Source of the DNA: Sulfurospirillum sp. | GTDB taxonomy: Bacteria; Campylobacterota; Campylobacteria; Campylobacterales; Sulfurospirillaceae | Direction: 5' to 3' | Length of the DNA: 50,971 bases | Assembly: GCA_026987955.1 (NCBI GenBank) | Contig: JALSME010000013.1 | Span: 1-50,971 of the forward strand | Shown here: positions 1-50,971 of the stretch, one piece after another | How the letters are laid out: each line of letters opens with the position of its first letter | How positions within the stretch are numbered: position 1 is the first letter of the stretch | The notes under the pieces: generated by a model | The model's input: the letters and a program-made list of their open reading frames with translations, nothing else | Databases searched by the model: none | What the model was told of the DNA's origin: nothing | Program-made: the position numbers and the translations under genes

Positions 1-33
1 AAGCACGAAATAGTTATTTCTGTATATTTCATA

Positions 34-1011
34 TTAATGTCCCCTGCTTAAAACTTTTGCTACCTCTTTTGCATGATAGCTTATGATGATATCCGCACCA
101 GCTCGTTTAAATGCGAGCATTGTTTCCATCATCACTCTTTCATAGTCAATAACTCCAGCTTTTCCTGCTGCTTTTAGCATTGCATACTCTCCACTTACAT
201 TGTAGATTGCCATTGGAGTTGAAGTTGCATCTTTTATCTCTCTTATGATATCCAAGTATGCAAGAGCTGGTTTTACCATAAGTATATCTGCTCCTTGCAT
301 CTCATCCTCAATACTCTCTGCAATCGCTTCTCTTCTGTTTGCTGGGTCCATCTGGTAGCTTCTTCTATCTCCAAAACTAGGAGCAGATTCAGCTACATCA
401 CGAAAAGGTCCGTAGTATGCACTAGCAAACTTTGTAGAGTAACTCATGATAGGCAAGTTCTCAAATCCAGCCATATCTAGTCCCTCTCTAAGAACTTCTA
501 TAGTCCCATCCATCATGCCACTTGGTGCTATCATGTCAACTCCAGCTTTTGCATGTATGAGTGCTTGGTCTGTTAGTATCTCCAAAGTTGCATCATTGTT
601 AACTGTCTCATGTTCCATATCTAGTATGCCACAATGCCCATGATCTGTAAACTCACAAAAACATAAATCTGAAACTACAAACATATCTGGATACTCTTTT
701 TTTATAGCTTTTATAGCACTTGCTATGATCCCATGCTCACAAAGTGCATCACTTCCTATGCTGTCTTTTACAGCAGGGATTCCAAAAAGTATAATTGAGT
801 TTAGCCCCATCTCTTGTAGAACTTTACACTCTTTTAAAATTTCATCTATACTCATCTGAAAAACACCTGGCATAGAGCCTATCTCTTTTTTGATTCCCTC
901 GCCACTTTTAACAAAAAGTGGATATATAAAATCCTCTACATGTAGAGATGTTTCTCTTACTAAATCTCTTAAATTTTTATTAATTCTTAATCTTCTAAAT
1001 CGTTTAAACAT
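34..1011 (-). CDS. hemB: porphobilinogen synthase (ALA dehydratase)
   Basis: [14 protein letters not shown] zinc motif, [29 protein letters not shown]. Confidence 0.97.
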
Positions 1012-1067
1012 TCTTTTGTCCTTTTAAAGGTATAATTAAAAAATACATTTTACCATAAAGATTATAA

Positions 1068-1631
1068 ATGCGAATTAATATTTCAAATATTGCAAAATTA
1101 CCTACTAGATTTGGAGATTTTAAAATCCAAAGCTTTGCTGAGGGCATCAAAGAACACTTGGTGATTTTCAAAGAACCAATAGGCGATATTCCTTTAGTTA
1201 GGGTCCATAGCGAGTGTCTAACAGGAGATGCAATAGGAAGTCTAAAGTGTGACTGTCGAGATCAGCTAGAGTATGCCCTAAAAGCAATTAGTAATGAAAG
1301 TGGGATGGTTATATACCTGCGTCAGGAGGGAAGAAACATAGGACTTCTAAATAAAGTAAATGCCTATGCCTTGCAAGACAAGGGGCTAAACACAGTTGCT
1401 GCAAACCACCAACTTGGGTTTAAAACTGATGAGAGAAGTTATGAGGTTGTGGAGTTTATACTAGAACATTTTGGAGTAAAATCCATAAAACTTCTAACAA
1501 ACAATCCAAAAAAGATAGAATCTCTAAACGATATAAAAATTGTAGAACGCCGTCCAATTGTTATAGAATCAAATCGACACAATGAAGAGTACCTAAAAAC
1601 CAAAAAAGAGCAGATGGGACATATGTTATAA
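1068..1631 (+). CDS. ribA: GTP cyclohydrolase II
   Basis: VRVHSECLTGD, SLKCDC, RQEGRNIGL, LLTNNPKK motifs. Confidence 0.97.
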   Translation: MRINISNIAKLPTRFGDFKIQSFAEGIKEHLVIFKEPIGDIPLVRVHSECLTGDAIGSLKCDCRDQLEYALKAISNESGMVIYLRQEGRNIGLLNKVNAYALQDKGLNTVAANHQLGFKTDERSYEVVEFILEHFGVKSIKLLTNNPKKIESLNDIKIVERRPIVIESNRHNEEYLKTKKEQMGHML

Positions 1632-2176
1632 TGATAGATGATAAATATAAAGTTTTTATAGAGCTTATTTTAAAATACAACAAGATTCATAACATTACTG
1701 GTGCAAAAGATAGGGCCTCTGTGATTGAAAATATAGAAGACAGTATATATCCTATCAGTTTTTTAGAAACAAAAAGTATAAAAACTGCCATTGACATCGG
1801 AACGGGAGCAGGTTTTCCTGGTCTTATTTTAGCTATGGAACTTCCTAATACCCAGTTTACACTTTTTGAGCCCATTGCAAAAAAGAGCTCTTTTTTACAC
1901 CTAGTAAAGACAACTTTAGGACTTAAAAATGTAAAAGTTTCAACAAAAAGAGTAGAGCAAGAAGAGGGTTTTGAAGTTGATCTTATAACTTCAAGAGCAG
2001 TAACTAACACAGATATGTTAATAAATTTATGTAAAGAGTACATAACCCCTAAGACAAATCTTCTTTTTTACAAAGGTGAGAGAGTTGTTGAAGAAATTTC
2101 AAACATTAAAAACTATAAAATATATAAAAAAGAGAGAAGAAATTACCTTCTCATAAAGGATATAGATGCTATTTAA
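1631..2176 (+). CDS. rsmG: 16S rRNA m7G527 methyltransferase
   Basis: NKIHNITG, DIGTGAGFPG SAM motif, ITSRAV, YKG. Confidence 0.95.
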   Translation: MIDDKYKVFIELILKYNKIHNITGAKDRASVIENIEDSIYPISFLETKSIKTAIDIGTGAGFPGLILAMELPNTQFTLFEPIAKKSSFLHLVKTTLGLKNVKVSTKRVEQEEGFEVDLITSRAVTNTDMLINLCKEYITPKTNLLFYKGERVVEEISNIKNYKIYKKERRNYLLIKDIDAI

Positions 2177-2396
2177 ATTTTTGTTACTTGTTGGTATATT
2201 TTTTGCGATATATATAATTTTTTTCAAAAGATCAAAAAAAGAGGTGTCTAACGAAAGAAAAAAGAAAAGTAAATCAACTCCAAAAGGTGATATCATGATG
2301 GAGTGTGAAAAGTGTGAAACATTTGTAAGCGAAGATGAAGCTATTATTAAAGATGGTAAATTTTACTGTTCAAAGCAGTGTGCAGGGATTAAATAA
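2166..2396 (+). CDS. PP0621-like small membrane protein with Cys-rich tail
   Basis: N-terminal hydrophobic helix, MMECEKCETFV...FYCSKQC; overlaps rsmG end. Confidence 0.8.
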   Translation: MLFKFLLLVGIFFAIYIIFFKRSKKEVSNERKKKSKSTPKGDIMMECEKCETFVSEDEAIIKDGKFYCSKQCAGIK

Positions 2397-2659
2397 TGAG
2401 ACCACTGCACAGTAAGAACACCCACAATATCAAGAGGTTTTGTATAGACAAGGCAATTGATTGCAGGACTAACTGGTTAGTTCAAGAACAATTAACGAAG
2501 TATATGCGAAACCTCTTGATACCCATAGGGAAGCTTAGTTTTAGGCAATCTTTAAAAGATAAAAGTTTTCGAATTAACAAGTTAGTCCTTCAAATTTTAT
2601 ATTTCAAATCTCACCCAAAACTAAGCTTTTGTGGGTGTACTTACTGTGCGGTGGTCTCA
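2397..2659. mobile_element. 263-bp MITE-like structured element
   Basis: 31-bp terminal inverted repeats (2397-2427 / 2629-2659, 2 mismatches), flanked by TAA on both sides (or ATAAT if the ends are 2398/2658); no transposase. Confidence 0.85.
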
Positions 2660-2661
2660 TA

Positions 2662-3042
2662 ATGATTATTATTGGTCATGAGCTTATACCGTATAGTCCG
2701 CTATATAAAGTTTCATCTAAAGATGAGATACAAAAGACAGTACCCAACTCAACCATTTTTATGAACTTTTCTCATATAAAATTGGCCAAATATGCACTAT
2801 CTCAAGATATCAATATAGCTCTACATGTAGAGGGTATAAAAGAGGCTTGCTTAGCAAATGCTCTTGGTGCCAAATATATTACTGTAGAAGACAATATTGC
2901 AAAAAGCATCCAAGCACTTGCAACTGAGTATCTTTTTGATTCTAAAATACTATTACTCGTGGAAGATGAAAGTGGTATCGAAGTTGCTGCTAAAAGCTAT
3001 ATTGATGGCATCTTACTATCAAAAGCTATAGTAGTAGTTTAA
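2662..3042 (+). CDS. hypothetical protein (probable start MIIIGHELIP)
   Basis: ATG at 2662 overlaps TAA; the longer 2629 start lies inside the inverted repeat. Confidence 0.75.
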   Translation: MIIIGHELIPYSPLYKVSSKDEIQKTVPNSTIFMNFSHIKLAKYALSQDINIALHVEGIKEACLANALGAKYITVEDNIAKSIQALATEYLFDSKILLLVEDESGIEVAAKSYIDGILLSKAIVVV

Positions 3043-3054
3043 GTAACTACTACT
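3030..3054. terminator. hairpin at the overlap of convergent gene ends
   Basis: AGTAGTAGTT-taagt-AACTACTACT 10-bp stem covering both stop codons. Confidence 0.4.
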
Positions 3055-4073
3055 CTTCTTATATATGGTGAAATTTTTGTAATAATATCATATGTTATGG
3101 TGCCAAATTTTTGAGCTAAATAGTGGGCATTGTAAAAGAGACGAACTTTTTCTTCTCTTCCAAGCATAGCGAAACTATCCATAGAAACTCTTCCACAAAT
3201 AGCTCTGTTTTCTAAAAGAAGTTCACTTTTTCCATCATGTCTAAAAAAACCATCTCCATACCCTATATCATATGTTGAAACTTCTCCATTTTCTGGCATC
3301 TCAAAAGTCCCGCCATATCCAACTCTATCACCTTTTTTCAACTCTCTTGTGCTAAGTTTTTCTGCCCACAAAGACATAACGGGCTTAAGGCATATATCTT
3401 CACCGATAAGAGTTTCGTGTAAATGAGTATACCCATATGTAGATATTCCACACCTTGCAAAATCATCGTCTAAAGGAGTTTTTCTTCTTAAAAGTGAAGC
3501 TGAATTACAAGAGTGAAACTTTGGCATCACAAGGTCATATTTTTGTACTAAATTTTTAGCTACTAACTTTGCCTTTTCAAAATTTTCATTTTGCCAAAAT
3601 TGCTCACAGCTTAACTCATCAGCACTTCTAAAGTGAGTAAATATACCGTTTAAATGTAATTTGTTCTCTACTACAATCTCAAATGCTTCCTCTATCTCAG
3701 ATACTCTTATGCCATTTCTGTGCATACCAGAATCTATATTGATATGTACAGAACTTTGCTTTGGAAATTTCTTTAACCCTTCTATAGAGTGCACTGCATA
3801 GGATATCCCATCAACTTGAAGCTCTCTTGGAGGATGATCTGCCAATATTAGTACCTCATCAAACAAAAAACTAATTTTTTTTGCCTCATCAAGAGTCTTT
3901 ACCGCCGATTTTTTAATACCAAAACCACAAGATAACTTTGCCATAATTTCAAGCCCATGCCCGTAAGCATTGTCTTTTAACACGACCATCAGCTTCTCTT
4001 TTCCACCAGCTTTTTTGGACAAAAAATCTATGTTATACCAATAATTATCTTTTGATATTTCAATATATGCCAC
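3039..4073 (-). CDS. alr: alanine racemase
   Basis: VVLKDNAYGHG PLP-lysine motif, DSGMHRNG, GYGDG, GRVSMD. Confidence 0.96.
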   Translation of the reverse strand: MAYIEISKDNYWYNIDFLSKKAGGKEKLMVVLKDNAYGHGLEIMAKLSCGFGIKKSAVKTLDEAKKISFLFDEVLILADHPPRELQVDGISYAVHSIEGLKKFPKQSSVHINIDSGMHRNGIRVSEIEEAFEIVVENKLHLNGIFTHFRSADELSCEQFWQNENFEKAKLVAKNLVQKYDLVMPKFHSCNSASLLRRKTPLDDDFARCGISTYGYTHLHETLIGEDICLKPVMSLWAEKLSTRELKKGDRVGYGGTFEMPENGEVSTYDIGYGDGFFRHDGKSELLLENRAICGRVSMDSFAMLGREEKVRLFYNAHYLAQKFGTITYDIITKISPYIRRVVVT

Positions 4074-4306
4074 TACTCTGCCTTAAGATCAAGTGCCCCT
4101 ACTAAAAAGCCTCTTAGTTTTCTAGCTTGATAGTCTAGTTTAAAAAAATGTTCATAAACTGCCTTTGCATCTAGTGTTGGATTGCCACTAAAGTCATACT
4201 CAATTCCATTGGTTTTTTTTGGTATATTTTTATCCAAAAAATCCAAAAAATCTGTTCTAATATCTATAAGCTTTGAAAGCTCTTTTGCCATTGCGTCTTT
4301 TTCCAT
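4073..4306 (-). CDS. small conserved protein (possibly CmeU-like family)
   Basis: 77-aa ORF coupled between the L,D-peptidase gene and alr; family from recall only. Confidence 0.65.
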   Translation of the reverse strand: MEKDAMAKELSKLIDIRTDFLDFLDKNIPKKTNGIEYDFSGNPTLDAKAVYEHFFKLDYQARKLRGFLVGALDLKAE

Positions 4307-4308
4307 GA

Positions 4309-5268
4309 TTACCTCTCTATTTTAATTTTAATACTGCCATCTTTTAGTTCAACAAGAAGCTCTTTATTACCTTTGAATTTATATCTTTTGCTTTTATAAA
4401 TCTCATAAAATGCCACTTTAAACAATCTTCTACCCTCTACATTTGGATAAGGTGATATATTTATATTTTTAAATATAATCTCTTTTTTCTGCTTTCTAGC
4501 AAATATAATTTCTTTCATACGAGTAAAATTTCTCTTTTTCATTCCATCATATCTTATAAAACTATCATCGTAAAAATCAATATAACTCTTTATATCACTT
4601 TTTTGCCAAGCATTTTGCCATCTAAAGAGCTCCGACAAGATGATGCTTATTTCAGATTTTTCAACCTTTTTTACTCCATCTTCACTCACTAAAATTATAC
4701 TTTTTTTGTAGTTTAAATTTTGATCTAGAAGCTCAATGGTATCATTGTCTAAGACTATACATCCCTTGCTCATAGGGTCTCTAGCACTTCCATCAAGCGG
4801 TGATCCATGTATCCAGATACCATGTCCGTTTTTACCTTGTGCTTTGTCAAATGTATTTGGATATGACAAAACAAATGCTAGAGGACCATAAAACTGATCA
4901 GAAGGCTTAAATCGTTTTTTTAGTAGATAAACACCAAGTGGAGTCTTTAAATCTCCCTCCTTAAATTTATCTCCATCTGCACCAACTATTACATCTTCAT
5001 ATTTTGCTATTAATTCTAAAGAGTCTTTAATACGATACACTGACAATTTTTTTGCTTGCTTATCTGCAATAAGAAGGGAATCTAGATTTTCATAATACCC
5101 ATAACTTACATCTTTACTCTTTAACTTCTCATCCCAATAGCTTGTTGACTGTAGTTGCTCTTTAATATACTTCTCGACAGCATTAAGTCCACTTTGCCTA
5201 TATATATCTACAGCCATACTAGCATAGAGTGATATAGAAACAAAAACTATTAAAAATATTTTTTTCAT
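4309..5268 (-). CDS. YkuD-domain L,D-carboxypeptidase/transpeptidase (Pgp2/Csd6-like)
   Basis: signal peptide, GDLKTPLGVY, YPN, GIWIHG...SKGC catalytic motif, NTF2-like C-terminus. Confidence 0.88.
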   Translation of the reverse strand: MKKIFLIVFVSISLYASMAVDIYRQSGLNAVEKYIKEQLQSTSYWDEKLKSKDVSYGYYENLDSLLIADKQAKKLSVYRIKDSLELIAKYEDVIVGADGDKFKEGDLKTPLGVYLLKKRFKPSDQFYGPLAFVLSYPNTFDKAQGKNGHGIWIHGSPLDGSARDPMSKGCIVLDNDTIELLDQNLNYKKSIILVSEDGVKKVEKSEISIILSELFRWQNAWQKSDIKSYIDFYDDSFIRYDGMKKRNFTRMKEIIFARKQKKEIIFKNINISPYPNVEGRRLFKVAFYEIYKSKRYKFKGNKELLVELKDGSIKIKIER

Positions 5269-5409
5269 TTAACTCTCTTTTTTTTATTAAGGATTTGGGT
5301 TTTATATGAGATTATATTCAAAATTCTCTTAGAAGTTTATTTTATACAAGTACTTAAAATATTTACTTTTGTTTCAAGCTAGATTGGATACTATATAAAA
5401 AATCTATTA

Positions 5410-5784
5410 GTGAGGTCAATGGTGTCACTAGAATTAATTCTTGCTTCTTCTATTATACTTGTGTTAGTAGTTACTATTCCTACGCTTTTTGTTTTATCAA
5501 ATAAGCTTGGACCTAACTCTAAAGGCAATAAAGAGAAGAATCTTTCATATGAAAGCGGTATTACAAACCCAATTGGGAGTTGTGATAGCCGTTTTAGCGT
5601 TAAGTTTTATTTAGTTGCTATAATTTTTGTACTTTTTGATGTAGAAATTATGTTTATGTTTCCATGGGCAGTAAATGTACGAGAACTTGGCTTTTTTGGA
5701 CTTGGTGAGATGTTTACCTTTATGGGTCTTCTCGTTGCTGGTCTTATTTATGTTTACCGTATAGGGGCTCTCAAATGGCAATAG
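5410..5784 (+). CDS. nuoA: NADH-quinone oxidoreductase subunit A (start may be 5419)
   Basis: [27 protein letters not shown]. Confidence 0.95.
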
Positions 5785-6296
5785 GTGCAGAAGCAGTTTT
5801 TGGAGATAGTGTTGTTACCACAAAGCTAGATAGTGCTATAAGTTGGGCTCGTGAGTCCTCTATGTGGCCATATATATTTGGTACAGCGTGTTGTGCAATA
5901 GAGTTTATGAGTGTAGCTTCAAGTAAATTTGATATCTCAAGATTTGGTGCAGAAGTTGTAAGATTTTCACCAAGACAGGCAGATCTCTTAATCGTTGCTG
6001 GAACTATTACATACAAACAAGCTCCTATTCTTAAACGAATTTATGACCAAATGACTGAACCAAAATGGGTTGTTAGTATGGGTGCATGTGCTTGTAGTGG
6101 AGGATTTTATGATAACTACACAACACTTCAAGGCATAGATTCTATCATACCTGTTGATGTATATGTAGCTGGTTGCCCTCCTCGACCTGAAGCTCTTATT
6201 GATGCACTCATACAAATTCAAGAAAAACAGAAGCAAGAAGAATCAATCATTAAAGATAGAGTAAATAGAGATTTTAAAGGACGGCTAGATGTGTAG
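5775..6296 (+). CDS. nuoB: complex I subunit B
   Basis: [26 protein letters not shown] (N2 cluster). Confidence 0.97.
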
Positions 6297-7965
6297 CTGC
6301 TTTGAAGAAAAATTTAAAGGTCTTTTTAAAAAAGATAAAAATAATATATATGTGATTGACCAGACATTTGTTAAGGCGATGATAAAGTGCCTTAAAGAGA
6401 AAGATGGTTTTCATTTTCTAGCTGATATTACAGCTATTGACTACTCAACATTTAACAAACCCACCCCTTCTCGTTTTGCAGTTGTGTATATACTTCGAGA
6501 TAAAGAGTTTAAAAATGTGATTACACTTAAAGCATTTATAGATGAGGAAGAGGGTCTACATGTAGAGAGTATTACAGAGCTTTTTGTCTCAGCGGATTGG
6601 GCTGAGCGAGAAGTTTGGGATCAGTATGGTATAAAATTTATAAATCATCCAAATCTTAAAAGAGTTTTAAATCATAAAGAGTTTGTTGGTCACCCTCTAA
6701 GAAAAGACTACCCAAAAACAAAAGGTCAACTCTGTACAAAAACAGATGATCTTATGGATGAGATGATTCCAATTTTAGAAAAAAGTGGATTTAAATCTCA
6801 CGATGACTTAATGTTTCTAAACCTTGGTCCTGCACACCCTGCTAGCCACGGAACGATTAGAAACTTTGTTGCACTTGATGGAGAAACTATAGTTGCAGCC
6901 GTAAGTGAAATTGGGTATCTTCATAGAGGATTTGAAAAGTCATGTGAAGACCATACCTACAACCAGATTATACCTTATACTGACAGGCTAAATTACTGCT
7001 CGGCTATACTAAACAATATCGCTTTTTCTCACGCAGTAGAGGGTATGCTTGATGTTACCATTCCTGAGCGAGCACAATTTATACGAGTTATTATAGGTGA
7101 GCTTTCACGCATTATTGATCACTTGGTATGTTTAGCTGCAAACCTTGTTGATATGGGTGCACTTACAAACTACTGGTATCTTTACAACCCAAGGGAGGAT
7201 GTATATGATCTGCTTTCTAAACTAACAGGTGCTAGACTTACCAACTCATATATGCGTATTGGTGGAGTGGCACATGATTTTTATGATGGCTTTGAAGATG
7301 ATTTAAAGGGCTGTATAACATCAATTGAAAAAGGTATGTCAGACACGCTTGGACTCATTGAGCACAATAGAATTTTTCATGATAGAACACAAAACATAGG
7401 TATTGTAACTGCCCAAGATGCAATAAACTATGGTTTTACAGGACCAAACCTAAGAGCTAGTGGTGTTGCATATGATCTAAGAAAAACTGACCCTTACTAT
7501 TTTTATGATGCACTCGATTTTGATATTGCTGTTGGTAGTGTTGGTGATGTATATGATAGGATGATGGTAAGATTTGAAGAGATAAGACAGAGTATTAGAA
7601 TTATTAACCAATCTATGAAAATACTGCCAAAAGGCGATATTATAGTCAATGACCATGCTATTGCACTTCCTAAAAAAGAGAATGTCTATGGCAATATAGA
7701 GGGACTTATGAATCAATTTAAACTTACAATTGATGGTGTAAAAGTTCCCTCCAAAGAGTATTATAGAGCAGTTGAAGGGGCTAATGGAGAACTTGGGTTT
7801 TTTATTGTTAGTGATGGCAGTGGTACACCATATAAAGTCAAAGTTCGTCCTCCATGTTTTCCTGCAATGGCTGCACTACCAATAATGCTTAAGGGACACA
7901 TGCTTGCTGATTCTGTTCTTTGTTTAGGAAGCCTTAACATTATTGCTGGAGAGTTAGATAGATGA
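6289..7965 (+). CDS. nuoCD: fused complex I subunit C/D
   Basis: NuoC motifs ([17 protein letters not shown]) followed by NuoD motifs ([24 protein letters not shown]). Confidence 0.95.
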
Positions 7966-8435
7966 GTGAATTTAAATTTTCAAAACAGAACAAAGAGAAG
8001 TACAATGAGCTTCTAAAAAAATACCCAAATAAGGCATCTCTAACCCTTCCTTTGCTCTGGATGGTTCAATATCAAGAGGGATGGATAAGTGAAGATGCGA
8101 TGATTTATATAGCAGATAAACTTGGAACTTCCGCTATGGATATACAAAGTATAGCATCTTTTTATACTATGTTTAATCTAAAGCCTGTTGGTAAATACAA
8201 CATACAAGTCTGTAAAACACTCTCATGCAAACTCTGTGGAAGTGAAAAAATCAGAACACACCTACAAAATAGGCTTGGTATAAAATTTGGTGAGACCACA
8301 AAAGACATGAAATTTACACTTAGTGAAGTTGAGTGTTTAGGAGCATGCGGAGAAGCACCTGCTATGAGCTTAAATGATGACTATGTTGGTGATTTAACAG
8401 TGGAAAAAATAGATAAGATATTGGATGAGCTATGA
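7962..8435 (+). CDS. nuoE: complex I subunit E (2Fe-2S)
   Basis: FYTMF, VCKTLSC, ECLGAC. Confidence 0.95.
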   Translation: MSEFKFSKQNKEKYNELLKKYPNKASLTLPLLWMVQYQEGWISEDAMIYIADKLGTSAMDIQSIASFYTMFNLKPVGKYNIQVCKTLSCKLCGSEKIRTHLQNRLGIKFGETTKDMKFTLSEVECLGACGEAPAMSLNDDYVGDLTVEKIDKILDEL

Positions 8436-9682
8436 TAGTTAAGATAGTAAGTAAAAATTTTGATATAGAGAATTCTCATAAACTAAGTGTTGCCCTTAAA
8501 CATGACAGATATAGCTCACTAAAAAAACTTTTTGCTATGAGTCCTGATGAAGTTACAAACGAAGTTACTAAAAGTGGGCTAAGAGGTAAAGGTGGTGGTG
8601 GTGCACCTACAGGAGAGAAGTGGAAGTTGATGCCCAAAAACCATGATAAACCATCTTACCTTGTTGTAAATGCAGATGAGAGTGAACCTGGGACCTTTAA
8701 AGATAGACAGATTATGGAGTATGACCCACATCTTTTAATCGAAGGTATAATTAACTCTTCATATGCAATAGGAGCTAATAGTGCATACATATATATTCGA
8801 GGGGAGTATGTATTTTGGGCTAAAAGGCTTAATGAAGCCATTGAAGAAGCATATGAAGCAGGATACCTTGGTGAAAAAGTTGCTGGGTACGACTACAAAC
8901 TTGATATAGTTGTTCACCGTGGTGCTGGTGCATATATCTGTGGTGAAAAAAGTGCTCTTCTTGAATCACTAGAGGGTAAACGAGGCCACCCAAGATTAAA
9001 ACCTCAACAAAAAGAGCCTGAGTGGTTTTTTGGAGGACCAACTGTTGTAAATAATGTTGAAACAATTGCTAGTGTTCCATACATAATCAACAATGGCTAT
9101 GAAGCTTACCGTGCATATGGAACCGAACAGAGTCCAGGAACTATGCTTTTTGGCATGAGTGGACATATAGAAAATCCTGGCATTTATGAGCTACCATTTG
9201 GAACTAGAATGAAAGATGTTTTAGAAAAAATTGGTGGTGGAGTAAAGGGTGGGAAAAAACTAAAAGCACTAATACCAGGTGGTTCATCTTGCCATGTTCT
9301 TAAGGCTGAAGAGATTGAAGATATCACATTAGACTATGAATCATTAAGAAAACATGGCTCAAGTTTGGGAACTGGCGGTATGATAATAATGGATGAAGAT
9401 ACTTTTATGCCAGAAGCGATGAAGAATCTTTTTGAATTTTACCATCATGAGAGTTGTGGTCAATGTACCCCTTGTCGTGAGGGCTGTGGCTGGGTTGATA
9501 AGATATTAGCTAAACTGCTAAGTGGAAATGGTACTAAAAAAGATTATGATACAATATTTGATGCTTGTGAAATGCTAAATGGAAAAACAATCTGTGTTTT
9601 TGCTCCCTCAGTTGCTTTTATTGCAAATAGTTATATAACTAAATTTAAAGATGAGTTTTATAGCCTATGCAAAAAAGATTAA
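8432..9682 (+). CDS. nuoF: complex I flavoprotein subunit F
   Basis: NADESEPGTFKDR, GAGAYICGE, VNNVET, ESCGQCTPCREG...C. Confidence 0.95.
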   Translation: MIVKIVSKNFDIENSHKLSVALKHDRYSSLKKLFAMSPDEVTNEVTKSGLRGKGGGGAPTGEKWKLMPKNHDKPSYLVVNADESEPGTFKDRQIMEYDPHLLIEGIINSSYAIGANSAYIYIRGEYVFWAKRLNEAIEEAYEAGYLGEKVAGYDYKLDIVVHRGAGAYICGEKSALLESLEGKRGHPRLKPQQKEPEWFFGGPTVVNNVETIASVPYIINNGYEAYRAYGTEQSPGTMLFGMSGHIENPGIYELPFGTRMKDVLEKIGGGVKGGKKLKALIPGGSSCHVLKAEEIEDITLDYESLRKHGSSLGTGGMIIMDEDTFMPEAMKNLFEFYHHESCGQCTPCREGCGWVDKILAKLLSGNGTKKDYDTIFDACEMLNGKTICVFAPSVAFIANSYITKFKDEFYSLCKKD

Positions 9683-10311
9683 AAGAGATATGTCTATTTG
9701 GCCTGCTTAATGATAAGCAGCTAGATAGACTAAGCAACATAAGCACAATCAAAAAATATGCGTCGGGGAATATACTGTTTTATGAGGGGGATGAGCCTAA
9801 AAATTTATATTTTTTAATTGATGGTCTAATTAAGATATATAGATATAATAAAAATGACAATATAAATATATTGAGTTATTACTACTCTCAAGCTCTTATA
9901 GGTGAAGCAGCAACACTTCAAAGAACGCCTCACCAAGTTACAGCAGAGTGTGAGACAAATTGTAGTGTTCTTGTTGTATCTTTTAATGAATTTGAAAAAG
10001 AGTTTTTAAGAAATCCTGATGTGGCTATTGGAATTATTATGCAGCTTGTCACAAAAGTAAAACAGCTTATGAATACTAACATGCAGCAAACTTCCATGCA
10101 GAAACTTGCATCCTTAATATTTGAAAATCATGAACTTTTTTCCAAATTAAAAAAATATAAAATTGCTGAAATTTTAAATATGGCACCAGAAACATTTTCA
10201 AGAAATTTAAAAAAACTGCAAGCTGATGGAATTATATATTATGATACAAATCATCTTGAGATAAAAGACAAGATAGCCCTTAAAGAGCTATTTGCCTGCT
10301 GTTCGATCTAA
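9667..10311 (+). CDS. Crp/Fnr family transcriptional regulator
   Basis: LFYEGD cNMP-like domain, GEAA, IAEILNMAPETFSR recognition helix. Confidence 0.92.
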   Translation: MQKRLKEICLFGLLNDKQLDRLSNISTIKKYASGNILFYEGDEPKNLYFLIDGLIKIYRYNKNDNINILSYYYSQALIGEAATLQRTPHQVTAECETNCSVLVVSFNEFEKEFLRNPDVAIGIIMQLVTKVKQLMNTNMQQTSMQKLASLIFENHELFSKLKKYKIAEILNMAPETFSRNLKKLQADGIIYYDTNHLEIKDKIALKELFACCSI

Positions 10312-10317
10312 AAAAAC

Positions 10318-11820
10318 TTATCCAACAAATAGTGATTCATACGACAATTTAGCCATATCAATAAGTAAATCAACACCAGGAAAATATGCAACAAGCGTAT
10401 TTCCAACACCACCCCAGATAATAGCAAGTGCAATAAATGCAATCACTACAGGAGCAACTCCTTTTAGTGGAGGAACATTTGTCATCTCTGCACTTCTGTA
10501 AAAATACATAATAGCAATAAGTTTAAAATAGTAATATACCGATATAAAAGTAGCAATAATTCCAACTACTGCTAATATGGTATTTCCAGCTTCTATGGCA
10601 CCTGTAAAAATATAGAACTTTCCGATAAACCCGATAGTAGATGGAATACCAGCTAAAGAAAGCATAAATATACTAAGCATTGCAGCCATATATGGTCTTA
10701 TTTTAGCAAAGCCTCTAAAATCATCATATGTAATTCTAAGATGATCATCAGATGAAATATATGCAATCAAACCAAAAGCTCCTACTGCAGATAAAAAGTA
10801 AGCTACAAGATAGAATATAATTGAGCTTGCTCCACTCTCACCGAGTGCACTTATAGATGTAAATGCAATTAAAAGATAACCTGTATGAACAATACTTGAT
10901 GCTACAAGCATTCTTTTTAAAGATTTTTGAATAATAGCTAAAAAACTACCATATGCAAGAGTAAGGATAATTACATACACAAGTGCATCATCCCAAAAAT
11001 CACGAATAAGATCAAAATCTACTATAAACAGTCTAAGAACAAAACCAAAAATAGCTGCTTTAAATGTAGCTGCCATATAGGCAGTTACAGGCAGAGGTGC
11101 TCCACTATAAACATCTATTGCCCAATTTTGAAAAGGAAATGCTGCAATTTTAAATAAAAATGTAATCAAAATCATAGTTCCACCTATGATAAGTAGGTTC
11201 ATATTTGTTGCGAATGTATTAAGTGACATATCGCCAATTGTTCCAATTGTTGTTGTTCCTGTTGCACCATAGACAAATGATGTTCCTAAAAGAAAGAATA
11301 CACCAGCGAGTGAACCCAGTACCAAGTATCTATAGCTTGCTTCAATCCGCTTTGAAATTACTTTTTCAAAACCAATCATAACATAGAGTGATATAGATGC
11401 AATTTCAAGTGCAACAAATGCACTTATTAGTTCGTTTGCATGAACTAAAAGCATCATTCCAAAAACTGAAAAGAGAAAAAGAGAAAAAAACTCAACAGTA
11501 AACTCTTTATGTTTTTCAAAATAGTGTATTCCTATAAGTATAGTTAGTATAGCACCAAGTATTAAAATAGTACTAAAATAGCTTGCATATGTATCAACAA
11601 TAATCATCTTATTGAAGATATCTATAAACGGATAGTGTGAATACACTTCATCCCCAGTATTTAGATTATACAAGTTTGAAATAAACGCCATTGAAAGAAA
11701 CACCAATGTAGTTATTGAGCCTTTTCTTATAGTAACACTTTTAAATGTACTAACTATCATAAGTGATATAGCACCTAATCCTACAAAAAATAGAGGCAAT
11801 ACATATATAAAATCTATCAT
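10318..11820 (-). CDS. nuoN: complex I subunit N
   Basis: ALEIAS, FKIAAFPF..W..DVYSGAP, SLAGIPSTIGFIGKF. Confidence 0.95.
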   Translation of the reverse strand: MIDFIYVLPLFFVGLGAISLMIVSTFKSVTIRKGSITTLVFLSMAFISNLYNLNTGDEVYSHYPFIDIFNKMIIVDTYASYFSTILILGAILTILIGIHYFEKHKEFTVEFFSLFLFSVFGMMLLVHANELISAFVALEIASISLYVMIGFEKVISKRIEASYRYLVLGSLAGVFFLLGTSFVYGATGTTTIGTIGDMSLNTFATNMNLLIIGGTMILITFLFKIAAFPFQNWAIDVYSGAPLPVTAYMAATFKAAIFGFVLRLFIVDFDLIRDFWDDALVYVIILTLAYGSFLAIIQKSLKRMLVASSIVHTGYLLIAFTSISALGESGASSIIFYLVAYFLSAVGAFGLIAYISSDDHLRITYDDFRGFAKIRPYMAAMLSIFMLSLAGIPSTIGFIGKFYIFTGAIEAGNTILAVVGIIATFISVYYYFKLIAIMYFYRSAEMTNVPPLKGVAPVVIAFIALAIIWGGVGNTLVAYFPGVDLLIDMAKLSYESLFVG

Positions 11821-13296
11821 CTAGTTCCTTATTTGTAAAATATCTAGCAAATAGTGCTGTATAGTTGGTTCTATCTTATAGAAGAACCAATCTGGATATA
11901 TTCCCATTGCTATTATAAGAAAAGCTAAAGGCAACATTCCTAATATCTCTTTTTTATTCAAATCTGTCATTTTTGATACATCATTACCACTATCTGAAAG
12001 AATAGCTCTTTGAAACATCCAAAGCATAAAACTAGCTGCAATAAGTACTGTAAATGCAGAAACTATTCCGGCAGTTGGAGAAAAACCAAATGCTCCCAGA
12101 ATAATTAAAAATTCACTAACAAAGCCGTTTGTACCAGGAAGGCCCACTATACAAAGAAGCATAATTCCAAAAAAAACTGTAAAAATAGGTGCTTTTTTTG
12201 CTATACCTCCAAGTGCAGGAATGGCTTTTATACCTAAATCGTATTCCATTTTACCTACAAGTAAAAAAAGTCCACCTGTCGCCATAGCATGAGCAATAAT
12301 CAAAAAAGCAGCTCCTGTCATACCAAAAACATTTAGTGAAAAAATGCCCGTTACAATAAAACCTAAGTGAGAAGCTGAAGAGTATGCAAACATCTTTTTT
12401 ATATTTACTTGCATCATTGCTGCAATTCCAAAGTATATGAGACCAAATATTCCAATCCAAACGAAAATAGGAGCAAACTCTTTGTATAACTCTGGAAAAA
12501 TTGGCATTACAAATCTAACTATCCCGTAAACTCCAAGTTTAGCCATAATAGATGAAAGTAAAAAAACTCCACCCGTTGGCGAATTAGAGTAAGTTTGAAG
12601 TAACCAAGTATGAAAAGGGAAAAGGGGAATTTTGATTGCAAATGCTATCATAAAACCAAAAAATAGCCATATCTCCTCTGTTCTTGTTAAATTATTTATT
12701 TGAACAATATCATTTAGTGAAAAACTCCAAAATCCGTACTCATTAAAGAAAGAGACTCCTAAGTAAAGAATTGAAATCAACATAAATAGTGAACCCATAA
12801 TCGTAAATACTGTAACTTTTATTGTTGAAAAGACTCTATTGCCTGTTCCAAACATACCAATAATCATAAAAACAGGAAGTAGCATTGCTTCCCAAAAGAA
12901 ATAAAATAAGATCAAATCTTGAGAGAAAAGAGTTCCAGTAATACCAGTTTGAATAAGTAGCATACTTATCCAATACCCTTTTGTTCTTCCCTCCCATAAC
13001 CAAAGATATGCACTAGGTATTAGAGTTGCAATTAACATAAGTATTATCAAAGAAAAGCCATCAATACCTAGACTATAATTAATTCCATAACTTGATATCC
13101 ATGTATAGTGCTCACGAAACTGTAAAAAACCGGTTAACTCAAAGTTATAATATACACTACTAACTAAAGCAAAAATAACAATAGATGTTAAAAAAGCGGC
13201 ATTTCTTGTACCCTTTGCACCAAATGGCAGTATAAGAGTTGTAAATGCAACAAACATTGGTAAAAATATAATAATTGAAAGTATTCCAAAATCCAT
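11821..13296 (-). CDS. nuoM: complex I subunit M
   Basis: FYFFWE, IKIPLFPFHTWL, AYSSASH, GLPGTNGFVSE. Confidence 0.95.
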   Translation of the reverse strand: MDFGILSIIIFLPMFVAFTTLILPFGAKGTRNAAFLTSIVIFALVSSVYYNFELTGFLQFREHYTWISSYGINYSLGIDGFSLIILMLIATLIPSAYLWLWEGRTKGYWISMLLIQTGITGTLFSQDLILFYFFWEAMLLPVFMIIGMFGTGNRVFSTIKVTVFTIMGSLFMLISILYLGVSFFNEYGFWSFSLNDIVQINNLTRTEEIWLFFGFMIAFAIKIPLFPFHTWLLQTYSNSPTGGVFLLSSIMAKLGVYGIVRFVMPIFPELYKEFAPIFVWIGIFGLIYFGIAAMMQVNIKKMFAYSSASHLGFIVTGIFSLNVFGMTGAAFLIIAHAMATGGLFLLVGKMEYDLGIKAIPALGGIAKKAPIFTVFFGIMLLCIVGLPGTNGFVSEFLIILGAFGFSPTAGIVSAFTVLIAASFMLWMFQRAILSDSGNDVSKMTDLNKKEILGMLPLAFLIIAMGIYPDWFFYKIEPTIQHYLLDILQIRN

Positions 13297-13299
13297 AAT

Positions 13300-15186
13300 C
13301 TACCTCATCACTATAATTAAATATGTAGATATAACACTTATACCCATAAGCATTGAAAACGCATACATTCTTGTGTTTGCACTTTGTAATCTTGCAACTA
13401 CATTACCACTTCTTATAAAGCCATTGGATATTCCCATTACAATTTTATCAATAAAATTTATATCTAATTTATAAGATATAAATATACTTAATTTTTTTAA
13501 TTTATCTACAAATATTCTGTCATATATCTCATCTATATAAAACTTATTCCAAATCAGACCTGTATATTCAGGTACTTTACTCATATCGTAATTAAAGAAT
13601 TTTTTATATGCAATTAATAATCCAATAACTGCGGCTAAAATATTCAGTCCCATAAGATATAATTCTATAGAGTGCTCTACATGTAGAGCCTTACTATTCA
13701 AAATCTCAAGCCATATCCCAATATAATTTTGACCTCCCAATAACAAAGGAACACCAATAAATCCTGCCAGTATTGACCCTATCGCCAATATCACTAATGG
13801 CATTGTCATATTTTTTGAAAGAGAGTGCAGCTCTCTATTCTCCTTGTAGTTTGAGCCATGAAAAACAACAAACAGAAGTCTAAACATATAATATGCTGTC
13901 AAAACTGCCGTAATAACTCCAATAATCCAAATAAAATATTCACCTGAGCCAAATGCTGTTAATAAAATCTCATCTTTACTAAAGAAACCTGCAAATGGTG
14001 GAATTCCTGCTATTGCAAGTGTTGCTATTAGCATTGTAAAATAGACTAATGGAGTTTTTCTTCTCATACCACCCATTTTAAATATATTTTGTTCATGATG
14101 AAGTGCTACTATTACTGCGCCTGCTCCCATAAAAAGCAGTGCTTTAAAAAATGCATGTGTAAATACATGAAATATTCCTGCACTGTAACCACCAAGTCCA
14201 ACAGCTATAAACATATAACCAAGCTGACTCATTGTAGAGTATGCGAGTATTTTTTTAATATCAGTCTGTTTTGTTGCAATAATAGCAGCAAAAAGAGCTG
14301 AAAATGCTCCAATATAGGCTATAAAAAGACCTACATTGGGAATCATATCGTAAAGGAAATGAAACCTTGCTACCATATAAACGCCAGCAGTTACCATTGT
14401 TGCAGCATGAATTAGAGCTGAAACAGGAGTTGGTCCAGCCATAGCATCTGGCAACCAAACAAAAAGTGGAATTTGTGCTGATTTTCCAATTGCACCAATA
14501 AGCAGAGCCAACCCAATAAAACTTAAAACTTCTACAGGTACATTTGCCATACCCAGTTCTAAATTGATATAATCAAAACCATTGCTTCCTGCATAATAAA
14601 ACATTGTAATCATAGCAATAATAAAACCCAAATCACCAACACGATTTGCAATAAATGCTTTATTTCCTGCTTTTACATTTTCACTATCTTGATAGTAGTA
14701 GCTAATCAAAAGATATGAACAAACTCCAACACCTTCCCAACCGATAAACATAATAATTGGACTATTTGCTAAAACCAAAAGTAACATTGATGCTAAAAAA
14801 AGATTGAAATAGAAGAAAAACTTTCCATATCCATCATCATCTTTCATATAGCCTGATGCATATATGTGTATTAATCCACCTACAAAAGTGATAAAAAGAA
14901 CCATAAATATGGAGAGTTGATCAGCCATAAAGCCCATGTCTATGTCATAGCCATCAACACTTAGCCACTTATAAGCTCTATATATAATCACATCACTGTT
15001 TTCTAATAATCTAAAGAAAAATGATACTCCTAATACAAAACTAATAAATGGTGCAGTAAGTGCAAACATAGAAAAAACAATATTTGGAATTTTAGTTACT
15101 TTTATTGAGTAAAGGTACATAGTTCCTAATATTAATGAACTTAGAAGTGGAACCAAAACAATCCACGCTAATAAGAAGTTATCCAT
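13300..15186 (-). CDS. nuoL: complex I subunit L
   Basis: GWEGVG, GKSAQIPLFVWLPDAMAGPTPVSALIHAATMV, HAFFKA. Confidence 0.97.
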   Translation of the reverse strand: MDNFLLAWIVLVPLLSSLILGTMYLYSIKVTKIPNIVFSMFALTAPFISFVLGVSFFFRLLENSDVIIYRAYKWLSVDGYDIDMGFMADQLSIFMVLFITFVGGLIHIYASGYMKDDDGYGKFFFYFNLFLASMLLLVLANSPIIMFIGWEGVGVCSYLLISYYYQDSENVKAGNKAFIANRVGDLGFIIAMITMFYYAGSNGFDYINLELGMANVPVEVLSFIGLALLIGAIGKSAQIPLFVWLPDAMAGPTPVSALIHAATMVTAGVYMVARFHFLYDMIPNVGLFIAYIGAFSALFAAIIATKQTDIKKILAYSTMSQLGYMFIAVGLGGYSAGIFHVFTHAFFKALLFMGAGAVIVALHHEQNIFKMGGMRRKTPLVYFTMLIATLAIAGIPPFAGFFSKDEILLTAFGSGEYFIWIIGVITAVLTAYYMFRLLFVVFHGSNYKENRELHSLSKNMTMPLVILAIGSILAGFIGVPLLLGGQNYIGIWLEILNSKALHVEHSIELYLMGLNILAAVIGLLIAYKKFFNYDMSKVPEYTGLIWNKFYIDEIYDRIFVDKLKKLSIFISYKLDINFIDKIVMGISNGFIRSGNVVARLQSANTRMYAFSMLMGISVISTYLIIVMR

Positions 15187-15502
15187 TTGCTGTATCCTTC
15201 TGTTTTAGTACATTAAAAATATCAGAATTCAATGATTTTTTATTTCTATATAGAACAACTATTAGTGAGAGAAAAACAGCAGCTTCAGCGGCTGCAATTG
15301 CTATGATTATCATTGCCATAACTTGTGGTTCCATAGATTCATTGTATCTTCCAAGTGCTACAAATATGAGGTTTACAGCATTTAACATAAGCTCAATTGA
15401 CATATATACTATAAAAATATTTTTGCGAGAAATAATACCAAGAAAACCTATGGAAAAAAGTATCATAGCAAGTGCGATATATGATAAAAGTAAATCAGCC
15501 AT
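15179..15502 (-). CDS. nuoK: complex I subunit K (start MADLLL)
   Basis: MSIELMLNAVN, AAAEAAV. Confidence 0.93.
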   Translation of the reverse strand: MADLLLSYIALAMILFSIGFLGIISRKNIFIVYMSIELMLNAVNLIFVALGRYNESMEPQVMAMIIIAIAAAEAAVFLSLIVVLYRNKKSLNSDIFNVLKQKDTANG

Positions 15503-16004
15503 CTCTATTTTTATCCTTTCTTGCATATACAACTGCACCAACCAATGATGCTAAGAGTAGCATAGATATCAACTCAAATGGAACTAGCCACTTGTTAAAT
15601 AGCTCCATACCAAAACTGTGTATAGAGCCAAAATCTTTTCCTAATATATTCATAGATTTTTCAGGAAAAGTGTTGAAAGCTTTTAAAATCAGTATATTAA
15701 ATGGTATTAGCAAAATAGCGCCAATAATAATTGTAATATTTTTATTTGGCTCATCTGGTAATTCATCATCTCTTATGTTTAAAAACATAATTATAAATAG
15801 AAGCAGTGTTATAATTGCTCCGGCATATAGTATTATTTGTACCATAAATAAAAATGGTGCACTCAAGAGTGCAAAAATACCACCAAGTGAAATAAGCGTC
15901 ACAATAAGACTAATGGCAGAATGCATCGGTTGAGAAAACAATATCATACCAAATCCACCTCCAATAGCGAAAATGGCTAAGCCTAGAAATATTATGTCTA
16001 CCAT
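15495..16004 (-). CDS. nuoJ: complex I subunit J
   Basis: QIILYAGAI, PFELIS. Confidence 0.93.
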   Translation of the reverse strand: MVDIIFLGLAIFAIGGGFGMILFSQPMHSAISLIVTLISLGGIFALLSAPFLFMVQIILYAGAIITLLLFIIMFLNIRDDELPDEPNKNITIIIGAILLIPFNILILKAFNTFPEKSMNILGKDFGSIHSFGMELFNKWLVPFELISMLLLASLVGAVVYARKDKNRDG

Positions 16005-16504
16005 TAATTGCTGCCTTTCATAGGTTTATGAGAAAGTAGTGTATCTCTATCCAAAACAAAGTCCTCTCTATTTTTCTTTACAAAGCTAAATATACCTGTA
16101 TCCATGCGTATTGCATCGCAAGGACATGCTTCAACACATCCACCACAAAACACACATTCGAGTAAATCAATGCTAAATTTTGAAGGCATCTTTTCATCCA
16201 CTCCATCTTCTCTTTCTACTGCCTCAATAAAAATACACTCAGCTGGACAAGCAGTAGCACACATAAAACATGCTACACATCGTACGCTATCATCTTCTCT
16301 TTTAGTAAGTCTATGAACACCTCTGTACCTGCTTGTAATATCTTTTGGTTGCTCCTCTGGGTAGCAAATTGTCTCTATATTTGAAGTATCTTTTAAATTC
16401 TTCATAAAGTGTGAAAATGTTACTTTTAAGCCTCCGACAATAGCCAGAAGGTATAATTTCTCTTTTAAACTATCTCCATGTCTTGGAACAATTTTAACTC
16501 CCAT
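16004..16504 (-). CDS. nuoI: complex I subunit I (start MGVKIV)
   Basis: two CxxCxxCxxxCP motifs. Confidence 0.94.
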   Translation of the reverse strand: MGVKIVPRHGDSLKEKLYLLAIVGGLKVTFSHFMKNLKDTSNIETICYPEEQPKDITSRYRGVHRLTKREDDSVRCVACFMCATACPAECIFIEAVEREDGVDEKMPSKFSIDLLECVFCGGCVEACPCDAIRMDTGIFSFVKKNREDFVLDRDTLLSHKPMKGSN

Positions 16505-16506
16505 AT

Positions 16507-17790
16507 CTAAACTCCCAACATAACGACAAATGTGCCAGTTATAAAGACATTGGCAATAGCAATTGGCAATAGTACTTTCCATGCCAAGTTTTGCAATTGG
16601 TCATATCTAAATCTTGCTAGAGTCCATCTAACCCATATAAAAAAGAAGTTCATCATTAGAAGTTTAACCACAAAAGTCATGACTTGTAGGGCCGCAACTG
16701 AGATATTTACCCCATTCTCACCTATACCAAATAGTAAAAATATCCCTAAAAACAAAATAATAATTATATTTATAATAACAATTCCTGTAATAAGCCATTT
16801 TGTCTCTCTATTTCTTGCATCATTTTTATCTAGCCAGACATTATTTTTCTTTATCCAACCTGCAAACATATAACTCAAAATAGGGATAGTAACAATTAGC
16901 ACAGCAAAAATAGTCGTTATATTATTTTTTAACACCTCAGTATTGAGCCAAGGTATTTGGTAACCACCTAAAAAAAGAGTTACAATCAAGGCACTTGCTA
17001 CACCCATGGCAATATACTCACCAACAAAGAAAAGCCCAAATCTCATTGCACTATATTCTGTGTGAAATCCACCAACAATTTCACTCTCTCCCTCTGCAAT
17101 ATCAAATGGAGCTCGATTAGTCTCTGCAAATGCTGTTATGATAAATAAAATCGCAGCAACTGGTTGTACTATAATACCCCAAGCAGGAATAAAACCCCAA
17201 ACTAAGTTACCTTGAAATCTAACCATGTCACCCATATGAATTGAGCCATAGACTATTAGCATAGAGACTATAGAGAGTCCCATAACCGCTTCATAACTTA
17301 CTACTTGAGCTGCTGCTCTAATTCCTCCAAGAAGGCTATATTTATTGTTACTAGCCCAACCACCTAGCATAAGTCCATATATACCAAGTCCTGCAAATGC
17401 TAAAATCCATAGCATTCCAAACTCCATTGGTAGCGCCTGCATTATATAGCTTTTATCATCGATGACTAAGTCATCAGCAAATGGTATTGCCATAAAAGAT
17501 AGGTATGCAGTTGCAAAAACAATAACAGGGGAGAGAGTAAAAAGCATTTTTTCTTTAACTGCACCTGCCCTATAGTCCTCTTTAAAAACAAGCTTTAACA
17601 TATCTGCAAATGATTGTACTAATCCACCAAGTCTCACCCCGGCAATATTACACCTATTTGGCCCAAGTCTATCTTGCATAAATCCTGCAACTCGTCTTTC
17701 CATCCAAACTAAAACTGGCACAAAAACCAATGAAACTATTAATGCCATAACTATATTAAATATAACAATACTAACAAGTGTAGAATTCAT
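16507..17790 (-). CDS. nuoH: complex I subunit H, extended
   Basis: QDRLGPNR, SYE, ETNRAPFD, RFRYDQL. Confidence 0.95.
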   Translation of the reverse strand: MNSTLVSIVIFNIVMALIVSLVFVPVLVWMERRVAGFMQDRLGPNRCNIAGVRLGGLVQSFADMLKLVFKEDYRAGAVKEKMLFTLSPVIVFATAYLSFMAIPFADDLVIDDKSYIMQALPMEFGMLWILAFAGLGIYGLMLGGWASNNKYSLLGGIRAAAQVVSYEAVMGLSIVSMLIVYGSIHMGDMVRFQGNLVWGFIPAWGIIVQPVAAILFIITAFAETNRAPFDIAEGESEIVGGFHTEYSAMRFGLFFVGEYIAMGVASALIVTLFLGGYQIPWLNTEVLKNNITTIFAVLIVTIPILSYMFAGWIKKNNVWLDKNDARNRETKWLITGIVIINIIIILFLGIFLLFGIGENGVNISVAALQVMTFVVKLLMMNFFFIWVRWTLARFRYDQLQNLAWKVLLPIAIANVFITGTFVVMLGV

Positions 17791-19301
17791 AAGCTACTCA
17801 TTTTTATAGACTCTTTTTTTATATCTTCTAAATCAATATTCTTTATAATACTTGTTAAACTTTTATCCCAAATATCTCTACATGTAGAGCTTTGCTCTTC
17901 TAAAACAGTTGTTACTATATCACAAAGACTTTGTGTTTGTGTACCATATTCCACATGAGTTTTATGAAATTGTAAATAACCATCTATATTTATAAATGAG
18001 CCTTCCCTACTCATATGTGTTTTCATCGGAAGAAATAGGTCATATATCTCAGCACTTTTAGGCATAGATGCATTTATAGATACTTTAACACTAATATTTT
18101 TGTACTTATCAAATCCGCTAGCATCATCTCTACCTATAAGAATTAGCATTTCTGAACCACTAGCATACTCAACTAGATTGGCTTCTTTATCATCAATATC
18201 TAAAAGATTAAATCCTCTTCTATTGGTTGAAAGGTCACTACACTTTAAGTAATCGTCGCCAAACTTTGGATCATGCTCATTAATATCATATCCACTTATT
18301 TTTGCATCATAATATTTAGCGAGTCTCTTTACCTCTACCATCTCTTCTAAAGATAGTGATGGTGAGAGCAGAAATAGTGCCTTTCCATGGTGCCTTTTTA
18401 AAAGTCTAACTAACTTTCCTGTTGCATACTCATGCTCACTCTCGTTACCTCGTATCTGTGCATATGAATCTCTGTTTTTATTTTCTATTTTATAGCTAAG
18501 TCTACCATCGTCACAAATAAAGTAGCCATTTACTCTATCATTGTATCTAGGTCTGTATCTAAAAATTGTATCATCCTCATACTTTGCTTTATGGTGATCA
18601 ACATATATTGAACAACCTTTTGAGCAACCATTACATATGCCTTCATCTGGTTTTAAAAACCAAACTCTTTTATGAAAACGAAAATCACTGCTTGTAAGTG
18701 CTCCGACCGGACATAAATCAACAACATTCATAGCATATGGATTTGAAAGAGGTTTACCAGGAAAAGTAGTTATAACAGAGTGATCAGTTCTATTTAAAAC
18801 TCCTAACTCTTTTGTTTTAGTTATATCTTTTGTAAATCTTACACATCTAGTACACAAAACACAACGCTCTTGATCTAGTACAACATTTGCACCAATATCA
18901 ACATGCTTCTGTCCTCTAGTTTTTGTAGTACTTAGCCTACTCTCATAAAGGCCAACATCCATATAGTAGTTTTGCAAAGAGCATTCACCTGCTTGATCAC
19001 AAACTGGACAGTCGATTGGGTGATTAATAAGTTCCATCTCGAGAATTTGCCGTTTAACTCTTTGTATACTATCACTTTTGGTACGAATAACCATACCATC
19101 CTTAATAGGTGTATCACAAGCTATTTGTGGGCGCTTCTTTCCTTCGATTTCAACCATACACATTCTACAATTTCCATCTTTACCTAGAGCTGGATGGTAA
19201 CAAAAATGTGGTATTTCTATACCATTTGCCAAGAGTTCCTCTATCAATAAAGCATCATCTTTAACTTTTATCTCTACATCGTCAACGGTTATTGTTGCCA
19301 T
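17787..19301 (-). CDS. nuoG: complex I subunit G, short form
   Basis: CYH...GNCRMC, HPIDCPVCDQAGEC, CVLCTRC, CPVGAL, CNGCSKGC. Confidence 0.93.
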   Translation of the reverse strand: MATITVDDVEIKVKDDALLIEELLANGIEIPHFCYHPALGKDGNCRMCMVEIEGKKRPQIACDTPIKDGMVIRTKSDSIQRVKRQILEMELINHPIDCPVCDQAGECSLQNYYMDVGLYESRLSTTKTRGQKHVDIGANVVLDQERCVLCTRCVRFTKDITKTKELGVLNRTDHSVITTFPGKPLSNPYAMNVVDLCPVGALTSSDFRFHKRVWFLKPDEGICNGCSKGCSIYVDHHKAKYEDDTIFRYRPRYNDRVNGYFICDDGRLSYKIENKNRDSYAQIRGNESEHEYATGKLVRLLKRHHGKALFLLSPSLSLEEMVEVKRLAKYYDAKISGYDINEHDPKFGDDYLKCSDLSTNRRGFNLLDIDDKEANLVEYASGSEMLILIGRDDASGFDKYKNISVKVSINASMPKSAEIYDLFLPMKTHMSREGSFINIDGYLQFHKTHVEYGTQTQSLCDIVTTVLEEQSSTCRDIWDKSLTSIIKNIDLEDIKKESIKMSSL

Positions 19302-19471
19302 AAGTTGAAAACCTTACATAAGAAAATTGTATAATTTTACCCCTATCAAACTTTAAAGTAGCTGTTAAATAAACTCTTAATAAGAAATTAAACCTGAATT
19401 ATGTAATAAGCTAAATTAGATCGTATGATTTAGGATGGGTATATAGCAGAAATTATGTAAAATTTAAATAG

Positions 19472-19548
19472 TGGTGTCCTCAATGCGATTCGAACGCATG
19501 GCCTCTTGATTAGGAATCAAGTGCTCTATCCAGCTGAGCTATGAGGAC
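19472..19548 (-). tRNA. tRNA-Arg(CCT)
   Basis: cloverleaf on minus strand, anticodon loop TTCCTAA, GTTCGA T-loop, encoded CCA. Confidence 0.95.
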
Positions 19549-19560
19549 AAAAATTGGAGT

Positions 19561-19600
19561 AAAAAAAAGCCAAGTATGCATATGCACACTTGGCTAAAAA
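19561..19600 (-). terminator. intrinsic terminator after fusA
   Basis: AGCCAAGT...ACTTGGCT stem followed by a T-run on the minus strand. Confidence 0.8.
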
Positions 19601-19616
19601 TTAAATAGGGATTATT

Positions 19617-21695
19617 CTATCCGTTTCTCTTTTTTATAATCTCTTCTGCAACATTTTTAGGAACTTCTTCATAGTGATCAAATTCCATAGAATAAGAAGC
19701 ACGACCTTGAGTAGCACTTCTAAGATCAGTTGAGTAACCAAACATCTCTGAAAGAGGACAGAAAGCATTAACAATCTTATTACCACTTCTCTCTTCCATT
19801 GAACTGATTTGTCCTCTTCTTCTGTTAAGGTCACCAATAACATCACCCATAAAGTCTTCAGGAGTCTCTACTTCTACCTTCATCATAGGCTCAAGTATAA
19901 CTGCATCAGCTGCTCTAGCTCCAGCTTTGAAACCCATAGAAGCTGCAAGTTTAAATGCCATCTCAGATGAATCAACATCATGATAACTTCCATCATATAG
20001 AGTTACTTTAACATCTTCAACTGGATATCCTGCAAGAACACCACCAGCCATAGCCTCTTTACAACCCTTTTCAACAGCAGGTATAAATTCTCTTGGAACT
20101 GATCCACCCTTGATTGCATTTTCAAATTCAAAGCCAGTTCCAGGCTCAAGAGGCTCAAGTCTAAGGTAAACATGACCATATTGACCACGACCACCTGATT
20201 GCTTAGCATACTTGTACTCTTGCTCAACACTCTTCTTAATTGTTTCACGGTAGCTAACTTGTGGTTGTCCAACTTCAGCATCTACCTTAAACTCTCTAAG
20301 CATTCTATCAACTAGAATTTCAAGGTGAAGCTCGCCCATACCAGAGATAATTGTCTGTCCACTCTCATCATCAGTCTCAACTCTAAAAGATGGGTCTTCT
20401 TGAGCAAGTTTTTGTAAAGCAACACCCATTTTCTCTTGATCAGCTTTAGTTTTTGGCTCAACTGCAACAGAGATAACTGGATCTGGAAAGTCCATTCTTT
20501 CTAATATCACTTGATCTTTTTCACCCGCAAGTGTATCACCTGTAAGTGTATCTTTAAGACCAACAACAGCACCAATTTCACCAGCATAAAGTGTTTTTAT
20601 CTCTTCTCTTTTATTTGCATGCATTTTTAAAAGACGACCAACTCTCTCTTTTTTACCTTTTGATGTGTTATATGTATAACTTCCACTATCAAGTGTACCA
20701 CGGTAAACTCTAACAAATGCAAGCTGTCCAACAAATGGATCTGTCATAATTTTAAATGCTAGTGCAGCAAACTCACCATCATCTGTTGATTCTACAGAAG
20801 TCTCTGTTCCATCTTCATACTCACCCTTGATAGCAGCAACCTCAGTTGGAGCAGGCATATAATCAACAACAGCATCAAGCAGAGGCTGAACACCTTTGTT
20901 TTTAAATGCAGTTCCACAAAGCATAGGAATAAAAGTCATAGCATTACAACCAGCTTTAATACCAGCAGTAATCTCGTCATTGGTAAGCTCTTCACCATCT
21001 AAGAACTTTTCCATAAGAGCATCATCTGTTTCAGCTACCATCTCTACCATATGTTCTCTATACTTATTAGCTGTTTCAACTAAATCTGCAGGTATCTCTT
21101 GCTCTTCATAGTTAGAACCCATAGCAGCTTCATCTTCCCAAACTAGTGCTTTCATCTTTACAAGATCAACAACACCTTTAAAGTTCTCTTCAGCTCCAAT
21201 AGGAATCTGAATCGGAACAGGAACTGATTTTAGTCTACTAATAATCTGTTTTTCTACTTCATAAAAATCTGCACCAGTTCTGTCCATCTTGTTAACAAAA
21301 ACCATTCTAGGTACTTCATATCTTGTCGCTTGTCTCCAAACTGTTTCACTTTGAGGCTGAACTCCACCAACAGCACAGAAAACTGCGACAGCACCATCAA
21401 GAACACGCATAGAACGCTCAACTTCAATAGTAAAGTCAACGTGACCTGGTGTGTCAATGATATTTATCTGATGACCTTTCCACTCACATGTAGTAGCAGC
21501 AGAAGTAATAGTGATACCTCTCTCTTTCTCTTGCTCCATCCAATCCATAGTTGCAGCACCATCATGAACTTCACCAATCTTATGTGAAATACCAGTATAG
21601 AATAAAATTCTCTCTGTTGTAGTTGTTTTTCCTGCATCAATATGAGCAGCAATACCGATATTTCTAACTTTGTTTATAGGGTTACTTCTAGCCAT
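19617..21695 (-). CDS. fusA: elongation factor G
   Basis: [24 protein letters not shown]. Confidence 0.99.
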
Positions 21696-21707
21696 AATAT
21701 TTCCTTA

Positions 21708-22181
<474 letters not shown>

Positions 22182-22256
22182 TTATAAAAATCCTTCAAAT
22201 TTTTAAATTTTACTCAAATACTACCAAAACAAGGGTAGCACCTGTTTTAGCAATTA

Positions 22257-22628
22257 CTATTTAGGTCTCTTAGTACCGTATTTACTTCTTGCAACTGTTC
22301 TTCCTGCAACACCAGCAGTATCAAGTGCACCACGAACAATGTGATACTTAACACCAGGTAAATCTTTGATTCTACCACCACGAACTAGAACAATTGAGTG
22401 CTCTTGTAAGTTGTGACCTTCACCACCGATATAACTGATTACTTCAAATCCACTAGTCAATCTAACTTTTGCAACTTTTCTTAAAGCTGAGTTAGGTTTT
22501 TTTGGAGTTGTAGTATAAACTCTAGTACAAACACCTCTTCTTTGAGGACACTTATCAAGTGCTGGTGATTTTGACTTTTTGATCACCTTTTTTCTGTTTT
22601 TTCTTACCAATTGGTTGATAGTTGGCAC
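22257..22628 (-). CDS. rpsL: 30S ribosomal protein S12
   Basis: [24 protein letters not shown]. Confidence 0.99.
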
Positions 22629-22678
22629 GATTTTTCCTTTAATTCATTTTATCTAAAAGCCTAAACTAGGCTTAGTTC

Positions 22679-22706
22679 CTCTACATGTAAAGCTCTACAT
22701 GTAAAC
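22679..22706. repeat. two tandem copies of the CTCTACATGTAGAG-type palindrome
   Basis: ctctacatgtaaag ctctacatgtaaac back to back upstream of rpsL. Confidence 0.85.
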
Positions 22707-22791
22707 CTAAAATACCGACTCTCTAAAAGCTACCTTAAAAAGATAGTTTTAAAAGAACCGGTATTTTACTTAAATTTTGCTTAAAATCAAA

Positions 22792-31478
<8,687 letters not shown>

Positions 31479-31561
31479 TTACGAAGTTGTTTAAAGGGAA
31501 AGTATTTTTGCTACTATAACAAGTAGCTTTAATCACGACATTGTCTTTATTACGTTTTATT

Positions 31562-31583
31562 AAGGGGAGAACTAGCTCCCCTT
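31562..31583 (-). terminator. hairpin (terminator/attenuator) between rplL and rpoB
   Basis: AAGGGGAG-aactag-CTCCCCTT. Confidence 0.55.
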
Positions 31584-31600
31584 GATTGCAAGTTTTAAAA

Positions 31601-31972
31601 CTACTTGAGTTCAGCTTTTGCACCAGCTTCTTCAATCTGCTTAAGAACTGCTTCTGCATCTTCCTTAGAGATTCCTTCTTTAAGAACTGTTGGAACGCCT
31701 TCAACTGCTTCTTTTGCTTCTTTAAGTCCAAGACCTGTAATAGCACGAACAGCTTTAATAGCATTAATTTTCTTTGCACCAGCTTCAACAAGAACTACAT
31801 CAAATTCTGTCTTCTCTTCAGCTGCGCTACCAGCATCACCTACAGCACCAGCCATCATAACTGGAGCAGCTGATACACCAAACTTCTCTTCAAATTCTTT
31901 TACTAATTCACTTAACTCAAGTACACTTAAACCTGAGATATATTCTAATACATCTTCTTTAGAAATTGCCAT
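31601..31972 (-). CDS. rplL: 50S ribosomal protein L7/L12
   Basis: [24 protein letters not shown]. Confidence 0.99.
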
Positions 31973-32135
31973 TTTATATCCTATATATTTTATTTCTTCT
32001 TTTACCCGAACAAGTCCAAGTAAAATTCATATCATCTAAAGCTACGGCTAATGCCGAGAAAATCGCTCTACATGTAGAGGTTTTCTGCTTACCTAAAATT
32101 TTATAGTCTATCTATTTCTTTAAATAATAAAGAAA

Positions 32136-32621
32136 TTATGCAGACTCTTCTTCTTTTTTAGCTCTAAGAGCATCAAGACCAATTGTAAAGTTTGTAACTG
32201 GAGCCATCCAAGTTTGAAGTAACATTCCAATAAGCTCATCACGAGATGGCATTTTAGAAAGTGCTTCTACTTTAGCAGCATCAGAAATTTCACCTGCTAT
32301 CATTGCTGTTTTAATAACAAATTCTTTGTTATCTTTAGCAAATTTAGCAGCAACCTTTACAACATCTAACTGATCTTTACCCCAAACAAAAATGTTTGTA
32401 TCTTTAAGTTCAATTCCTTCTATTTCTGCATTTTTCATAGAAATTGCAGCAAGTGAGTTTTTAATAACTCTAACTTTTACATCTACTTCAGTTGCAGCAA
32501 TTCTAAGCTCTTCAATAGCTGGACAATCAAGCCCTTTAAAATCACAAACAACTAATGCGTCGGAAGCTTTGAATTCTTCAGTTATAATGCCAACGATTTC
32601 TTCTTTTCTATTTCTTGTCAA
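32136..32621 (-). CDS. rplJ: 50S ribosomal protein L10 (TTG start)
   Basis: position between rplA and rplL, VIKNSL, LSKMPSRDEL; AAAGGAG RBS before TTG at 32621. Confidence 0.95.
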   Translation of the reverse strand: MTRNRKEEIVGIITEEFKASDALVVCDFKGLDCPAIEELRIAATEVDVKVRVIKNSLAAISMKNAEIEGIELKDTNIFVWGKDQLDVVKVAAKFAKDNKEFVIKTAMIAGEISDAAKVEALSKMPSRDELIGMLLQTWMAPVTNFTIGLDALRAKKEEESA

Positions 32622-32634
32622 TTTTTTCTCCTTT

Positions 32635-32740
32635 CCGACCGGTGATTTCAAGCGGAGTTGAGATAAATCCCATTTTAAGCCTTTCGACCTCAGCTATCTC
32701 CAATCAAGATTTAGCCTCTTTAAATTAAGAAAGAGGCAAT
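32635..32740 (-). promoter_or_regulatory. probable L10 leader (autoregulatory RNA)
   Basis: structured rplA-rplJ spacer with hairpin at 32714-32737; expected position. Confidence 0.55.
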
Positions 32741-32749
32741 TTTATTTTG

Positions 32750-33454
32750 TTATTTTAAGTCTATTAACTCTTGATTATCCATATTTACAGATGGACTCAT
32801 AGTCAATGAAAGTGCAGCAGTTTTTATGTACTTACCTTTTGCCGAAGCAGGCTTCAATTTATTGATTGCTCTTATAAAAGTATAGAAGTTTTCACTTAAA
32901 CTAGCTTCATCAAAACTCACTTTTCCAATACCAGCATGGATATTCCCTTGCTTATCAACACGGAAGTTTACCTGTCCACCCTTATTGTTTTCAACTGCTT
33001 TTGTTACATCCATTGTAACAGTACCAGTTTTAGGGTTAGGCATAATACCTTTTGGTCCTAATATACGACCAACTTTTCCAACAAGTCCCATCATATTTGG
33101 TGTTGCTATTAAAACATCAAAATCAATCTTTCCAGCTTGAATATCAGCTATCAAGTCGTCTGAACCAACTATATCAGCTCCAGCTGCTTTTGCTTCATCA
33201 GCTTTTGCATCTTTAGCTATAACTGCTACTCTAACTGACTTACCAGTTCCAGCAGGAAGAATAACTGAACCACGAACCATCTGATCAGCATGTCTAGGAT
33301 CGACATTTAACTTTAATGCTATCTCAACTGTTTCATCAAACTTAGCAGATGCTAAAGATTTAACTATTGATAGTGCTTCTGTTGCAGAATACTTTTTTTC
33401 TGCATCTACTTTTTTCAGTAATTCCTGAAATCTTTTTGTTACTTTTTTTGCCAT
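32750..33454 (-). CDS. rplA: 50S ribosomal protein L1 (start MAKKVT)
   Basis: [23 protein letters not shown]. Confidence 0.99.
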
Positions 33455-33512
33455 TATTATATCTCCACGCAATTTTGCTTCCGCTTATTACCCTAAGCGG
33501 TTAAGGGAAAAA

Positions 33513-33938
33513 TTAATCTACTATTTCAACGCCCATACTTCTTGCTGATCCCTCAATAATCTTAGCTGCTTGCTCACGATCATTTGTATTAAGGTCTGCA
33601 ATCTTTTGTTCTACTACTTCAAGAACTTGTGCTTTAGTAAGCTTTCCAACTTTATTTTTAAGTGGATTATCTGTTCCTTTTTTAATACCAGCTGCTTTCA
33701 TAATAAGATCTGCTGCTGGTGGTTGTTTTGTAATAAAAGTAAAACTTCTATCAGCATAAACAGTGATAACAACTGGGATATTATAACCCATCTTATCTTT
33801 TGTTTTTTCGTTAAATGCTTTACAAAATTCCATAATATTAACACCCTGTTGTCCAAGAGCTGGACCAACTGGAGGTGATGGATTTGCTTTGCCGGCAGCG
33901 ATTTGTAATTTTATCTCGCCTGTTATTTTCTTTGCCAT
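33513..33938 (-). CDS. rplK: 50S ribosomal protein L11
   Basis: [23 protein letters not shown]. Confidence 0.99.
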
Positions 33939-33949
33939 TTAAATGTCCT

Positions 33950-34480
33950 TTAAACTATTTTTTCAACTTGAGTGTAGAGAATCTCTACTGGTGTACTTCT
34001 ACCAAATATTAAAACATTAAGCTTTAACTTACCGTGTTCCATATCATACTCTTCAACTGCACCAGTAAAGTTAGCAAACGGACCTTCTGTGATTCGTACG
34101 CTCTCTCCTGTTTCAAAGAAGATTTTAGGCTTAGGTGCACCTTTTTTCTCTGCTTTTTCTAAAATAACCTGAATATCTTTTTCTGTTAAAGGAGTAGGCT
34201 TCTTAGACTCTCCAATAAAACGACCAACTTTAGGCAGAGACTGAATCATATGCCAAAGTCTAGTATCTAGATCTAAACATGCAAATGCATATCCAGGATA
34301 TAGAGTTCTTTCAGTTATTTTTTTCTTTCCATTTTTAACTTCAATAACATCCTCAGTAGGGACTATTATCTCTTTAAGTTTATCTTCAATTGAGTTATTT
34401 ACAACAATCTCTTCAATTGCTCTTTTAACTGCTAATTCACTTCCAGAATAAGTCTGGATTGCATACCACTTGTGATCCAT
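33950..34480 (-). CDS. nusG: transcription factor NusG
   Basis: KWYAIQTYSG, YPGY, KOW motif GPFANFTG, IFGRSTPVE. Confidence 0.98.
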   Translation of the reverse strand: MDHKWYAIQTYSGSELAVKRAIEEIVVNNSIEDKLKEIIVPTEDVIEVKNGKKKITERTLYPGYAFACLDLDTRLWHMIQSLPKVGRFIGESKKPTPLTEKDIQVILEKAEKKGAPKPKIFFETGESVRITEGPFANFTGAVEEYDMEHGKLKLNVLIFGRSTPVEILYTQVEKIV

Positions 34481-34490
34481 AGTCCTCAAC

Positions 34491-34670
34491 CTACATCAAT
34501 GCTGATAGAGATGATGACATGATTAAATCAATCAATGCTAAGAAAAGTGATACAACAGTAACAACTATAAAGACAGATATGAAAGCATTTCTAATCTGCT
34601 CTTTAATAGGGAAGATAACTTTAGATAGCTCAACTTTTGAATGATTGTAATAAGTTACCAATTTTTCCAT
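34491..34670 (-). CDS. secE: preprotein translocase SecE (59 aa, not in ORF track)
   Basis: manual translation MEKLVTYYNHSKVELSKVIFPIKEQIRNAF... with one TM helix; between tRNA-Trp and nusG. Confidence 0.93.
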   Translation of the reverse strand: MEKLVTYYNHSKVELSKVIFPIKEQIRNAFISVFIVVTVVSLFLALIDLIMSSSLSALM

Positions 34671-34685
34671 TTATATACCTTTTAG

Positions 34686-34762
34686 TGGCAGGGCAGGAGG
34701 GATTCGAACCCACAACCTACGGTTTTGGAGACCGTAGCTCTACCAATTGGAGCTACTGCCCT
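34686..34762 (-). tRNA. tRNA-Trp(CCA)
   Basis: cloverleaf, anticodon loop CTCCAAA, encoded CCA end. Confidence 0.96.
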
Positions 34763-34795
34763 ACATCTATTATCTCCCTCCGAAGAGGGATATAA

Positions 34796-34954
34796 TTAAC
34801 TTTTAAGTTTCACTTCTTTGTGAACTGTGTGCTTTTTTAATCTTGGACAATACTTCTTAGCTTCAAACTTTTCAGTATATGTCTTAGAGTTTTTTGTTGT
34901 TGTGTAGTTTATATCTCCACACTCAACGCACTTTAATCCTATTTTAATAGTCAT
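34796..34954 (-). CDS. rpmG: 50S ribosomal protein L33 (52 aa, not in ORF track)
   Basis: manual translation [22 protein letters not shown]...[20 protein letters not shown]. Confidence 0.96.
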
Positions 34955-34969
34955 CTAAATTGCCTTTAA

Positions 34970-34997
34970 AAACAGAGAAGATAACTCTTCTCTGTTT
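34970..34997 (-). terminator. hairpin after tuf
   Basis: AAACAGAGAAGA-taac-TCTTCTCTGTTT. Confidence 0.7.
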
Positions 34998-35010
34998 GGT
35001 TTTTCTTTAA

Positions 35011-36210
35011 TTACTTTTCGATTGATGCAACAACACCAGCACCAACAGTTCTACCACCCTCACGGATTGCAAATCTAGTACCTACTTCCATAGCGATAGG
35101 AGCAATAAGCTCTACGTTAATCTTAACATTATCACCAGGCATAACCATCTCAGTTCCCTCAGGAAGTGTGATTGAACCTGTAACATCTGTTGTTCTTACA
35201 TAAAATTGTGGTCTATAGTTGTTAAAGAATGGAGTATGTCTTCCACCTTCATCTTTACTTAGAACATAAATCTCAGCTGTAAATTGTGTATGTGGAGTAA
35301 TTGAGCCTGGCTTACAAAGAACCATACCTCTTTCAACATCTTCTTTCTTAGTTCCTCTAAGAAGAACACCACAGTTATCACCAGCTTCACCTTGATCCAT
35401 CTCTTTACGGAACATCTCAACACCAGTAACAGTTGTAGTTTGAGTATCTTTGATTCCAACTATTTCGATAGTCTCACCAACTTTTACAATTCCTCTTTCG
35501 ATACGACCTGTAACAACAGTACCACGACCTGAAATTGAGAATACATCTTCAACAGGCATTAAGAAATCTTTATCAGTCTCTCTTACTGGCTCAGGAATAT
35601 AAGCATCTACTTCAGCCATAAGAGCCATTATCTTCTCTCCCCACTCTCCAACATTGCCAGATTTAGCTTCTTCTAGAGCTTTTAATGCAGATCCAGCAAC
35701 GATAGGAATATCATCTCCTGGGAAGTCATACTCAGAAAGTAATTCTCTAATTTCCATTTCTACTAGTTCAAGTAGCTCTTCATCATCAACCATATCAGCT
35801 TTATTCATGAAAACAACGATATATGGAACACCGACTTGGCGAGATAGAAGAATATGCTCTCTAGTTTGAGGCATAGGACCATCAGCTGCAGAAACAACAA
35901 GAATAGCACCATCCATTTGAGCAGCACCAGTAATCATGTTCTTTACATAATCCGCGTGACCTGGACAGTCAACGTGAGCGTAGTGACGACCTTCAGTTTC
36001 ATACTCTATGTGAGAAGTAGCAATTGTAATTCCTCTTTCTCTCTCTTCAGGAGCATTATCAATACCATCAAAATCTTTAAAGTCTGCAAGACCCTTGCTT
36101 GCTAGAACTGCAGAGATTGCAGCAGTAAGTGTAGTTTTACCATGATCAACGTGACCAATAGTACCTATGTTAACGTGTGGTTTAGTTCTTTCGAATTTTT
36201 CCTTAGCCAT
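35011..36210 (-). CDS. tuf: elongation factor Tu
   Basis: [21 protein letters not shown]. Confidence 0.99.
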
Positions 36211-36287
36211 TTCTTCCTCCGTATGAAGTTTTTTACATTTTTAAATAAAGCTATGATTTTCACCTAGCCTAATGTTTTCTAATTTTA

Positions 36288-36362
<75 letters not shown>

Positions 36363-36506
36363 AATTAACAATTTTTATATTAATAGCACTATATAGCTGC
36401 AACAATAATAACAGGTGATTTATAGGTTTAGAGAAGAGTCTACTGAACTGATTCTGTAGTAAATATAAGCAGAAAAAATTCAACAGCTCCCAGCTAAATA
36501 AAATCA

Positions 36507-36582
<76 letters not shown>

Positions 36583-36587
36583 AATAA

Positions 36588-36672
<85 letters not shown>

Positions 36673-36737
36673 ATTAACACTAAAACTTGATTTATCCCTG
36701 GTCAAACACTGTCATTTGACGCACAAAAACAACAAAA

Positions 36738-36813
36738 TGGTGCTGGATACCCGAATCGAACAGGTGACCTACTGCTTACAAGGCAGTTGCTCTACCGGCT
36801 GAGCTAATCCAGC
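36738..36813 (-). tRNA. tRNA-Thr(TGT)
   Basis: anticodon loop CTTGTAA, CCA end. Confidence 0.96.
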
Positions 36814-36835
36814 AACCGTGAGTTTGTGAGGTGAA

Positions 36836-36864
36836 ATTATAGCTCAAAAGCTTTTGAATGTCAA
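36836..36864 (-). promoter_or_regulatory. consensus sigma70 promoter of the tRNA-tuf operon
   Basis: TTGACA-17 bp-TATAAT on the minus strand. Confidence 0.9.
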
Positions 36865-36923
36865 TGGTTTTTTTATATTTTTTAGTTACAATATAAAAAA
36901 AATATCTATTTTAAGGAATTACC

Positions 36924-37676
36924 ATGAAGATACTATTCTCTCCAAGTGAAGCAAAGTCCGATTTTTCAGACTTTAAAGCTATAAATAAAAATTCTATGCT
37001 TTTTCCTGAACTTTTTGAAAAAAGATTATATGTTATTAATAAATTAAACTTTTTTTTAAAAAATAGTAAGCATGCTAATATCACAAAATTCTTTGGAATA
37101 AAAGATGAGGAAGAGTTAAAAAAACTTGCATCACTTGATCTTTTAGATGCACCTACCTGTAAAGCTATATATAGGTACACAGGAGTTGCCTACAAATACC
37201 TTGATTTTCATAGTTTAGACTCAATTCAAAAAGATTGGCTTGAAAAAAACACAATAATATTTTCAAATCTTTTTGGACCACTTCTAGCAAAAGACTATAT
37301 ACCATATTATCGTTTTAAGCAAGCCTCATCGCTAGAAGGTTTTAAGCCAGAAATTTATTATAAAGAAAATTTTTCCGATAGACTTGATGATTTTATTGAC
37401 TCAGAGCTAGTTATAGACCTTAGGGCTGGTTTTTATGAAAAATTCTATAAGCTAACATCTAAACATATAACTATGAAATTTATTAAAAATGGTAAAGTAG
37501 TCAGCCACTGGGCAAAAGCATACAGAGGTTTAGTATTAAGAGAGTTAGCAAAACAGCAACCAAGTACTATTGAAGAATTTGATATGATTGATTTTAAAGG
37601 TCTACATGTAAAAGAGATTATAGATAAAAAATCTAGAAGAGAGTATATATTTGATATCGTACAAGACAAAGAGTAG
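36924..37676 (+). CDS. yaaA: YaaA/DUF328 family protein
   Basis: ILFSPSEAK, AIYRYTGVAY, SNLFG, SHWAKAYRG. Confidence 0.88.
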   Translation: MKILFSPSEAKSDFSDFKAINKNSMLFPELFEKRLYVINKLNFFLKNSKHANITKFFGIKDEEELKKLASLDLLDAPTCKAIYRYTGVAYKYLDFHSLDSIQKDWLEKNTIIFSNLFGPLLAKDYIPYYRFKQASSLEGFKPEIYYKENFSDRLDDFIDSELVIDLRAGFYEKFYKLTSKHITMKFIKNGKVVSHWAKAYRGLVLRELAKQQPSTIEEFDMIDFKGLHVKEIIDKKSRREYIFDIVQDKE

Positions 37677-37690
37677 TACTCTTTGTCTTG
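37662..37690. terminator. probable bidirectional terminator between yaaA and putA
   Basis: CAAGACAAAGAGTA-g-TACTCTTTGTCTTG inverted repeat. Confidence 0.7.
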
Positions 37691-37697
37691 GTTATGA

Positions 37698-40600
37698 CTA
37701 ATCTTCTTCTAGAGCTCTAACACCTAAGTTTCCATACCTATGATATGAGTGAGATATGCTTTGCTCCTCAAAGTAATTTAAAAGCTCTAACCTTCCCTCC
37801 ATCATAGGTTTGGCTCTAACTATAAACTTTGCAAGCTTTGCAGCCTCTTTAAATACCTTCTTGCTTACTTTTGATATATCAGAGTATATAAGTCTATCTA
37901 CTTTTTTAAAGCATTTTACAAACTCATCTTCACTCTCTCTAACAATATTATCAGTGATATTTAAAAGCTTATCTTTATTTTCATAAAGAAAAAGTACAAC
38001 ATTGTTTTCTAATGTAGCATCTATGCTTATGTGTAAAGATACGCCACTAACTTTTGCAGCTATGATTCTGCTCATAACTTCAAAAAGGTTATCACTCTTT
38101 GTTACACGAATTGCAACTCTTTCTAAAGGAATATAACGAAATACATTATCTTCACCACGAAGCTTAAAGTAATCGTGTTCTTTGTCAAATTCCTCTTTAA
38201 AATTTTTCAAATAACTTTGAAGTGCAACACTAAGCTTTGAAATATCTTCTCTAAAATCCTTATGTATTCCTTTTTCTGTCTGCTTACTCCAATCTTTTAC
38301 TATATCAACTAATGGATGAAAATATACTTTGTCAATCTTTGGCGCAGCAATCTCTTCAAAATCCATAAACTGGGTAACATAGCTATATGCTCCCGCTTTT
38401 CTTCCTGCACCTATAGCAGATTTACCCATACCTCCAAATGGTTGACGAAGAACTATTGCTCCAGTTGTACCACGATTTATATATAGATTACCTGCTTTTA
38501 AATGTTCTCTCCAGTAGTCCGTTTCTCTCGCATCAAGTGACTCAATTCCTGATGTTAATCCATATCCTGTTTTATTTACAAGTTCAATCGCATGTTTTAA
38601 ATCTTTTGCACACATTACTGATAATAGTGGTCCAAAAAGCTCATTCATATGACAAAAACTTCCATCTTTTACACCCCACTTAATAGCTGGTTTCATCATA
38701 TATTCATTTTCTTCAGCATATGTAGGCTTTAGTAGCCACTCTTCTCCAGACTCAAGAGTGTTAATTGCTTTTTTTAGATTTCCCTCTACTTTGTTTGCCA
38801 AAGTTCCTATTCTATTTACATAGTTCCAAACTGATCCTACCTCTAGGCTTTGTGCTGCATCTTTAAGAGCTGATTTAAATCCTTCATCATTATAAACTTC
38901 TTCTTCAAGAACCAATAGTGATGTAGCTGAACATTTTTGTCCACTATTATTGAATGCTGATGCTACCACATTTTTTATCGCCTGCTCACGATCAGCCATA
39001 GCTGTTACAATTGTTGCATCTTTCCCACCAGTTTCAGCCGTTAGATATAAGTCTGGTCTTGACTTTAACATAGCATATGCTGTATCTTCTCCACCTGTTA
39101 ATATAACAAAATCAACTTTTGGATTATCAATAAGGTGTTTACCTGCAAGAGATCCTGGTGCTGGGCAAAATTGAAGTACATTTTTACTAATTCCTGCATC
39201 CCAATAGCATTTACAAAGCTCATAAGCACAAAGAGCAGCAACTGAGGCTGGCTTTACTATGACTGTATTACCAGCCGCAAGTGCAGCTGTAATGCCACCA
39301 ACAGGAATAGCAATAGGAAAATTCCAAGGAGGAGTAATAACACCAACACCACGACCCTTAAACTTTAAATTTTCAAAACTATTAAAGTACTCAGCACTAT
39401 GTCCATAAAACTCCAAAAAGTCTATAGCCTCACTAACTTCTACATCTGTCTCAGTAATTACCTTTCCAACCTCAGCAGATGCAACACCTATTAAGTCCAA
39501 TCTCTTTTTTCTTACTTCATTTGCAACTTTACAGAGCATCTCATGTCTATACTCATGGGTTGCACTTCTCCATCCATCTGGATCATTTGCAGCAATTTCA
39601 ACTGCATGTTCTAAATCTTCAGCACTAGGAATTGTATATCTACCACATACTACACCATCTTTTAGTTGGGATTTATCTAAAACATCTTTTACTTCCCTCT
39701 CGCTTATAAGCTCTTCTCCTCCAACTACAACAGGTACAGTGGTAACCTCATCATCTTTTTTCTTCATCCACTTTGTGCGTATATTCTTTGCCCACTGTTT
39801 ATTTGGTGGTAGTATAAAATCGGTATCAGGTTCTCCATGATACTCTTTAGTATAAAAGCTACCTCCCTTGTAATTATCCCAATTTTCACTTAGTCTATCT
39901 TGTGTTCTTTTAGCTCCTATAAAAAGATTTTTTTTATTTTCAAAAGAGTCGATAAACTTCTGCTTCAACATCTCCCAATCACCACTGCCAGCCTCTAGTC
40001 CAAAAGAGTATCTTATAAAATTTTCTTTCCCTGTATTTTCATCAAATCTTCTTACAAGATAAGCTATAGCATTTGTAAACTGCTCCTTTTTTGCAGCTGG
40101 ACCATATAGAATAACCTCGCCACTAAGCTCTTTGATAGCAACTCGGGCAGACTCACTCATGCCTTCAAGCATCTCCATAGAAAAATGCTCCATTACGCCA
40201 TTTTCTTTCGCAGTTTCATATCCATATGCTAGTTCAAAAAGATTGTGAGATGCAACACCTAAGTTTACAAAAGGAGCATTTTCAGGCTTTAATGCGTACT
40301 CAAGCATAACTTTGTAATTACTATCTGTATCTATTTTTTTTGTATATGGGCAAGTAACCCAATGCTTTAGTTCTGCTTCTGTCTGCTCCATCTCCATATT
40401 TGCACCCTTGACAAGGCGAATTTTTATAGGTGCACCACCATTTTTTACTCTATTTTTAGCCCAATCTGTAAGCTTTACTTGCCATAAATGAGAATCAGGA
40501 AGATATGCTTGAAGTACAATACCTGCTTTAAAATCTTTAAATTCAGGCTTATCAAGTACTCTTTTAAATGTTTCAACTGTTAGTGAAAGATCTCTATACT

Positions 40601-41300
40601 CCTCCATATCTAAATTTATAAATTTATTCTCTTTCTCACCTTTAGAATTTATATATGTATATTTCTTGGCTTGAGCAAAAATTTTTGAAAGTCTCTTAAC
40701 AAACTCATCTACTGTATTTTCATATGAAACGGGATTTATCTGCGAAAAAAGTGTTGATATTTTAATTGACATATAGTCTATATTTGGATTTGTCAGTATA
40801 TCAATATACTTTTCGATTCTCTCTTGTGCCTCTTTTTCTCCTAAAACAACCTCACCTATCATATTGATGTTGATTCGAGTACCTTCAGAGTGTCTTTTTT
40901 GGATATGTGCGTTTAAAAGATCATCTTCTCCTTTCAAAACTACAGTATCTGTATCATCTCTTACGCTTTTTATAAACAAAGGTACAGATATATCAGGAAG
41001 ATAAATACCAATATTCCTAAACAAAAATATTAGGAATTTTTCGGGAGTTGAGAAGAAAGTTGCCATTCCATACTTTGAAAATATATATTCAACCTGATCA
41101 GCAACTCTTGCACAGTTTTTAGTTCTAAAACTTTGATCCATTAGATCTATCAAAAGAACTTTATCCATAGGTCGAGCAAACATTTTCTTCATCTTAGCAT
41201 GGAATTTTTTCTCAAAATTTGTTATTTTATCCGCTGCTCTTATTTGCCATTTTTCTGCCAATTCAATGGCACGATTCATTACTACTGTATTGTTTTCCAT
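37698..41300 (-). CDS. putA: bifunctional proline dehydrogenase / P5C dehydrogenase
   Basis: NLDMEE, IRLVKGAN, ASHN, YLVRRFDEN; PWNFP, AETGGK, SGQKCSA, ELFGP. Confidence 0.96.
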   Translation of the reverse strand: MENNTVVMNRAIELAEKWQIRAADKITNFEKKFHAKMKKMFARPMDKVLLIDLMDQSFRTKNCARVADQVEYIFSKYGMATFFSTPEKFLIFLFRNIGIYLPDISVPLFIKSVRDDTDTVVLKGEDDLLNAHIQKRHSEGTRININMIGEVVLGEKEAQERIEKYIDILTNPNIDYMSIKISTLFSQINPVSYENTVDEFVKRLSKIFAQAKKYTYINSKGEKENKFINLDMEEYRDLSLTVETFKRVLDKPEFKDFKAGIVLQAYLPDSHLWQVKLTDWAKNRVKNGGAPIKIRLVKGANMEMEQTEAELKHWVTCPYTKKIDTDSNYKVMLEYALKPENAPFVNLGVASHNLFELAYGYETAKENGVMEHFSMEMLEGMSESARVAIKELSGEVILYGPAAKKEQFTNAIAYLVRRFDENTGKENFIRYSFGLEAGSGDWEMLKQKFIDSFENKKNLFIGAKRTQDRLSENWDNYKGGSFYTKEYHGEPDTDFILPPNKQWAKNIRTKWMKKKDDEVTTVPVVVGGEELISEREVKDVLDKSQLKDGVVCGRYTIPSAEDLEHAVEIAANDPDGWRSATHEYRHEMLCKVANEVRKKRLDLIGVASAEVGKVITETDVEVSEAIDFLEFYGHSAEYFNSFENLKFKGRGVGVITPPWNFPIAIPVGGITAALAAGNTVIVKPASVAALCAYELCKCYWDAGISKNVLQFCPAPGSLAGKHLIDNPKVDFVILTGGEDTAYAMLKSRPDLYLTAETGGKDATIVTAMADREQAIKNVVASAFNNSGQKCSATSLLVLEEEVYNDEGFKSALKDAAQSLEVGSVWNYVNRIGTLANKVEGNLKKAINTLESGEEWLLKPTYAEENEYMMKPAIKWGVKDGSFCHMNELFGPLLSVMCAKDLKHAIELVNKTGYGLTSGIESLDARETDYWREHLKAGNLYINRGTTGAIVLRQPFGGMGKSAIGAGRKAGAYSYVTQFMDFEEIAAPKIDKVYFHPLVDIVKDWSKQTEKGIHKDFREDISKLSVALQSYLKNFKEEFDKEHDYFKLRGEDNVFRYIPLERVAIRVTKSDNLFEVMSRIIAAKVSGVSLHISIDATLENNVVLFLYENKDKLLNITDNIVRESEDEFVKCFKKVDRLIYSDISKVSKKVFKEAAKLAKFIVRAKPMMEGRLELLNYFEEQSISHSYHRYGNLGVRALEED

Positions 41301-41361
41301 TTTTTATCCTTAAAGTAGTACTACTAAAAGTAGTACTTTTCATAAATCTTAGAAATTATGC

Positions 41362-41394
41362 AAAAAAAACCGTTTGTCACTCAAGACAAACGGT
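41362..41394 (-). terminator. intrinsic terminator after livF
   Basis: ACCGTTTGTC...GACAAACGGT stem plus T-run on minus strand. Confidence 0.85.
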
Positions 41395-41408
41395 CTATCT
41401 ACTAAACT

Positions 41409-42122
41409 CTACTTTTTTTTACCTAAATAGGCCTCTTGAATAACAGTTGAATTCAACAGCTCTTTACTTGTTCCTTCATGTGTTATTTTTCCCAATTCTA
41501 AAACATATCCCCTATCTGCCAACTTCAAAGCTGCTTTTGCATTTTGTTCCACTAGCAAAACTGTAACTCCTGTTGAGCTAATCTCCTTAATTGCTTTAAA
41601 AATACTCTTTACCAAAACAGGAGCAAGTCCTAGGCTTGGCTCATCTAGTATTAGCAATTTAGGTTTACTCATAATAGCTCTTCCAATTGCAAGCATCTGC
41701 TGTTCTCCACCACTTAAAGTTCCTGCTAGCTGCTGCTCACGCTCTTTAAGTCTAGGTAGTATCTCATATATCCATTCCAATGTTTTTATATCATGAGTCT
41801 TTAGTGTATATGCCCCCATAAGAAGATTTTCTTCAACGCTAAGTGTTCCAAAAACTTTTCGTCCCTCAGGAGAGTGACTCATACCAAGTCTAACTATATC
41901 ATGAGCTGGAACTTTTGTGATTTCTTGTCCATCAAAAAGTATATTGCCTTTTGTTGATTTTAAAAGACCACTGATTGTTCTTAGCGTAGTTGTCTTACCA
42001 GCACCATTTGCTCCAAGAATCGTAACAACTTCACCCTTGTTTACATACAAATCAATGCCTTTTATAGCTTTTATTGCACCATAACCTACATGTAAGTCTT
42101 TTACTTCTAGTAGTTTACTCAT
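41409..42122 (-). CDS. livF: HAAT (liv-type) ABC ATPase
   Basis: GANGAGKTT, PEGR, LSGGEQQM, LDEPSLGLAP. Confidence 0.93.
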   Translation of the reverse strand: MSKLLEVKDLHVGYGAIKAIKGIDLYVNKGEVVTILGANGAGKTTTLRTISGLLKSTKGNILFDGQEITKVPAHDIVRLGMSHSPEGRKVFGTLSVEENLLMGAYTLKTHDIKTLEWIYEILPRLKEREQQLAGTLSGGEQQMLAIGRAIMSKPKLLILDEPSLGLAPVLVKSIFKAIKEISSTGVTVLLVEQNAKAALKLADRGYVLELGKITHEGTSKELLNSTVIQEAYLGKKK

Positions 42123-42904
42123 GATTCATCCTCATCTTCATCTTCTATACCTATATATGCTTCGATGACTGCTGGGTTATCTTGAACATCTGCTGCAACA
42201 CCATCACAAATCCATGCACCAAAGTTAATAACAGTCATATATTCACAAAGATTCATTACCATATCCATATCATGCTCTATCATCATGATAGTAACACCCA
42301 TCGCTTGAATCTTACGGATAATATCTGCTAACTCTTTTGTCTCATTTTCATTCAATCCTGCTGCTGGCTCATCAAGTATAAGAAGTTCAGGCTCAGCAGC
42401 TAATGCTCTTGCCATCTCAATCTTTCTTTGAAGTCCATATGAGAGATCACCTGCTGGAGTTGTTGCATAATCACTAAGTCCAAAAAGTTCCATATACTCA
42501 CCAACTTTTTCCCAATTTTTTCTCTCATCTTTATAGTAAGCAGGTGTTGGGATGATTCCGTTGTACCATTTTTGAGTTGATTTTATGTGGCGACCCGACA
42601 TGATATTTTCAGCCACACTCATCTCTGCAAATAGTCTAATAGTCTGAAATGTTCTTAAGATTCCGAGCTCTGCAATCTTATGTGGGGGAGTACCTTTGAT
42701 CTCTTTTCCATGCCAAAGTATTTCACCCTCTTCTGGAGTATATATACCTGTAATGCAGTTGAAAAGTGTAGTTTTACCTGCACCATTTGGTCCAATGATT
42801 CCATAAATCTGACCCTTTTTAACTCTTAAGTTAAGAGAATCTATAGCAGTCAAACCAGAGAAAAATTTTGATACATTTTTAATCTCTAAAAGATACTGAC
42901 TCAT
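42119..42904 (-). CDS. livG: HAAT ABC ATPase
   Basis: GPNGAGKTT, RTFQ, LDEPAAG, VIEAYIG. Confidence 0.93.
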   Translation of the reverse strand: MSQYLLEIKNVSKFFSGLTAIDSLNLRVKKGQIYGIIGPNGAGKTTLFNCITGIYTPEEGEILWHGKEIKGTPPHKIAELGILRTFQTIRLFAEMSVAENIMSGRHIKSTQKWYNGIIPTPAYYKDERKNWEKVGEYMELFGLSDYATTPAGDLSYGLQRKIEMARALAAEPELLILDEPAAGLNENETKELADIIRKIQAMGVTIMMIEHDMDMVMNLCEYMTVINFGAWICDGVAADVQDNPAVIEAYIGIEDEDEDES

Positions 42905-43848
42905 TTTTTCCCCTTTTTAAGGTAAGAAGGTATGTTTCCAAACTTTACTGGCCAGATTCCACGAGGTCTTAAAATCATTGTTAAAATCATAGCAAGTCCA
43001 AATACTAAATAACGAGCTGTTTCAAACTCACGAAAGATTTCAGGAAGCACAAACATAACAAATGTACCCAAAAGTACTCCAGGAAGTGATGCTGAACCAC
43101 CAACCAAAACAATAGTAAAAAACATAATTGATTGAAGTACATTAAATGCTTCTGGGCTAACTGCTGAGTATTGCACAGAAAACATACTACCTGCAGCTCC
43201 TGCAATTCCTGCACCTATAGCAAATGCATACAACTTGTAATAGCGTATATCTATACCCATACTCTGAGCCGCTACATCATCTTTATTTATATAGAACATC
43301 GCACGACCAAATTTACTGCCATCTAGTGTTTTCATAATAAATAGAGTAATCCCTAAAAGTATAAGTGCCATGTAGTACATATCTATCTGTTCAAAAAATT
43401 CATGTCCAAATAACCTAACTACATCTATGCCAAATATACCATTTGGACCGCCAGTAAGTCCAAATAAATCATTTTCTAATATCTGTAAAAATATAATATT
43501 TATACCAATAGTAGTAACCAATAAATAGTCACCCCTTAGATGAATAATTGGAGCTGTTGTTAAAAGAGCAATGACCATAGGAATTATTACTGCTGGTGCC
43601 CATGTTGCCAAAATTGGCCATCCAAAATGTGTATTTAAAATTGCAGTTGTATATGCTCCAAGTCCAAAAAATGCAGCATGACCCATATGAAATGCTCCAG
43701 CTCGCCCAAGAATAATATCTTGAGAAAAAGCTACCACTGAGAAAACTAGAAATGTAGTACCTACAGCAAGCCAAGCAGAATCAGCAACAAATGGGAAAAT
43801 ACCCATAATCAAAAGAAAACCAAGTGAAATCATATTTGTTCTATTCAT
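42901..43848 (-). CDS. livM: HAAT ABC permease
   Basis: GHAAFFGLGAY, LRGDY, TGGPNG. Confidence 0.9.
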   Translation of the reverse strand: MNRTNMISLGFLLIMGIFPFVADSAWLAVGTTFLVFSVVAFSQDIILGRAGAFHMGHAAFFGLGAYTTAILNTHFGWPILATWAPAVIIPMVIALLTTAPIIHLRGDYLLVTTIGINIIFLQILENDLFGLTGGPNGIFGIDVVRLFGHEFFEQIDMYYMALILLGITLFIMKTLDGSKFGRAMFYINKDDVAAQSMGIDIRYYKLYAFAIGAGIAGAAGSMFSVQYSAVSPEAFNVLQSIMFFTIVLVGGSASLPGVLLGTFVMFVLPEIFREFETARYLVFGLAMILTMILRPRGIWPVKFGNIPSYLKKGKK

Positions 43849-43942
43849 CTTAAGGCCTCCTTACTTTGCAAACAAGTTCTCGAAGAGATTGATAGCACTA
43901 AAGCTTCTCTCCTAAAGAGAGTAAAATTCAATAAATTTTTCA

Positions 43943-44845
43943 TCATACCTTCTCCGCCACTTTTTCACCAAGTATGCCTGTTGGTCTAAAAATAAGAACA
44001 ACAATCAACAGCATAAATGTAAATGTCTCAGCCCAGGCACTAGATATATAACCACTAATAAGTGCATTAAACAATCCTAGCATCAAACCACCAAACATAG
44101 CACCAGGTATATTACCAATACCGCCAATAATAGCAGCTACAAATGCACTAAGCCCATACATCCAACCCATGTCAAAAGTTATTCCTCTATAATATATACC
44201 AATAAACAGACCAGCAACTGCCCCTAAAGCGGAACCAATTATAAAAATAATCATAATAATTCTGTTTACATTAATTCCCATTAACTTTGCAGCATCTTGG
44301 TCAATTGCAACTGCACGAATTGCTGTACCCATTTTTGTTTTATTAATAAAAAGGTAAAGAGCAATCATCAGTACAGATGAAAAAAGTAGTATCATAAGTT
44401 GAGTAAATGTTACAACTACACCATTGATATCGTATACAGTAGATGGAAACAAATCTGAAGGGAAAATCTTCATATTTGGTCCCCAAATCAACATAATGGC
44501 GTTTTGTATAACAAGTCCAGCTCCTAAAGCAGAAACAACAGCACTAAGGCGTGGTGCCGTTCGTAAAGGCCTATAGGCAAGGCGTTCAAGAAGAACACCA
44601 ACAACTGCAATAATTGCTGCTGTGAACATAAACACAGTAATAACGGCTACCATAGAAGTACCGCCATCAGCAAACATGCTAGTATAAATAGTAAGTCCTG
44701 CAAAGGCTGACAAGGCCACGAGGTCTCCGTGGGCAAAGTTTATTAACTTCATTACCCCGTAGACCATCGTATAACCAAGTGCGACCAAAGCATACAAACT
44801 TCCTACTGTCAAACCATTGACAATTTGTTGAAGAAATATATCCAT
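43943..44845 (-). CDS. livH: HAAT ABC permease
   Basis: YALVALGYTMVYG, INFAHG, GGIGNIPGA, RPTG. Confidence 0.92.
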   Translation of the reverse strand: MDIFLQQIVNGLTVGSLYALVALGYTMVYGVMKLINFAHGDLVALSAFAGLTIYTSMFADGGTSMVAVITVFMFTAAIIAVVGVLLERLAYRPLRTAPRLSAVVSALGAGLVIQNAIMLIWGPNMKIFPSDLFPSTVYDINGVVVTFTQLMILLFSSVLMIALYLFINKTKMGTAIRAVAIDQDAAKLMGINVNRIIMIIFIIGSALGAVAGLFIGIYYRGITFDMGWMYGLSAFVAAIIGGIGNIPGAMFGGLMLGLFNALISGYISSAWAETFTFMLLIVVLIFRPTGILGEKVAEKV

Positions 44846-44870
44846 TGTTCTGCTTTCTCTCTTTCTTTAT

Positions 44871-45995
44871 TTACTTATTTATGATTTTGTATTTGCCATT
44901 TGCTTGAATTTCATAAACATTAAATTTAGTGTTAATTCTCTCTCCATCTTCTCTAAAAGATATAGGACCTGTTATTCCTGGAAAATCTCTTAAAGTATGT
45001 AAATAATCACTAATTTTTTTAGTATCTAAACTATTTGTCTCTTTCGCTGCATGAAGAATAGCATTAAGCCCATCAACATTCATAAGTGCCCATACTGAAG
45101 ATGGAGCTTTACCATACTTAGCTGTATAGTCTTTCATAAATACTTTTGCAGCATCATATGGTAGAAAATCTGGTGTTGGAAAGTTTACAAGTAGCGTACC
45201 TTCTGCACTTTTTCCTGCAAGTTTTATAAAATCTGGGTTATCATTTGAATCGCCACCAATAAAATCAGCTTTTATGCCAAGCTGAATTTGCTGAGCACGA
45301 AGAAGTCCGCCATCAGTATAGTAACCACTAAAGTATATAGCATCTGGTTTCATTGATTTAATTTTAGTTAAAACTGCTGTAAAGTTTTGAGTTCCTGATT
45401 TAATCTTTCCTTGATAAATTACATTCCCACCTTCTGCTTTAATAGCTTTGACAGCAGAATTAGCTAAACCAACAGCATAGCTAGAGTAGTCTGAAATAAC
45501 AACAATTTTTTTGTAACCTTTTTCATTAACTAAGTATTTCGCTGTAAAATCTGCTTGAGCTGAGTTTTGAAAAGAGTTTCTAAAAAAAGTCCAATACTTA
45601 TGCTTTGTTAAACTATCACTTGTTCCATCACTTGTTTGAAGTGTTTTATTTCTATAGTATGTAGTCTGAGCTGCTTCTGTTGCTCCTGAAGTATATGATC
45701 CTATAACTGCTAAAACACCTTCATTTACAAGTTTTCTTGCACATATTGCTGCTTTTTGAGCTACACCTTCATCATCACAACTAACTACTTCCACTTTTTT
45801 TCCTAAAAGTCCTCCATTGGCATTTAGTTGCTCAATAACAAGTCTAACACCGTTATCGATACTCTGTCCCTCATTTGCATACTTACCAGTAATAGGTGCT
45901 TGAACACCAATCTTAACAACATCTGCTGCACTTCCTGCAGTAACTAATAAGGCACATACTGCAACTGACGCTGCAACTTTTGGTAATATTCTCAT
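44871..45995 (-). CDS. livJ: HAAT periplasmic amino-acid binding protein (start MRILPK)
   Basis: signal peptide, KIGVQAPITG, NANGGLLG, PGITGPISF; AAAGGAG RBS. Confidence 0.88.
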   Translation of the reverse strand: MRILPKVAASVAVCALLVTAGSAADVVKIGVQAPITGKYANEGQSIDNGVRLVIEQLNANGGLLGKKVEVVSCDDEGVAQKAAICARKLVNEGVLAVIGSYTSGATEAAQTTYYRNKTLQTSDGTSDSLTKHKYWTFFRNSFQNSAQADFTAKYLVNEKGYKKIVVISDYSSYAVGLANSAVKAIKAEGGNVIYQGKIKSGTQNFTAVLTKIKSMKPDAIYFSGYYTDGGLLRAQQIQLGIKADFIGGDSNDNPDFIKLAGKSAEGTLLVNFPTPDFLPYDAAKVFMKDYTAKYGKAPSSVWALMNVDGLNAILHAAKETNSLDTKKISDYLHTLRDFPGITGPISFREDGERINTKFNVYEIQANGKYKIINK

Positions 45996-46017
45996 ATTTT
46001 CTCCTTTGAAAATTTTA

Positions 46018-46178
46018 GGGCACATCTAAAAACCCTTATGCCCGCAGGGAGTCAAAGAGAGAGACAATCTTGCACAGAATTTTTCATCGCCATAGCTAAG
46101 GCTATGACTCAAAAAAACTTATGCACAATCTTACCTCTCTCTTTTACTCTGAGGATATAAGGGTTTTTAGAGGTGCCC
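46018..46178. mobile_element. 161-bp fold-back MITE-like element
   Basis: 26-bp terminal inverted repeats GGGCAC(A/C)TCTAAAAACCCTTAT..CC, TTTA on both flanks, inner arms also complementary. Confidence 0.8.
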
Positions 46179-46215
46179 TTTATTAAAGCTACTCTACATG
46201 TAGACTTAATAAAGC

Positions 46216-46860
46216 TTACTTTTTTTGGACTATATAACAGCCTACTAGCCACTCTCCACTACCTTCAATCTTGTGAATTTTACTACTAACAAAGTTTGAC
46301 TTTAAAGATGGAAACTTTTTTATAACAACATTAAAGCTTTTAATCAAATCTGGTATTCTCTTTTCTAGTTTTTTTCTTGCATTTTGTGATAAATCAGAAT
46401 AAAAACTAAAAAGCCCATACTCTAGAGAAGTTTTACAATCTAGCATCTTGCAAATAACTTCTATGTTATCTAAATACTCTAGTTTTGAATTTCTAACTCC
46501 ATTCTTCACAGATATTATGACTTTTGAAATAGAATCTTCATTATCTTGATGTTCAAATCTTTCATCTAAAGTTATACTAAATGTACCCTGTTTTAACTTT
46601 CTATTTTTCATATATGTAGTATATGCATTTCTATCTGGCAAGGAACACCTCAAAATATCTCCTATAGTGGCATCTATAAAAATCTCTGGAGCATTTCTCA
46701 TTGCTGCAATCTCTTGAGCAATATGAATAGAGATTATCTTATCAGGTCCATGTGATAAAAAAAGTCTGTCATTTGTCCAGTTAAGAAAATTTTGTACTGA
46801 TTTAGTCATTCCTGACAAAACTGCACTAACAATCTGTTTCTGGTCTGGAAATTTAGTCAT
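46216..46860 (-). CDS. hypothetical protein (start MTKFPD)
   Basis: 214-aa ORF whose start overlaps the stop of the upstream gene. Confidence 0.75.
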   Translation of the reverse strand: MTKFPDQKQIVSAVLSGMTKSVQNFLNWTNDRLFLSHGPDKIISIHIAQEIAAMRNAPEIFIDATIGDILRCSLPDRNAYTTYMKNRKLKQGTFSITLDERFEHQDNEDSISKVIISVKNGVRNSKLEYLDNIEVICKMLDCKTSLEYGLFSFYSDLSQNARKKLEKRIPDLIKSFNVVIKKFPSLKSNFVSSKIHKIEGSGEWLVGCYIVQKK

Positions 46861-47074
46861 GATAATTTTCCTCAACTTCCTCTACTATACCACTCTCAAA
46901 TAAAATGTCTTCTATAAGTCTGTTTTTTGATATATTTAACGAATTAGAAAGTTTACTAAGAGCATCATCTAGCTTAGAGTCTATTTTTATTGTCAACTGA
47001 GATATTTGTCGTTTTTTTCTACTCTTTTCAATAACACTCTTAATAATTTCATTGCCAAATTTTTGTTTTGCCAA
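46853..47074 (-). CDS. ribbon-helix-helix-like DNA-binding protein
   Basis: QLTIKIDSKLDDALSKLSNSLNISKNRLIEDIL strand-helix-helix pattern; TTG start with AAAGG RBS. Confidence 0.7.
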   Translation of the reverse strand: MAKQKFGNEIIKSVIEKSRKKRQISQLTIKIDSKLDDALSKLSNSLNISKNRLIEDILFESGIVEEVEENYHD

Positions 47075-47308
47075 AATATACCTTTTGCTATATTTAAAAA
47101 AAGGAATACTAAAAAAACTACCTTTTCTTTGCTAAAATATAGTATAGTTTATTGAGAGGAAACTGAAAAAAAAAATTTAAAAAGAATAAAATGTAACACT
47201 TTTCTGAAACTTTCTTAAAAAATACCCTACCTATAGGCTTTTTTCAATTAAAGTTTATTTTAATTAAAATTAAAAAAAATTCTATAATTGCTACTTTATG
47301 TAACATAC

Positions 47309-47944
47309 TTATCTAATTAAAATAAGTTTCTTACTATCTCTTTTTTTAAATTTATTATATGCAGGAAGATTTATTTTATTTATCTTTCTTTGTCTTTTGT
47401 AGTTTTCTAGCTGATAAAATCCATACTCATTAAACATAAAAACTACTTTAAGGTCTACTCTTTTATCTATTGGTAAAACTTTAGTGCTAAGATTGTCTAA
47501 AACTAAAAATGAGTTATTATGCTCTACATGTAAAGACAGTACCATATGGTCACCTCCTGTGTACTTATCTTTAACAACACTCATGTACATAGTCTTTGAA
47601 GATACACCAAGCATTTTCAAAGAATACATTTTGGCTATGACATAATCTTCACAATCTCCACTGGCATTTGAAAAAAACTCAAATGGAGTTGCCCAATACT
47701 CATCACTGCTGTAATTATAGGCATCATACTTAGGGATTATACTGTTTATATAATGATTTACTTTTTCGACTTTTGTTTTCTCATCATCATTTTTTATACT
47801 ATTTAAAAAGTCAACATAGTGTTTTATAATTTTATAGCTTCTTGAGTCTATTTTTAATTTATCTAAATAATATGGATTTATATAAAACTCTTCTGCAACT
47901 ATAGAGTTTACAAAAAAAGCCAATAAAAGTGCTATTTTAAACAT
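47309..47944 (-). CDS. transglutaminase-like cysteine peptidase (BTLCP/LapG-like)
   Basis: signal peptide, YWATPFEF, GDCEDYVIAK, HMVL, VLDN. Confidence 0.9.
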   Translation of the reverse strand: MFKIALLLAFFVNSIVAEEFYINPYYLDKLKIDSRSYKIIKHYVDFLNSIKNDDEKTKVEKVNHYINSIIPKYDAYNYSSDEYWATPFEFFSNASGDCEDYVIAKMYSLKMLGVSSKTMYMSVVKDKYTGGDHMVLSLHVEHNNSFLVLDNLSTKVLPIDKRVDLKVVFMFNEYGFYQLENYKRQRKINKINLPAYNKFKKRDSKKLILIR

Positions 47945-48068
47945 GTTTGTAGCTCCTGCTTTATATACTTAATTGACATAATTATATTACAAAAATACTG
48001 CAGCATAGTTTATTTATCAAAATCCTGCAATAAAATAATCATCAACATCATTGGACTAATACAAATAA

Positions 48069-48097
48069 TTTACAATTAATAATTTAAGTTGTATAAT
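48069..48097 (+). promoter_or_regulatory. sigma70 promoter of the cyd operon
   Basis: TTTACA-17 bp-TATAAT. Confidence 0.65.
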
Positions 48098-48102
48098 TTC
48101 AC

Positions 48103-48327
48103 ATGAATATAATCATAAATTTATTTAAAAAAGTATTTGATTTTTATGTAAGTGGATTTAAAAACATGAAAGTGGGTAAAAAACTTTGGCTTATCATAGG
48201 TATAAAGCTTTTTATCTTTATGTTTATCTTTAAAATACTTTTTTTCCCAAATCTATTAAAAGAAAAATTTGACAATGATAAAGATAGAGCAAACTTTATC
48301 ATAGATAACCTAACAAAACAGGAGTAA
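48103..48327 (+). CDS. DUF4492-like small membrane protein upstream of cydA
   Basis: FYVSGFKNMKVGKKLWLIIGIKLFIFMFIFKILFFP; position before cydA. Confidence 0.85.
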   Translation: MNIIINLFKKVFDFYVSGFKNMKVGKKLWLIIGIKLFIFMFIFKILFFPNLLKEKFDNDKDRANFIIDNLTKQE

Positions 48328-48330
48328 TAC

Positions 48331-49860
48331 ATGGATAACAGCCTACTAGTAGAGCTTTCAAGAGGACAATTTGCCTTGACAGCTCTTTATCACTGGCTTT
48401 TTGTTCCCCTAACACTTGGTCTTTCATTTATAATCGCCATAATGGAGACCATATATGTCAAAACAGGGAATGATGAGTGGAAGAAAATCACCAAGTTTTG
48501 GATGACACTTTTTGCAATCAACTTTGCAATAGGTCTTGCAACAGGAATCATCATGGAGTTCGAGTTTGGAACAAACTGGGCAAACTACTCTTGGATAGTT
48601 GGAGATATATTTGGAGCACCACTAGCAATAGAGGGACTTATGGCGTTCTTTATGGAGTCAACATTCTTTGCTATTATGTTTTTTGGGTGGAATAAAGTAT
48701 CAAAAAAGATGCACCTTGTTTCAACTTGGTTAGTTGCAGTTGGCTCAAACCTCTCTGCTCTTTGGATTCTCATAGCAAACGGTTGGATGCAAAACCCTAT
48801 TGGTATGAAATTCAATGTTGATAGTGCAAGATTTGAGATGGAAAACTTTTTCGATGTAGTTTTTAACCCGGTTGCAGTGTCTAAATTTTTGCACACCATT
48901 AGTAGTGGTTATGTTATGGGCTCACTCTTTGTAGTTGGTATAAGCTCGTGGTATTTGTTAAAAAAACGAGATATACTGTTTGCAAAAAGAAGCATCATCG
49001 TTGCAGCATCTTTTGGTCTTTTAGCATCTATATTTTTAATAGCAACTGGAGATGAGTCAGCTTATCAAGTTGCCCAAAAACAACCAACAAAACTAGCTGC
49101 CATGGAGGGTCTTTATGATGGTGAAAAGAGAGCTGGTATTATTGCAATTGGTCAACTAAATCCTGATAAAAAAATTGGAGACAGTACAACCGATCCATTT
49201 ATATGGAAGATTGAGGTACCAAATGCACTATCTCTTTTGGGATATAGACAAATTGATGCATTTGTTCCAGGTATAAATGATTTGGTTTATGGAAATGAAA
49301 AGCTAAACATCATACCAGCAAAAGAAAAAATAGAAAAAGGTAAAATTGCCGTGCAGGCTTTAAGAGACTATAAAGATGCAAAAAAAGTCAATAATCAGGA
49401 GTTGGCAGATGCTTCACTAATAACATTTAGAGAACATGAAAAATATTTTGGCTATGGCTACTTAAAAAGACCGGAGCAAATCATACCTCCAGTTGCTATA
49501 ACATTTTATAGTTTTCATATCATGGTTGGGCTTGGAAGCTGGTTTTTATTTCTGTTTTTAATACTTCTTTACTTCTCAATGATAGGAAAAATTGAAGGCA
49601 AAACACTTGTCTTAAGAGCTGCTCTTTTTACGATACCGCTTGGCTATTTAGCACAGGAATGTGGCTGGATTGTAGCAGAAGTTGGAAGGCAACCATGGGC
49701 GATTCAAGATATGTTGCCAGTCGGTATGGCAACTTCTCAGCTCGATACAACTGCCGTGATTATCACAATGTCACTGTTTACCATAGTTTTTACCGCTCTT
49801 TTAATTGCTGAGATAAAGATTATGCTAACTCAAATTAAACTCGGATACAAGGAGCACTAA
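48331..49860 (+). CDS. cydA: cytochrome bd quinol oxidase subunit I
   Basis: HWLFVPLT, EFEFGTNW, QPTKLAAME, EVGRQPW. Confidence 0.98.
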   Translation: MDNSLLVELSRGQFALTALYHWLFVPLTLGLSFIIAIMETIYVKTGNDEWKKITKFWMTLFAINFAIGLATGIIMEFEFGTNWANYSWIVGDIFGAPLAIEGLMAFFMESTFFAIMFFGWNKVSKKMHLVSTWLVAVGSNLSALWILIANGWMQNPIGMKFNVDSARFEMENFFDVVFNPVAVSKFLHTISSGYVMGSLFVVGISSWYLLKKRDILFAKRSIIVAASFGLLASIFLIATGDESAYQVAQKQPTKLAAMEGLYDGEKRAGIIAIGQLNPDKKIGDSTTDPFIWKIEVPNALSLLGYRQIDAFVPGINDLVYGNEKLNIIPAKEKIEKGKIAVQALRDYKDAKKVNNQELADASLITFREHEKYFGYGYLKRPEQIIPPVAITFYSFHIMVGLGSWFLFLFLILLYFSMIGKIEGKTLVLRAALFTIPLGYLAQECGWIVAEVGRQPWAIQDMLPVGMATSQLDTTAVIITMSLFTIVFTALLIAEIKIMLTQIKLGYKEH

Positions 49861-50971
49861 ATGTTTGAAACTTTTTCACTACTCACTCTTCAGCAGTACT
49901 GGTGGTTTTTAGTCACAGTATTAGGTGCACTTTTTGTTTTTATGACATTCGTCCAAGGTGGTCAGACTTTGCTTTATAAGTTAACTTCAACTGAAGAGCA
50001 AAGAGATATGCTTGTCGCTTCGCTTGGAAGAAAATGGGAGCTTACATTTACAGCACTTGTCATGTTTGGTGGAGCTTTATTTGCTGCTTTTCCTCTTTTT
50101 TACTCTGTTAGTTTTGGTGGAGCATACTATGTCTGGATGGCAATTCTTTTTTGTTTCATTATCCAAGCAGTATCGTATGAATATAGAAAAAAACCAAATA
50201 ATTTCTTGGGAAAAAGAACTTATGAAACATTTTTATATATAAATGGGAGCTTAGGGATTATCCTTATAGGTATCGCTTTAGGAACGCTCTATAGCGGTGG
50301 GAATTTTATCAAAAATGATATGAATTTAGCTCACTGGACACTAGCAAGTAGAGGTCTAGAGGCTGTACTAAATCCTTTTAATGTAGCTTTTGGATTTACC
50401 ATATTTTTTCTTGCAAGAGTTCAAGCACAGCTATATTTTTTAAACAATATTGACAGTGATGCTATAGTAAACAAGATAAAAAAACAGCTAAAATTTGATG
50501 CACTACTCTTTGTAGGATTTTTTGTACTTTTTGTAGTTATGCTTCTTAGCATAAGTGGTCTTAGCTACAATGCAAATGGCTTCTTTGTAGAAGAGTTTAA
50601 GTTTTTAAAGAATTTTATAGCAAATCCAATTTTATTGATACTATTTTTAGTTGGAACACTGATGGTGCTATATGCTATATTTATATCTCTATTTAAAAAT
50701 AGCACTAAAGGAATCTGGTTAAGTGGTATTGGAACTGTTCTAGTAGTTGTTTGTACTCTATCTCTTTTGGGGTTCAATAACACAGCAATCTATCCATCAC
50801 TAAGCGATATTCAGAGCTCACTAAACATAGAAAATTCATCTGGTTCACGCTATACTCTTAGTGTTATGAGTTATGTTTCATTGCTTGTTCCTGTTGTTCT
50901 TGGATATATCATACTTGTATGGAAGTCTATGGATAAAGAAAAAATTACATCTGAAGAAGTACAATCAGATT
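49861..50971 (+). CDS. cydB: cytochrome bd oxidase subunit II (runs off the window end)
   Basis: MFETFSLLTLQQYWW...FVQGGQ...GRKWELTFT...FGGALFAAFP; directly after cydA. Confidence 0.93.
   Translation, partial: MFETFSLLTLQQYWWFLVTVLGALFVFMTFVQGGQTLLYKLTSTEEQRDMLVASLGRKWELTFTALVMFGGALFAAFPLFYSVSFGGAYYVWMAILFCFIIQAVSYEYRKKPNNFLGKRTYETFLYINGSLGIILIGIALGTLYSGGNFIKNDMNLAHWTLASRGLEAVLNPFNVAFGFTIFFLARVQAQLYFLNNIDSDAIVNKIKKQLKFDALLFVGFFVLFVVMLLSISGLSYNANGFFVEEFKFLKNFIANPILLILFLVGTLMVLYAIFISLFKNSTKGIWLSGIGTVLVVVCTLSLLGFNNTAIYPSLSDIQSSLNIENSSGSRYTLSVMSYVSLLVPVVLGYIILVWKSMDKEKITSEEVQSD

What the first reader, a model, noticed from the sequence alone, without database searches (positions are those of the whole stretch)
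934..47535. Highly iterated 14-bp palindrome CTCTACATGTAGAG (HIP1- or uptake-sequence-like) in a Campylobacterota genome
Seen: exact copies at 934-947, 2819-2832, 13675-13688, 17876-17889 and 32066-32079. One-mismatch copies at 6554, 22679, 46192 and 47522. More degenerate copies that keep the TACATGTA core at 22693, 37600 and 42084. That is about one per 4 kb. A rough estimate at about one-third GC gives on the order of 1e-4 exact copies per window by chance. In genes the motif is read as x-L-H-V-(E/K/G) in seven unrelated proteins (HemB, the 2662 protein, NuoCD, NuoL, YaaA, LivF, BTLCP) and as S-T-C-R in NuoG. Four copies are non-coding, so the signal acts at DNA level and not only through protein. 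Known: cyanobacterial HIP1 and Neisseria/Pasteurellaceae uptake sequences behave this way, and CATG is a common m6A target in this phylum. Inference: a genome-wide signal linked to methylation, DNA uptake, recombination or nucleoid protein binding. I do not recall one being described for this lineage.
Basis: partly seen in the sequence, partly recalled or inferred. Interest (0 to 1): 0.88.

Follow-up and report, generated by a model that had tools for sequence, protein, structure and literature searches.

The report
Iterated palindrome dialects in sulfur Campylobacterales
A 14-letter palindrome is written hundreds of times through this sulfur bacterium's genome, even at the cost of rewriting its proteins, as the local form of an 8-letter word shared by two bacterial families; it likely acts as a methyl-marked "own DNA" tag favoured during DNA uptake, which would link the unexplained HIP1 repeats of cyanobacteria to the known methylation-dependent DNA uptake of Campylobacter.

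Summary
Real and genome-wide: 163 exact CTCTACATGTAGAG in 1.97 Mb (about 0.04 expected); 138 coding copies against 2.5 after synonymous shuffling; LHVE 157 times against 4.4. It is a lineage dialect of the octamer TACATGTA, iterated up to 1,780 times in Sulfurospirillaceae and in 38 of 201 Sulfurimonadaceae, and in none of 204 other sampled Campylobacterales. The scan noted this octamer before in other genomes. New here: copies arise by substitution; spacer copies crowd into convergent gene ends as long hairpins and avoid divergent spacers; abundance tracks an orphan HpyI/NlaIII-family methyltransferase (28 of 38 rich genomes, 6 of 44 poor), and published methylomes show m6A-CATG in two species; relatives iterate other words (TATCATGATA, non-palindromic CTCACGCA, and AAATTT/TAAATTTA in C. 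concisus, a form of the RAATTY word C. jejuni needs for uptake). Best reading: an uptake or transformation tag spread by molecular drive (0.5). Against: no reader protein found, competence genes occur in word-poor genomes too, five closed word-rich genomes lack the enzyme, and no uptake test exists. Not found in the papers searched.

The parts
934..947 (.). exact 14-mer inside hemB, read as S-L-H-V-E
2819..2832 (.). exact 14-mer inside the 2662-3042 ORF, read as A-L-H-V-E
6554..6567 (.). one-mismatch copy inside fused nuoCD, G-L-H-V-E
13675..13688 (.). exact 14-mer inside nuoL, A-L-H-V-E
17876..17889 (.). exact 14-mer inside nuoG, S-T-C-R; the orthologous site holds the core in 3 of 5 relatives, with their own flanks
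22679..22706 (.). head-to-tail pair of copies in the rpoC-rpsL spacer; predicted 11-bp RNA stem on the transcribed strand (z -1.1, not significant alone)
24712..24725 (.).
27679..27692 (.). TACATGTA core inside the conserved G-Y-M-Y-M of rpoB; protein-constrained, also present in a word-poor genome
32066..32079 (.). exact 14-mer in the rplJ-rplL spacer, at the centre of a predicted longer hairpin (z -2.0)
37600..37613 (.). degenerate copy (core intact) inside yaaA, G-L-H-V-K
42084..42097 (.). degenerate copy (core intact) inside livF, D-L-H-V-G
46192..46205 (.). one-mismatch copy 10 bp after the stop of the 46216-46875 ORF, inside a predicted hairpin (z -1.5)
47522..47535 (.). one-mismatch copy inside the LapG-like cysteine protease gene; read on the minus strand as S-L-H-V-E

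Best explanation
The palindrome is this lineage's extension of the octamer TACATGTA, which is spread over the whole chromosome by base substitution and is likely a DNA-uptake (transformation) tag, likely read best when its central CATG carries the m6A mark of an orphan methyltransferase. Shown: abundance, strict core, origin by substitution, protein rewriting, even chromosomal spread, lineage dialects, and the association with the enzyme family. The reader protein is not identified.
For: Hallmarks shared with DUS/USS: about one core per 1.6-4 kb in rich genomes; even spread round closed chromosomes and across contigs (chi-square 85 on 86 contigs); encoded peptides enriched 35-50 fold; fewest sites in the most conserved genes (3 in 52.8 kb at >=70% identity, 41 in 135 kb at 45-70%); spacer copies 23 in 8.2 kb of convergent spacers against 4 in 27 kb of divergent ones, arms of >=10 bp in 13 of 25 spacer copies against 6 of 137 coding copies; dialects between relatives, imposed on the same site with amino-acid change (LHVE here, LHVK in G006/G008), including a non-palindromic word CTCACGCA in 3 of 201 genomes with no replichore bias and 0 copies in a 20-kb sample of a second replicon against 39 in 80 kb of chromosome. 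Methylation link: enzyme in 28 of 38 word-rich and 6 of 44 word-poor Sulfurimonadaceae, 10 of 17 against 4 of 30 within one genus; in Sulfurospirillum median 672 12-mers with it (16 genomes) against 164 without (9), with at least two separate enzyme-less, word-poor branches beside word-rich sisters; m6A-CATG detected by SMRT in S. barnesii (99.1%, no cognate nuclease listed) and S. denitrificans (44.9%) (PMC4752239 tables S3/S4), and one aligned enzyme is on record as an S. denitrificans protein. The three genomes richest in TATCATGATA also carry the enzyme. Precedent in the same order: C. jejuni imports only DNA methylated at RAATTY (PMC10046745, passages), and a C. concisus locus has AAATTT 155 times in 21 kb against 17 by base composition and TAAATTTA 28 against 1.9. 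The enzyme alone is not enough: 50 loci outside Campylobacterota and two H. pylori loci show no CATG-centred word.
Against: No uptake experiment exists for these genera in the papers searched. No reader: the FimT-like pilin (76 of 80 genomes), the PilW-like minor pilin (75 of 80), ComEC and DprA (5 of 5) occur in word-rich and word-poor genomes alike and their similarity does not follow the word. Five closed genomes with 611-737 octamers lack the enzyme (G177, G414, G436, G438, G440), and no shared substitute turned up in four Pfam families; G021, G105 and G090 have the enzyme and no word. This assembly lacks the enzyme at its ancestral site. Known DUS/USS are not palindromes and show an excess of one-mismatch copies (PMC1939737, passages); here one-mismatch octamers are at background. 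Close pairs are only modestly in excess here (15 against 7.4, maximum 18 in 1000 draws) and not in three other samples. One plasmid and two viral contigs carry the word at near-host density. Kin are not independent, so the Fisher tests overstate.
Confidence: 0.5

Rival explanations
1. The word acts inside the cell on recombining or repaired DNA: a methyl-dependent or strict-sequence enzyme favours alleles with the site during homologous recombination or repair (Chi-like or Elhai's ratchet), so sites accumulate without any uptake bias.
For: All-or-none specificity of the core looks enzyme-like; association with the methyltransferase; HIP1 raises integration when homologous and is proposed to act partly like Chi (10.1101/2024.09.10.611283, abstract and introduction); long-resident plasmid and phage DNA carry the word.
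Against: No MutL or MutS1 signature in six frames, only a MutS2-sized protein (motifs recalled), so mismatch-repair ratcheting lacks its machine; no small GIY-YIG Ssn nuclease in G000, G055 or G058; the non-palindromic sister word has no replichore polarity, unlike Chi.
Confidence: 0.22
2. The word is the binding site of an abundant dimeric nucleoid or chromosome-organising protein, kept by selection on chromosome structure; methylation modulates binding.
For: Perfect 14-bp palindrome with graded outer positions suits a dimer; it persists in genomes without the enzyme.
Against: No confinement to origin or terminus as for parS or matS; spacing is not more even than random (CV 1.09 against 0.98); divergent promoter spacers are avoided; sister lineages with RpoB about 2% apart differ tenfold in copy number and most families lack any such word, which is hard to square with an essential structural role; one-mismatch cores are not tolerated as they usually are by such proteins.
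Confidence: 0.15
3. The word is selected as an RNA hairpin (terminator or processing signal) and coding copies are a by-product.
For: Strong excess in convergent spacers and extended arms; predicted hairpins at three window spacers.
Against: 138 of 163 copies are inside genes, where they change amino acids and have no extended arms; a hairpin needs no fixed sequence; the non-palindromic dialect cannot fold alone.
Confidence: 0.04
4. The copies are excision footprints of an IS630/Tc1-type transposon that duplicates TA and leaves TA-CATG-TA.
For: The words TA-CATG-TA, TA-TCATGA-TA and TA-AATT-TA all have the TA-x-TA form; the lead came from an earlier scan note on a diatom.
Against: 247 of 264 site-to-ortholog comparisons at 82 sites are gap-free; orthologs differ by substitutions, not by a 6-bp insertion; an 8-bp footprint could not sit in frame in G134's genes.
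Confidence: 0.02

Closest known systems
HIP1 (GCGATCGC) and alternate HIPs of cyanobacteria (PMC4390886 passages; PMC13756078 abstract; 10.1101/2024.09.10.611283 first quarter)
   Same: Palindromic octamer at hundreds of copies per Mb, mostly in genes, arising by substitution, with palindromic lineage-specific extensions, replaced by other words in some relatives, centred on the 4-bp target of an orphan m6A methyltransferase, with a few word-rich genomes lacking the enzyme.
   Different: Different word and phylum; AT-rich, no second (m5C) enzyme found; no excess of one-off octamers; clear bias to convergent gene ends; one sister word is not a palindrome; no MutL/MutS1 signature.
DUS of Neisseriaceae and USS of Pasteurellaceae (PMC2817400, 10.1101/2025.10.24.684340, PMC1939737 passages; PMC12616744 abstract)
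   Same: Density, chromosome-wide spread without polarity, enriched encoded peptides and frame bias, use in terminator-type hairpins, dialects between relatives.
   Different: Palindromic; tied to a methyltransferase; one-mismatch cores not in excess; peptide enrichment far stronger (35-50 fold against about 2 fold for tripeptides there); no receptor or uptake assay.
CtsM/RAATTY-dependent DNA uptake of Campylobacter jejuni (PMC10046745 and PMC8627207 passages; original paper not held)
   Same: Same order, same type of secretin/pilus uptake machinery, palindromic signal centred on an orphan m6A target; a related Campylobacter iterates AAATTT/TAAATTTA.
   Different: There the signal is a degenerate 6-mer with tens of thousands of sites and a different enzyme; here an 8- to 14-mer; function shown there, inferred here.
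M.HpyI / M.NlaIII family CATG methyltransferases
   Same: The associated enzyme is 50% identical to the H. pylori protein; m6A-CATG is reported in two species of these families.
   Different: In C. concisus it sits behind an NlaIII-type nuclease and CATG is avoided; in word-rich lineages no such nuclease was seen beside it.

Membership tests
Highly iterated palindromes (HIP1 type) | Palindromic oligomer far above Markov expectation, genome-wide | tested here: met
Highly iterated palindromes (HIP1 type) | Sequence GCGATCGC in a cyanobacterium (HIP1 proper) | tested here: not met
   word is TACATGTA in Sulfurospirillaceae
Highly iterated palindromes (HIP1 type) | Arises by nucleotide substitution, not insertion | tested here: met
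   247 of 264 comparisons gap-free
Highly iterated palindromes (HIP1 type) | A methyltransferase for a word inside the palindrome is generally present | tested here: met
   28 of 38 rich against 6 of 44 poor genomes; not in this assembly, possibly in part of its population
Highly iterated palindromes (HIP1 type) | Excess of one-off sequences at the outer positions | tested here: not met
   one-mismatch octamers at Markov background; graded tolerance only outside the octamer
Highly iterated palindromes (HIP1 type) | Quasi-periodic spacing | tested here: inconclusive
   CV 1.09 against 0.98 on a 143-contig assembly; no full site list from a closed genome
DNA uptake sequences (DUS/USS) | Hundreds to thousands of copies, chromosome-wide, no orientation bias | tested here: met
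DNA uptake sequences (DUS/USS) | Encoded peptides enriched, frame bias | tested here: met
   frames 110/28/0; LHVE 157 against 4.4
DNA uptake sequences (DUS/USS) | Spacer copies in terminator-type hairpins | tested here: met
   (position and arm length); transcript ends not tested
DNA uptake sequences (DUS/USS) | Dialects between related species | tested here: met
DNA uptake sequences (DUS/USS) | Non-palindromic word | tested here: not met
   perfect palindrome; only the sister word CTCACGCA is non-palindromic
DNA uptake sequences (DUS/USS) | Scarce in plasmids, phages and recently gained DNA | tested here: inconclusive
   0 in one plasmid-like sample, 6 per 20 kb in another, 7-8 in two viral contigs; glycan and nos contigs of G000 have none but contig counts are not overdispersed
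DNA uptake sequences (DUS/USS) | Sequence-specific minor-pilin receptor (ComP, ComN) | tested here: inconclusive
   minor pilins present but do not follow the word
DNA uptake sequences (DUS/USS) | Site increases DNA binding, uptake or transformation | not testable with these tools
   needs an uptake assay
Regional chromosome sites (matS, parS, SlmA/Noc sites; features recalled) | Confined to or excluded from origin or terminus region | tested here: not met
   forward-strand sites from 0.08 to 2.85 Mb of the closed 2.86-Mb G006; first 100 of 245 sites cover 42% of closed G055
IS630/Tc1-mariner excision footprints | Short insertion at a TA relative to orthologs | tested here: not met
Ssn-related motifs (PMC11893778 passages) | Single-domain GIY-YIG ssn gene in the genome | tested here: not met
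   only a 600-aa UvrC-sized hit in G000, G055, G058; a 94-aa hit in G177 not followed

The most novel reading that the evidence does not exclude
Campylobacterales run one order-wide self-DNA recognition system in which the competence pilus reads a methylated palindrome, and the word has been re-coded lineage by lineage: RAATTY/TAAATTTA in Campylobacter, TACATGTA and its 14-bp extension here, TATCATGATA in others, and an enzyme-free non-palindromic CTCACGCA in one Sulfurimonas clade. HIP-type repeats and DUS-type uptake sequences would then be two ends of one process, with the intermediate states all present in culturable relatives.
Probability: 0.3. Interest if true: 0.88.

Novelty: new variant of a known kind. 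Interest (0 to 1): 0.7.

Why it matters
Here close, culturable, non-pathogenic relatives differ in presence, copy number and spelling of such a word and in presence of its methyltransferase, so uptake, recombination and nucleoid models can be told apart by simple assays and by comparing reader candidates between dialects. If the uptake reading holds, adding the methylated word should also make these sulfur- and organohalide-respiring bacteria easier to transform. The signal visibly rewrites proteins (about 150 extra LHVE peptides), which matters for codon, selection and binning analyses in this group.

Tried and rejected
Literature: full-text searches for CTACATGTAG, TTACATGTAA (11), Sulfurospirillum + palindrome/overrepresented/uptake sequence (12), TACATGTA + Campylobacter (21), TAAATTTA + Campylobacter (62), CtsM/RAATTY/overrepresented (63) and Sulfurospirillum/Sulfurimonas + natural transformation/methylome (117) listed no paper describing this word; only listings were read for these hits, and subscription journals and bioRxiv supplements are not covered. 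The original CtsM paper was not held. Reader hunt: FimT-like pilin, PilW-like pilin, ComEC, DprA and the recG-linked minor-pilin cluster do not separate word-rich from word-poor genomes; the recG-linked cluster is not in this assembly, where recG runs off a contig end. Substitute methyltransferases in enzyme-less rich genomes: only type I/III-like subunits, none shared. Apparent words in G374 (CCATCATA), G248 and G027 were a repetitive gene and tandem repeats, dropped. The 177-aa hydrolase beside some enzyme copies is only 24-26% like the G000 protein at a contig end, so that synteny lead was dropped. Nine Sulfurimonadaceae with 80-172 octamers (3 with the enzyme) were left out of the Fisher test; hits near 35% identity or E above 1e-70 were scored as a different family; G072 was not tested. 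Decay relics in G058 were too few to read. No RNA holder was listed for the window, so terminators were not tested on transcripts. Rfam finds only six tRNAs in the window. The consensus terminator scan did not call the spacer copies between 21500 and 33000. Gene calls for G000 come from my own dicodon script (2041 genes), so spacer counts are approximate.


Full report
Observation. The genome (G000, 1.97 Mb, 143 contigs, 33% G+C) holds 163 exact 14-mers against about 0.04 under an order-4 Markov model; the 14-mer and its overlaps are the top words at k = 8, 10, 12 and 14. There are 106 one-mismatch copies, 48 of them CTT for CTC at the third position and only 9 within the central octamer. EF-Tu, L1 and L11 clusters place the genome in Sulfurospirillaceae, near S. 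arcachonense.

It is a DNA-level signal that rewrites proteins. By my gene exact copies are coding and 25 in spacers (spacers are about 6% of the genome); frames are 110 (x-L-H-V-E), 28 (S-T-C-R) and 0. Shuffling synonymous codons gives 2.5 copies; LHVE occurs 157 times against 4.4 and STCR 36 against 0.7; 223 of 333 LHV use CTA-CAT-GTA. At 82 sites with orthologs among my loci, 247 of 264 comparisons are gap-free, with changes such as IMSIEVKGK to IMSLHVKGK; sites shared with relatives carry each lineage's own flanks (LHVE here, LHVK in G006 and G008). So sites arise by substitution, which rejects a transposon footprint (a lead from an earlier scan note). Sites are scarce in the most conserved genes and in the most codon-optimised and the most AT-rich ones. 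Single-mismatch octamers are at background.

Placement. Contig counts are Poisson-like. In closed relatives the sites run round the whole chromosome (G006) or track length evenly over the part listed (G055). Among spacer octamers, 23 lie in 8.2 kb of convergent spacers and 4 in 27 kb of divergent ones; 13 of 25 exact spacer copies have palindromic arms of 10 bp or more, against 6 of 137 coding copies. Pairs under 60 bp apart are modestly in excess here (15 against 7.4) but not in three other samples. This fits secondary use in terminator-type hairpins, as described for DUS/USS (10.1101/2025.10.24.684340, passages), and argues against a promoter-binding regulator.

Distribution. The shared unit is TACATGTA. 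In 251 sampled genomes of the order it reaches 109-1,727 copies in 22 of 24 Sulfurospirillaceae (G017 28, G021 27), 232-850 in 4 of 23 genomes of family f16, and at most 45 in the other 204. In 201 genomes of f16 (Sulfurimonadaceae), 38 have 200-1,780 copies; genera g85, g86, g87 and g97 are all rich, g62 nearly all, g21 patchy (17 of 95), g70, g79, g81 and g88 none. Flanks differ by lineage: exact CTC..GAG copies are 163 here and 0-39 in 40 relatives, most of which use (C/T)TT..AA(A/G).

Other words in word-poor relatives. Samples of 20-84 kb showed TATCATGATA (G134 1,549 copies, G017 166, G255 93, all others at most 51 of 251) and the non-palindromic CTCACGCA (G039 962, G131 759, G118 630, next highest 133 of 201), the latter coding, unpolarised on both replichores and absent from a 20-kb sample of G039's second replicon. 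A named C. concisus locus has AAATTT 155 times in 21 kb (17 by composition; TTTAAA 72, AATATT 11) and TAAATTTA 28 times against 1.9; CTAAATTTAG reaches 64-204 copies in 16 of 23 genomes of family f12 and at most 44 elsewhere. That f12 is Campylobacteraceae is my inference; its genus g32 shows only 20-33 copies against controls of 11-25. AAATTT is a form of RAATTY, which C. jejuni requires in methylated form for uptake (PMC10046745 and PMC8627207, passages). Several word-poor samples (G021, G374, G329, G105, G090 and others) showed no clear dispersed word.

The methyltransferase. Blow et al. list m6A-CATG in S. barnesii (M.Sba3II, 99.1%, no cognate nuclease given) and S. denitrificans (M.SdeAIII, 44.9%) (PMC4752239, supplement rows only). 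A D12-class family 50% identical to the H. pylori protein includes a protein on record as S. denitrificans ABB43411.1, from a genome with 527 octamers; that it is M.SdeAIII is inferred from its neighbours. No NlaIII-type nuclease was seen beside it in word-rich genomes. It is present in 28 of 38 rich and 6 of 44 poor f16 genomes, 10 of 17 against 4 of 30 within g21, and in genus g3 the 16 carriers have a median of 672 12-mers against 164 for the 9 without; on an RpoB tree of 41 genomes enzyme-less, word-poor branches (G058/G073/G064; G071) sit beside rich sisters. These tests overstate because kin are not independent. The enzyme is not sufficient: none of 50 loci outside Campylobacterota (of 69 loci of 8 kb or more, from 80 fetched) has more than two copies of any CATG-centred palindromic octamer, CATG being avoided there; H. 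pylori has 9 octamers in its genome and C. concisus, where the gene follows an NlaIII-type nuclease, 5. Nor is it necessary: five closed genomes with 611-737 octamers lack it and share no substitute in the Pfam families tried.

This genome. tblastn finds no such enzyme in G000, though 11 of 13 genomes of its genus have it. At the slot before trmA used by its closest relatives G000 has two unrelated genes in mid-contig; but the second slot, before folP (used by G010, G001, G003), falls exactly in the gap between contigs C54 and C119. In a public run holding this DNA the contigs on both sides (depth 280 and 256) stop at the same places; a 241-base piece (depth 120) joins the C54 end, and a 4,155-base piece (depth 165) carries a gene about 80% like the G010 enzyme followed by the start of folP; a second study shows the same two pieces at 25 and 10 against flanks of 42-46. 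I infer that the enzyme is present in part of the population; the piece could also belong to a relative in the same samples.

Mechanism. G000 has a secretin/ExeA/PilB/PilC operon with minor pilins, an intact ComEC frame and DprA. The signal meets the sequence hallmarks of uptake sequences (PMC2817400, passages) and of HIPs (PMC4390886, passages), HIP1 itself improves transformation in a methylation-dependent way (10.1101/2024.09.10.611283, first quarter read; PMC13756078, abstract), and the one tested member of this order selects donor DNA by a methylated palindrome. I therefore put an uptake or transformation tag spread by molecular drive first (0.5). The steps from site to reader to biased import are inferred. 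No candidate reader follows the word, and competence genes are as common in word-poor genomes. An intracellular recombination or repair bias (0.22) fits the strict core but lacks MutL/MutS1 signatures and an Ssn nuclease. A nucleoid protein site (0.15) fits the 14-bp symmetry but not the tenfold differences between sister lineages. About 0.07 is left for causes not listed.

Novelty. Seven full-text searches found no description of the word (open-access library only). The scan itself reported the octamer three times before in other genomes as a HIP1 counterpart; two further look-ups found no note on the methyltransferase link or on the other dialects. It works like a HIP and, by inference, like a DUS; it is not HIP1 and cannot be filed as an uptake sequence until uptake is measured. 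Verdict: real, a new variant of a known kind, interest 0.7.

Noticed in passing
window 5410-21695; G000 contig C131 (L061): The window holds a complex I set with fused NuoCD and a 504-aa NuoG, split into two convergent halves; a second, epsilon-type nuo cluster lies on C131 and has no octamer in 16 kb (4 expected).
   Followed up: no
G000 gap between C54:1 and C119:1 (L308, L292): Public contigs show two alternative pieces at this gap, 241 bases and 4,155 bases, the longer with a CATG-type methyltransferase and about 2.9 kb of unseen sequence; likely a polymorphic cassette.
   Followed up: partly
G039, G118, G131 (L112, L113, L170, L171): Non-palindromic octamer CTCACGCA iterated 630-962 times in three Sulfurimonas genomes that lack TACATGTA; one inverted pair at L112:18335-18388. 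The closest look-alike of a classical DUS seen here.
   Followed up: partly
G134, G017, G255 (L176, L310, L107-L109): Second CATG-centred palindrome (C)TATCATGATA(G), 1,549 copies in G134.
   Followed up: partly
L238 (C. concisus) and family f12: AAATTT about nine times above composition and TAAATTTA/CTAAATTTAG enriched; matches the RAATTY target of CtsM.
   Followed up: partly
G000 C122:6053-6766 (L064); L082, L093, L099: A FimT/GspH-like minor pilin is present in 76 of 80 genomes, highly variable in its middle, and lies beside a 16S rRNA gene in the three closed genomes checked, which explains why it often ends contigs.
   Followed up: partly
G000 whole genome; L030-L032, L036-L040, L011: ACGT is almost absent (observed/expected 0.09 in G000; 0-3 per 15-20 kb in several relatives) while sister genomes have 20-90 per locus; cause unknown.
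   Followed up: no
G000 whole genome: GCAATTGC is mildly enriched (113 against 31), and AGTCGCGAGGAATT occurs 20 times; neither was examined.
   Followed up: no
L126; plasmid NZ_CP059996.1: A Sulfurospirillum diekertiae plasmid carries a second copy of the CATG-type methyltransferase; the 20-kb plasmid-like sample L126 has 6 octamers.
   Followed up: partly
L442, L390: Two viral contigs hold 7 and 8 octamers in 12-13 kb; dispersed in L442, clustered in L390.
   Followed up: no
L224 (Dokdonia sp.), L302 (G392), L301 (G428): Further over-represented words in single samples: TCGCGAAA/TTCGCGAA, AATCCATC and AGCATCTA; may be local repeats.
   Followed up: no
L110:9800-18700 (G374): A very long, methionine-rich repetitive reading frame.
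   Followed up: no
G000 C36:14230-15093 (L050): The only C5-methyltransferase hit is a short protein that looks Dnmt2-like (label recalled, not tested).
   Followed up: no

Follow-up and report, generated by a model that had tools for sequence, protein, structure and literature searches.

An insert lying between two adjacent genes of a Sulfurospirillum genome is a non-autonomous MITE, and its end-to-end open reading frame probably relays ribosomes from the upstream to the downstream gene, the element itself being mobilised, to judge from its ends, by an IS5-family transposase. The insert lies near the start of the window, i.e., the whole stretch of 50,971 nt that was analysed (contig JALSME010000013.1), where the following features were recognised:

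2166..2396, plus strand: host gene upstream of the insert (PP0621 family), which ends in a TAA (2394-2396) lying in the left target copy
2393..2397, plus strand: left target copy ATAAT, whose last two bases and the element's first G make the ATG of the ORF
2396..2662, plus strand: 88-codon putative relay ORF, with a 1-nt overlap both with the upstream stop and with the downstream start
2398..2658, plus strand: the MITE, 261 bp, with six full copies in the genome at 94-100% identity
2398..2427, plus strand: left terminal inverted repeat, 30 bp, its outer 18-19 nt identical to those with which IS5-family elements of relatives begin on the left
2428..2521, plus strand: core hairpin H1, covarying, with a conserved AGGC + TAACGAAG internal-loop motif, present also in MITEs with other ends
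2522..2530, plus strand: near-invariant mini-hairpin CCC-NNA-GGG separating the two long hairpins
2531..2628, minus strand: second core hairpin, H2, which repeats H1 in inverted and diverged form (its reverse strand scores 32.8 bits with model R1)
2629..2658, minus strand: right terminal inverted repeat, complementary to the left repeat at 28/30 positions
2659..2663, plus strand: right target copy ATAAT, with the stop of the ORF (2660-2662) and, in its last two bases, the beginning of the host ATG (2662-2664)
2662..3042, plus strand: host gene downstream of the insert, coding for 126 aa and conserved among relatives

As an earlier note on this DNA had pointed out, both junctions of the insert read TAATG, and the ORF crosses it from ATG to TAA with zero internal stops. 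The note's supposition that an open frame is improbable here is borne out by Markov-1 resamples of the element, in which the same frame was open in 0.3% and any of the six frames in 1.4%. Its naming of the upstream gene as PP0621-like agrees with NF041023 (71 bits; cut-off 45); the downstream gene has no match in Pfam or NCBIfam. The two host genes are neighbours without the insert in all 13 of the relatives' loci examined, and their junction is a 1-nt TAATG or TAGTG overlap in eight of these and a gap of 0-6 nt in five, the note having derived a stop/start overlap by removing the insert.

The empty allele, which the note had proposed to seek in relatives, was found in runs X8 and X9 (close strains, two studies), in one contig each: Position 2395 is joined to 2662, with exactly 266 nt absent. 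Run X6 has a loose end consistent with this joint, which was not seen in runs X1-X5. The note had described a 263-bp element plus one TAA; the net 266 nt stands, and a 261-bp element with a 5-bp ATNAT duplication, which comes to the same sum, is the better fit. Because the left and right target copies are identical as 5-mers in 36 of 63 copies, and as central 3-mers in 41 of 63, the exact duplication length is unsettled. Target copies that disagree at the centre occur at L157, L158, L163, L134 and G000:C22, with mostly ATTAT or ATAAT on the left and the host start context retained on the right; such mismatches may come from donor bases carried over, from conversion or from assembly. An in-frame TTG within the right end adds 11 codons to the downstream gene (2629-3042), and annotation may choose it as the start.

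The 30-bp terminal inverted repeat, the ATAAT on either side, the empty allele, the presence of multiple copies and the lack of any transposase inside confirm that the insert is a non-autonomous MITE, as the note had held. Its ORF matches nothing in Pfam or NCBIfam, i.e., the interior is free of a transposase. The genome-wide search that the note had recommended placed the six full copies on six contigs, with extra ends at contig edges; the frame is open in all six, and the reverse orientation has 5-7 stops. A scan of species genomes with the end sequence returned 111 loci, nearly all in records titled Campylobacterota, and plasmid and phage collections gave no match to the element. Rfam gave no matches in the window region (E up to 1) and none at the gathering threshold in eight related loci. 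At the contig ends of G000:C82 and C8, a degenerate second element end follows directly on a full copy, i.e., insertion beside or into an older copy. At an ATGA-type gene overlap (L458; G000:C49, ~26727-26765) there is a short remnant with nothing but the right end; it lies between copies of an 11-nt direct repeat and has the look of a scar left by internal deletion. Five loci (L024, L044, L058, L070, L078) hold forms of 49-55 bp with little beyond the two ends; together with the 5-bp duplication, most of these short forms add a multiple of 3 nt.

The ends, which the note had likened to IS5-family termini, do belong to that family: IS of 1.5 kb in relatives have the same outer 18-19 nt and encode IS5-family transposases (NF033581, 181 and 188 bits; cut-off 140). 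In two of them, L042 and L031, from records titled Arcobacteraceae and Sulfurimonas, these outer nucleotides are identical to those of the MITE and the W-T-N-A-T flanks are similar. A transposase with the same repeats, which the note had suggested looking for, is thus present in relatives, but none of the IS5 type was found in the genome's own 143-contig draft (tblastn, PF01609); multi-copy IS are often missing from assemblies. It is likely, from the shared ends, that the MITE is moved in trans by such a transposase. The interiors of L042 and L031 have no trace of the MITE core, so the MITE cannot be one of these IS with its middle simply deleted.

What points to a role for the open frame is the position of the copies that have kept it. 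Among 64 copies of at least 250 bp, 52 with both flanks of at least 300 nt were counted and 12 dropped; forms under 250 bp and the artefactual pairings L248-330, L292-435 and our own C45 were excluded. Host starts, i.e., a start codon within 9 nt that is followed by at least 70 codons, were scored equally at both ends. Such a start lies at the 3' end of the ORF in 20 of 24 open copies and in 3 of 28 broken ones, and at the other end in 0 of 52. Since kin copies are not independent, p-values are overstated (Fisher p ~1e-7 for open vs. broken), and the safer figure is the contrast inside bins G413-G416, where both kinds are present: By hand count, 6 of 7 open vs. 3 of 23 broken copies are at starts. 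As background, 636 of the 2849 ATNAT sites outside gene interiors in G000 (22%, by crude ORF-based gene calls) have a start on either side. In 18 of the 20 start-adjacent open copies an upstream ORF also ends at -30 to +18 nt, and in every start-adjacent copy the stop of the ORF ends 4-16 nt inside the right flank. The arrangement that the note had set against its own reading, random sites with broken ORFs, is not what we find: broken relatives exist but mostly avoid start codons. There are exceptions, in that 4 of the 24 open copies are away from starts and the broken copies L281 and L289 are at starts with no evident relay; L249, also broken and at a start, is split into two ORFs that stop and restart 4 nt apart. 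The downstream ORFs include no orthologous pairs, and a Pfam family could be assigned to 15 of the 18 that were searched, among them HisRS, CsrA, QueC and PdxJ, matched from residues 1-7.

The frame has also resisted decay. Among distinct 261-bp copies, 25 of 28 are open and the other three have one stop each, vs. ~29-31 stop gains expected over the tree, a figure that assumes no RNA-structure constraint, treats distant copies as ungapped and may thereby be inflated. Length variants at junctions (156, 276, 297 and 423 bp) retain the frame. Forms of 400-430 bp (L057, L285, L289, L295, L297) have an extra module of ~160 nt inside H2, and one of them, L295, is open over 142 codons and located at a junction. 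Purifying selection at the amino-acid level was not detected in the ORF by codon positions or by dN/dS: Differences are spread flatly over the three positions (4609/5539/4914), and dN/dS relative to the window copy ranges from 0.26 to 1.39. Because stops are depleted while the protein is unconstrained, it is probably for translation as such, and not for the product, that the frame is retained. The note's proposal that ribosomes pass through the element is, as such, strongly supported by the comparative data, i.e., by adjacency to starts and by stop depletion.

We envisage the following mechanism. The element would duplicate ATNAT on insertion; where a G follows the target, the left junction regains an ATG through the element's first G, and on the right the host ATG stays intact. 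The inserted 261+5 nt shift the frame by -1, such that a single stop/start overlap turns into two. The element RNA has a predicted fold of -111 kcal/mol (z -13), with a terminal stem that begins at the AUG of the ORF and ends 2 nt short of the host AUG. In the mRNA this pairing of the two ends, a stem of 30 bp whose closure falls 2 nt ahead of the host ATG, would block initiation there, unless a ribosome translating the ORF unwound the stem and then stopped on the host start. This would follow the RNA-unfolding or re-initiation models of coupling given in PMC12548453. Translated RNA would also escape Rho polarity. Copies at junctions would survive only with an open, co-directional frame, and the peptide would be a by-product.

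The distribution of copies could have other causes. Downstream expression might be kept by the orientation of the core, acting as a promoter or by read-through as opposed to termination or cleavage, with the ORF mainly shielding the RNA from Rho or descending from a few masters. We regard this as unlikely, albeit the strongest of the alternatives. Elements that lack the ORF, with ACCCATCC or TRCTCCAC ends, show a right-end bias too, the ORF-sense strand folds better through G-U pairs, and orientation-dependent effects are on record for ERIC (PMC2229807, PMC3049150). A sigma70-like site (10/12) lies on the plus strand at 2574-2603, but promoter-like matches are at chance level (3 vs. 1.5 +/- 1.2), and the scan found no terminator-like site. 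Core orientation cannot, moreover, explain the difference between open and broken copies (20/24 vs. 3/28), which have the same ends and core, and it leaves unexplained both the depletion of stops at 66-90% identity and the location of ORF stops on the host start.

That the 88-aa product is itself a functional small protein, selected as such, is very improbable, even though the frame is open in divergent copies, dN/dS is below 1 in 18 of 24 comparisons, and ~11 of 13 phmmer clusters apparently represent this frame: The product has no family match, second codon positions are the most variable, and the frame accepts large in-frame indels, while most copies that lie elsewhere than at starts have lost it. 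We give equally little credence to the frame being a neutral by-product, in which a transposase favouring ATNATG, a sequence common at gene starts, spread a founder copy that happened to be open. Close copies are indeed not independent, and G does follow the target with a mild, symmetric preference of the transposase, seen at IS ends (13 of 35 left ends vs. a background of 19%) and in broken copies; but in the latter it is the same on each side (13/36), against a start adjacency of 23 to 0 by side, and each of the five most distant copies had a 2-5% chance of remaining open. Side bias and stop depletion have largely refuted this neutral account already. Relay of ribosomes through the open frame remains the reading that we favour.

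A core common to several IS ends, which the note had missed, is a less expected result than the relay, and a better lead. Enclosed by other perfect end pairs, the inner 200 nt turn up again at ~70-78% identity, and within the genome the core occurs with at least nine kinds of ends. Over 20 elements, two-sided changes affect 80 of the 102 predicted core pairs. In H1 (36 sequences), 33 of 34 pairs are two-sided; none of 500 shuffles equalled this, in a test inflated by related sequences, and slid controls were ~40% paired. The H1 model has 79 matches in the genome, 70 of them below E 1e-6 and many in inverted pairs; of the 121 genomes sampled from the phylum, 12 gave a match. A 161-bp member of the superfamily with a single hairpin and GGGCAC-type ends is located at 46018-46178 of the window, and a solitary ACCCATCC-type end, with neither partner nor core, at 19429-19443.

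Autonomous elements could be linked to four of the end types: GAGACC goes with IS5 (NF033581), GGGCATCTCTAA with an IS5-like element (117 bits, under the cut-off of 140), ACCTGAGTTCGAC with IS982 (241 bits; cut-off 130), and TAGACTTCTTGCATAA with a split transposase with HTH_Tnp_4 and DDE_Tnp_4, which we take to be of the ISL2 group. In G006, a complete genome, the TAGACTTCTTGCATAA type comes in two forms, MITEs of 269 bp and IS of ~910 bp. Similarity between MITE and IS is confined to the outer 14-22 nt, and the core is in none of five IS interiors. For ACCCATCC or AAGTRCCTRACC ends, no autonomous IS was found by paired-end distance in 61 family genomes, with the loci partly inspected.

The end types also differ in where they reside. 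No ORF spans the elements with ACCCATCC ends from end to end; even so, eight of the nine in the genome have a host start no more than 9 nt away, on the same side, and two of these eight occupy tight junctions. Those of the TRCTCCAC type lie beside a host start in three of four cases, again on the same side. Elements with GGGYACCTCTAA (0/14), ACCTGA (0/5), GGCTAC (0/3) or GCCATCC (0/2) ends were never at starts. Three of three complete copies with AAGTACCTAACC ends (G000:C74, C32 and C102) have a host start 8-14 nt off one end, once more on one side. Since symmetric ends cannot fix an orientation, the core exerts some directional effect; and since ORF-less ACCCATCC elements are at starts in the same orientation, the ORF is not the sole solution, and orientation bias alone is no proof of its role. 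Both ACCCATCC and TRCTCCAC ends carry a Shine-Dalgarno-like AGGA or GGAG, plausibly a substitute ribosome-binding site. The predicted pairing of ends with the anti-Shine-Dalgarno motif is -4.8 to -7.3 kcal/mol for ACCCATCC and 0 to -10, mostly -2 to -6, for GAGACC; because these ranges overlap, the pairing is only suggestive.

Our tentative account, for which we would claim somewhat less than an even chance, is that the real unit is a structured single-strand core, made of two inverted hairpins and the mini-hairpin, which would repeatedly gain the outer 14-22 nt of active IS (IS5 subgroups, IS982) and thus form a superfamily of MITEs that swap transposases. The host would tolerate each end type in its own way, by a relay ORF, by an end-encoded Shine-Dalgarno sequence or by avoidance of starts, and the hairpin may share an ancient module with ERIC-like repeats and have a dedicated binding partner. 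Readings of the core as attC, bridge RNA or retron seem unlikely and were dropped: the apical loops vary from 2 to 4 nt, the internal loops are conserved instead of variable, and the ends match those of IS. A REP/REPIN system with a Y1 (RAYT-type) transposase was also set aside, as the three Y1_Tnp loci of the genome (L480, L481, L482) have no H1 match within ~1.5 kb.

With these elements, what was long ago inferred for MIRUs becomes a natural experiment open to testing: close strains have the site either filled or empty, a single genome contains both open and broken siblings, and the transposase family can be identified. They show how a 260-nt hairpin can be tolerated ahead of hisS, csrA and other genes. 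To judge by the shared core, bacterial MITEs may arise otherwise than by deletion from their partner IS and can switch partners, which bears on the origin and persistence of MITEs. The frame is already annotated in databases as a hypothetical protein, and the relay lifestyle, a precedent that the note had missed, is already in print for MIRUs (PMC12548453).

In E. coli K-12, 15 copies of a 127-bp repeat, which we presume to be ERIC-like, were compared with the core: they have a terminal stem and a long hairpin, with AGGC, and AACGC in about half of the copies, at matching places. Model R1 had no match in E. coli; with the reverse model R2, one H1 module scored 28.9 bits (E 5e-5), and the other H1 modules scored 10-17 bits, the level of unrelated hairpins. 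Searches of the open-access literature brought up no report of this MITE family or of one core under the ends of several IS families.

MITEs with open frames are reviewed in PMC2229807, PMC3184786, PMC10969869 and PMC3049150. The ORF-bearing bacterial MITEs named in Delihas 2008 (PMC2229807) and Delihas 2011 (PMC3184786), i.e., Correia/NEMIS, ERIC, YPAL and RPE, resemble the present element in their terminal repeats, target duplication and stable fold, and the 107-bp open and 155-bp closed forms of Correia differ in location, which recalls our open and broken copies. The ORFs of Correia, ERIC, YPAL and RPE are described there as in-frame fusions, whereas the frame here would form a relay between two intact genes. 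MITE cores are stated in Delihas 2011 to be dissimilar between organisms; here, in contrast, a single core lies beneath many IS ends.

The closest likeness is to mycobacterial MIRUs, on which Supply et al. reportedly published in 1997. MIRUs insert at start codons and have an internal ORF coupled to the host gene, with a probably minimal impact on expression, according to PMC12548453; the same start-codon insertion and coupled ORF recur in 20 of the 24 open copies here. The present element differs in its length of 261 bp, in its IS-type ends of 30 bp and its partner, which can be traced to the IS5 family, in its coupling, mostly by a 1-nt overlap as opposed to -4 in MIRUs, and in having ORF-broken siblings that serve as a natural control. 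The insert is real and mobile, and its description as a MIRU-like relay on an IS5-type MITE is well supported, the likeness being one of lifestyle.

Follow-up and report, generated by a model that had tools for sequence, protein, structure and literature searches.

The 261-bp element at positions 2398-2658 of the window (the whole stretch of DNA analysed here, 50,971 nucleotides) is probably best explained as an IS5-ended MITE with two arms, mirror images of each other, that are predicted to fold on opposite strands; its mobilisation likely depends on an IS5 DDE transposase supplied in trans. The complementarity of the two arm loops, read by the initial annotation as a candidate kissing loop, most likely reflects one tip module occurring twice.

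Insertion site and target repeats

The element and its surroundings are composed of the following features.

2166..2396, plus strand: upstream host gene, PP0621 family protein, 76 aa (NF041023, 71 bits, cut-off 45)
2393..2397, plus strand: left 5-bp target repeat ATAAT; the upstream gene stops within it (2394-2396), and it supplies the AT of the element's start codon ATG
2396..2662, plus strand: 88-codon open frame from one TAATG overlap to the next, candidate translational-coupling bridge
2398..2658, no strand assigned: element proper, non-autonomous MITE of 261 bp, multicopy in the host genome and with homologues in other genomes
2398..2415, plus strand: left terminal inverted repeat, IS5-type, the first 18 bp of P1, 18/18 identical to the ends of 1.5-kb elements
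2641..2658, minus strand: right terminal inverted repeat, IS5-type, 17/18 identical to the same IS ends
2659..2663, plus strand: right 5-bp target repeat ATAAT; the spanning frame stops within it (2660-2662), and it supplies the AT of the downstream gene's ATG (2662-2664)
2662..3042, plus strand: downstream host gene, conserved hypothetical protein, 126 aa, with no Pfam or NCBIfam match

The element sits in a ribA-gidB-type operon between the PP0621-family gene and the conserved hypothetical gene, orthologues of which (50-56% identical) are found in three of five same-genus genomes. The terminal helix P1 had been placed at 2397-2427/2629-2659, and 29 Watson-Crick pairs, one G-U pair and one mismatch account for its 31 positions. 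The helix stands, but its outermost T/A pair is part of the 5-bp target repeat, and the element proper is thus 2398-2658. Both same-genus genomes that cover the locus have an empty site, a plain TAATG stop/start overlap at the same junction; a third same-genus match is truncated where its contig ends.

The host genome contains six full copies with 94-100% identity as well as fragments, and 7 of 40 relatives' genomes have a match to the element. A BLAST search of the element against plasmids gave no match. The central target base varies in two of the six host-genome copies. Among the matches listed, perfect 5-bp flanking repeats were present in 18 of 32 short elements and in 0 of 8 IS copies, one mis-paired long row being left out of this tally. 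Some of the perfect repeats are non-consensus (e.g. TTAAA), and mismatches fall mostly on the variable middle base. Imperfect repeats could stem from collapsed assemblies, in which different copies were joined, or from recombination. Because the site is empty in relatives and some 5-bp repeats depart from the consensus, a target duplication of 5 bp is favoured over one of 2 bp (AT). The element has IS-matching terminal repeats, a target duplication, dispersed copies, an empty orthologous site and no transposase of its own; since matching IS5 ends occur elsewhere and the site is empty in relatives, it is a MITE.

Several other properties of the copies were noted. Three short internally deleted copies in the host genome (G000:C82:11703-11743, C8:5083-5123 and C49:26727-26761) retain the left end, joined directly to the final bases of the right one, and one of them directly adjoins a full copy. 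The orientation of the elements is strongly biased in the host genome (18:3); elsewhere the ratio is 20:13 (p 0.30, not significant), and a general orientation rule was not retained. A terminator role was also rejected, no terminator-like site being present within the element. A bidirectional terminator-like hairpin is located at 3030-3054 of the window, where the ends of the hypothetical gene and of an alanine racemase gene converge.

Terminal repeats and transposase

A metagenome scan by the terminal motif yielded at least 120 loci. Among these, elements of 1478-1544 bp carry the same ends, and each encodes a protein of ~418 aa that is an IS5 transposase (NF033581, 202 bits, cut-off 140; DUF772 and DDE_Tnp_1). 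Beyond the first 18 bp, the interior of the element and the 1.5-kb IS share nothing, and no arm was found in seven IS loci with our arm model R1. Two further end classes of the superfamily described below likewise match IS5 elements. The cognate transposase was not found in the host genome assembly, a draft of 143 contigs; a same-genus genome carries a cognate IS5 transposase gene with 73% identity. Mobilisation in trans by an IS5 DDE transposase is likely.

Between the same IS5 ends, interiors range from 22 to 264 bp in length, a bare palindrome and one-arm forms being among them. The small IS5-ended forms (L283, L284, L274, L395, L256, L261, L273 and L318) comprise a bare 22-bp palindrome, hairpins of 49-59 bp and a 163-bp one-arm rod with tandem GA motifs, which is predicted to fold much more stably on one strand than on the other (-95 vs -71 kcal/mol in L273). 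Two derivatives (L322, 158 bp; L388, 147 bp) are joined exactly at the tip hairpins, the 5' half of P2 to the 3' half of P3, either by tip-tip recombination or as an assembly artefact.

Fold and strand preference of the two arms

The internal organisation of the element is given below.

2398..2427, no strand assigned: P1 5' strand, pairing with 2629-2658; two-sided changes in 14/30 pairs, no strand bias
2428..2521, plus strand: arm 1 (P2), with outer stem, internal loop, inner stem and tip hairpin; predicted plus-strand fold
2450-2454 / 2494-2500, plus strand: conserved internal loop of arm 1, AAGGC / AACG(A/C)AG
2455-2462/2486-2493, plus strand: inner stem of arm 1
2462..2487, plus strand: P2 tip module, the first loop segment of the initial annotation; pairs on paper with 2567-2592, no covariation
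2466-2483, plus strand: tip hairpin of arm 1
2522..2530, no strand assigned: CCC-ATA-GGG mini-hairpin, fourth helix of the junction; 3/3 pairs invariant in 25/25 homologues
2531..2628, minus strand: arm 2 (P3), whose stem bears a tandem GA/AG motif (read on the minus strand) and ends in a tip hairpin; predicted minus-strand fold
2567..2592, minus strand: mirror copy of the tip module in P3, the second loop segment of the initial annotation
2571-2588, minus strand: tip hairpin of arm 2, the same module as the P2 tip in reversed orientation

On each strand the predicted fold is far more stable than expected by chance (z -13.6 on the plus strand and -12.8 on the minus strand). The two inner helices were recovered as proposed: P2 (2428-2446/2503-2521) has 17 Watson-Crick and two U-G pairs of 19, P3 (2531-2545/2614-2628) is paired at 14 of 15 positions, and its extension to 2564/2595 has 27 Watson-Crick pairs, four A-C and three other mismatches of 34. 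These helices do meet in a junction, but it is four-way and not three-way, with a CCC-NNN-GGG mini-hairpin (2522-2530) between P2 and P3. The mini-hairpin is flush, with zero linker bases, as it strictly is in 24 of the 67 related families; in 66 of the 67, one of the two strands of its loop reads purine-N-A. The supposed loops are not open: in each, a further stem leads through an internal loop to a tip hairpin. That the element goes beyond a simple palindrome was borne out by stems and internal loops conserved by structure. Some copies have extra inserts of 25-35 bases nested in the P3 arm (G000:C105 near 1979; L057).

The two arms favour opposite strands. Across the 67 families, wobbles in P2 on the plus strand are G-T rather than A-C (117 vs 30), those in P3 are A-C rather than G-T (126 vs 52), i.e. 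G-T is favoured on the minus strand, and those in P1 are neutral (36 G-T vs 32 A-C). Predicted folding energies agree with this pattern: with RNA parameters, P2 folds better on the plus strand in 64/67 families and P3 on the minus strand in 65/67; with DNA parameters, both numbers are 63/67. Model R1 gives 86 bits to arm 1 (this family is in the R1 training set) and matches arm 2 on the minus strand at 2536-2623 (20.8 bits, E 0.016). An Rfam search, suggested in the initial annotation, matched no family: the element gave only two chance miRNA matches (E above 2), and 20 related loci gave 0 matches at E 0.1.

The arm module and its distribution

The families were derived from 181 distinct motif matches (among the matches listed), of which 147 passed a stem filter, 34 failing, and formed 67 clusters at 80%. 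They bear many different ends on a shared two-arm core; in some of them a P2-type arm is present on both strands, and one-arm forms also occur. In an alignment of 59 arms (A2; 8 of the 67 families left out; 54% mean column identity), 36 of 37 arm pairs covary around a fixed internal loop, (A/G)AGGC / AACG(A/C)AG, and this loop recurs across phyla. C-TN-G and C-NW-A predominate among the tip loops of the folding strand, and the central loop has the form purine-N-A. We take these loops to resemble stable DNA mini-loops and, on their complementary strands, to read as UNCG-like RNA tetraloops, so that the argument from the loops cuts both ways.

In the host genome, the motif scan detected 33 elements with the same layout and several different ends, compared with 0 in the reversed genome, and the arm model had 70 matches. 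Pattern searches found the core in 10/301 genomes of the class and in 14/61 of the family, the host genome being counted, and at least 118 loci with the core in the genome collection. Titled genomes with related elements are mostly Campylobacterota (among the matches listed), and the superfamily includes records of Psychromonas, Patescibacteria and Acidobacteriota. All five such genomes had arm-model matches (1-37 each), their own loci having trained the model in most cases. Six pattern matches in viral contigs yielded 0 confirmed by model R1, and BLAST of a Psychromonas relative against E. coli genomes gave no match.

Some members depart from the common layout. Families of twofold symmetry, in which each strand carries the AAGGC/AACGAAG arm, were found in the host genome and in Patescibacteria (G000:C19:4212-4480, C71:10047-10325, C105:87-345 and C106:1338-1616; also L419, L421, L430 and L434). 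A second superfamily member at 46017-46179 of the window has other, AGGGCAC-type IS5 ends and only the mini-hairpin and P3, without the P2 arm; its remaining arm P3 is more stable on the minus strand than on the plus strand (-86 vs -69 kcal/mol). In an Acidobacteriota genome (L422-L444 of G358), the P3 tip differs among copies, and some tips resemble, by eye, an Ssn-cut NTS/SRM hairpin.

Complementarity between the arm tips

The match between 2462-2487 and 2567-2592 is real, with 21 Watson-Crick and two G-U pairs making 23 of 26 positions. The isolated duplex is predicted at -24.9 kcal/mol, and 18-24 of 26 positions are complementary in all 25 full-length homologues of alignment A1, from which one of 26 copies with a different interior was excluded. 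These values would favour pairing between the P2 and P3 loops as part of an RNA tertiary structure, or of a switch, under selection. The covariation test, however, separated the nested stems from the loop-loop helix. Two-sided changes were observed in 53/102 pairs of the nested stems, a value reached in 0/500 shuffles, and in 3/26 pairs of the loop-loop helix, for which 288/500 shuffles were as high. Substitutions in the P2 tip are compensated within the tip and break cross-pairs (e.g. 2468 A>C with 2481 T>G in 6/25 homologues), and 2464:2590 is unpaired in 24/25. Forcing the loop-loop helix made the fold 10.7 kcal/mol worse than the nested one. Kissing RNAs are hairpins of the same strand with accessible loops; here the strand biases are opposite and the loops are covarying stems. 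A 26-bp helix between two closed loops would also comprise more than two turns and is topologically implausible. The kissing loop, pseudoknot or switch is therefore largely refuted and highly improbable, its cross-helix having no covariation above shuffles and the arms folding best on opposite strands.

The tips were compared in 65 of the 67 families, two having no called tip. Matching tips, with a score of 12 reached, were found in only 20/65 families, and the P2 tip of the window family scored 21 and 21 against the reverse-complemented P3 tips of two other families and 15 against its own. Since the tips are drawn from a shared pool, two mirror-oriented tips look complementary, and the loop-loop match is most likely one tip module seen twice in mirror image and not a kissing helix. 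A weak excess of matching tips was nevertheless seen. The P2 and P3 tips of one and the same family resemble each other more than permuted pairs do (mean 9.3 vs 7.1), and identical tip loops occur in 8/65 families vs 2.7 expected. The 2-nt loops match in 6/12 variant combinations vs 1.8 expected (P 0.001), which runs contrary to the absence of kissing; the 4-nt loops are complementary in 5/17 vs 3.5 expected. The likeness of own tips and the excess of 2-nt matches indicate some homogenisation between arms, kinship being uncontrolled in these comparisons. The excess could come from shared ancestry or occasional inter-arm copying, and weak loop-loop pairing is a conceivable source. Of the options offered by the initial annotation, the third, two putative inverted binding sites on single strands, fits the data best.

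The open frame spanning the element

The ATG of the 88-codon frame at 2396 overlaps the upstream stop, and the end of the frame at 2662 overlaps the next ATG. The frame is open in 17/26 copies in the forward direction and in 0/26 in reverse (shuffle probability 0.001). Both junctions are coupled in 10/17 open copies vs 0/10 broken ones (Fisher p 0.003, the lineages not being independent), and 4/6 host-genome copies lie at gene junctions, vs 5.3% of the tolerable ATNAT sites (195/3691). The product matched nothing in Pfam or NCBIfam, and its amino-acid sequence showed no sign of constraint (32 synonymous changes vs 38 expected), which rules against a functional 88-aa peptide. Stop-creating substitutions numbered 4 vs 6-7 expected, a depletion that is not significant. 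An open frame as a general rule was rejected: 5/67 families have it forward vs 1.1 expected, and it is absent from the other 26 host-genome elements checked. The frame may serve as a bridge for translational coupling, to which we give a little less than even credence.

Comparison with known repeats

The closest known kinds are bcr1, ERIC and IS-derived MITEs; Rickettsia RPE-1 ends, pneumococcal BOX and IS608 hairpins may also bear a resemblance. An E. coli K-12 ERIC copy, L412, has a CAAGGCG / CAACGCAG internal loop in the same register as the arm. It scored 22.9 bits (E 0.005) in an unfiltered search with a model built without L412, and it agrees, by eye, with the published ERIC2 primer at 19/22 positions. 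A filtered search of the whole E. coli chromosome with the arm model gave no match, so the ERIC kinship is weak evidence and a lead. ERIC/IRU elements are 127 bp long with one arm, a longer inner stem and TA-flanked ends, whereas the present element, with its 261 bp, two arms, IS5 ends and 5-bp repeat, does not have the ERIC/IRU layout.

In the accessible part of PMC10969869, MITEs are defined as short, multicopy, intergenic and AT-rich, with terminal repeats identical to those of an IS, a target repeat and a stable fold. All of these features are common to the present element and the IS5-family-derived bacterial MITEs (NF033581; DUF772 and DDE_Tnp_1). Unlike in the latter, the interior is not a deleted IS, and a modular two-arm core occurs under many unrelated ends. 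The element is a structured, modular IS5-ended MITE, and its two-arm interior sets the family apart from known IS-derived MITEs. The bcr1 element of the Bacillus cereus group, as described in the available portion of PMC3184786, resembles it in having 5-bp direct repeats, a cruciform-like fold, two independent stem-loops and compensatory changes. It differs in its length of about 155 bp, and that portion of PMC3184786 does not describe opposite-strand arms, end swapping or a spanning frame for bcr1. The REP/REPIN-RAYT and NTS/SRM-Ssn systems likewise have oriented hairpins on single strands, often as inverted pairs, and in the accessible sections of PMC3733652 and PMC11893778 they are without IS-type ends. 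A 'THI element' of Arcobacter was considered for comparison but turned up neither in searches of the open-access literature nor in the available text of PMC2147049, and was dropped. This element family is not described in the accessible parts of PMC10969869, PMC3184786, PMC3733652, PMC2147049 or PMC11893778.

Alternative explanations

It is unlikely, though arguable, that the arm is a mobile single-stranded DNA module in its own right, REP/REPIN-like or Ssn-target-like, which an HUH or GIY-YIG enzyme copies into the middle of small IS-end palindromes, the IS5 ends being a secondary carrier. The range of interiors between the same ends, from the bare palindrome to one-arm forms, would suit this, as would the assumed likeness of the C-TN-G, C-NW-A and purine-N-A loops to DNA mini-loops; the opposite strands of these loops, however, read UNCG-like. 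The tips start with a G-N-A-G word reminiscent of GTAG REPs (features as given in the accessible part of PMC3733652), and one Acidobacteriota element's tip resembles, by eye, the NTS/SRM hairpin in that of PMC11893778. The host genome nevertheless yielded no RAYT or small GIY-YIG Ssn gene flanked by the arm, nor was a gene-bearing form of the arm seen. Its three RAYT-like Y1 genes (C59:13249-13578, C63:6828-7160 and C50:24694-25020; 255-353 codons) are below the NF047646 cut-off with no arm, tip or REP arrays in their flanks, and its sole GIY-YIG match lies in a 603-codon frame and not in a small Ssn. The C63 gene is flanked on either side by a short inverted repeat.

We consider it improbable that the structure is a neutral by-product, with template switching between the inverted arms giving apparent compensatory changes and occasional tip homogenisation. 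The lack of wobble bias in P1, the tip-joined deletion or fusion derivatives (L322 and L388) and the residual tip similarity would be expected on that account, but copying would erase mismatches, yet the U-G pair 2441:2508 is invariant in 25/25 homologues and the internal loops are fixed. The wobble bias is, moreover, strand-specific and opposite in the two arms, and the internal loop is kept across phyla at 54% mean column identity. An intervening sequence excised from mRNA by RNase III cutting P1 is barely credible: P1 is a near-perfect 30-bp duplex, but the transposase ends already explain it, and RNase III cleaves RNA without religation, so the operon transcript would be split; no observation made in the analysis pointed to excision. 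In favour of such cutting, RNase III cleavage at the terminal repeats of Correia elements is reported in the accessible part of PMC10969869.

Proposed mechanism and implications

In the explanation that we prefer, that of an IS5-ended MITE with mirror arms on opposite strands, the transposase would cut at the terminal repeats and insert the element at AT-rich 5-bp targets (mostly ATNAT), duplicating them. Any strand that becomes single-stranded, whether as a transcript in either direction or as exposed DNA, would then show one well-folded arm near its 5' end, and the fixed purine-rich internal loop of this arm would likely be read by a putative protein. Such reading would account for an arm whose structure persists as families exchange their ends and tips. 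In this family, the ATG from the left target copy would open the 88-codon frame, the stop in the right target copy would overlap the next start, and ribosomes would run through the hairpin and re-initiate, so that insertion at an operon junction would be tolerated. We lean slightly towards this last step acting in the host transcript.

A wider reading, which we put forward tentatively and find rather doubtful as a whole, is that of a cross-phylum strand-specific hairpin module, with ERIC as a one-arm member, that is read by some factor and shuttled among unrelated IS ends; here its carrier would land on TAATG/TGATG overlaps and rebuild coupling through a throw-away 88-codon frame. Neither the arm shared under many ends nor the coupling bridge was found in print in the open-access literature. 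Dozens of MITE families in several phyla share one structured arm, its internal loop fixed, beneath many different transposase ends. If ERIC shares the arm, the question of why ERIC-like repeats conserve their fold would become a search for one binding factor, for which the arm could serve as bait with the opposite strand as a built-in control. The coupling bridge, if true, would allow a selfish element to sit within operons without polarity, in a manner distinct from RNA splicing or in-frame insertion.

What the first reader, a model, noticed from the sequence alone, without database searches (positions are those of the whole stretch)
8432..9682. NuoF with a remodelled adenosine pocket: complex I may use NADPH or another donor
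Seen: GLRGKGGGGAPTGEKWKLM, AYICGEKSALLES and RLKPQQKEP replace the canonical GRGGAGFPTGxKWSF, YICGEET and KPPFP. By manual alignment to recalled Thermus Nqo1 numbering, the adenine-stacking F70, F78 and F205 become A58, L66 and Q193. The ribose-binding E185 (E. coli E183) becomes K173 (codon 8948-8950). FMN and N3 motifs (NADESEPG, NNVET, CxxCxxC..C) are intact. Known: E183 substitutions in E. coli NuoF raise NADPH activity, and most Campylobacterota complex I enzymes lack canonical NuoEF and use flavodoxin. Inference: a natural NADPH-oxidising or non-nucleotide-input complex I.
Basis: partly seen in the sequence, partly recalled or inferred. Interest (0 to 1): 0.72.

Follow-up and report, generated by a model that had tools for sequence, protein, structure and literature searches.

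The report
Complex I with NADPH-type fuel pocket
The fuel-binding subunit of this marine bacterium's second respiratory complex I, described in print as an ordinary NADH oxidiser, has a rebuilt nucleotide pocket shared by a whole branch of Campylobacterota, so the proton pump likely burns NADPH, which has not been measured.

Summary
Confirmed. 8432-9682 is an intact NuoF of a complete second complex I (Sulfurospirillaceae-like genome, which also has the epsilon-type enzyme). K173 sits at E. coli E183/Thermus E185; A58, L66, Q193 at Thermus F70, F78, F205. L66 is uninformative (E. coli has Leu). K53, G56, K173, E195, an aromatic at 198 and a Lys/Arg at 192-194 are present in 54 of 54 Campylobacterota complex-I NuoFs, one clade under purifying selection; K173 in 0 of 150 distant representatives. 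The same Glu-to-Lys change gives R. capsulatus FdsB NADP+ activity, and the natural NADP+-using HydB of T. kivui changes two of the same sites. In 19 of 53 relatives this is the only complex I; none of 54 has PntB; 8 of 8 such Aliarcobacter genomes have a pyruvate dehydrogenase E3 with an NADP-type fingerprint. Against: no assay, both main adenine-stacking Phe are lost, this genome's own E3 and MDH look NAD-type, and the E3 switch also occurs without this NuoF. Best reading: NADPH-oxidising proton pump (0.65). Papers read call it canonical. The scan noted this clade before in an Arcobacter-family genome (e1-9993376).

The parts
8432..9682 (+). nuoF, 416 aa FMN/N3 subunit with remodelled nucleotide pocket
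   Evidence: (PRK13596 478 bits over cut-off 389; TIGR01959 539.6 under 558.65)
8948..8950 (+). K173 codon (AAA), at E. coli E183 / Thermus E185 / R. capsulatus FdsB E259 / T. kivui HydB S320
   Evidence: Lys in 54 of 54 clade members, 0 of 150 representatives
8588..8629 (+). Gly-rich loop K53-G57, A58 (Thermus F70), K63 (Thermus K75, kept), L66 (Thermus F78, uninformative)
8987..9025 (+). rebuilt loop H186-W198: K190 kept, PPFP replaced by P-Q-Q-K-E-P-E-W; Q193 at Thermus F205, W198 at a conserved Gly
   Evidence: model confidence lowest here (block 191-200 pLDDT 74)
9455..9595 (+). N3 cluster cysteines C342, C345, C348, C388
5410..5784 (+). nuoA (start may lie at the ATG a few codons in)
5775..6296 (+). 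nuoB
6289..7965 (+). fused nuoCD
7962..8435 (+). nuoE, [2Fe-2S] N1a subunit, canonical type
   Evidence: (TIGR01958 over cut-off)
9667..10311 (+). Crp/Fnr-family regulator gene overlapping the nuoF end; only in close relatives
17787..19301 (-). short nuoG (504 aa), first gene of the inverted second half
16507..17790 (-). nuoH
16004..16582 (-). nuoI (true start probably later; relatives are about 166 aa)
15495..16004 (-). nuoJ
15179..15541 (-). nuoK (start uncertain)
13300..15186 (-). nuoL
   Evidence: over cut-off
11821..13296 (-). nuoM
   Evidence: over cut-off
10318..11820 (-). nuoN
   Evidence: over cut-off

Best explanation
This is the flavin subunit of a complete second complex I whose nucleotide pocket has lost the acidic residue that contacts the adenosine ribose and gained basic residues, so it likely takes a hydride from NADPH (preferred, or alongside NADH) and would pass the electrons through the intact iron-sulfur chain to menaquinone while pumping protons. 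Shown: the gene set, the residue changes, their clade-wide fixation, the fold. Inferred: K173 with K194 (and possibly K53/H186) binds the 2'-phosphate; W198 may replace the lost Phe stack on adenine; the NADPH comes from NADP-isocitrate dehydrogenase, from an FqrB-like ferredoxin/flavodoxin:NADP+ reductase and, in Arcobacteraceae, from a pyruvate dehydrogenase with an NADP-type E3. In genomes with both enzymes the epsilon-type complex would take ferredoxin/flavodoxin electrons and this one NADPH.
For: (1) Site mapping: FdsB E259, K276, L279, K157 = K173, K190, Q193, K63 (counted). PMC10671435: wild type has no NADP+ activity; E259K gives kcat/KM 68.4 (NADP+) vs 81.2 (NAD+), L279R 75 vs 115; K157, kept here in 54 of 54, is essential. 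(2) T. kivui HydB, which operates on NADP+, has Ser at the E185 site and Arg340 at the F205 site, and Arg340 contacts the nucleotide (PMC10021017); every clade member has Lys/Arg at 192-194 (54 of 54; outgroup 1 of 62). C. necator HoxF E341A/S342R accepts NADP+ (PMC10127272, PMC12809855; not aligned here). (3) One clade, support 0.995 with the signature columns removed; dN/dS 0.05-0.12 against five relatives. (4) Only complex I found in 19 of 53 relatives; PntB in 0 of 54; monomeric NADP-IDH family in 24 of 24 tested. (5) PDH-linked E3 has V/I and Arg at E. coli Lpd E205/M206 in 14 of 18 loci, including 8 of 8 Aliarcobacter genomes with only this complex; loss of E205 confers NADP+ activity (PMC8406311). 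G137 and G319 have that E3 and no epsilon complex, FqrB-like, NDH-2-like or PntB match. (6) Citrate synthase follows nuoF in 20 of 20 Arcobacteraceae, tying the complex to the oxidative TCA cycle.
Against: No assay and no ligand-bound model. The single Glu-to-Lys change in FdsB yields a poor, roughly dual-specific enzyme, not an NADP-specific one. Both Phe that stack adenine (F70, F205; PMC11677225) are gone in 54 of 54, whereas T. kivui HydB keeps the F70 equivalent. This genome's own E3 (glycine cleavage) and five relatives keep the acidic NAD fingerprint, as do 4 of 4 Malaciobacter PDH E3, and most malate dehydrogenases keep Asp; no NDH-2-like gene was found in this genome, so NADH needs an outlet. 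The E3 switch is not specific: 9 of 9 E3 from genomes lacking this NuoF also lost the Glu. The NuoF change and the Arcobacter E3 change are each one evolutionary event, so their co-occurrence is not a statistical test. In anaerobically grown S. multivorans this complex was barely detected (PMC4585668).
Confidence: 0.65

Rival explanations
1. The enzyme still prefers NADH (or is indifferent): the rebuilt pocket binds NADH in another way and the changes are a fixed accident of one ancestor.
For: NAD-type E3 of glycine cleavage and NAD-type MDH in this genome, no NDH-2-like match; Malaciobacter keeps an NAD-type PDH E3; FdsB E259K still uses NAD+ slightly better than NADP+; papers call these subunits canonical.
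Against: E259K lowers NAD+ efficiency from 29,708 to 81 in FdsB; Glu is kept in 134 of 150 representatives and never Lys; an Mqo-like gene (49 of 54; named by weak hits below cut-off, and recall) with MDH offers another NADH outlet; in G137 and G319 an NADH-only complex would leave NADP-type PDH and IDH without a found respiratory sink.
Confidence: 0.15
2. The pocket no longer binds a nucleotide; its basic surface docks an acidic ferredoxin or flavodoxin that reduces the FMN directly.
For: Loss of both adenine-stacking Phe in 54 of 54; gain of basic residues also suits acidic carriers; the 10 Campylobacter genomes with only this complex have no E3 over cut-off, and the 2 of them tested have flavodoxin; many retained residues also bind FMN, so their retention does not prove nucleotide binding.
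Against: 34 of 53 relatives and this genome already have the epsilon-type complex for those carriers; no flavodoxin found in this 99% complete genome; those 10 Campylobacter genomes all have an FqrB-like gene that could convert carrier electrons to NADPH (name recalled); G137 and G319 lack that gene yet have an NADP-type PDH E3; changes fall on the sites that switch NAD to NADP in homologues.
Confidence: 0.12
3. The enzyme is NADP-specific but works mainly in reverse, using proton-motive force to reduce NADP+ from menaquinol for biosynthesis during growth on H2 or formate.
For: No PntB in 54 of 54, so a direct NADPH source would be useful; reverse NAD(P)+ reduction by complex I has been proposed for Sulfurimonas (bioRxiv 10.1101/717884).
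Against: Citrate synthase inside the operon in 20 of 20 Arcobacteraceae; sole complex I in 19 heterotroph-type genomes; barely detected in formate-grown S. multivorans.
Confidence: 0.08

Closest known systems
Canonical complex I NuoF/Nqo1 (T. thermophilus 2FUG/3I9V, E. coli NuoF, P. denitrificans 8QBY, A. aeolicus 6HLA)
   Same: Fold (TM 0.94, Z 53.8, rmsd 1.8 A over 413 residues to 8qby_F), 45-47% identity, FMN and N3 motifs, full set of 14 subunits.
   Different: Lys for the ribose-binding Glu, Ala/Gly for F70, PPFP loop replaced, aromatic residue at a conserved Gly, Arg-to-Lys and Ala-to-Gly in the Gly loop.
Engineered E. coli NuoF E183 variants (Morina et al. 2011; paper not held, seen only as a title in PMC6560083 and as described in PMC10671435)
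   Same: Same position changed.
   Different: Laboratory single substitutions (Gln, His as cited); here a natural, clade-fixed Lys with about five further pocket changes.
R. capsulatus FdsB E259K/R and L279R variants (PMC10671435)
   Same: Identical Glu-to-Lys change at the homologous site; basic residue at or next to the L279 site; K157 equivalent kept.
   Different: Soluble formate dehydrogenase, engineered, low and dual activity.
T. kivui HydB of the NADP+-using bifurcating hydrogenase HydABC (8A6T, PMC10021017)
   Same: Natural NADP use with loss of the Glu and an Arg at the F205 site.
   Different: Ser rather than Lys; keeps the F70 equivalent; soluble 630-aa bifurcating subunit with extra ferredoxin domains, not a membrane proton pump.
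Epsilon-type complex I of Campylobacterota (NuoXY, flavodoxin/ferredoxin input; PMC6682613)
   Same: Non-NADH input in the same phylum; co-occurs in this genome (contig C131) and 34 of 53 relatives.
   Different: It has no NuoE/NuoF at all; its NuoD is only 38% identical to the NuoCD here.
'Standard' complex I of S. multivorans (SMUL_0508-0520) and 'canonical nuoEF' of A. butzleri
   Same: These are the same clade: proteins named S. multivorans, A. butzleri and C. fetus NuoF carry the signature.
   Different: The passages read describe them as NAD-interacting or canonical; none mentions the pocket.

Membership tests
Proton-pumping complex I (Nuo) | All core subunits A-N encoded | tested here: met
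   A, B, CD, E, F (+) and G, H, I, J, K, L, M, N (-) all open
Proton-pumping complex I (Nuo) | NuoF fold with FMN site and N3 cluster | tested here: met
Proton-pumping complex I (Nuo) | Quinone reduction coupled to proton translocation | not testable with these tools
   inferred from NuoL/M/N over NCBIfam cut-offs
NADH-specific NuoF/Nqo1 | Acidic residue binding the adenosine ribose (Thermus E185, E. coli E183) | tested here: not met
   Lys173
NADH-specific NuoF/Nqo1 | Adenine-stacking aromatics at F70 and F205 | tested here: not met
   Ala58, Gln193; aromatic in 0 of 54 at both sites
NADH-specific NuoF/Nqo1 | Gly-rich loop, K75, E95-S96-E97 triad, Y180, K202 | tested here: met
   G54-G57, K63, E83, E85, Y168, K190 in 54 of 54 or 70 of 70
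NADH-specific NuoF/Nqo1 | Measured NADH preference | not testable with these tools
   no assay found in the searches run
NADP-using NuoF-like flavoproteins (T. kivui HydB, engineered FdsB) | No acidic residue at the E185 site | tested here: met
NADP-using NuoF-like flavoproteins (T. kivui HydB, engineered FdsB) | Basic residue at the F205 site | tested here: inconclusive
   Gln at 193 itself; Lys at the next residue; Lys/Arg within 192-194 in 54 of 54; no coordinates available to place the side chain
NADP-using NuoF-like flavoproteins (T. kivui HydB, engineered FdsB) | F70-equivalent Phe contacting the nucleotide | tested here: not met
   HydB F205 corresponds to A58
Epsilon-type complex I (NuoXY) | NuoE/NuoF replaced by NuoX/NuoY | tested here: not met
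   true NuoE and NuoF present; the NuoX-type gene (PF16514) lies in the other cluster on C131
Clade C complex I of Spero et al. 2015 (PMC4453560) | Short NuoG (about 493 aa on average) | tested here: met
   504 aa
Clade C complex I of Spero et al. 2015 (PMC4453560) | Placement in their concatenated phylogeny | not tested
   their reference set was not available; only a NuoF tree was built
Bfu/HydB electron-bifurcating subunits | Extra N- and C-terminal ferredoxin domains (about 600 aa) | tested here: not met
   416 aa, only Nuo51, SLBB and N3 domains

The most novel reading that the evidence does not exclude
A natural NADPH-specific proton-pumping complex I, acquired once and refitted in Campylobacterota, that is the sole complex I of Aliarcobacter butzleri-like and Campylobacter fetus-group bacteria and is fed by a natural NADP-dependent pyruvate dehydrogenase: a respiratory metabolism run on NADPH instead of NADH.
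Probability: 0.5. Interest if true: 0.82.

Novelty: new variant of a known kind. Interest (0 to 1): 0.68.

Why it matters
Complex I is taught as an NADH oxidiser, and the NADPH-using versions I could trace are engineered. A natural, selected NADPH version in culturable species (S. multivorans, A. nitrofigilis, A. butzleri, C. fetus group) would break the NADH-for-energy, NADPH-for-biosynthesis rule, correct metabolic models of these genera, show how the NuoF pocket is fully refitted for the 2'-phosphate (single engineered changes give poor enzymes), and supply parts for cofactor engineering, including a candidate NADP-dependent pyruvate dehydrogenase. One simple membrane assay decides it.

Tried and rejected
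Sequencing error or decay: rejected (frame open, 120 of 120 and 54 of 54 relatives agree, dN/dS 0.05-0.12). Contigs laid from four other runs: two span the K173 codon, but 100 difference rows were not shown, so it was not used; no RNA holder listed. L66 as a diagnostic change: rejected. Lpd fingerprint as a marker specific to this NuoF: rejected by the control (9 of 9 E3 in genomes without it also lack the Glu). My idea that Malaciobacter disposes of NADH through NDH-2: weakened, since 8 Arcobacteraceae NDH-2-like proteins have Ser where E. coli Ndh has Glu215 (the role of that residue is recalled; one of 16 loci, L197, was mis-picked by the script). PF22366 as an NDH-2 test: discarded, it misses the E. 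coli control. PF06039 as an Mqo test: 1 of 54, replaced by a search with this genome's own Mqo-like protein. Promoter/terminator scan: 25 sites vs 22.9 expected, uninformative. A search for the pyruvate:ferredoxin oxidoreductase with OorA/B found only themselves; not settled. The predicted model came without coordinates, so no ligand was docked; complex prediction, the ESM atlas and two remaining homologue searches were not used. Morina 2011, Berrisford 2009, Weerakoon 2008 and Auriol 2011 were not held.

Full report
Observation. The ORF 8432-9682 encodes 416 residues with the three quoted motifs. Against Thermus Nqo1 A58, L66, K173 and Q193 fall on F70, F78, E185 and F205 without gaps in those stretches; against E. 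coli NuoF, K173 is E183, A58 is F67, Q193 is F203, and L66 is also Leu in E. coli. The codon 8948-8950 is AAA. An AlphaFold2 model built on 110 sequences has mean pLDDT 93, lowest inside the chain at residues 191-200 (74), and matches NuoF structures throughout (TM 0.94; Z 53.8, rmsd 1.8 A over 413 residues to 8qby_F). No coordinates were returned, so side-chain geometry was not examined.

Context. The gene lies in a complete set: nuoA, B, fused CD, E, F and a Crp/Fnr gene on +, facing nuoG (504 aa), H, I, J, K, L, M, N on -. The nearest named relatives are Sulfurospirillum arcachonense (82%) and marine Sulfurospirillaceae-type genomes. The genome (1.97 Mb, 99% complete) has a second, epsilon-type cluster on C131 with NuoX/NuoY-type genes in place of nuoEF and no other NuoF-like gene.

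Distribution. K53, G56, A58, K173, E195, E197 and W198 are invariant in the 120 best homologue clusters listed of 8000 scored. In a sample of 401 Campylobacterota genomes, 67 matched; 54 carry a complex-I NuoF and 15 matches are HoxF-like hydrogenase subunits. All 54 have K53, G56, K173, E195, Ala/Gly at 58, no aromatic at 193, an aromatic at 198 and Lys/Arg within 192-194. They span this family (18 of 19 others), Arcobacteraceae (20 of 23), one Campylobacter genus (10 of 13) and five scattered genomes; none was found in the 118 genomes of family f2. Exact look-ups name members S. multivorans, A. butzleri, A. nitrofigilis, M. molluscorum, C. fetus, C. iguaniorum and Sulfurovum sp.. In Aliarcobacter 41 of 44 genomes match and 30 of 30 loci read have K173. 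Outside the phylum K173 occurred in none of 59 loci and 0 of 150 representatives, where Glu is kept in 134 and Gly198 in 143; that search lists only the best 150 of 18,933. A FastTree tree of 132 sequences with the signature columns removed groups all 70 K173 sequences (a few may be duplicates between two fetches) in one clade, support 0.995, with canonical neighbours (left out: three quarters of L020-L078, L079-L081, fragments, and representatives under 43% identity). dN/dS to five relatives is 0.05-0.12 with dS near 1. The pocket is therefore an old, selected refit, held across sequences as distant as 51% identity.

What the changes mean. A review (PMC11677225, passages) states that F70 and F205 stack the adenine and E185 with the loop lysine hold the adenosine ribose. 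In R. capsulatus FdsB, E259, K276, L279 and K157 correspond to K173, K190, Q193 and K63 (counted). PMC10671435 (abstract to methods read, Table 1) reports no NADP+ activity for wild type, kcat/KM 68.4 for NADP+ and 81.2 for NAD+ in E259K (wild type 29,708 for NAD+), similar gains for L279R, and loss of all activity on changing K157; it also cites the E. coli E183 work. T. kivui HydB, which operates on NADP+, has S320 and R340 at the E185 and F205 sites, while the NAD-using A. woodii subunit is canonical; R340 and F205 (the F70 equivalent) contact the nucleotide (PMC10021017, passages). So two of the refitted sites are those that decide NAD versus NADP in homologues. Against a simple reading, the clade has lost the F70 equivalent that HydB keeps; that W198 replaces it is my inference.

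Genome logic. With the epsilon NuoD as query, 34 of 53 relatives have both complexes and 19 have only this one (8 Aliarcobacter, G360, 10 Campylobacter), as does G403 (1 of 5). PntB was found in 0 of 54, an NDH-2-like gene in 13 of 54 and 2 of the 19 (G403 has one), an FqrB-like gene in 45 of 54 (the name is recalled, no family reached cut-off), the monomeric NADP-IDH family in 24 of 24 tested (9 Campylobacter copies read have Ile for a motif His). Of 18 E3 genes lying next to aceF, 14 have Val/Ile and Arg at E. coli Lpd E205 and M206, including 8 of 8 in the Aliarcobacter genomes with only this complex; the 4 Malaciobacter copies keep Glu; 3 more Aliarcobacter copies also have Ile-Arg. PMC8406311 (passages) shows that E205G/A give Lpd NADP+ activity and that the best engineered NADP variant carried E205V. 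G137 and G319 have this E3 and no epsilon complex, FqrB-like, NDH-2-like or PntB match, so this complex is the only respiratory NADPH outlet I could find in them. Citrate synthase directly follows nuoF in 20 of 20 Arcobacteraceae.

Results against. The control failed as a specificity test: all 9 E3 over cut-off in sampled genomes lacking this NuoF also lack the Glu and have Arg, and 13 of 15 HoxF-like proteins lack the E185 Glu. This points to a phylum-wide drift to NADP rather than a pairwise link, and each switch is a single event. This genome's E3 belongs with glycine cleavage and keeps Glu, like 5 relatives; its MDH keeps Asp. NADH could go through MDH plus an Mqo-like enzyme (49 of 54; name from sub-threshold hits and recall), but dual specificity of NuoF cannot be excluded. 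No flavodoxin was found in this genome although 5 of 5 relatives tested have one. [quoted passage not shown]

Prior knowledge. The complex itself is known: PMC4585668 and PMC4794192 call it standard or E. coli-like, PMC6682613 calls the A. butzleri genes canonical nuoEF, PMC2147049 lists NADH as donor (passages). Ten full-text searches gave no paper describing this pocket; 'NuoF + E183 + NADPH' and 'NADPH-dependent complex I' returned 0. The library lacks most subscription papers, four key papers were not held, one hit (PMC11238625) was seen only as a listing, and no supplements were read. PMC4453560, PMC9304861, PMC6560083, PMC7730738, PMC10127272, PMC12809855 and bioRxiv 717884 were read as passages. 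The scan's notes hold the same clade from an Arcobacter-family genome (e1-9993376) and E183-type changes in other lineages; I saw them after my own tests, except that one supplied the HydB lead.

Verdict. A real, clade-fixed variant of complex I; most likely NADPH-oxidising (0.65), with NADH-preferring 0.15, direct ferredoxin/flavodoxin input 0.12 and mainly reverse operation 0.08. New variant of a known kind; interest 0.68.

Noticed in passing
L165-L169, L171-L179, L272-L274 (Arcobacteraceae and G258): Pyruvate dehydrogenase E3 with Val/Ile and Arg at E. coli Lpd E205/M206: a candidate natural NADP-dependent PDH; Malaciobacter copies (L161-L164) keep Glu.
   Followed up: partly
L275-L283: A second, unrelated E3 lineage (about 30% to E. 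coli Lpd) in 9 genomes without this NuoF also lost the Glu and gained Arg, while its sister in Sulfurospirillaceae keeps Glu: an independent switch; L276 lies next to a PDH E2-like gene.
   Followed up: partly
L133-L147: HoxEFUYH bidirectional hydrogenases of Campylobacterota: 13 of 15 HoxF-like proteins have Ala/Gly/Thr at the E185 site and His at the F205 site, possibly NADP-type.
   Followed up: partly
L192-L196, L198-L200: NDH-2-like proteins of Arcobacteraceae have Ser where E. coli Ndh has Glu215.
   Followed up: partly
window 5410-10311 (+) versus 10318-19301 (-): The nuo set is split into two convergent halves; the same in 12 sampled family members and L240, whereas the Campylobacter genus and L119-L122 have nuoG directly after nuoF.
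   Followed up: partly
L098-L117, L242-L271: Citrate synthase gene inserted between nuoF and nuoG in every Arcobacteraceae locus read.
   Followed up: yes
window 9667-10311: Crp/Fnr-family gene overlapping the nuoF stop by 16 bases, ending in a Cys-Cys pair; two paralogues on contig C98 upstream of a nap-like gene; present only in close relatives.
   Followed up: partly
L240:9887-11662: A DUF7380/DUF4209 protein gene sits between the two nuo halves in G317; other relatives have other inserts there.
   Followed up: no
G000 whole genome: No PF00258 flavodoxin and no pyruvate:ferredoxin oxidoreductase paralogue of OorA/B were found, although an FqrB-like gene is present; the assembly has 143 contigs.
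   Followed up: partly
L298-L307: Monomeric IDH of the Campylobacter genus with this complex has Ile in place of the His after Pro-Lys in a motif recalled as NADP-binding.
   Followed up: no
window 37698-41300, 41409-46025, 48331-49860: PutA-like proline dehydrogenase, a branched-chain amino acid ABC transporter set and a cytochrome bd subunit I; ordinary genes.
   Followed up: no
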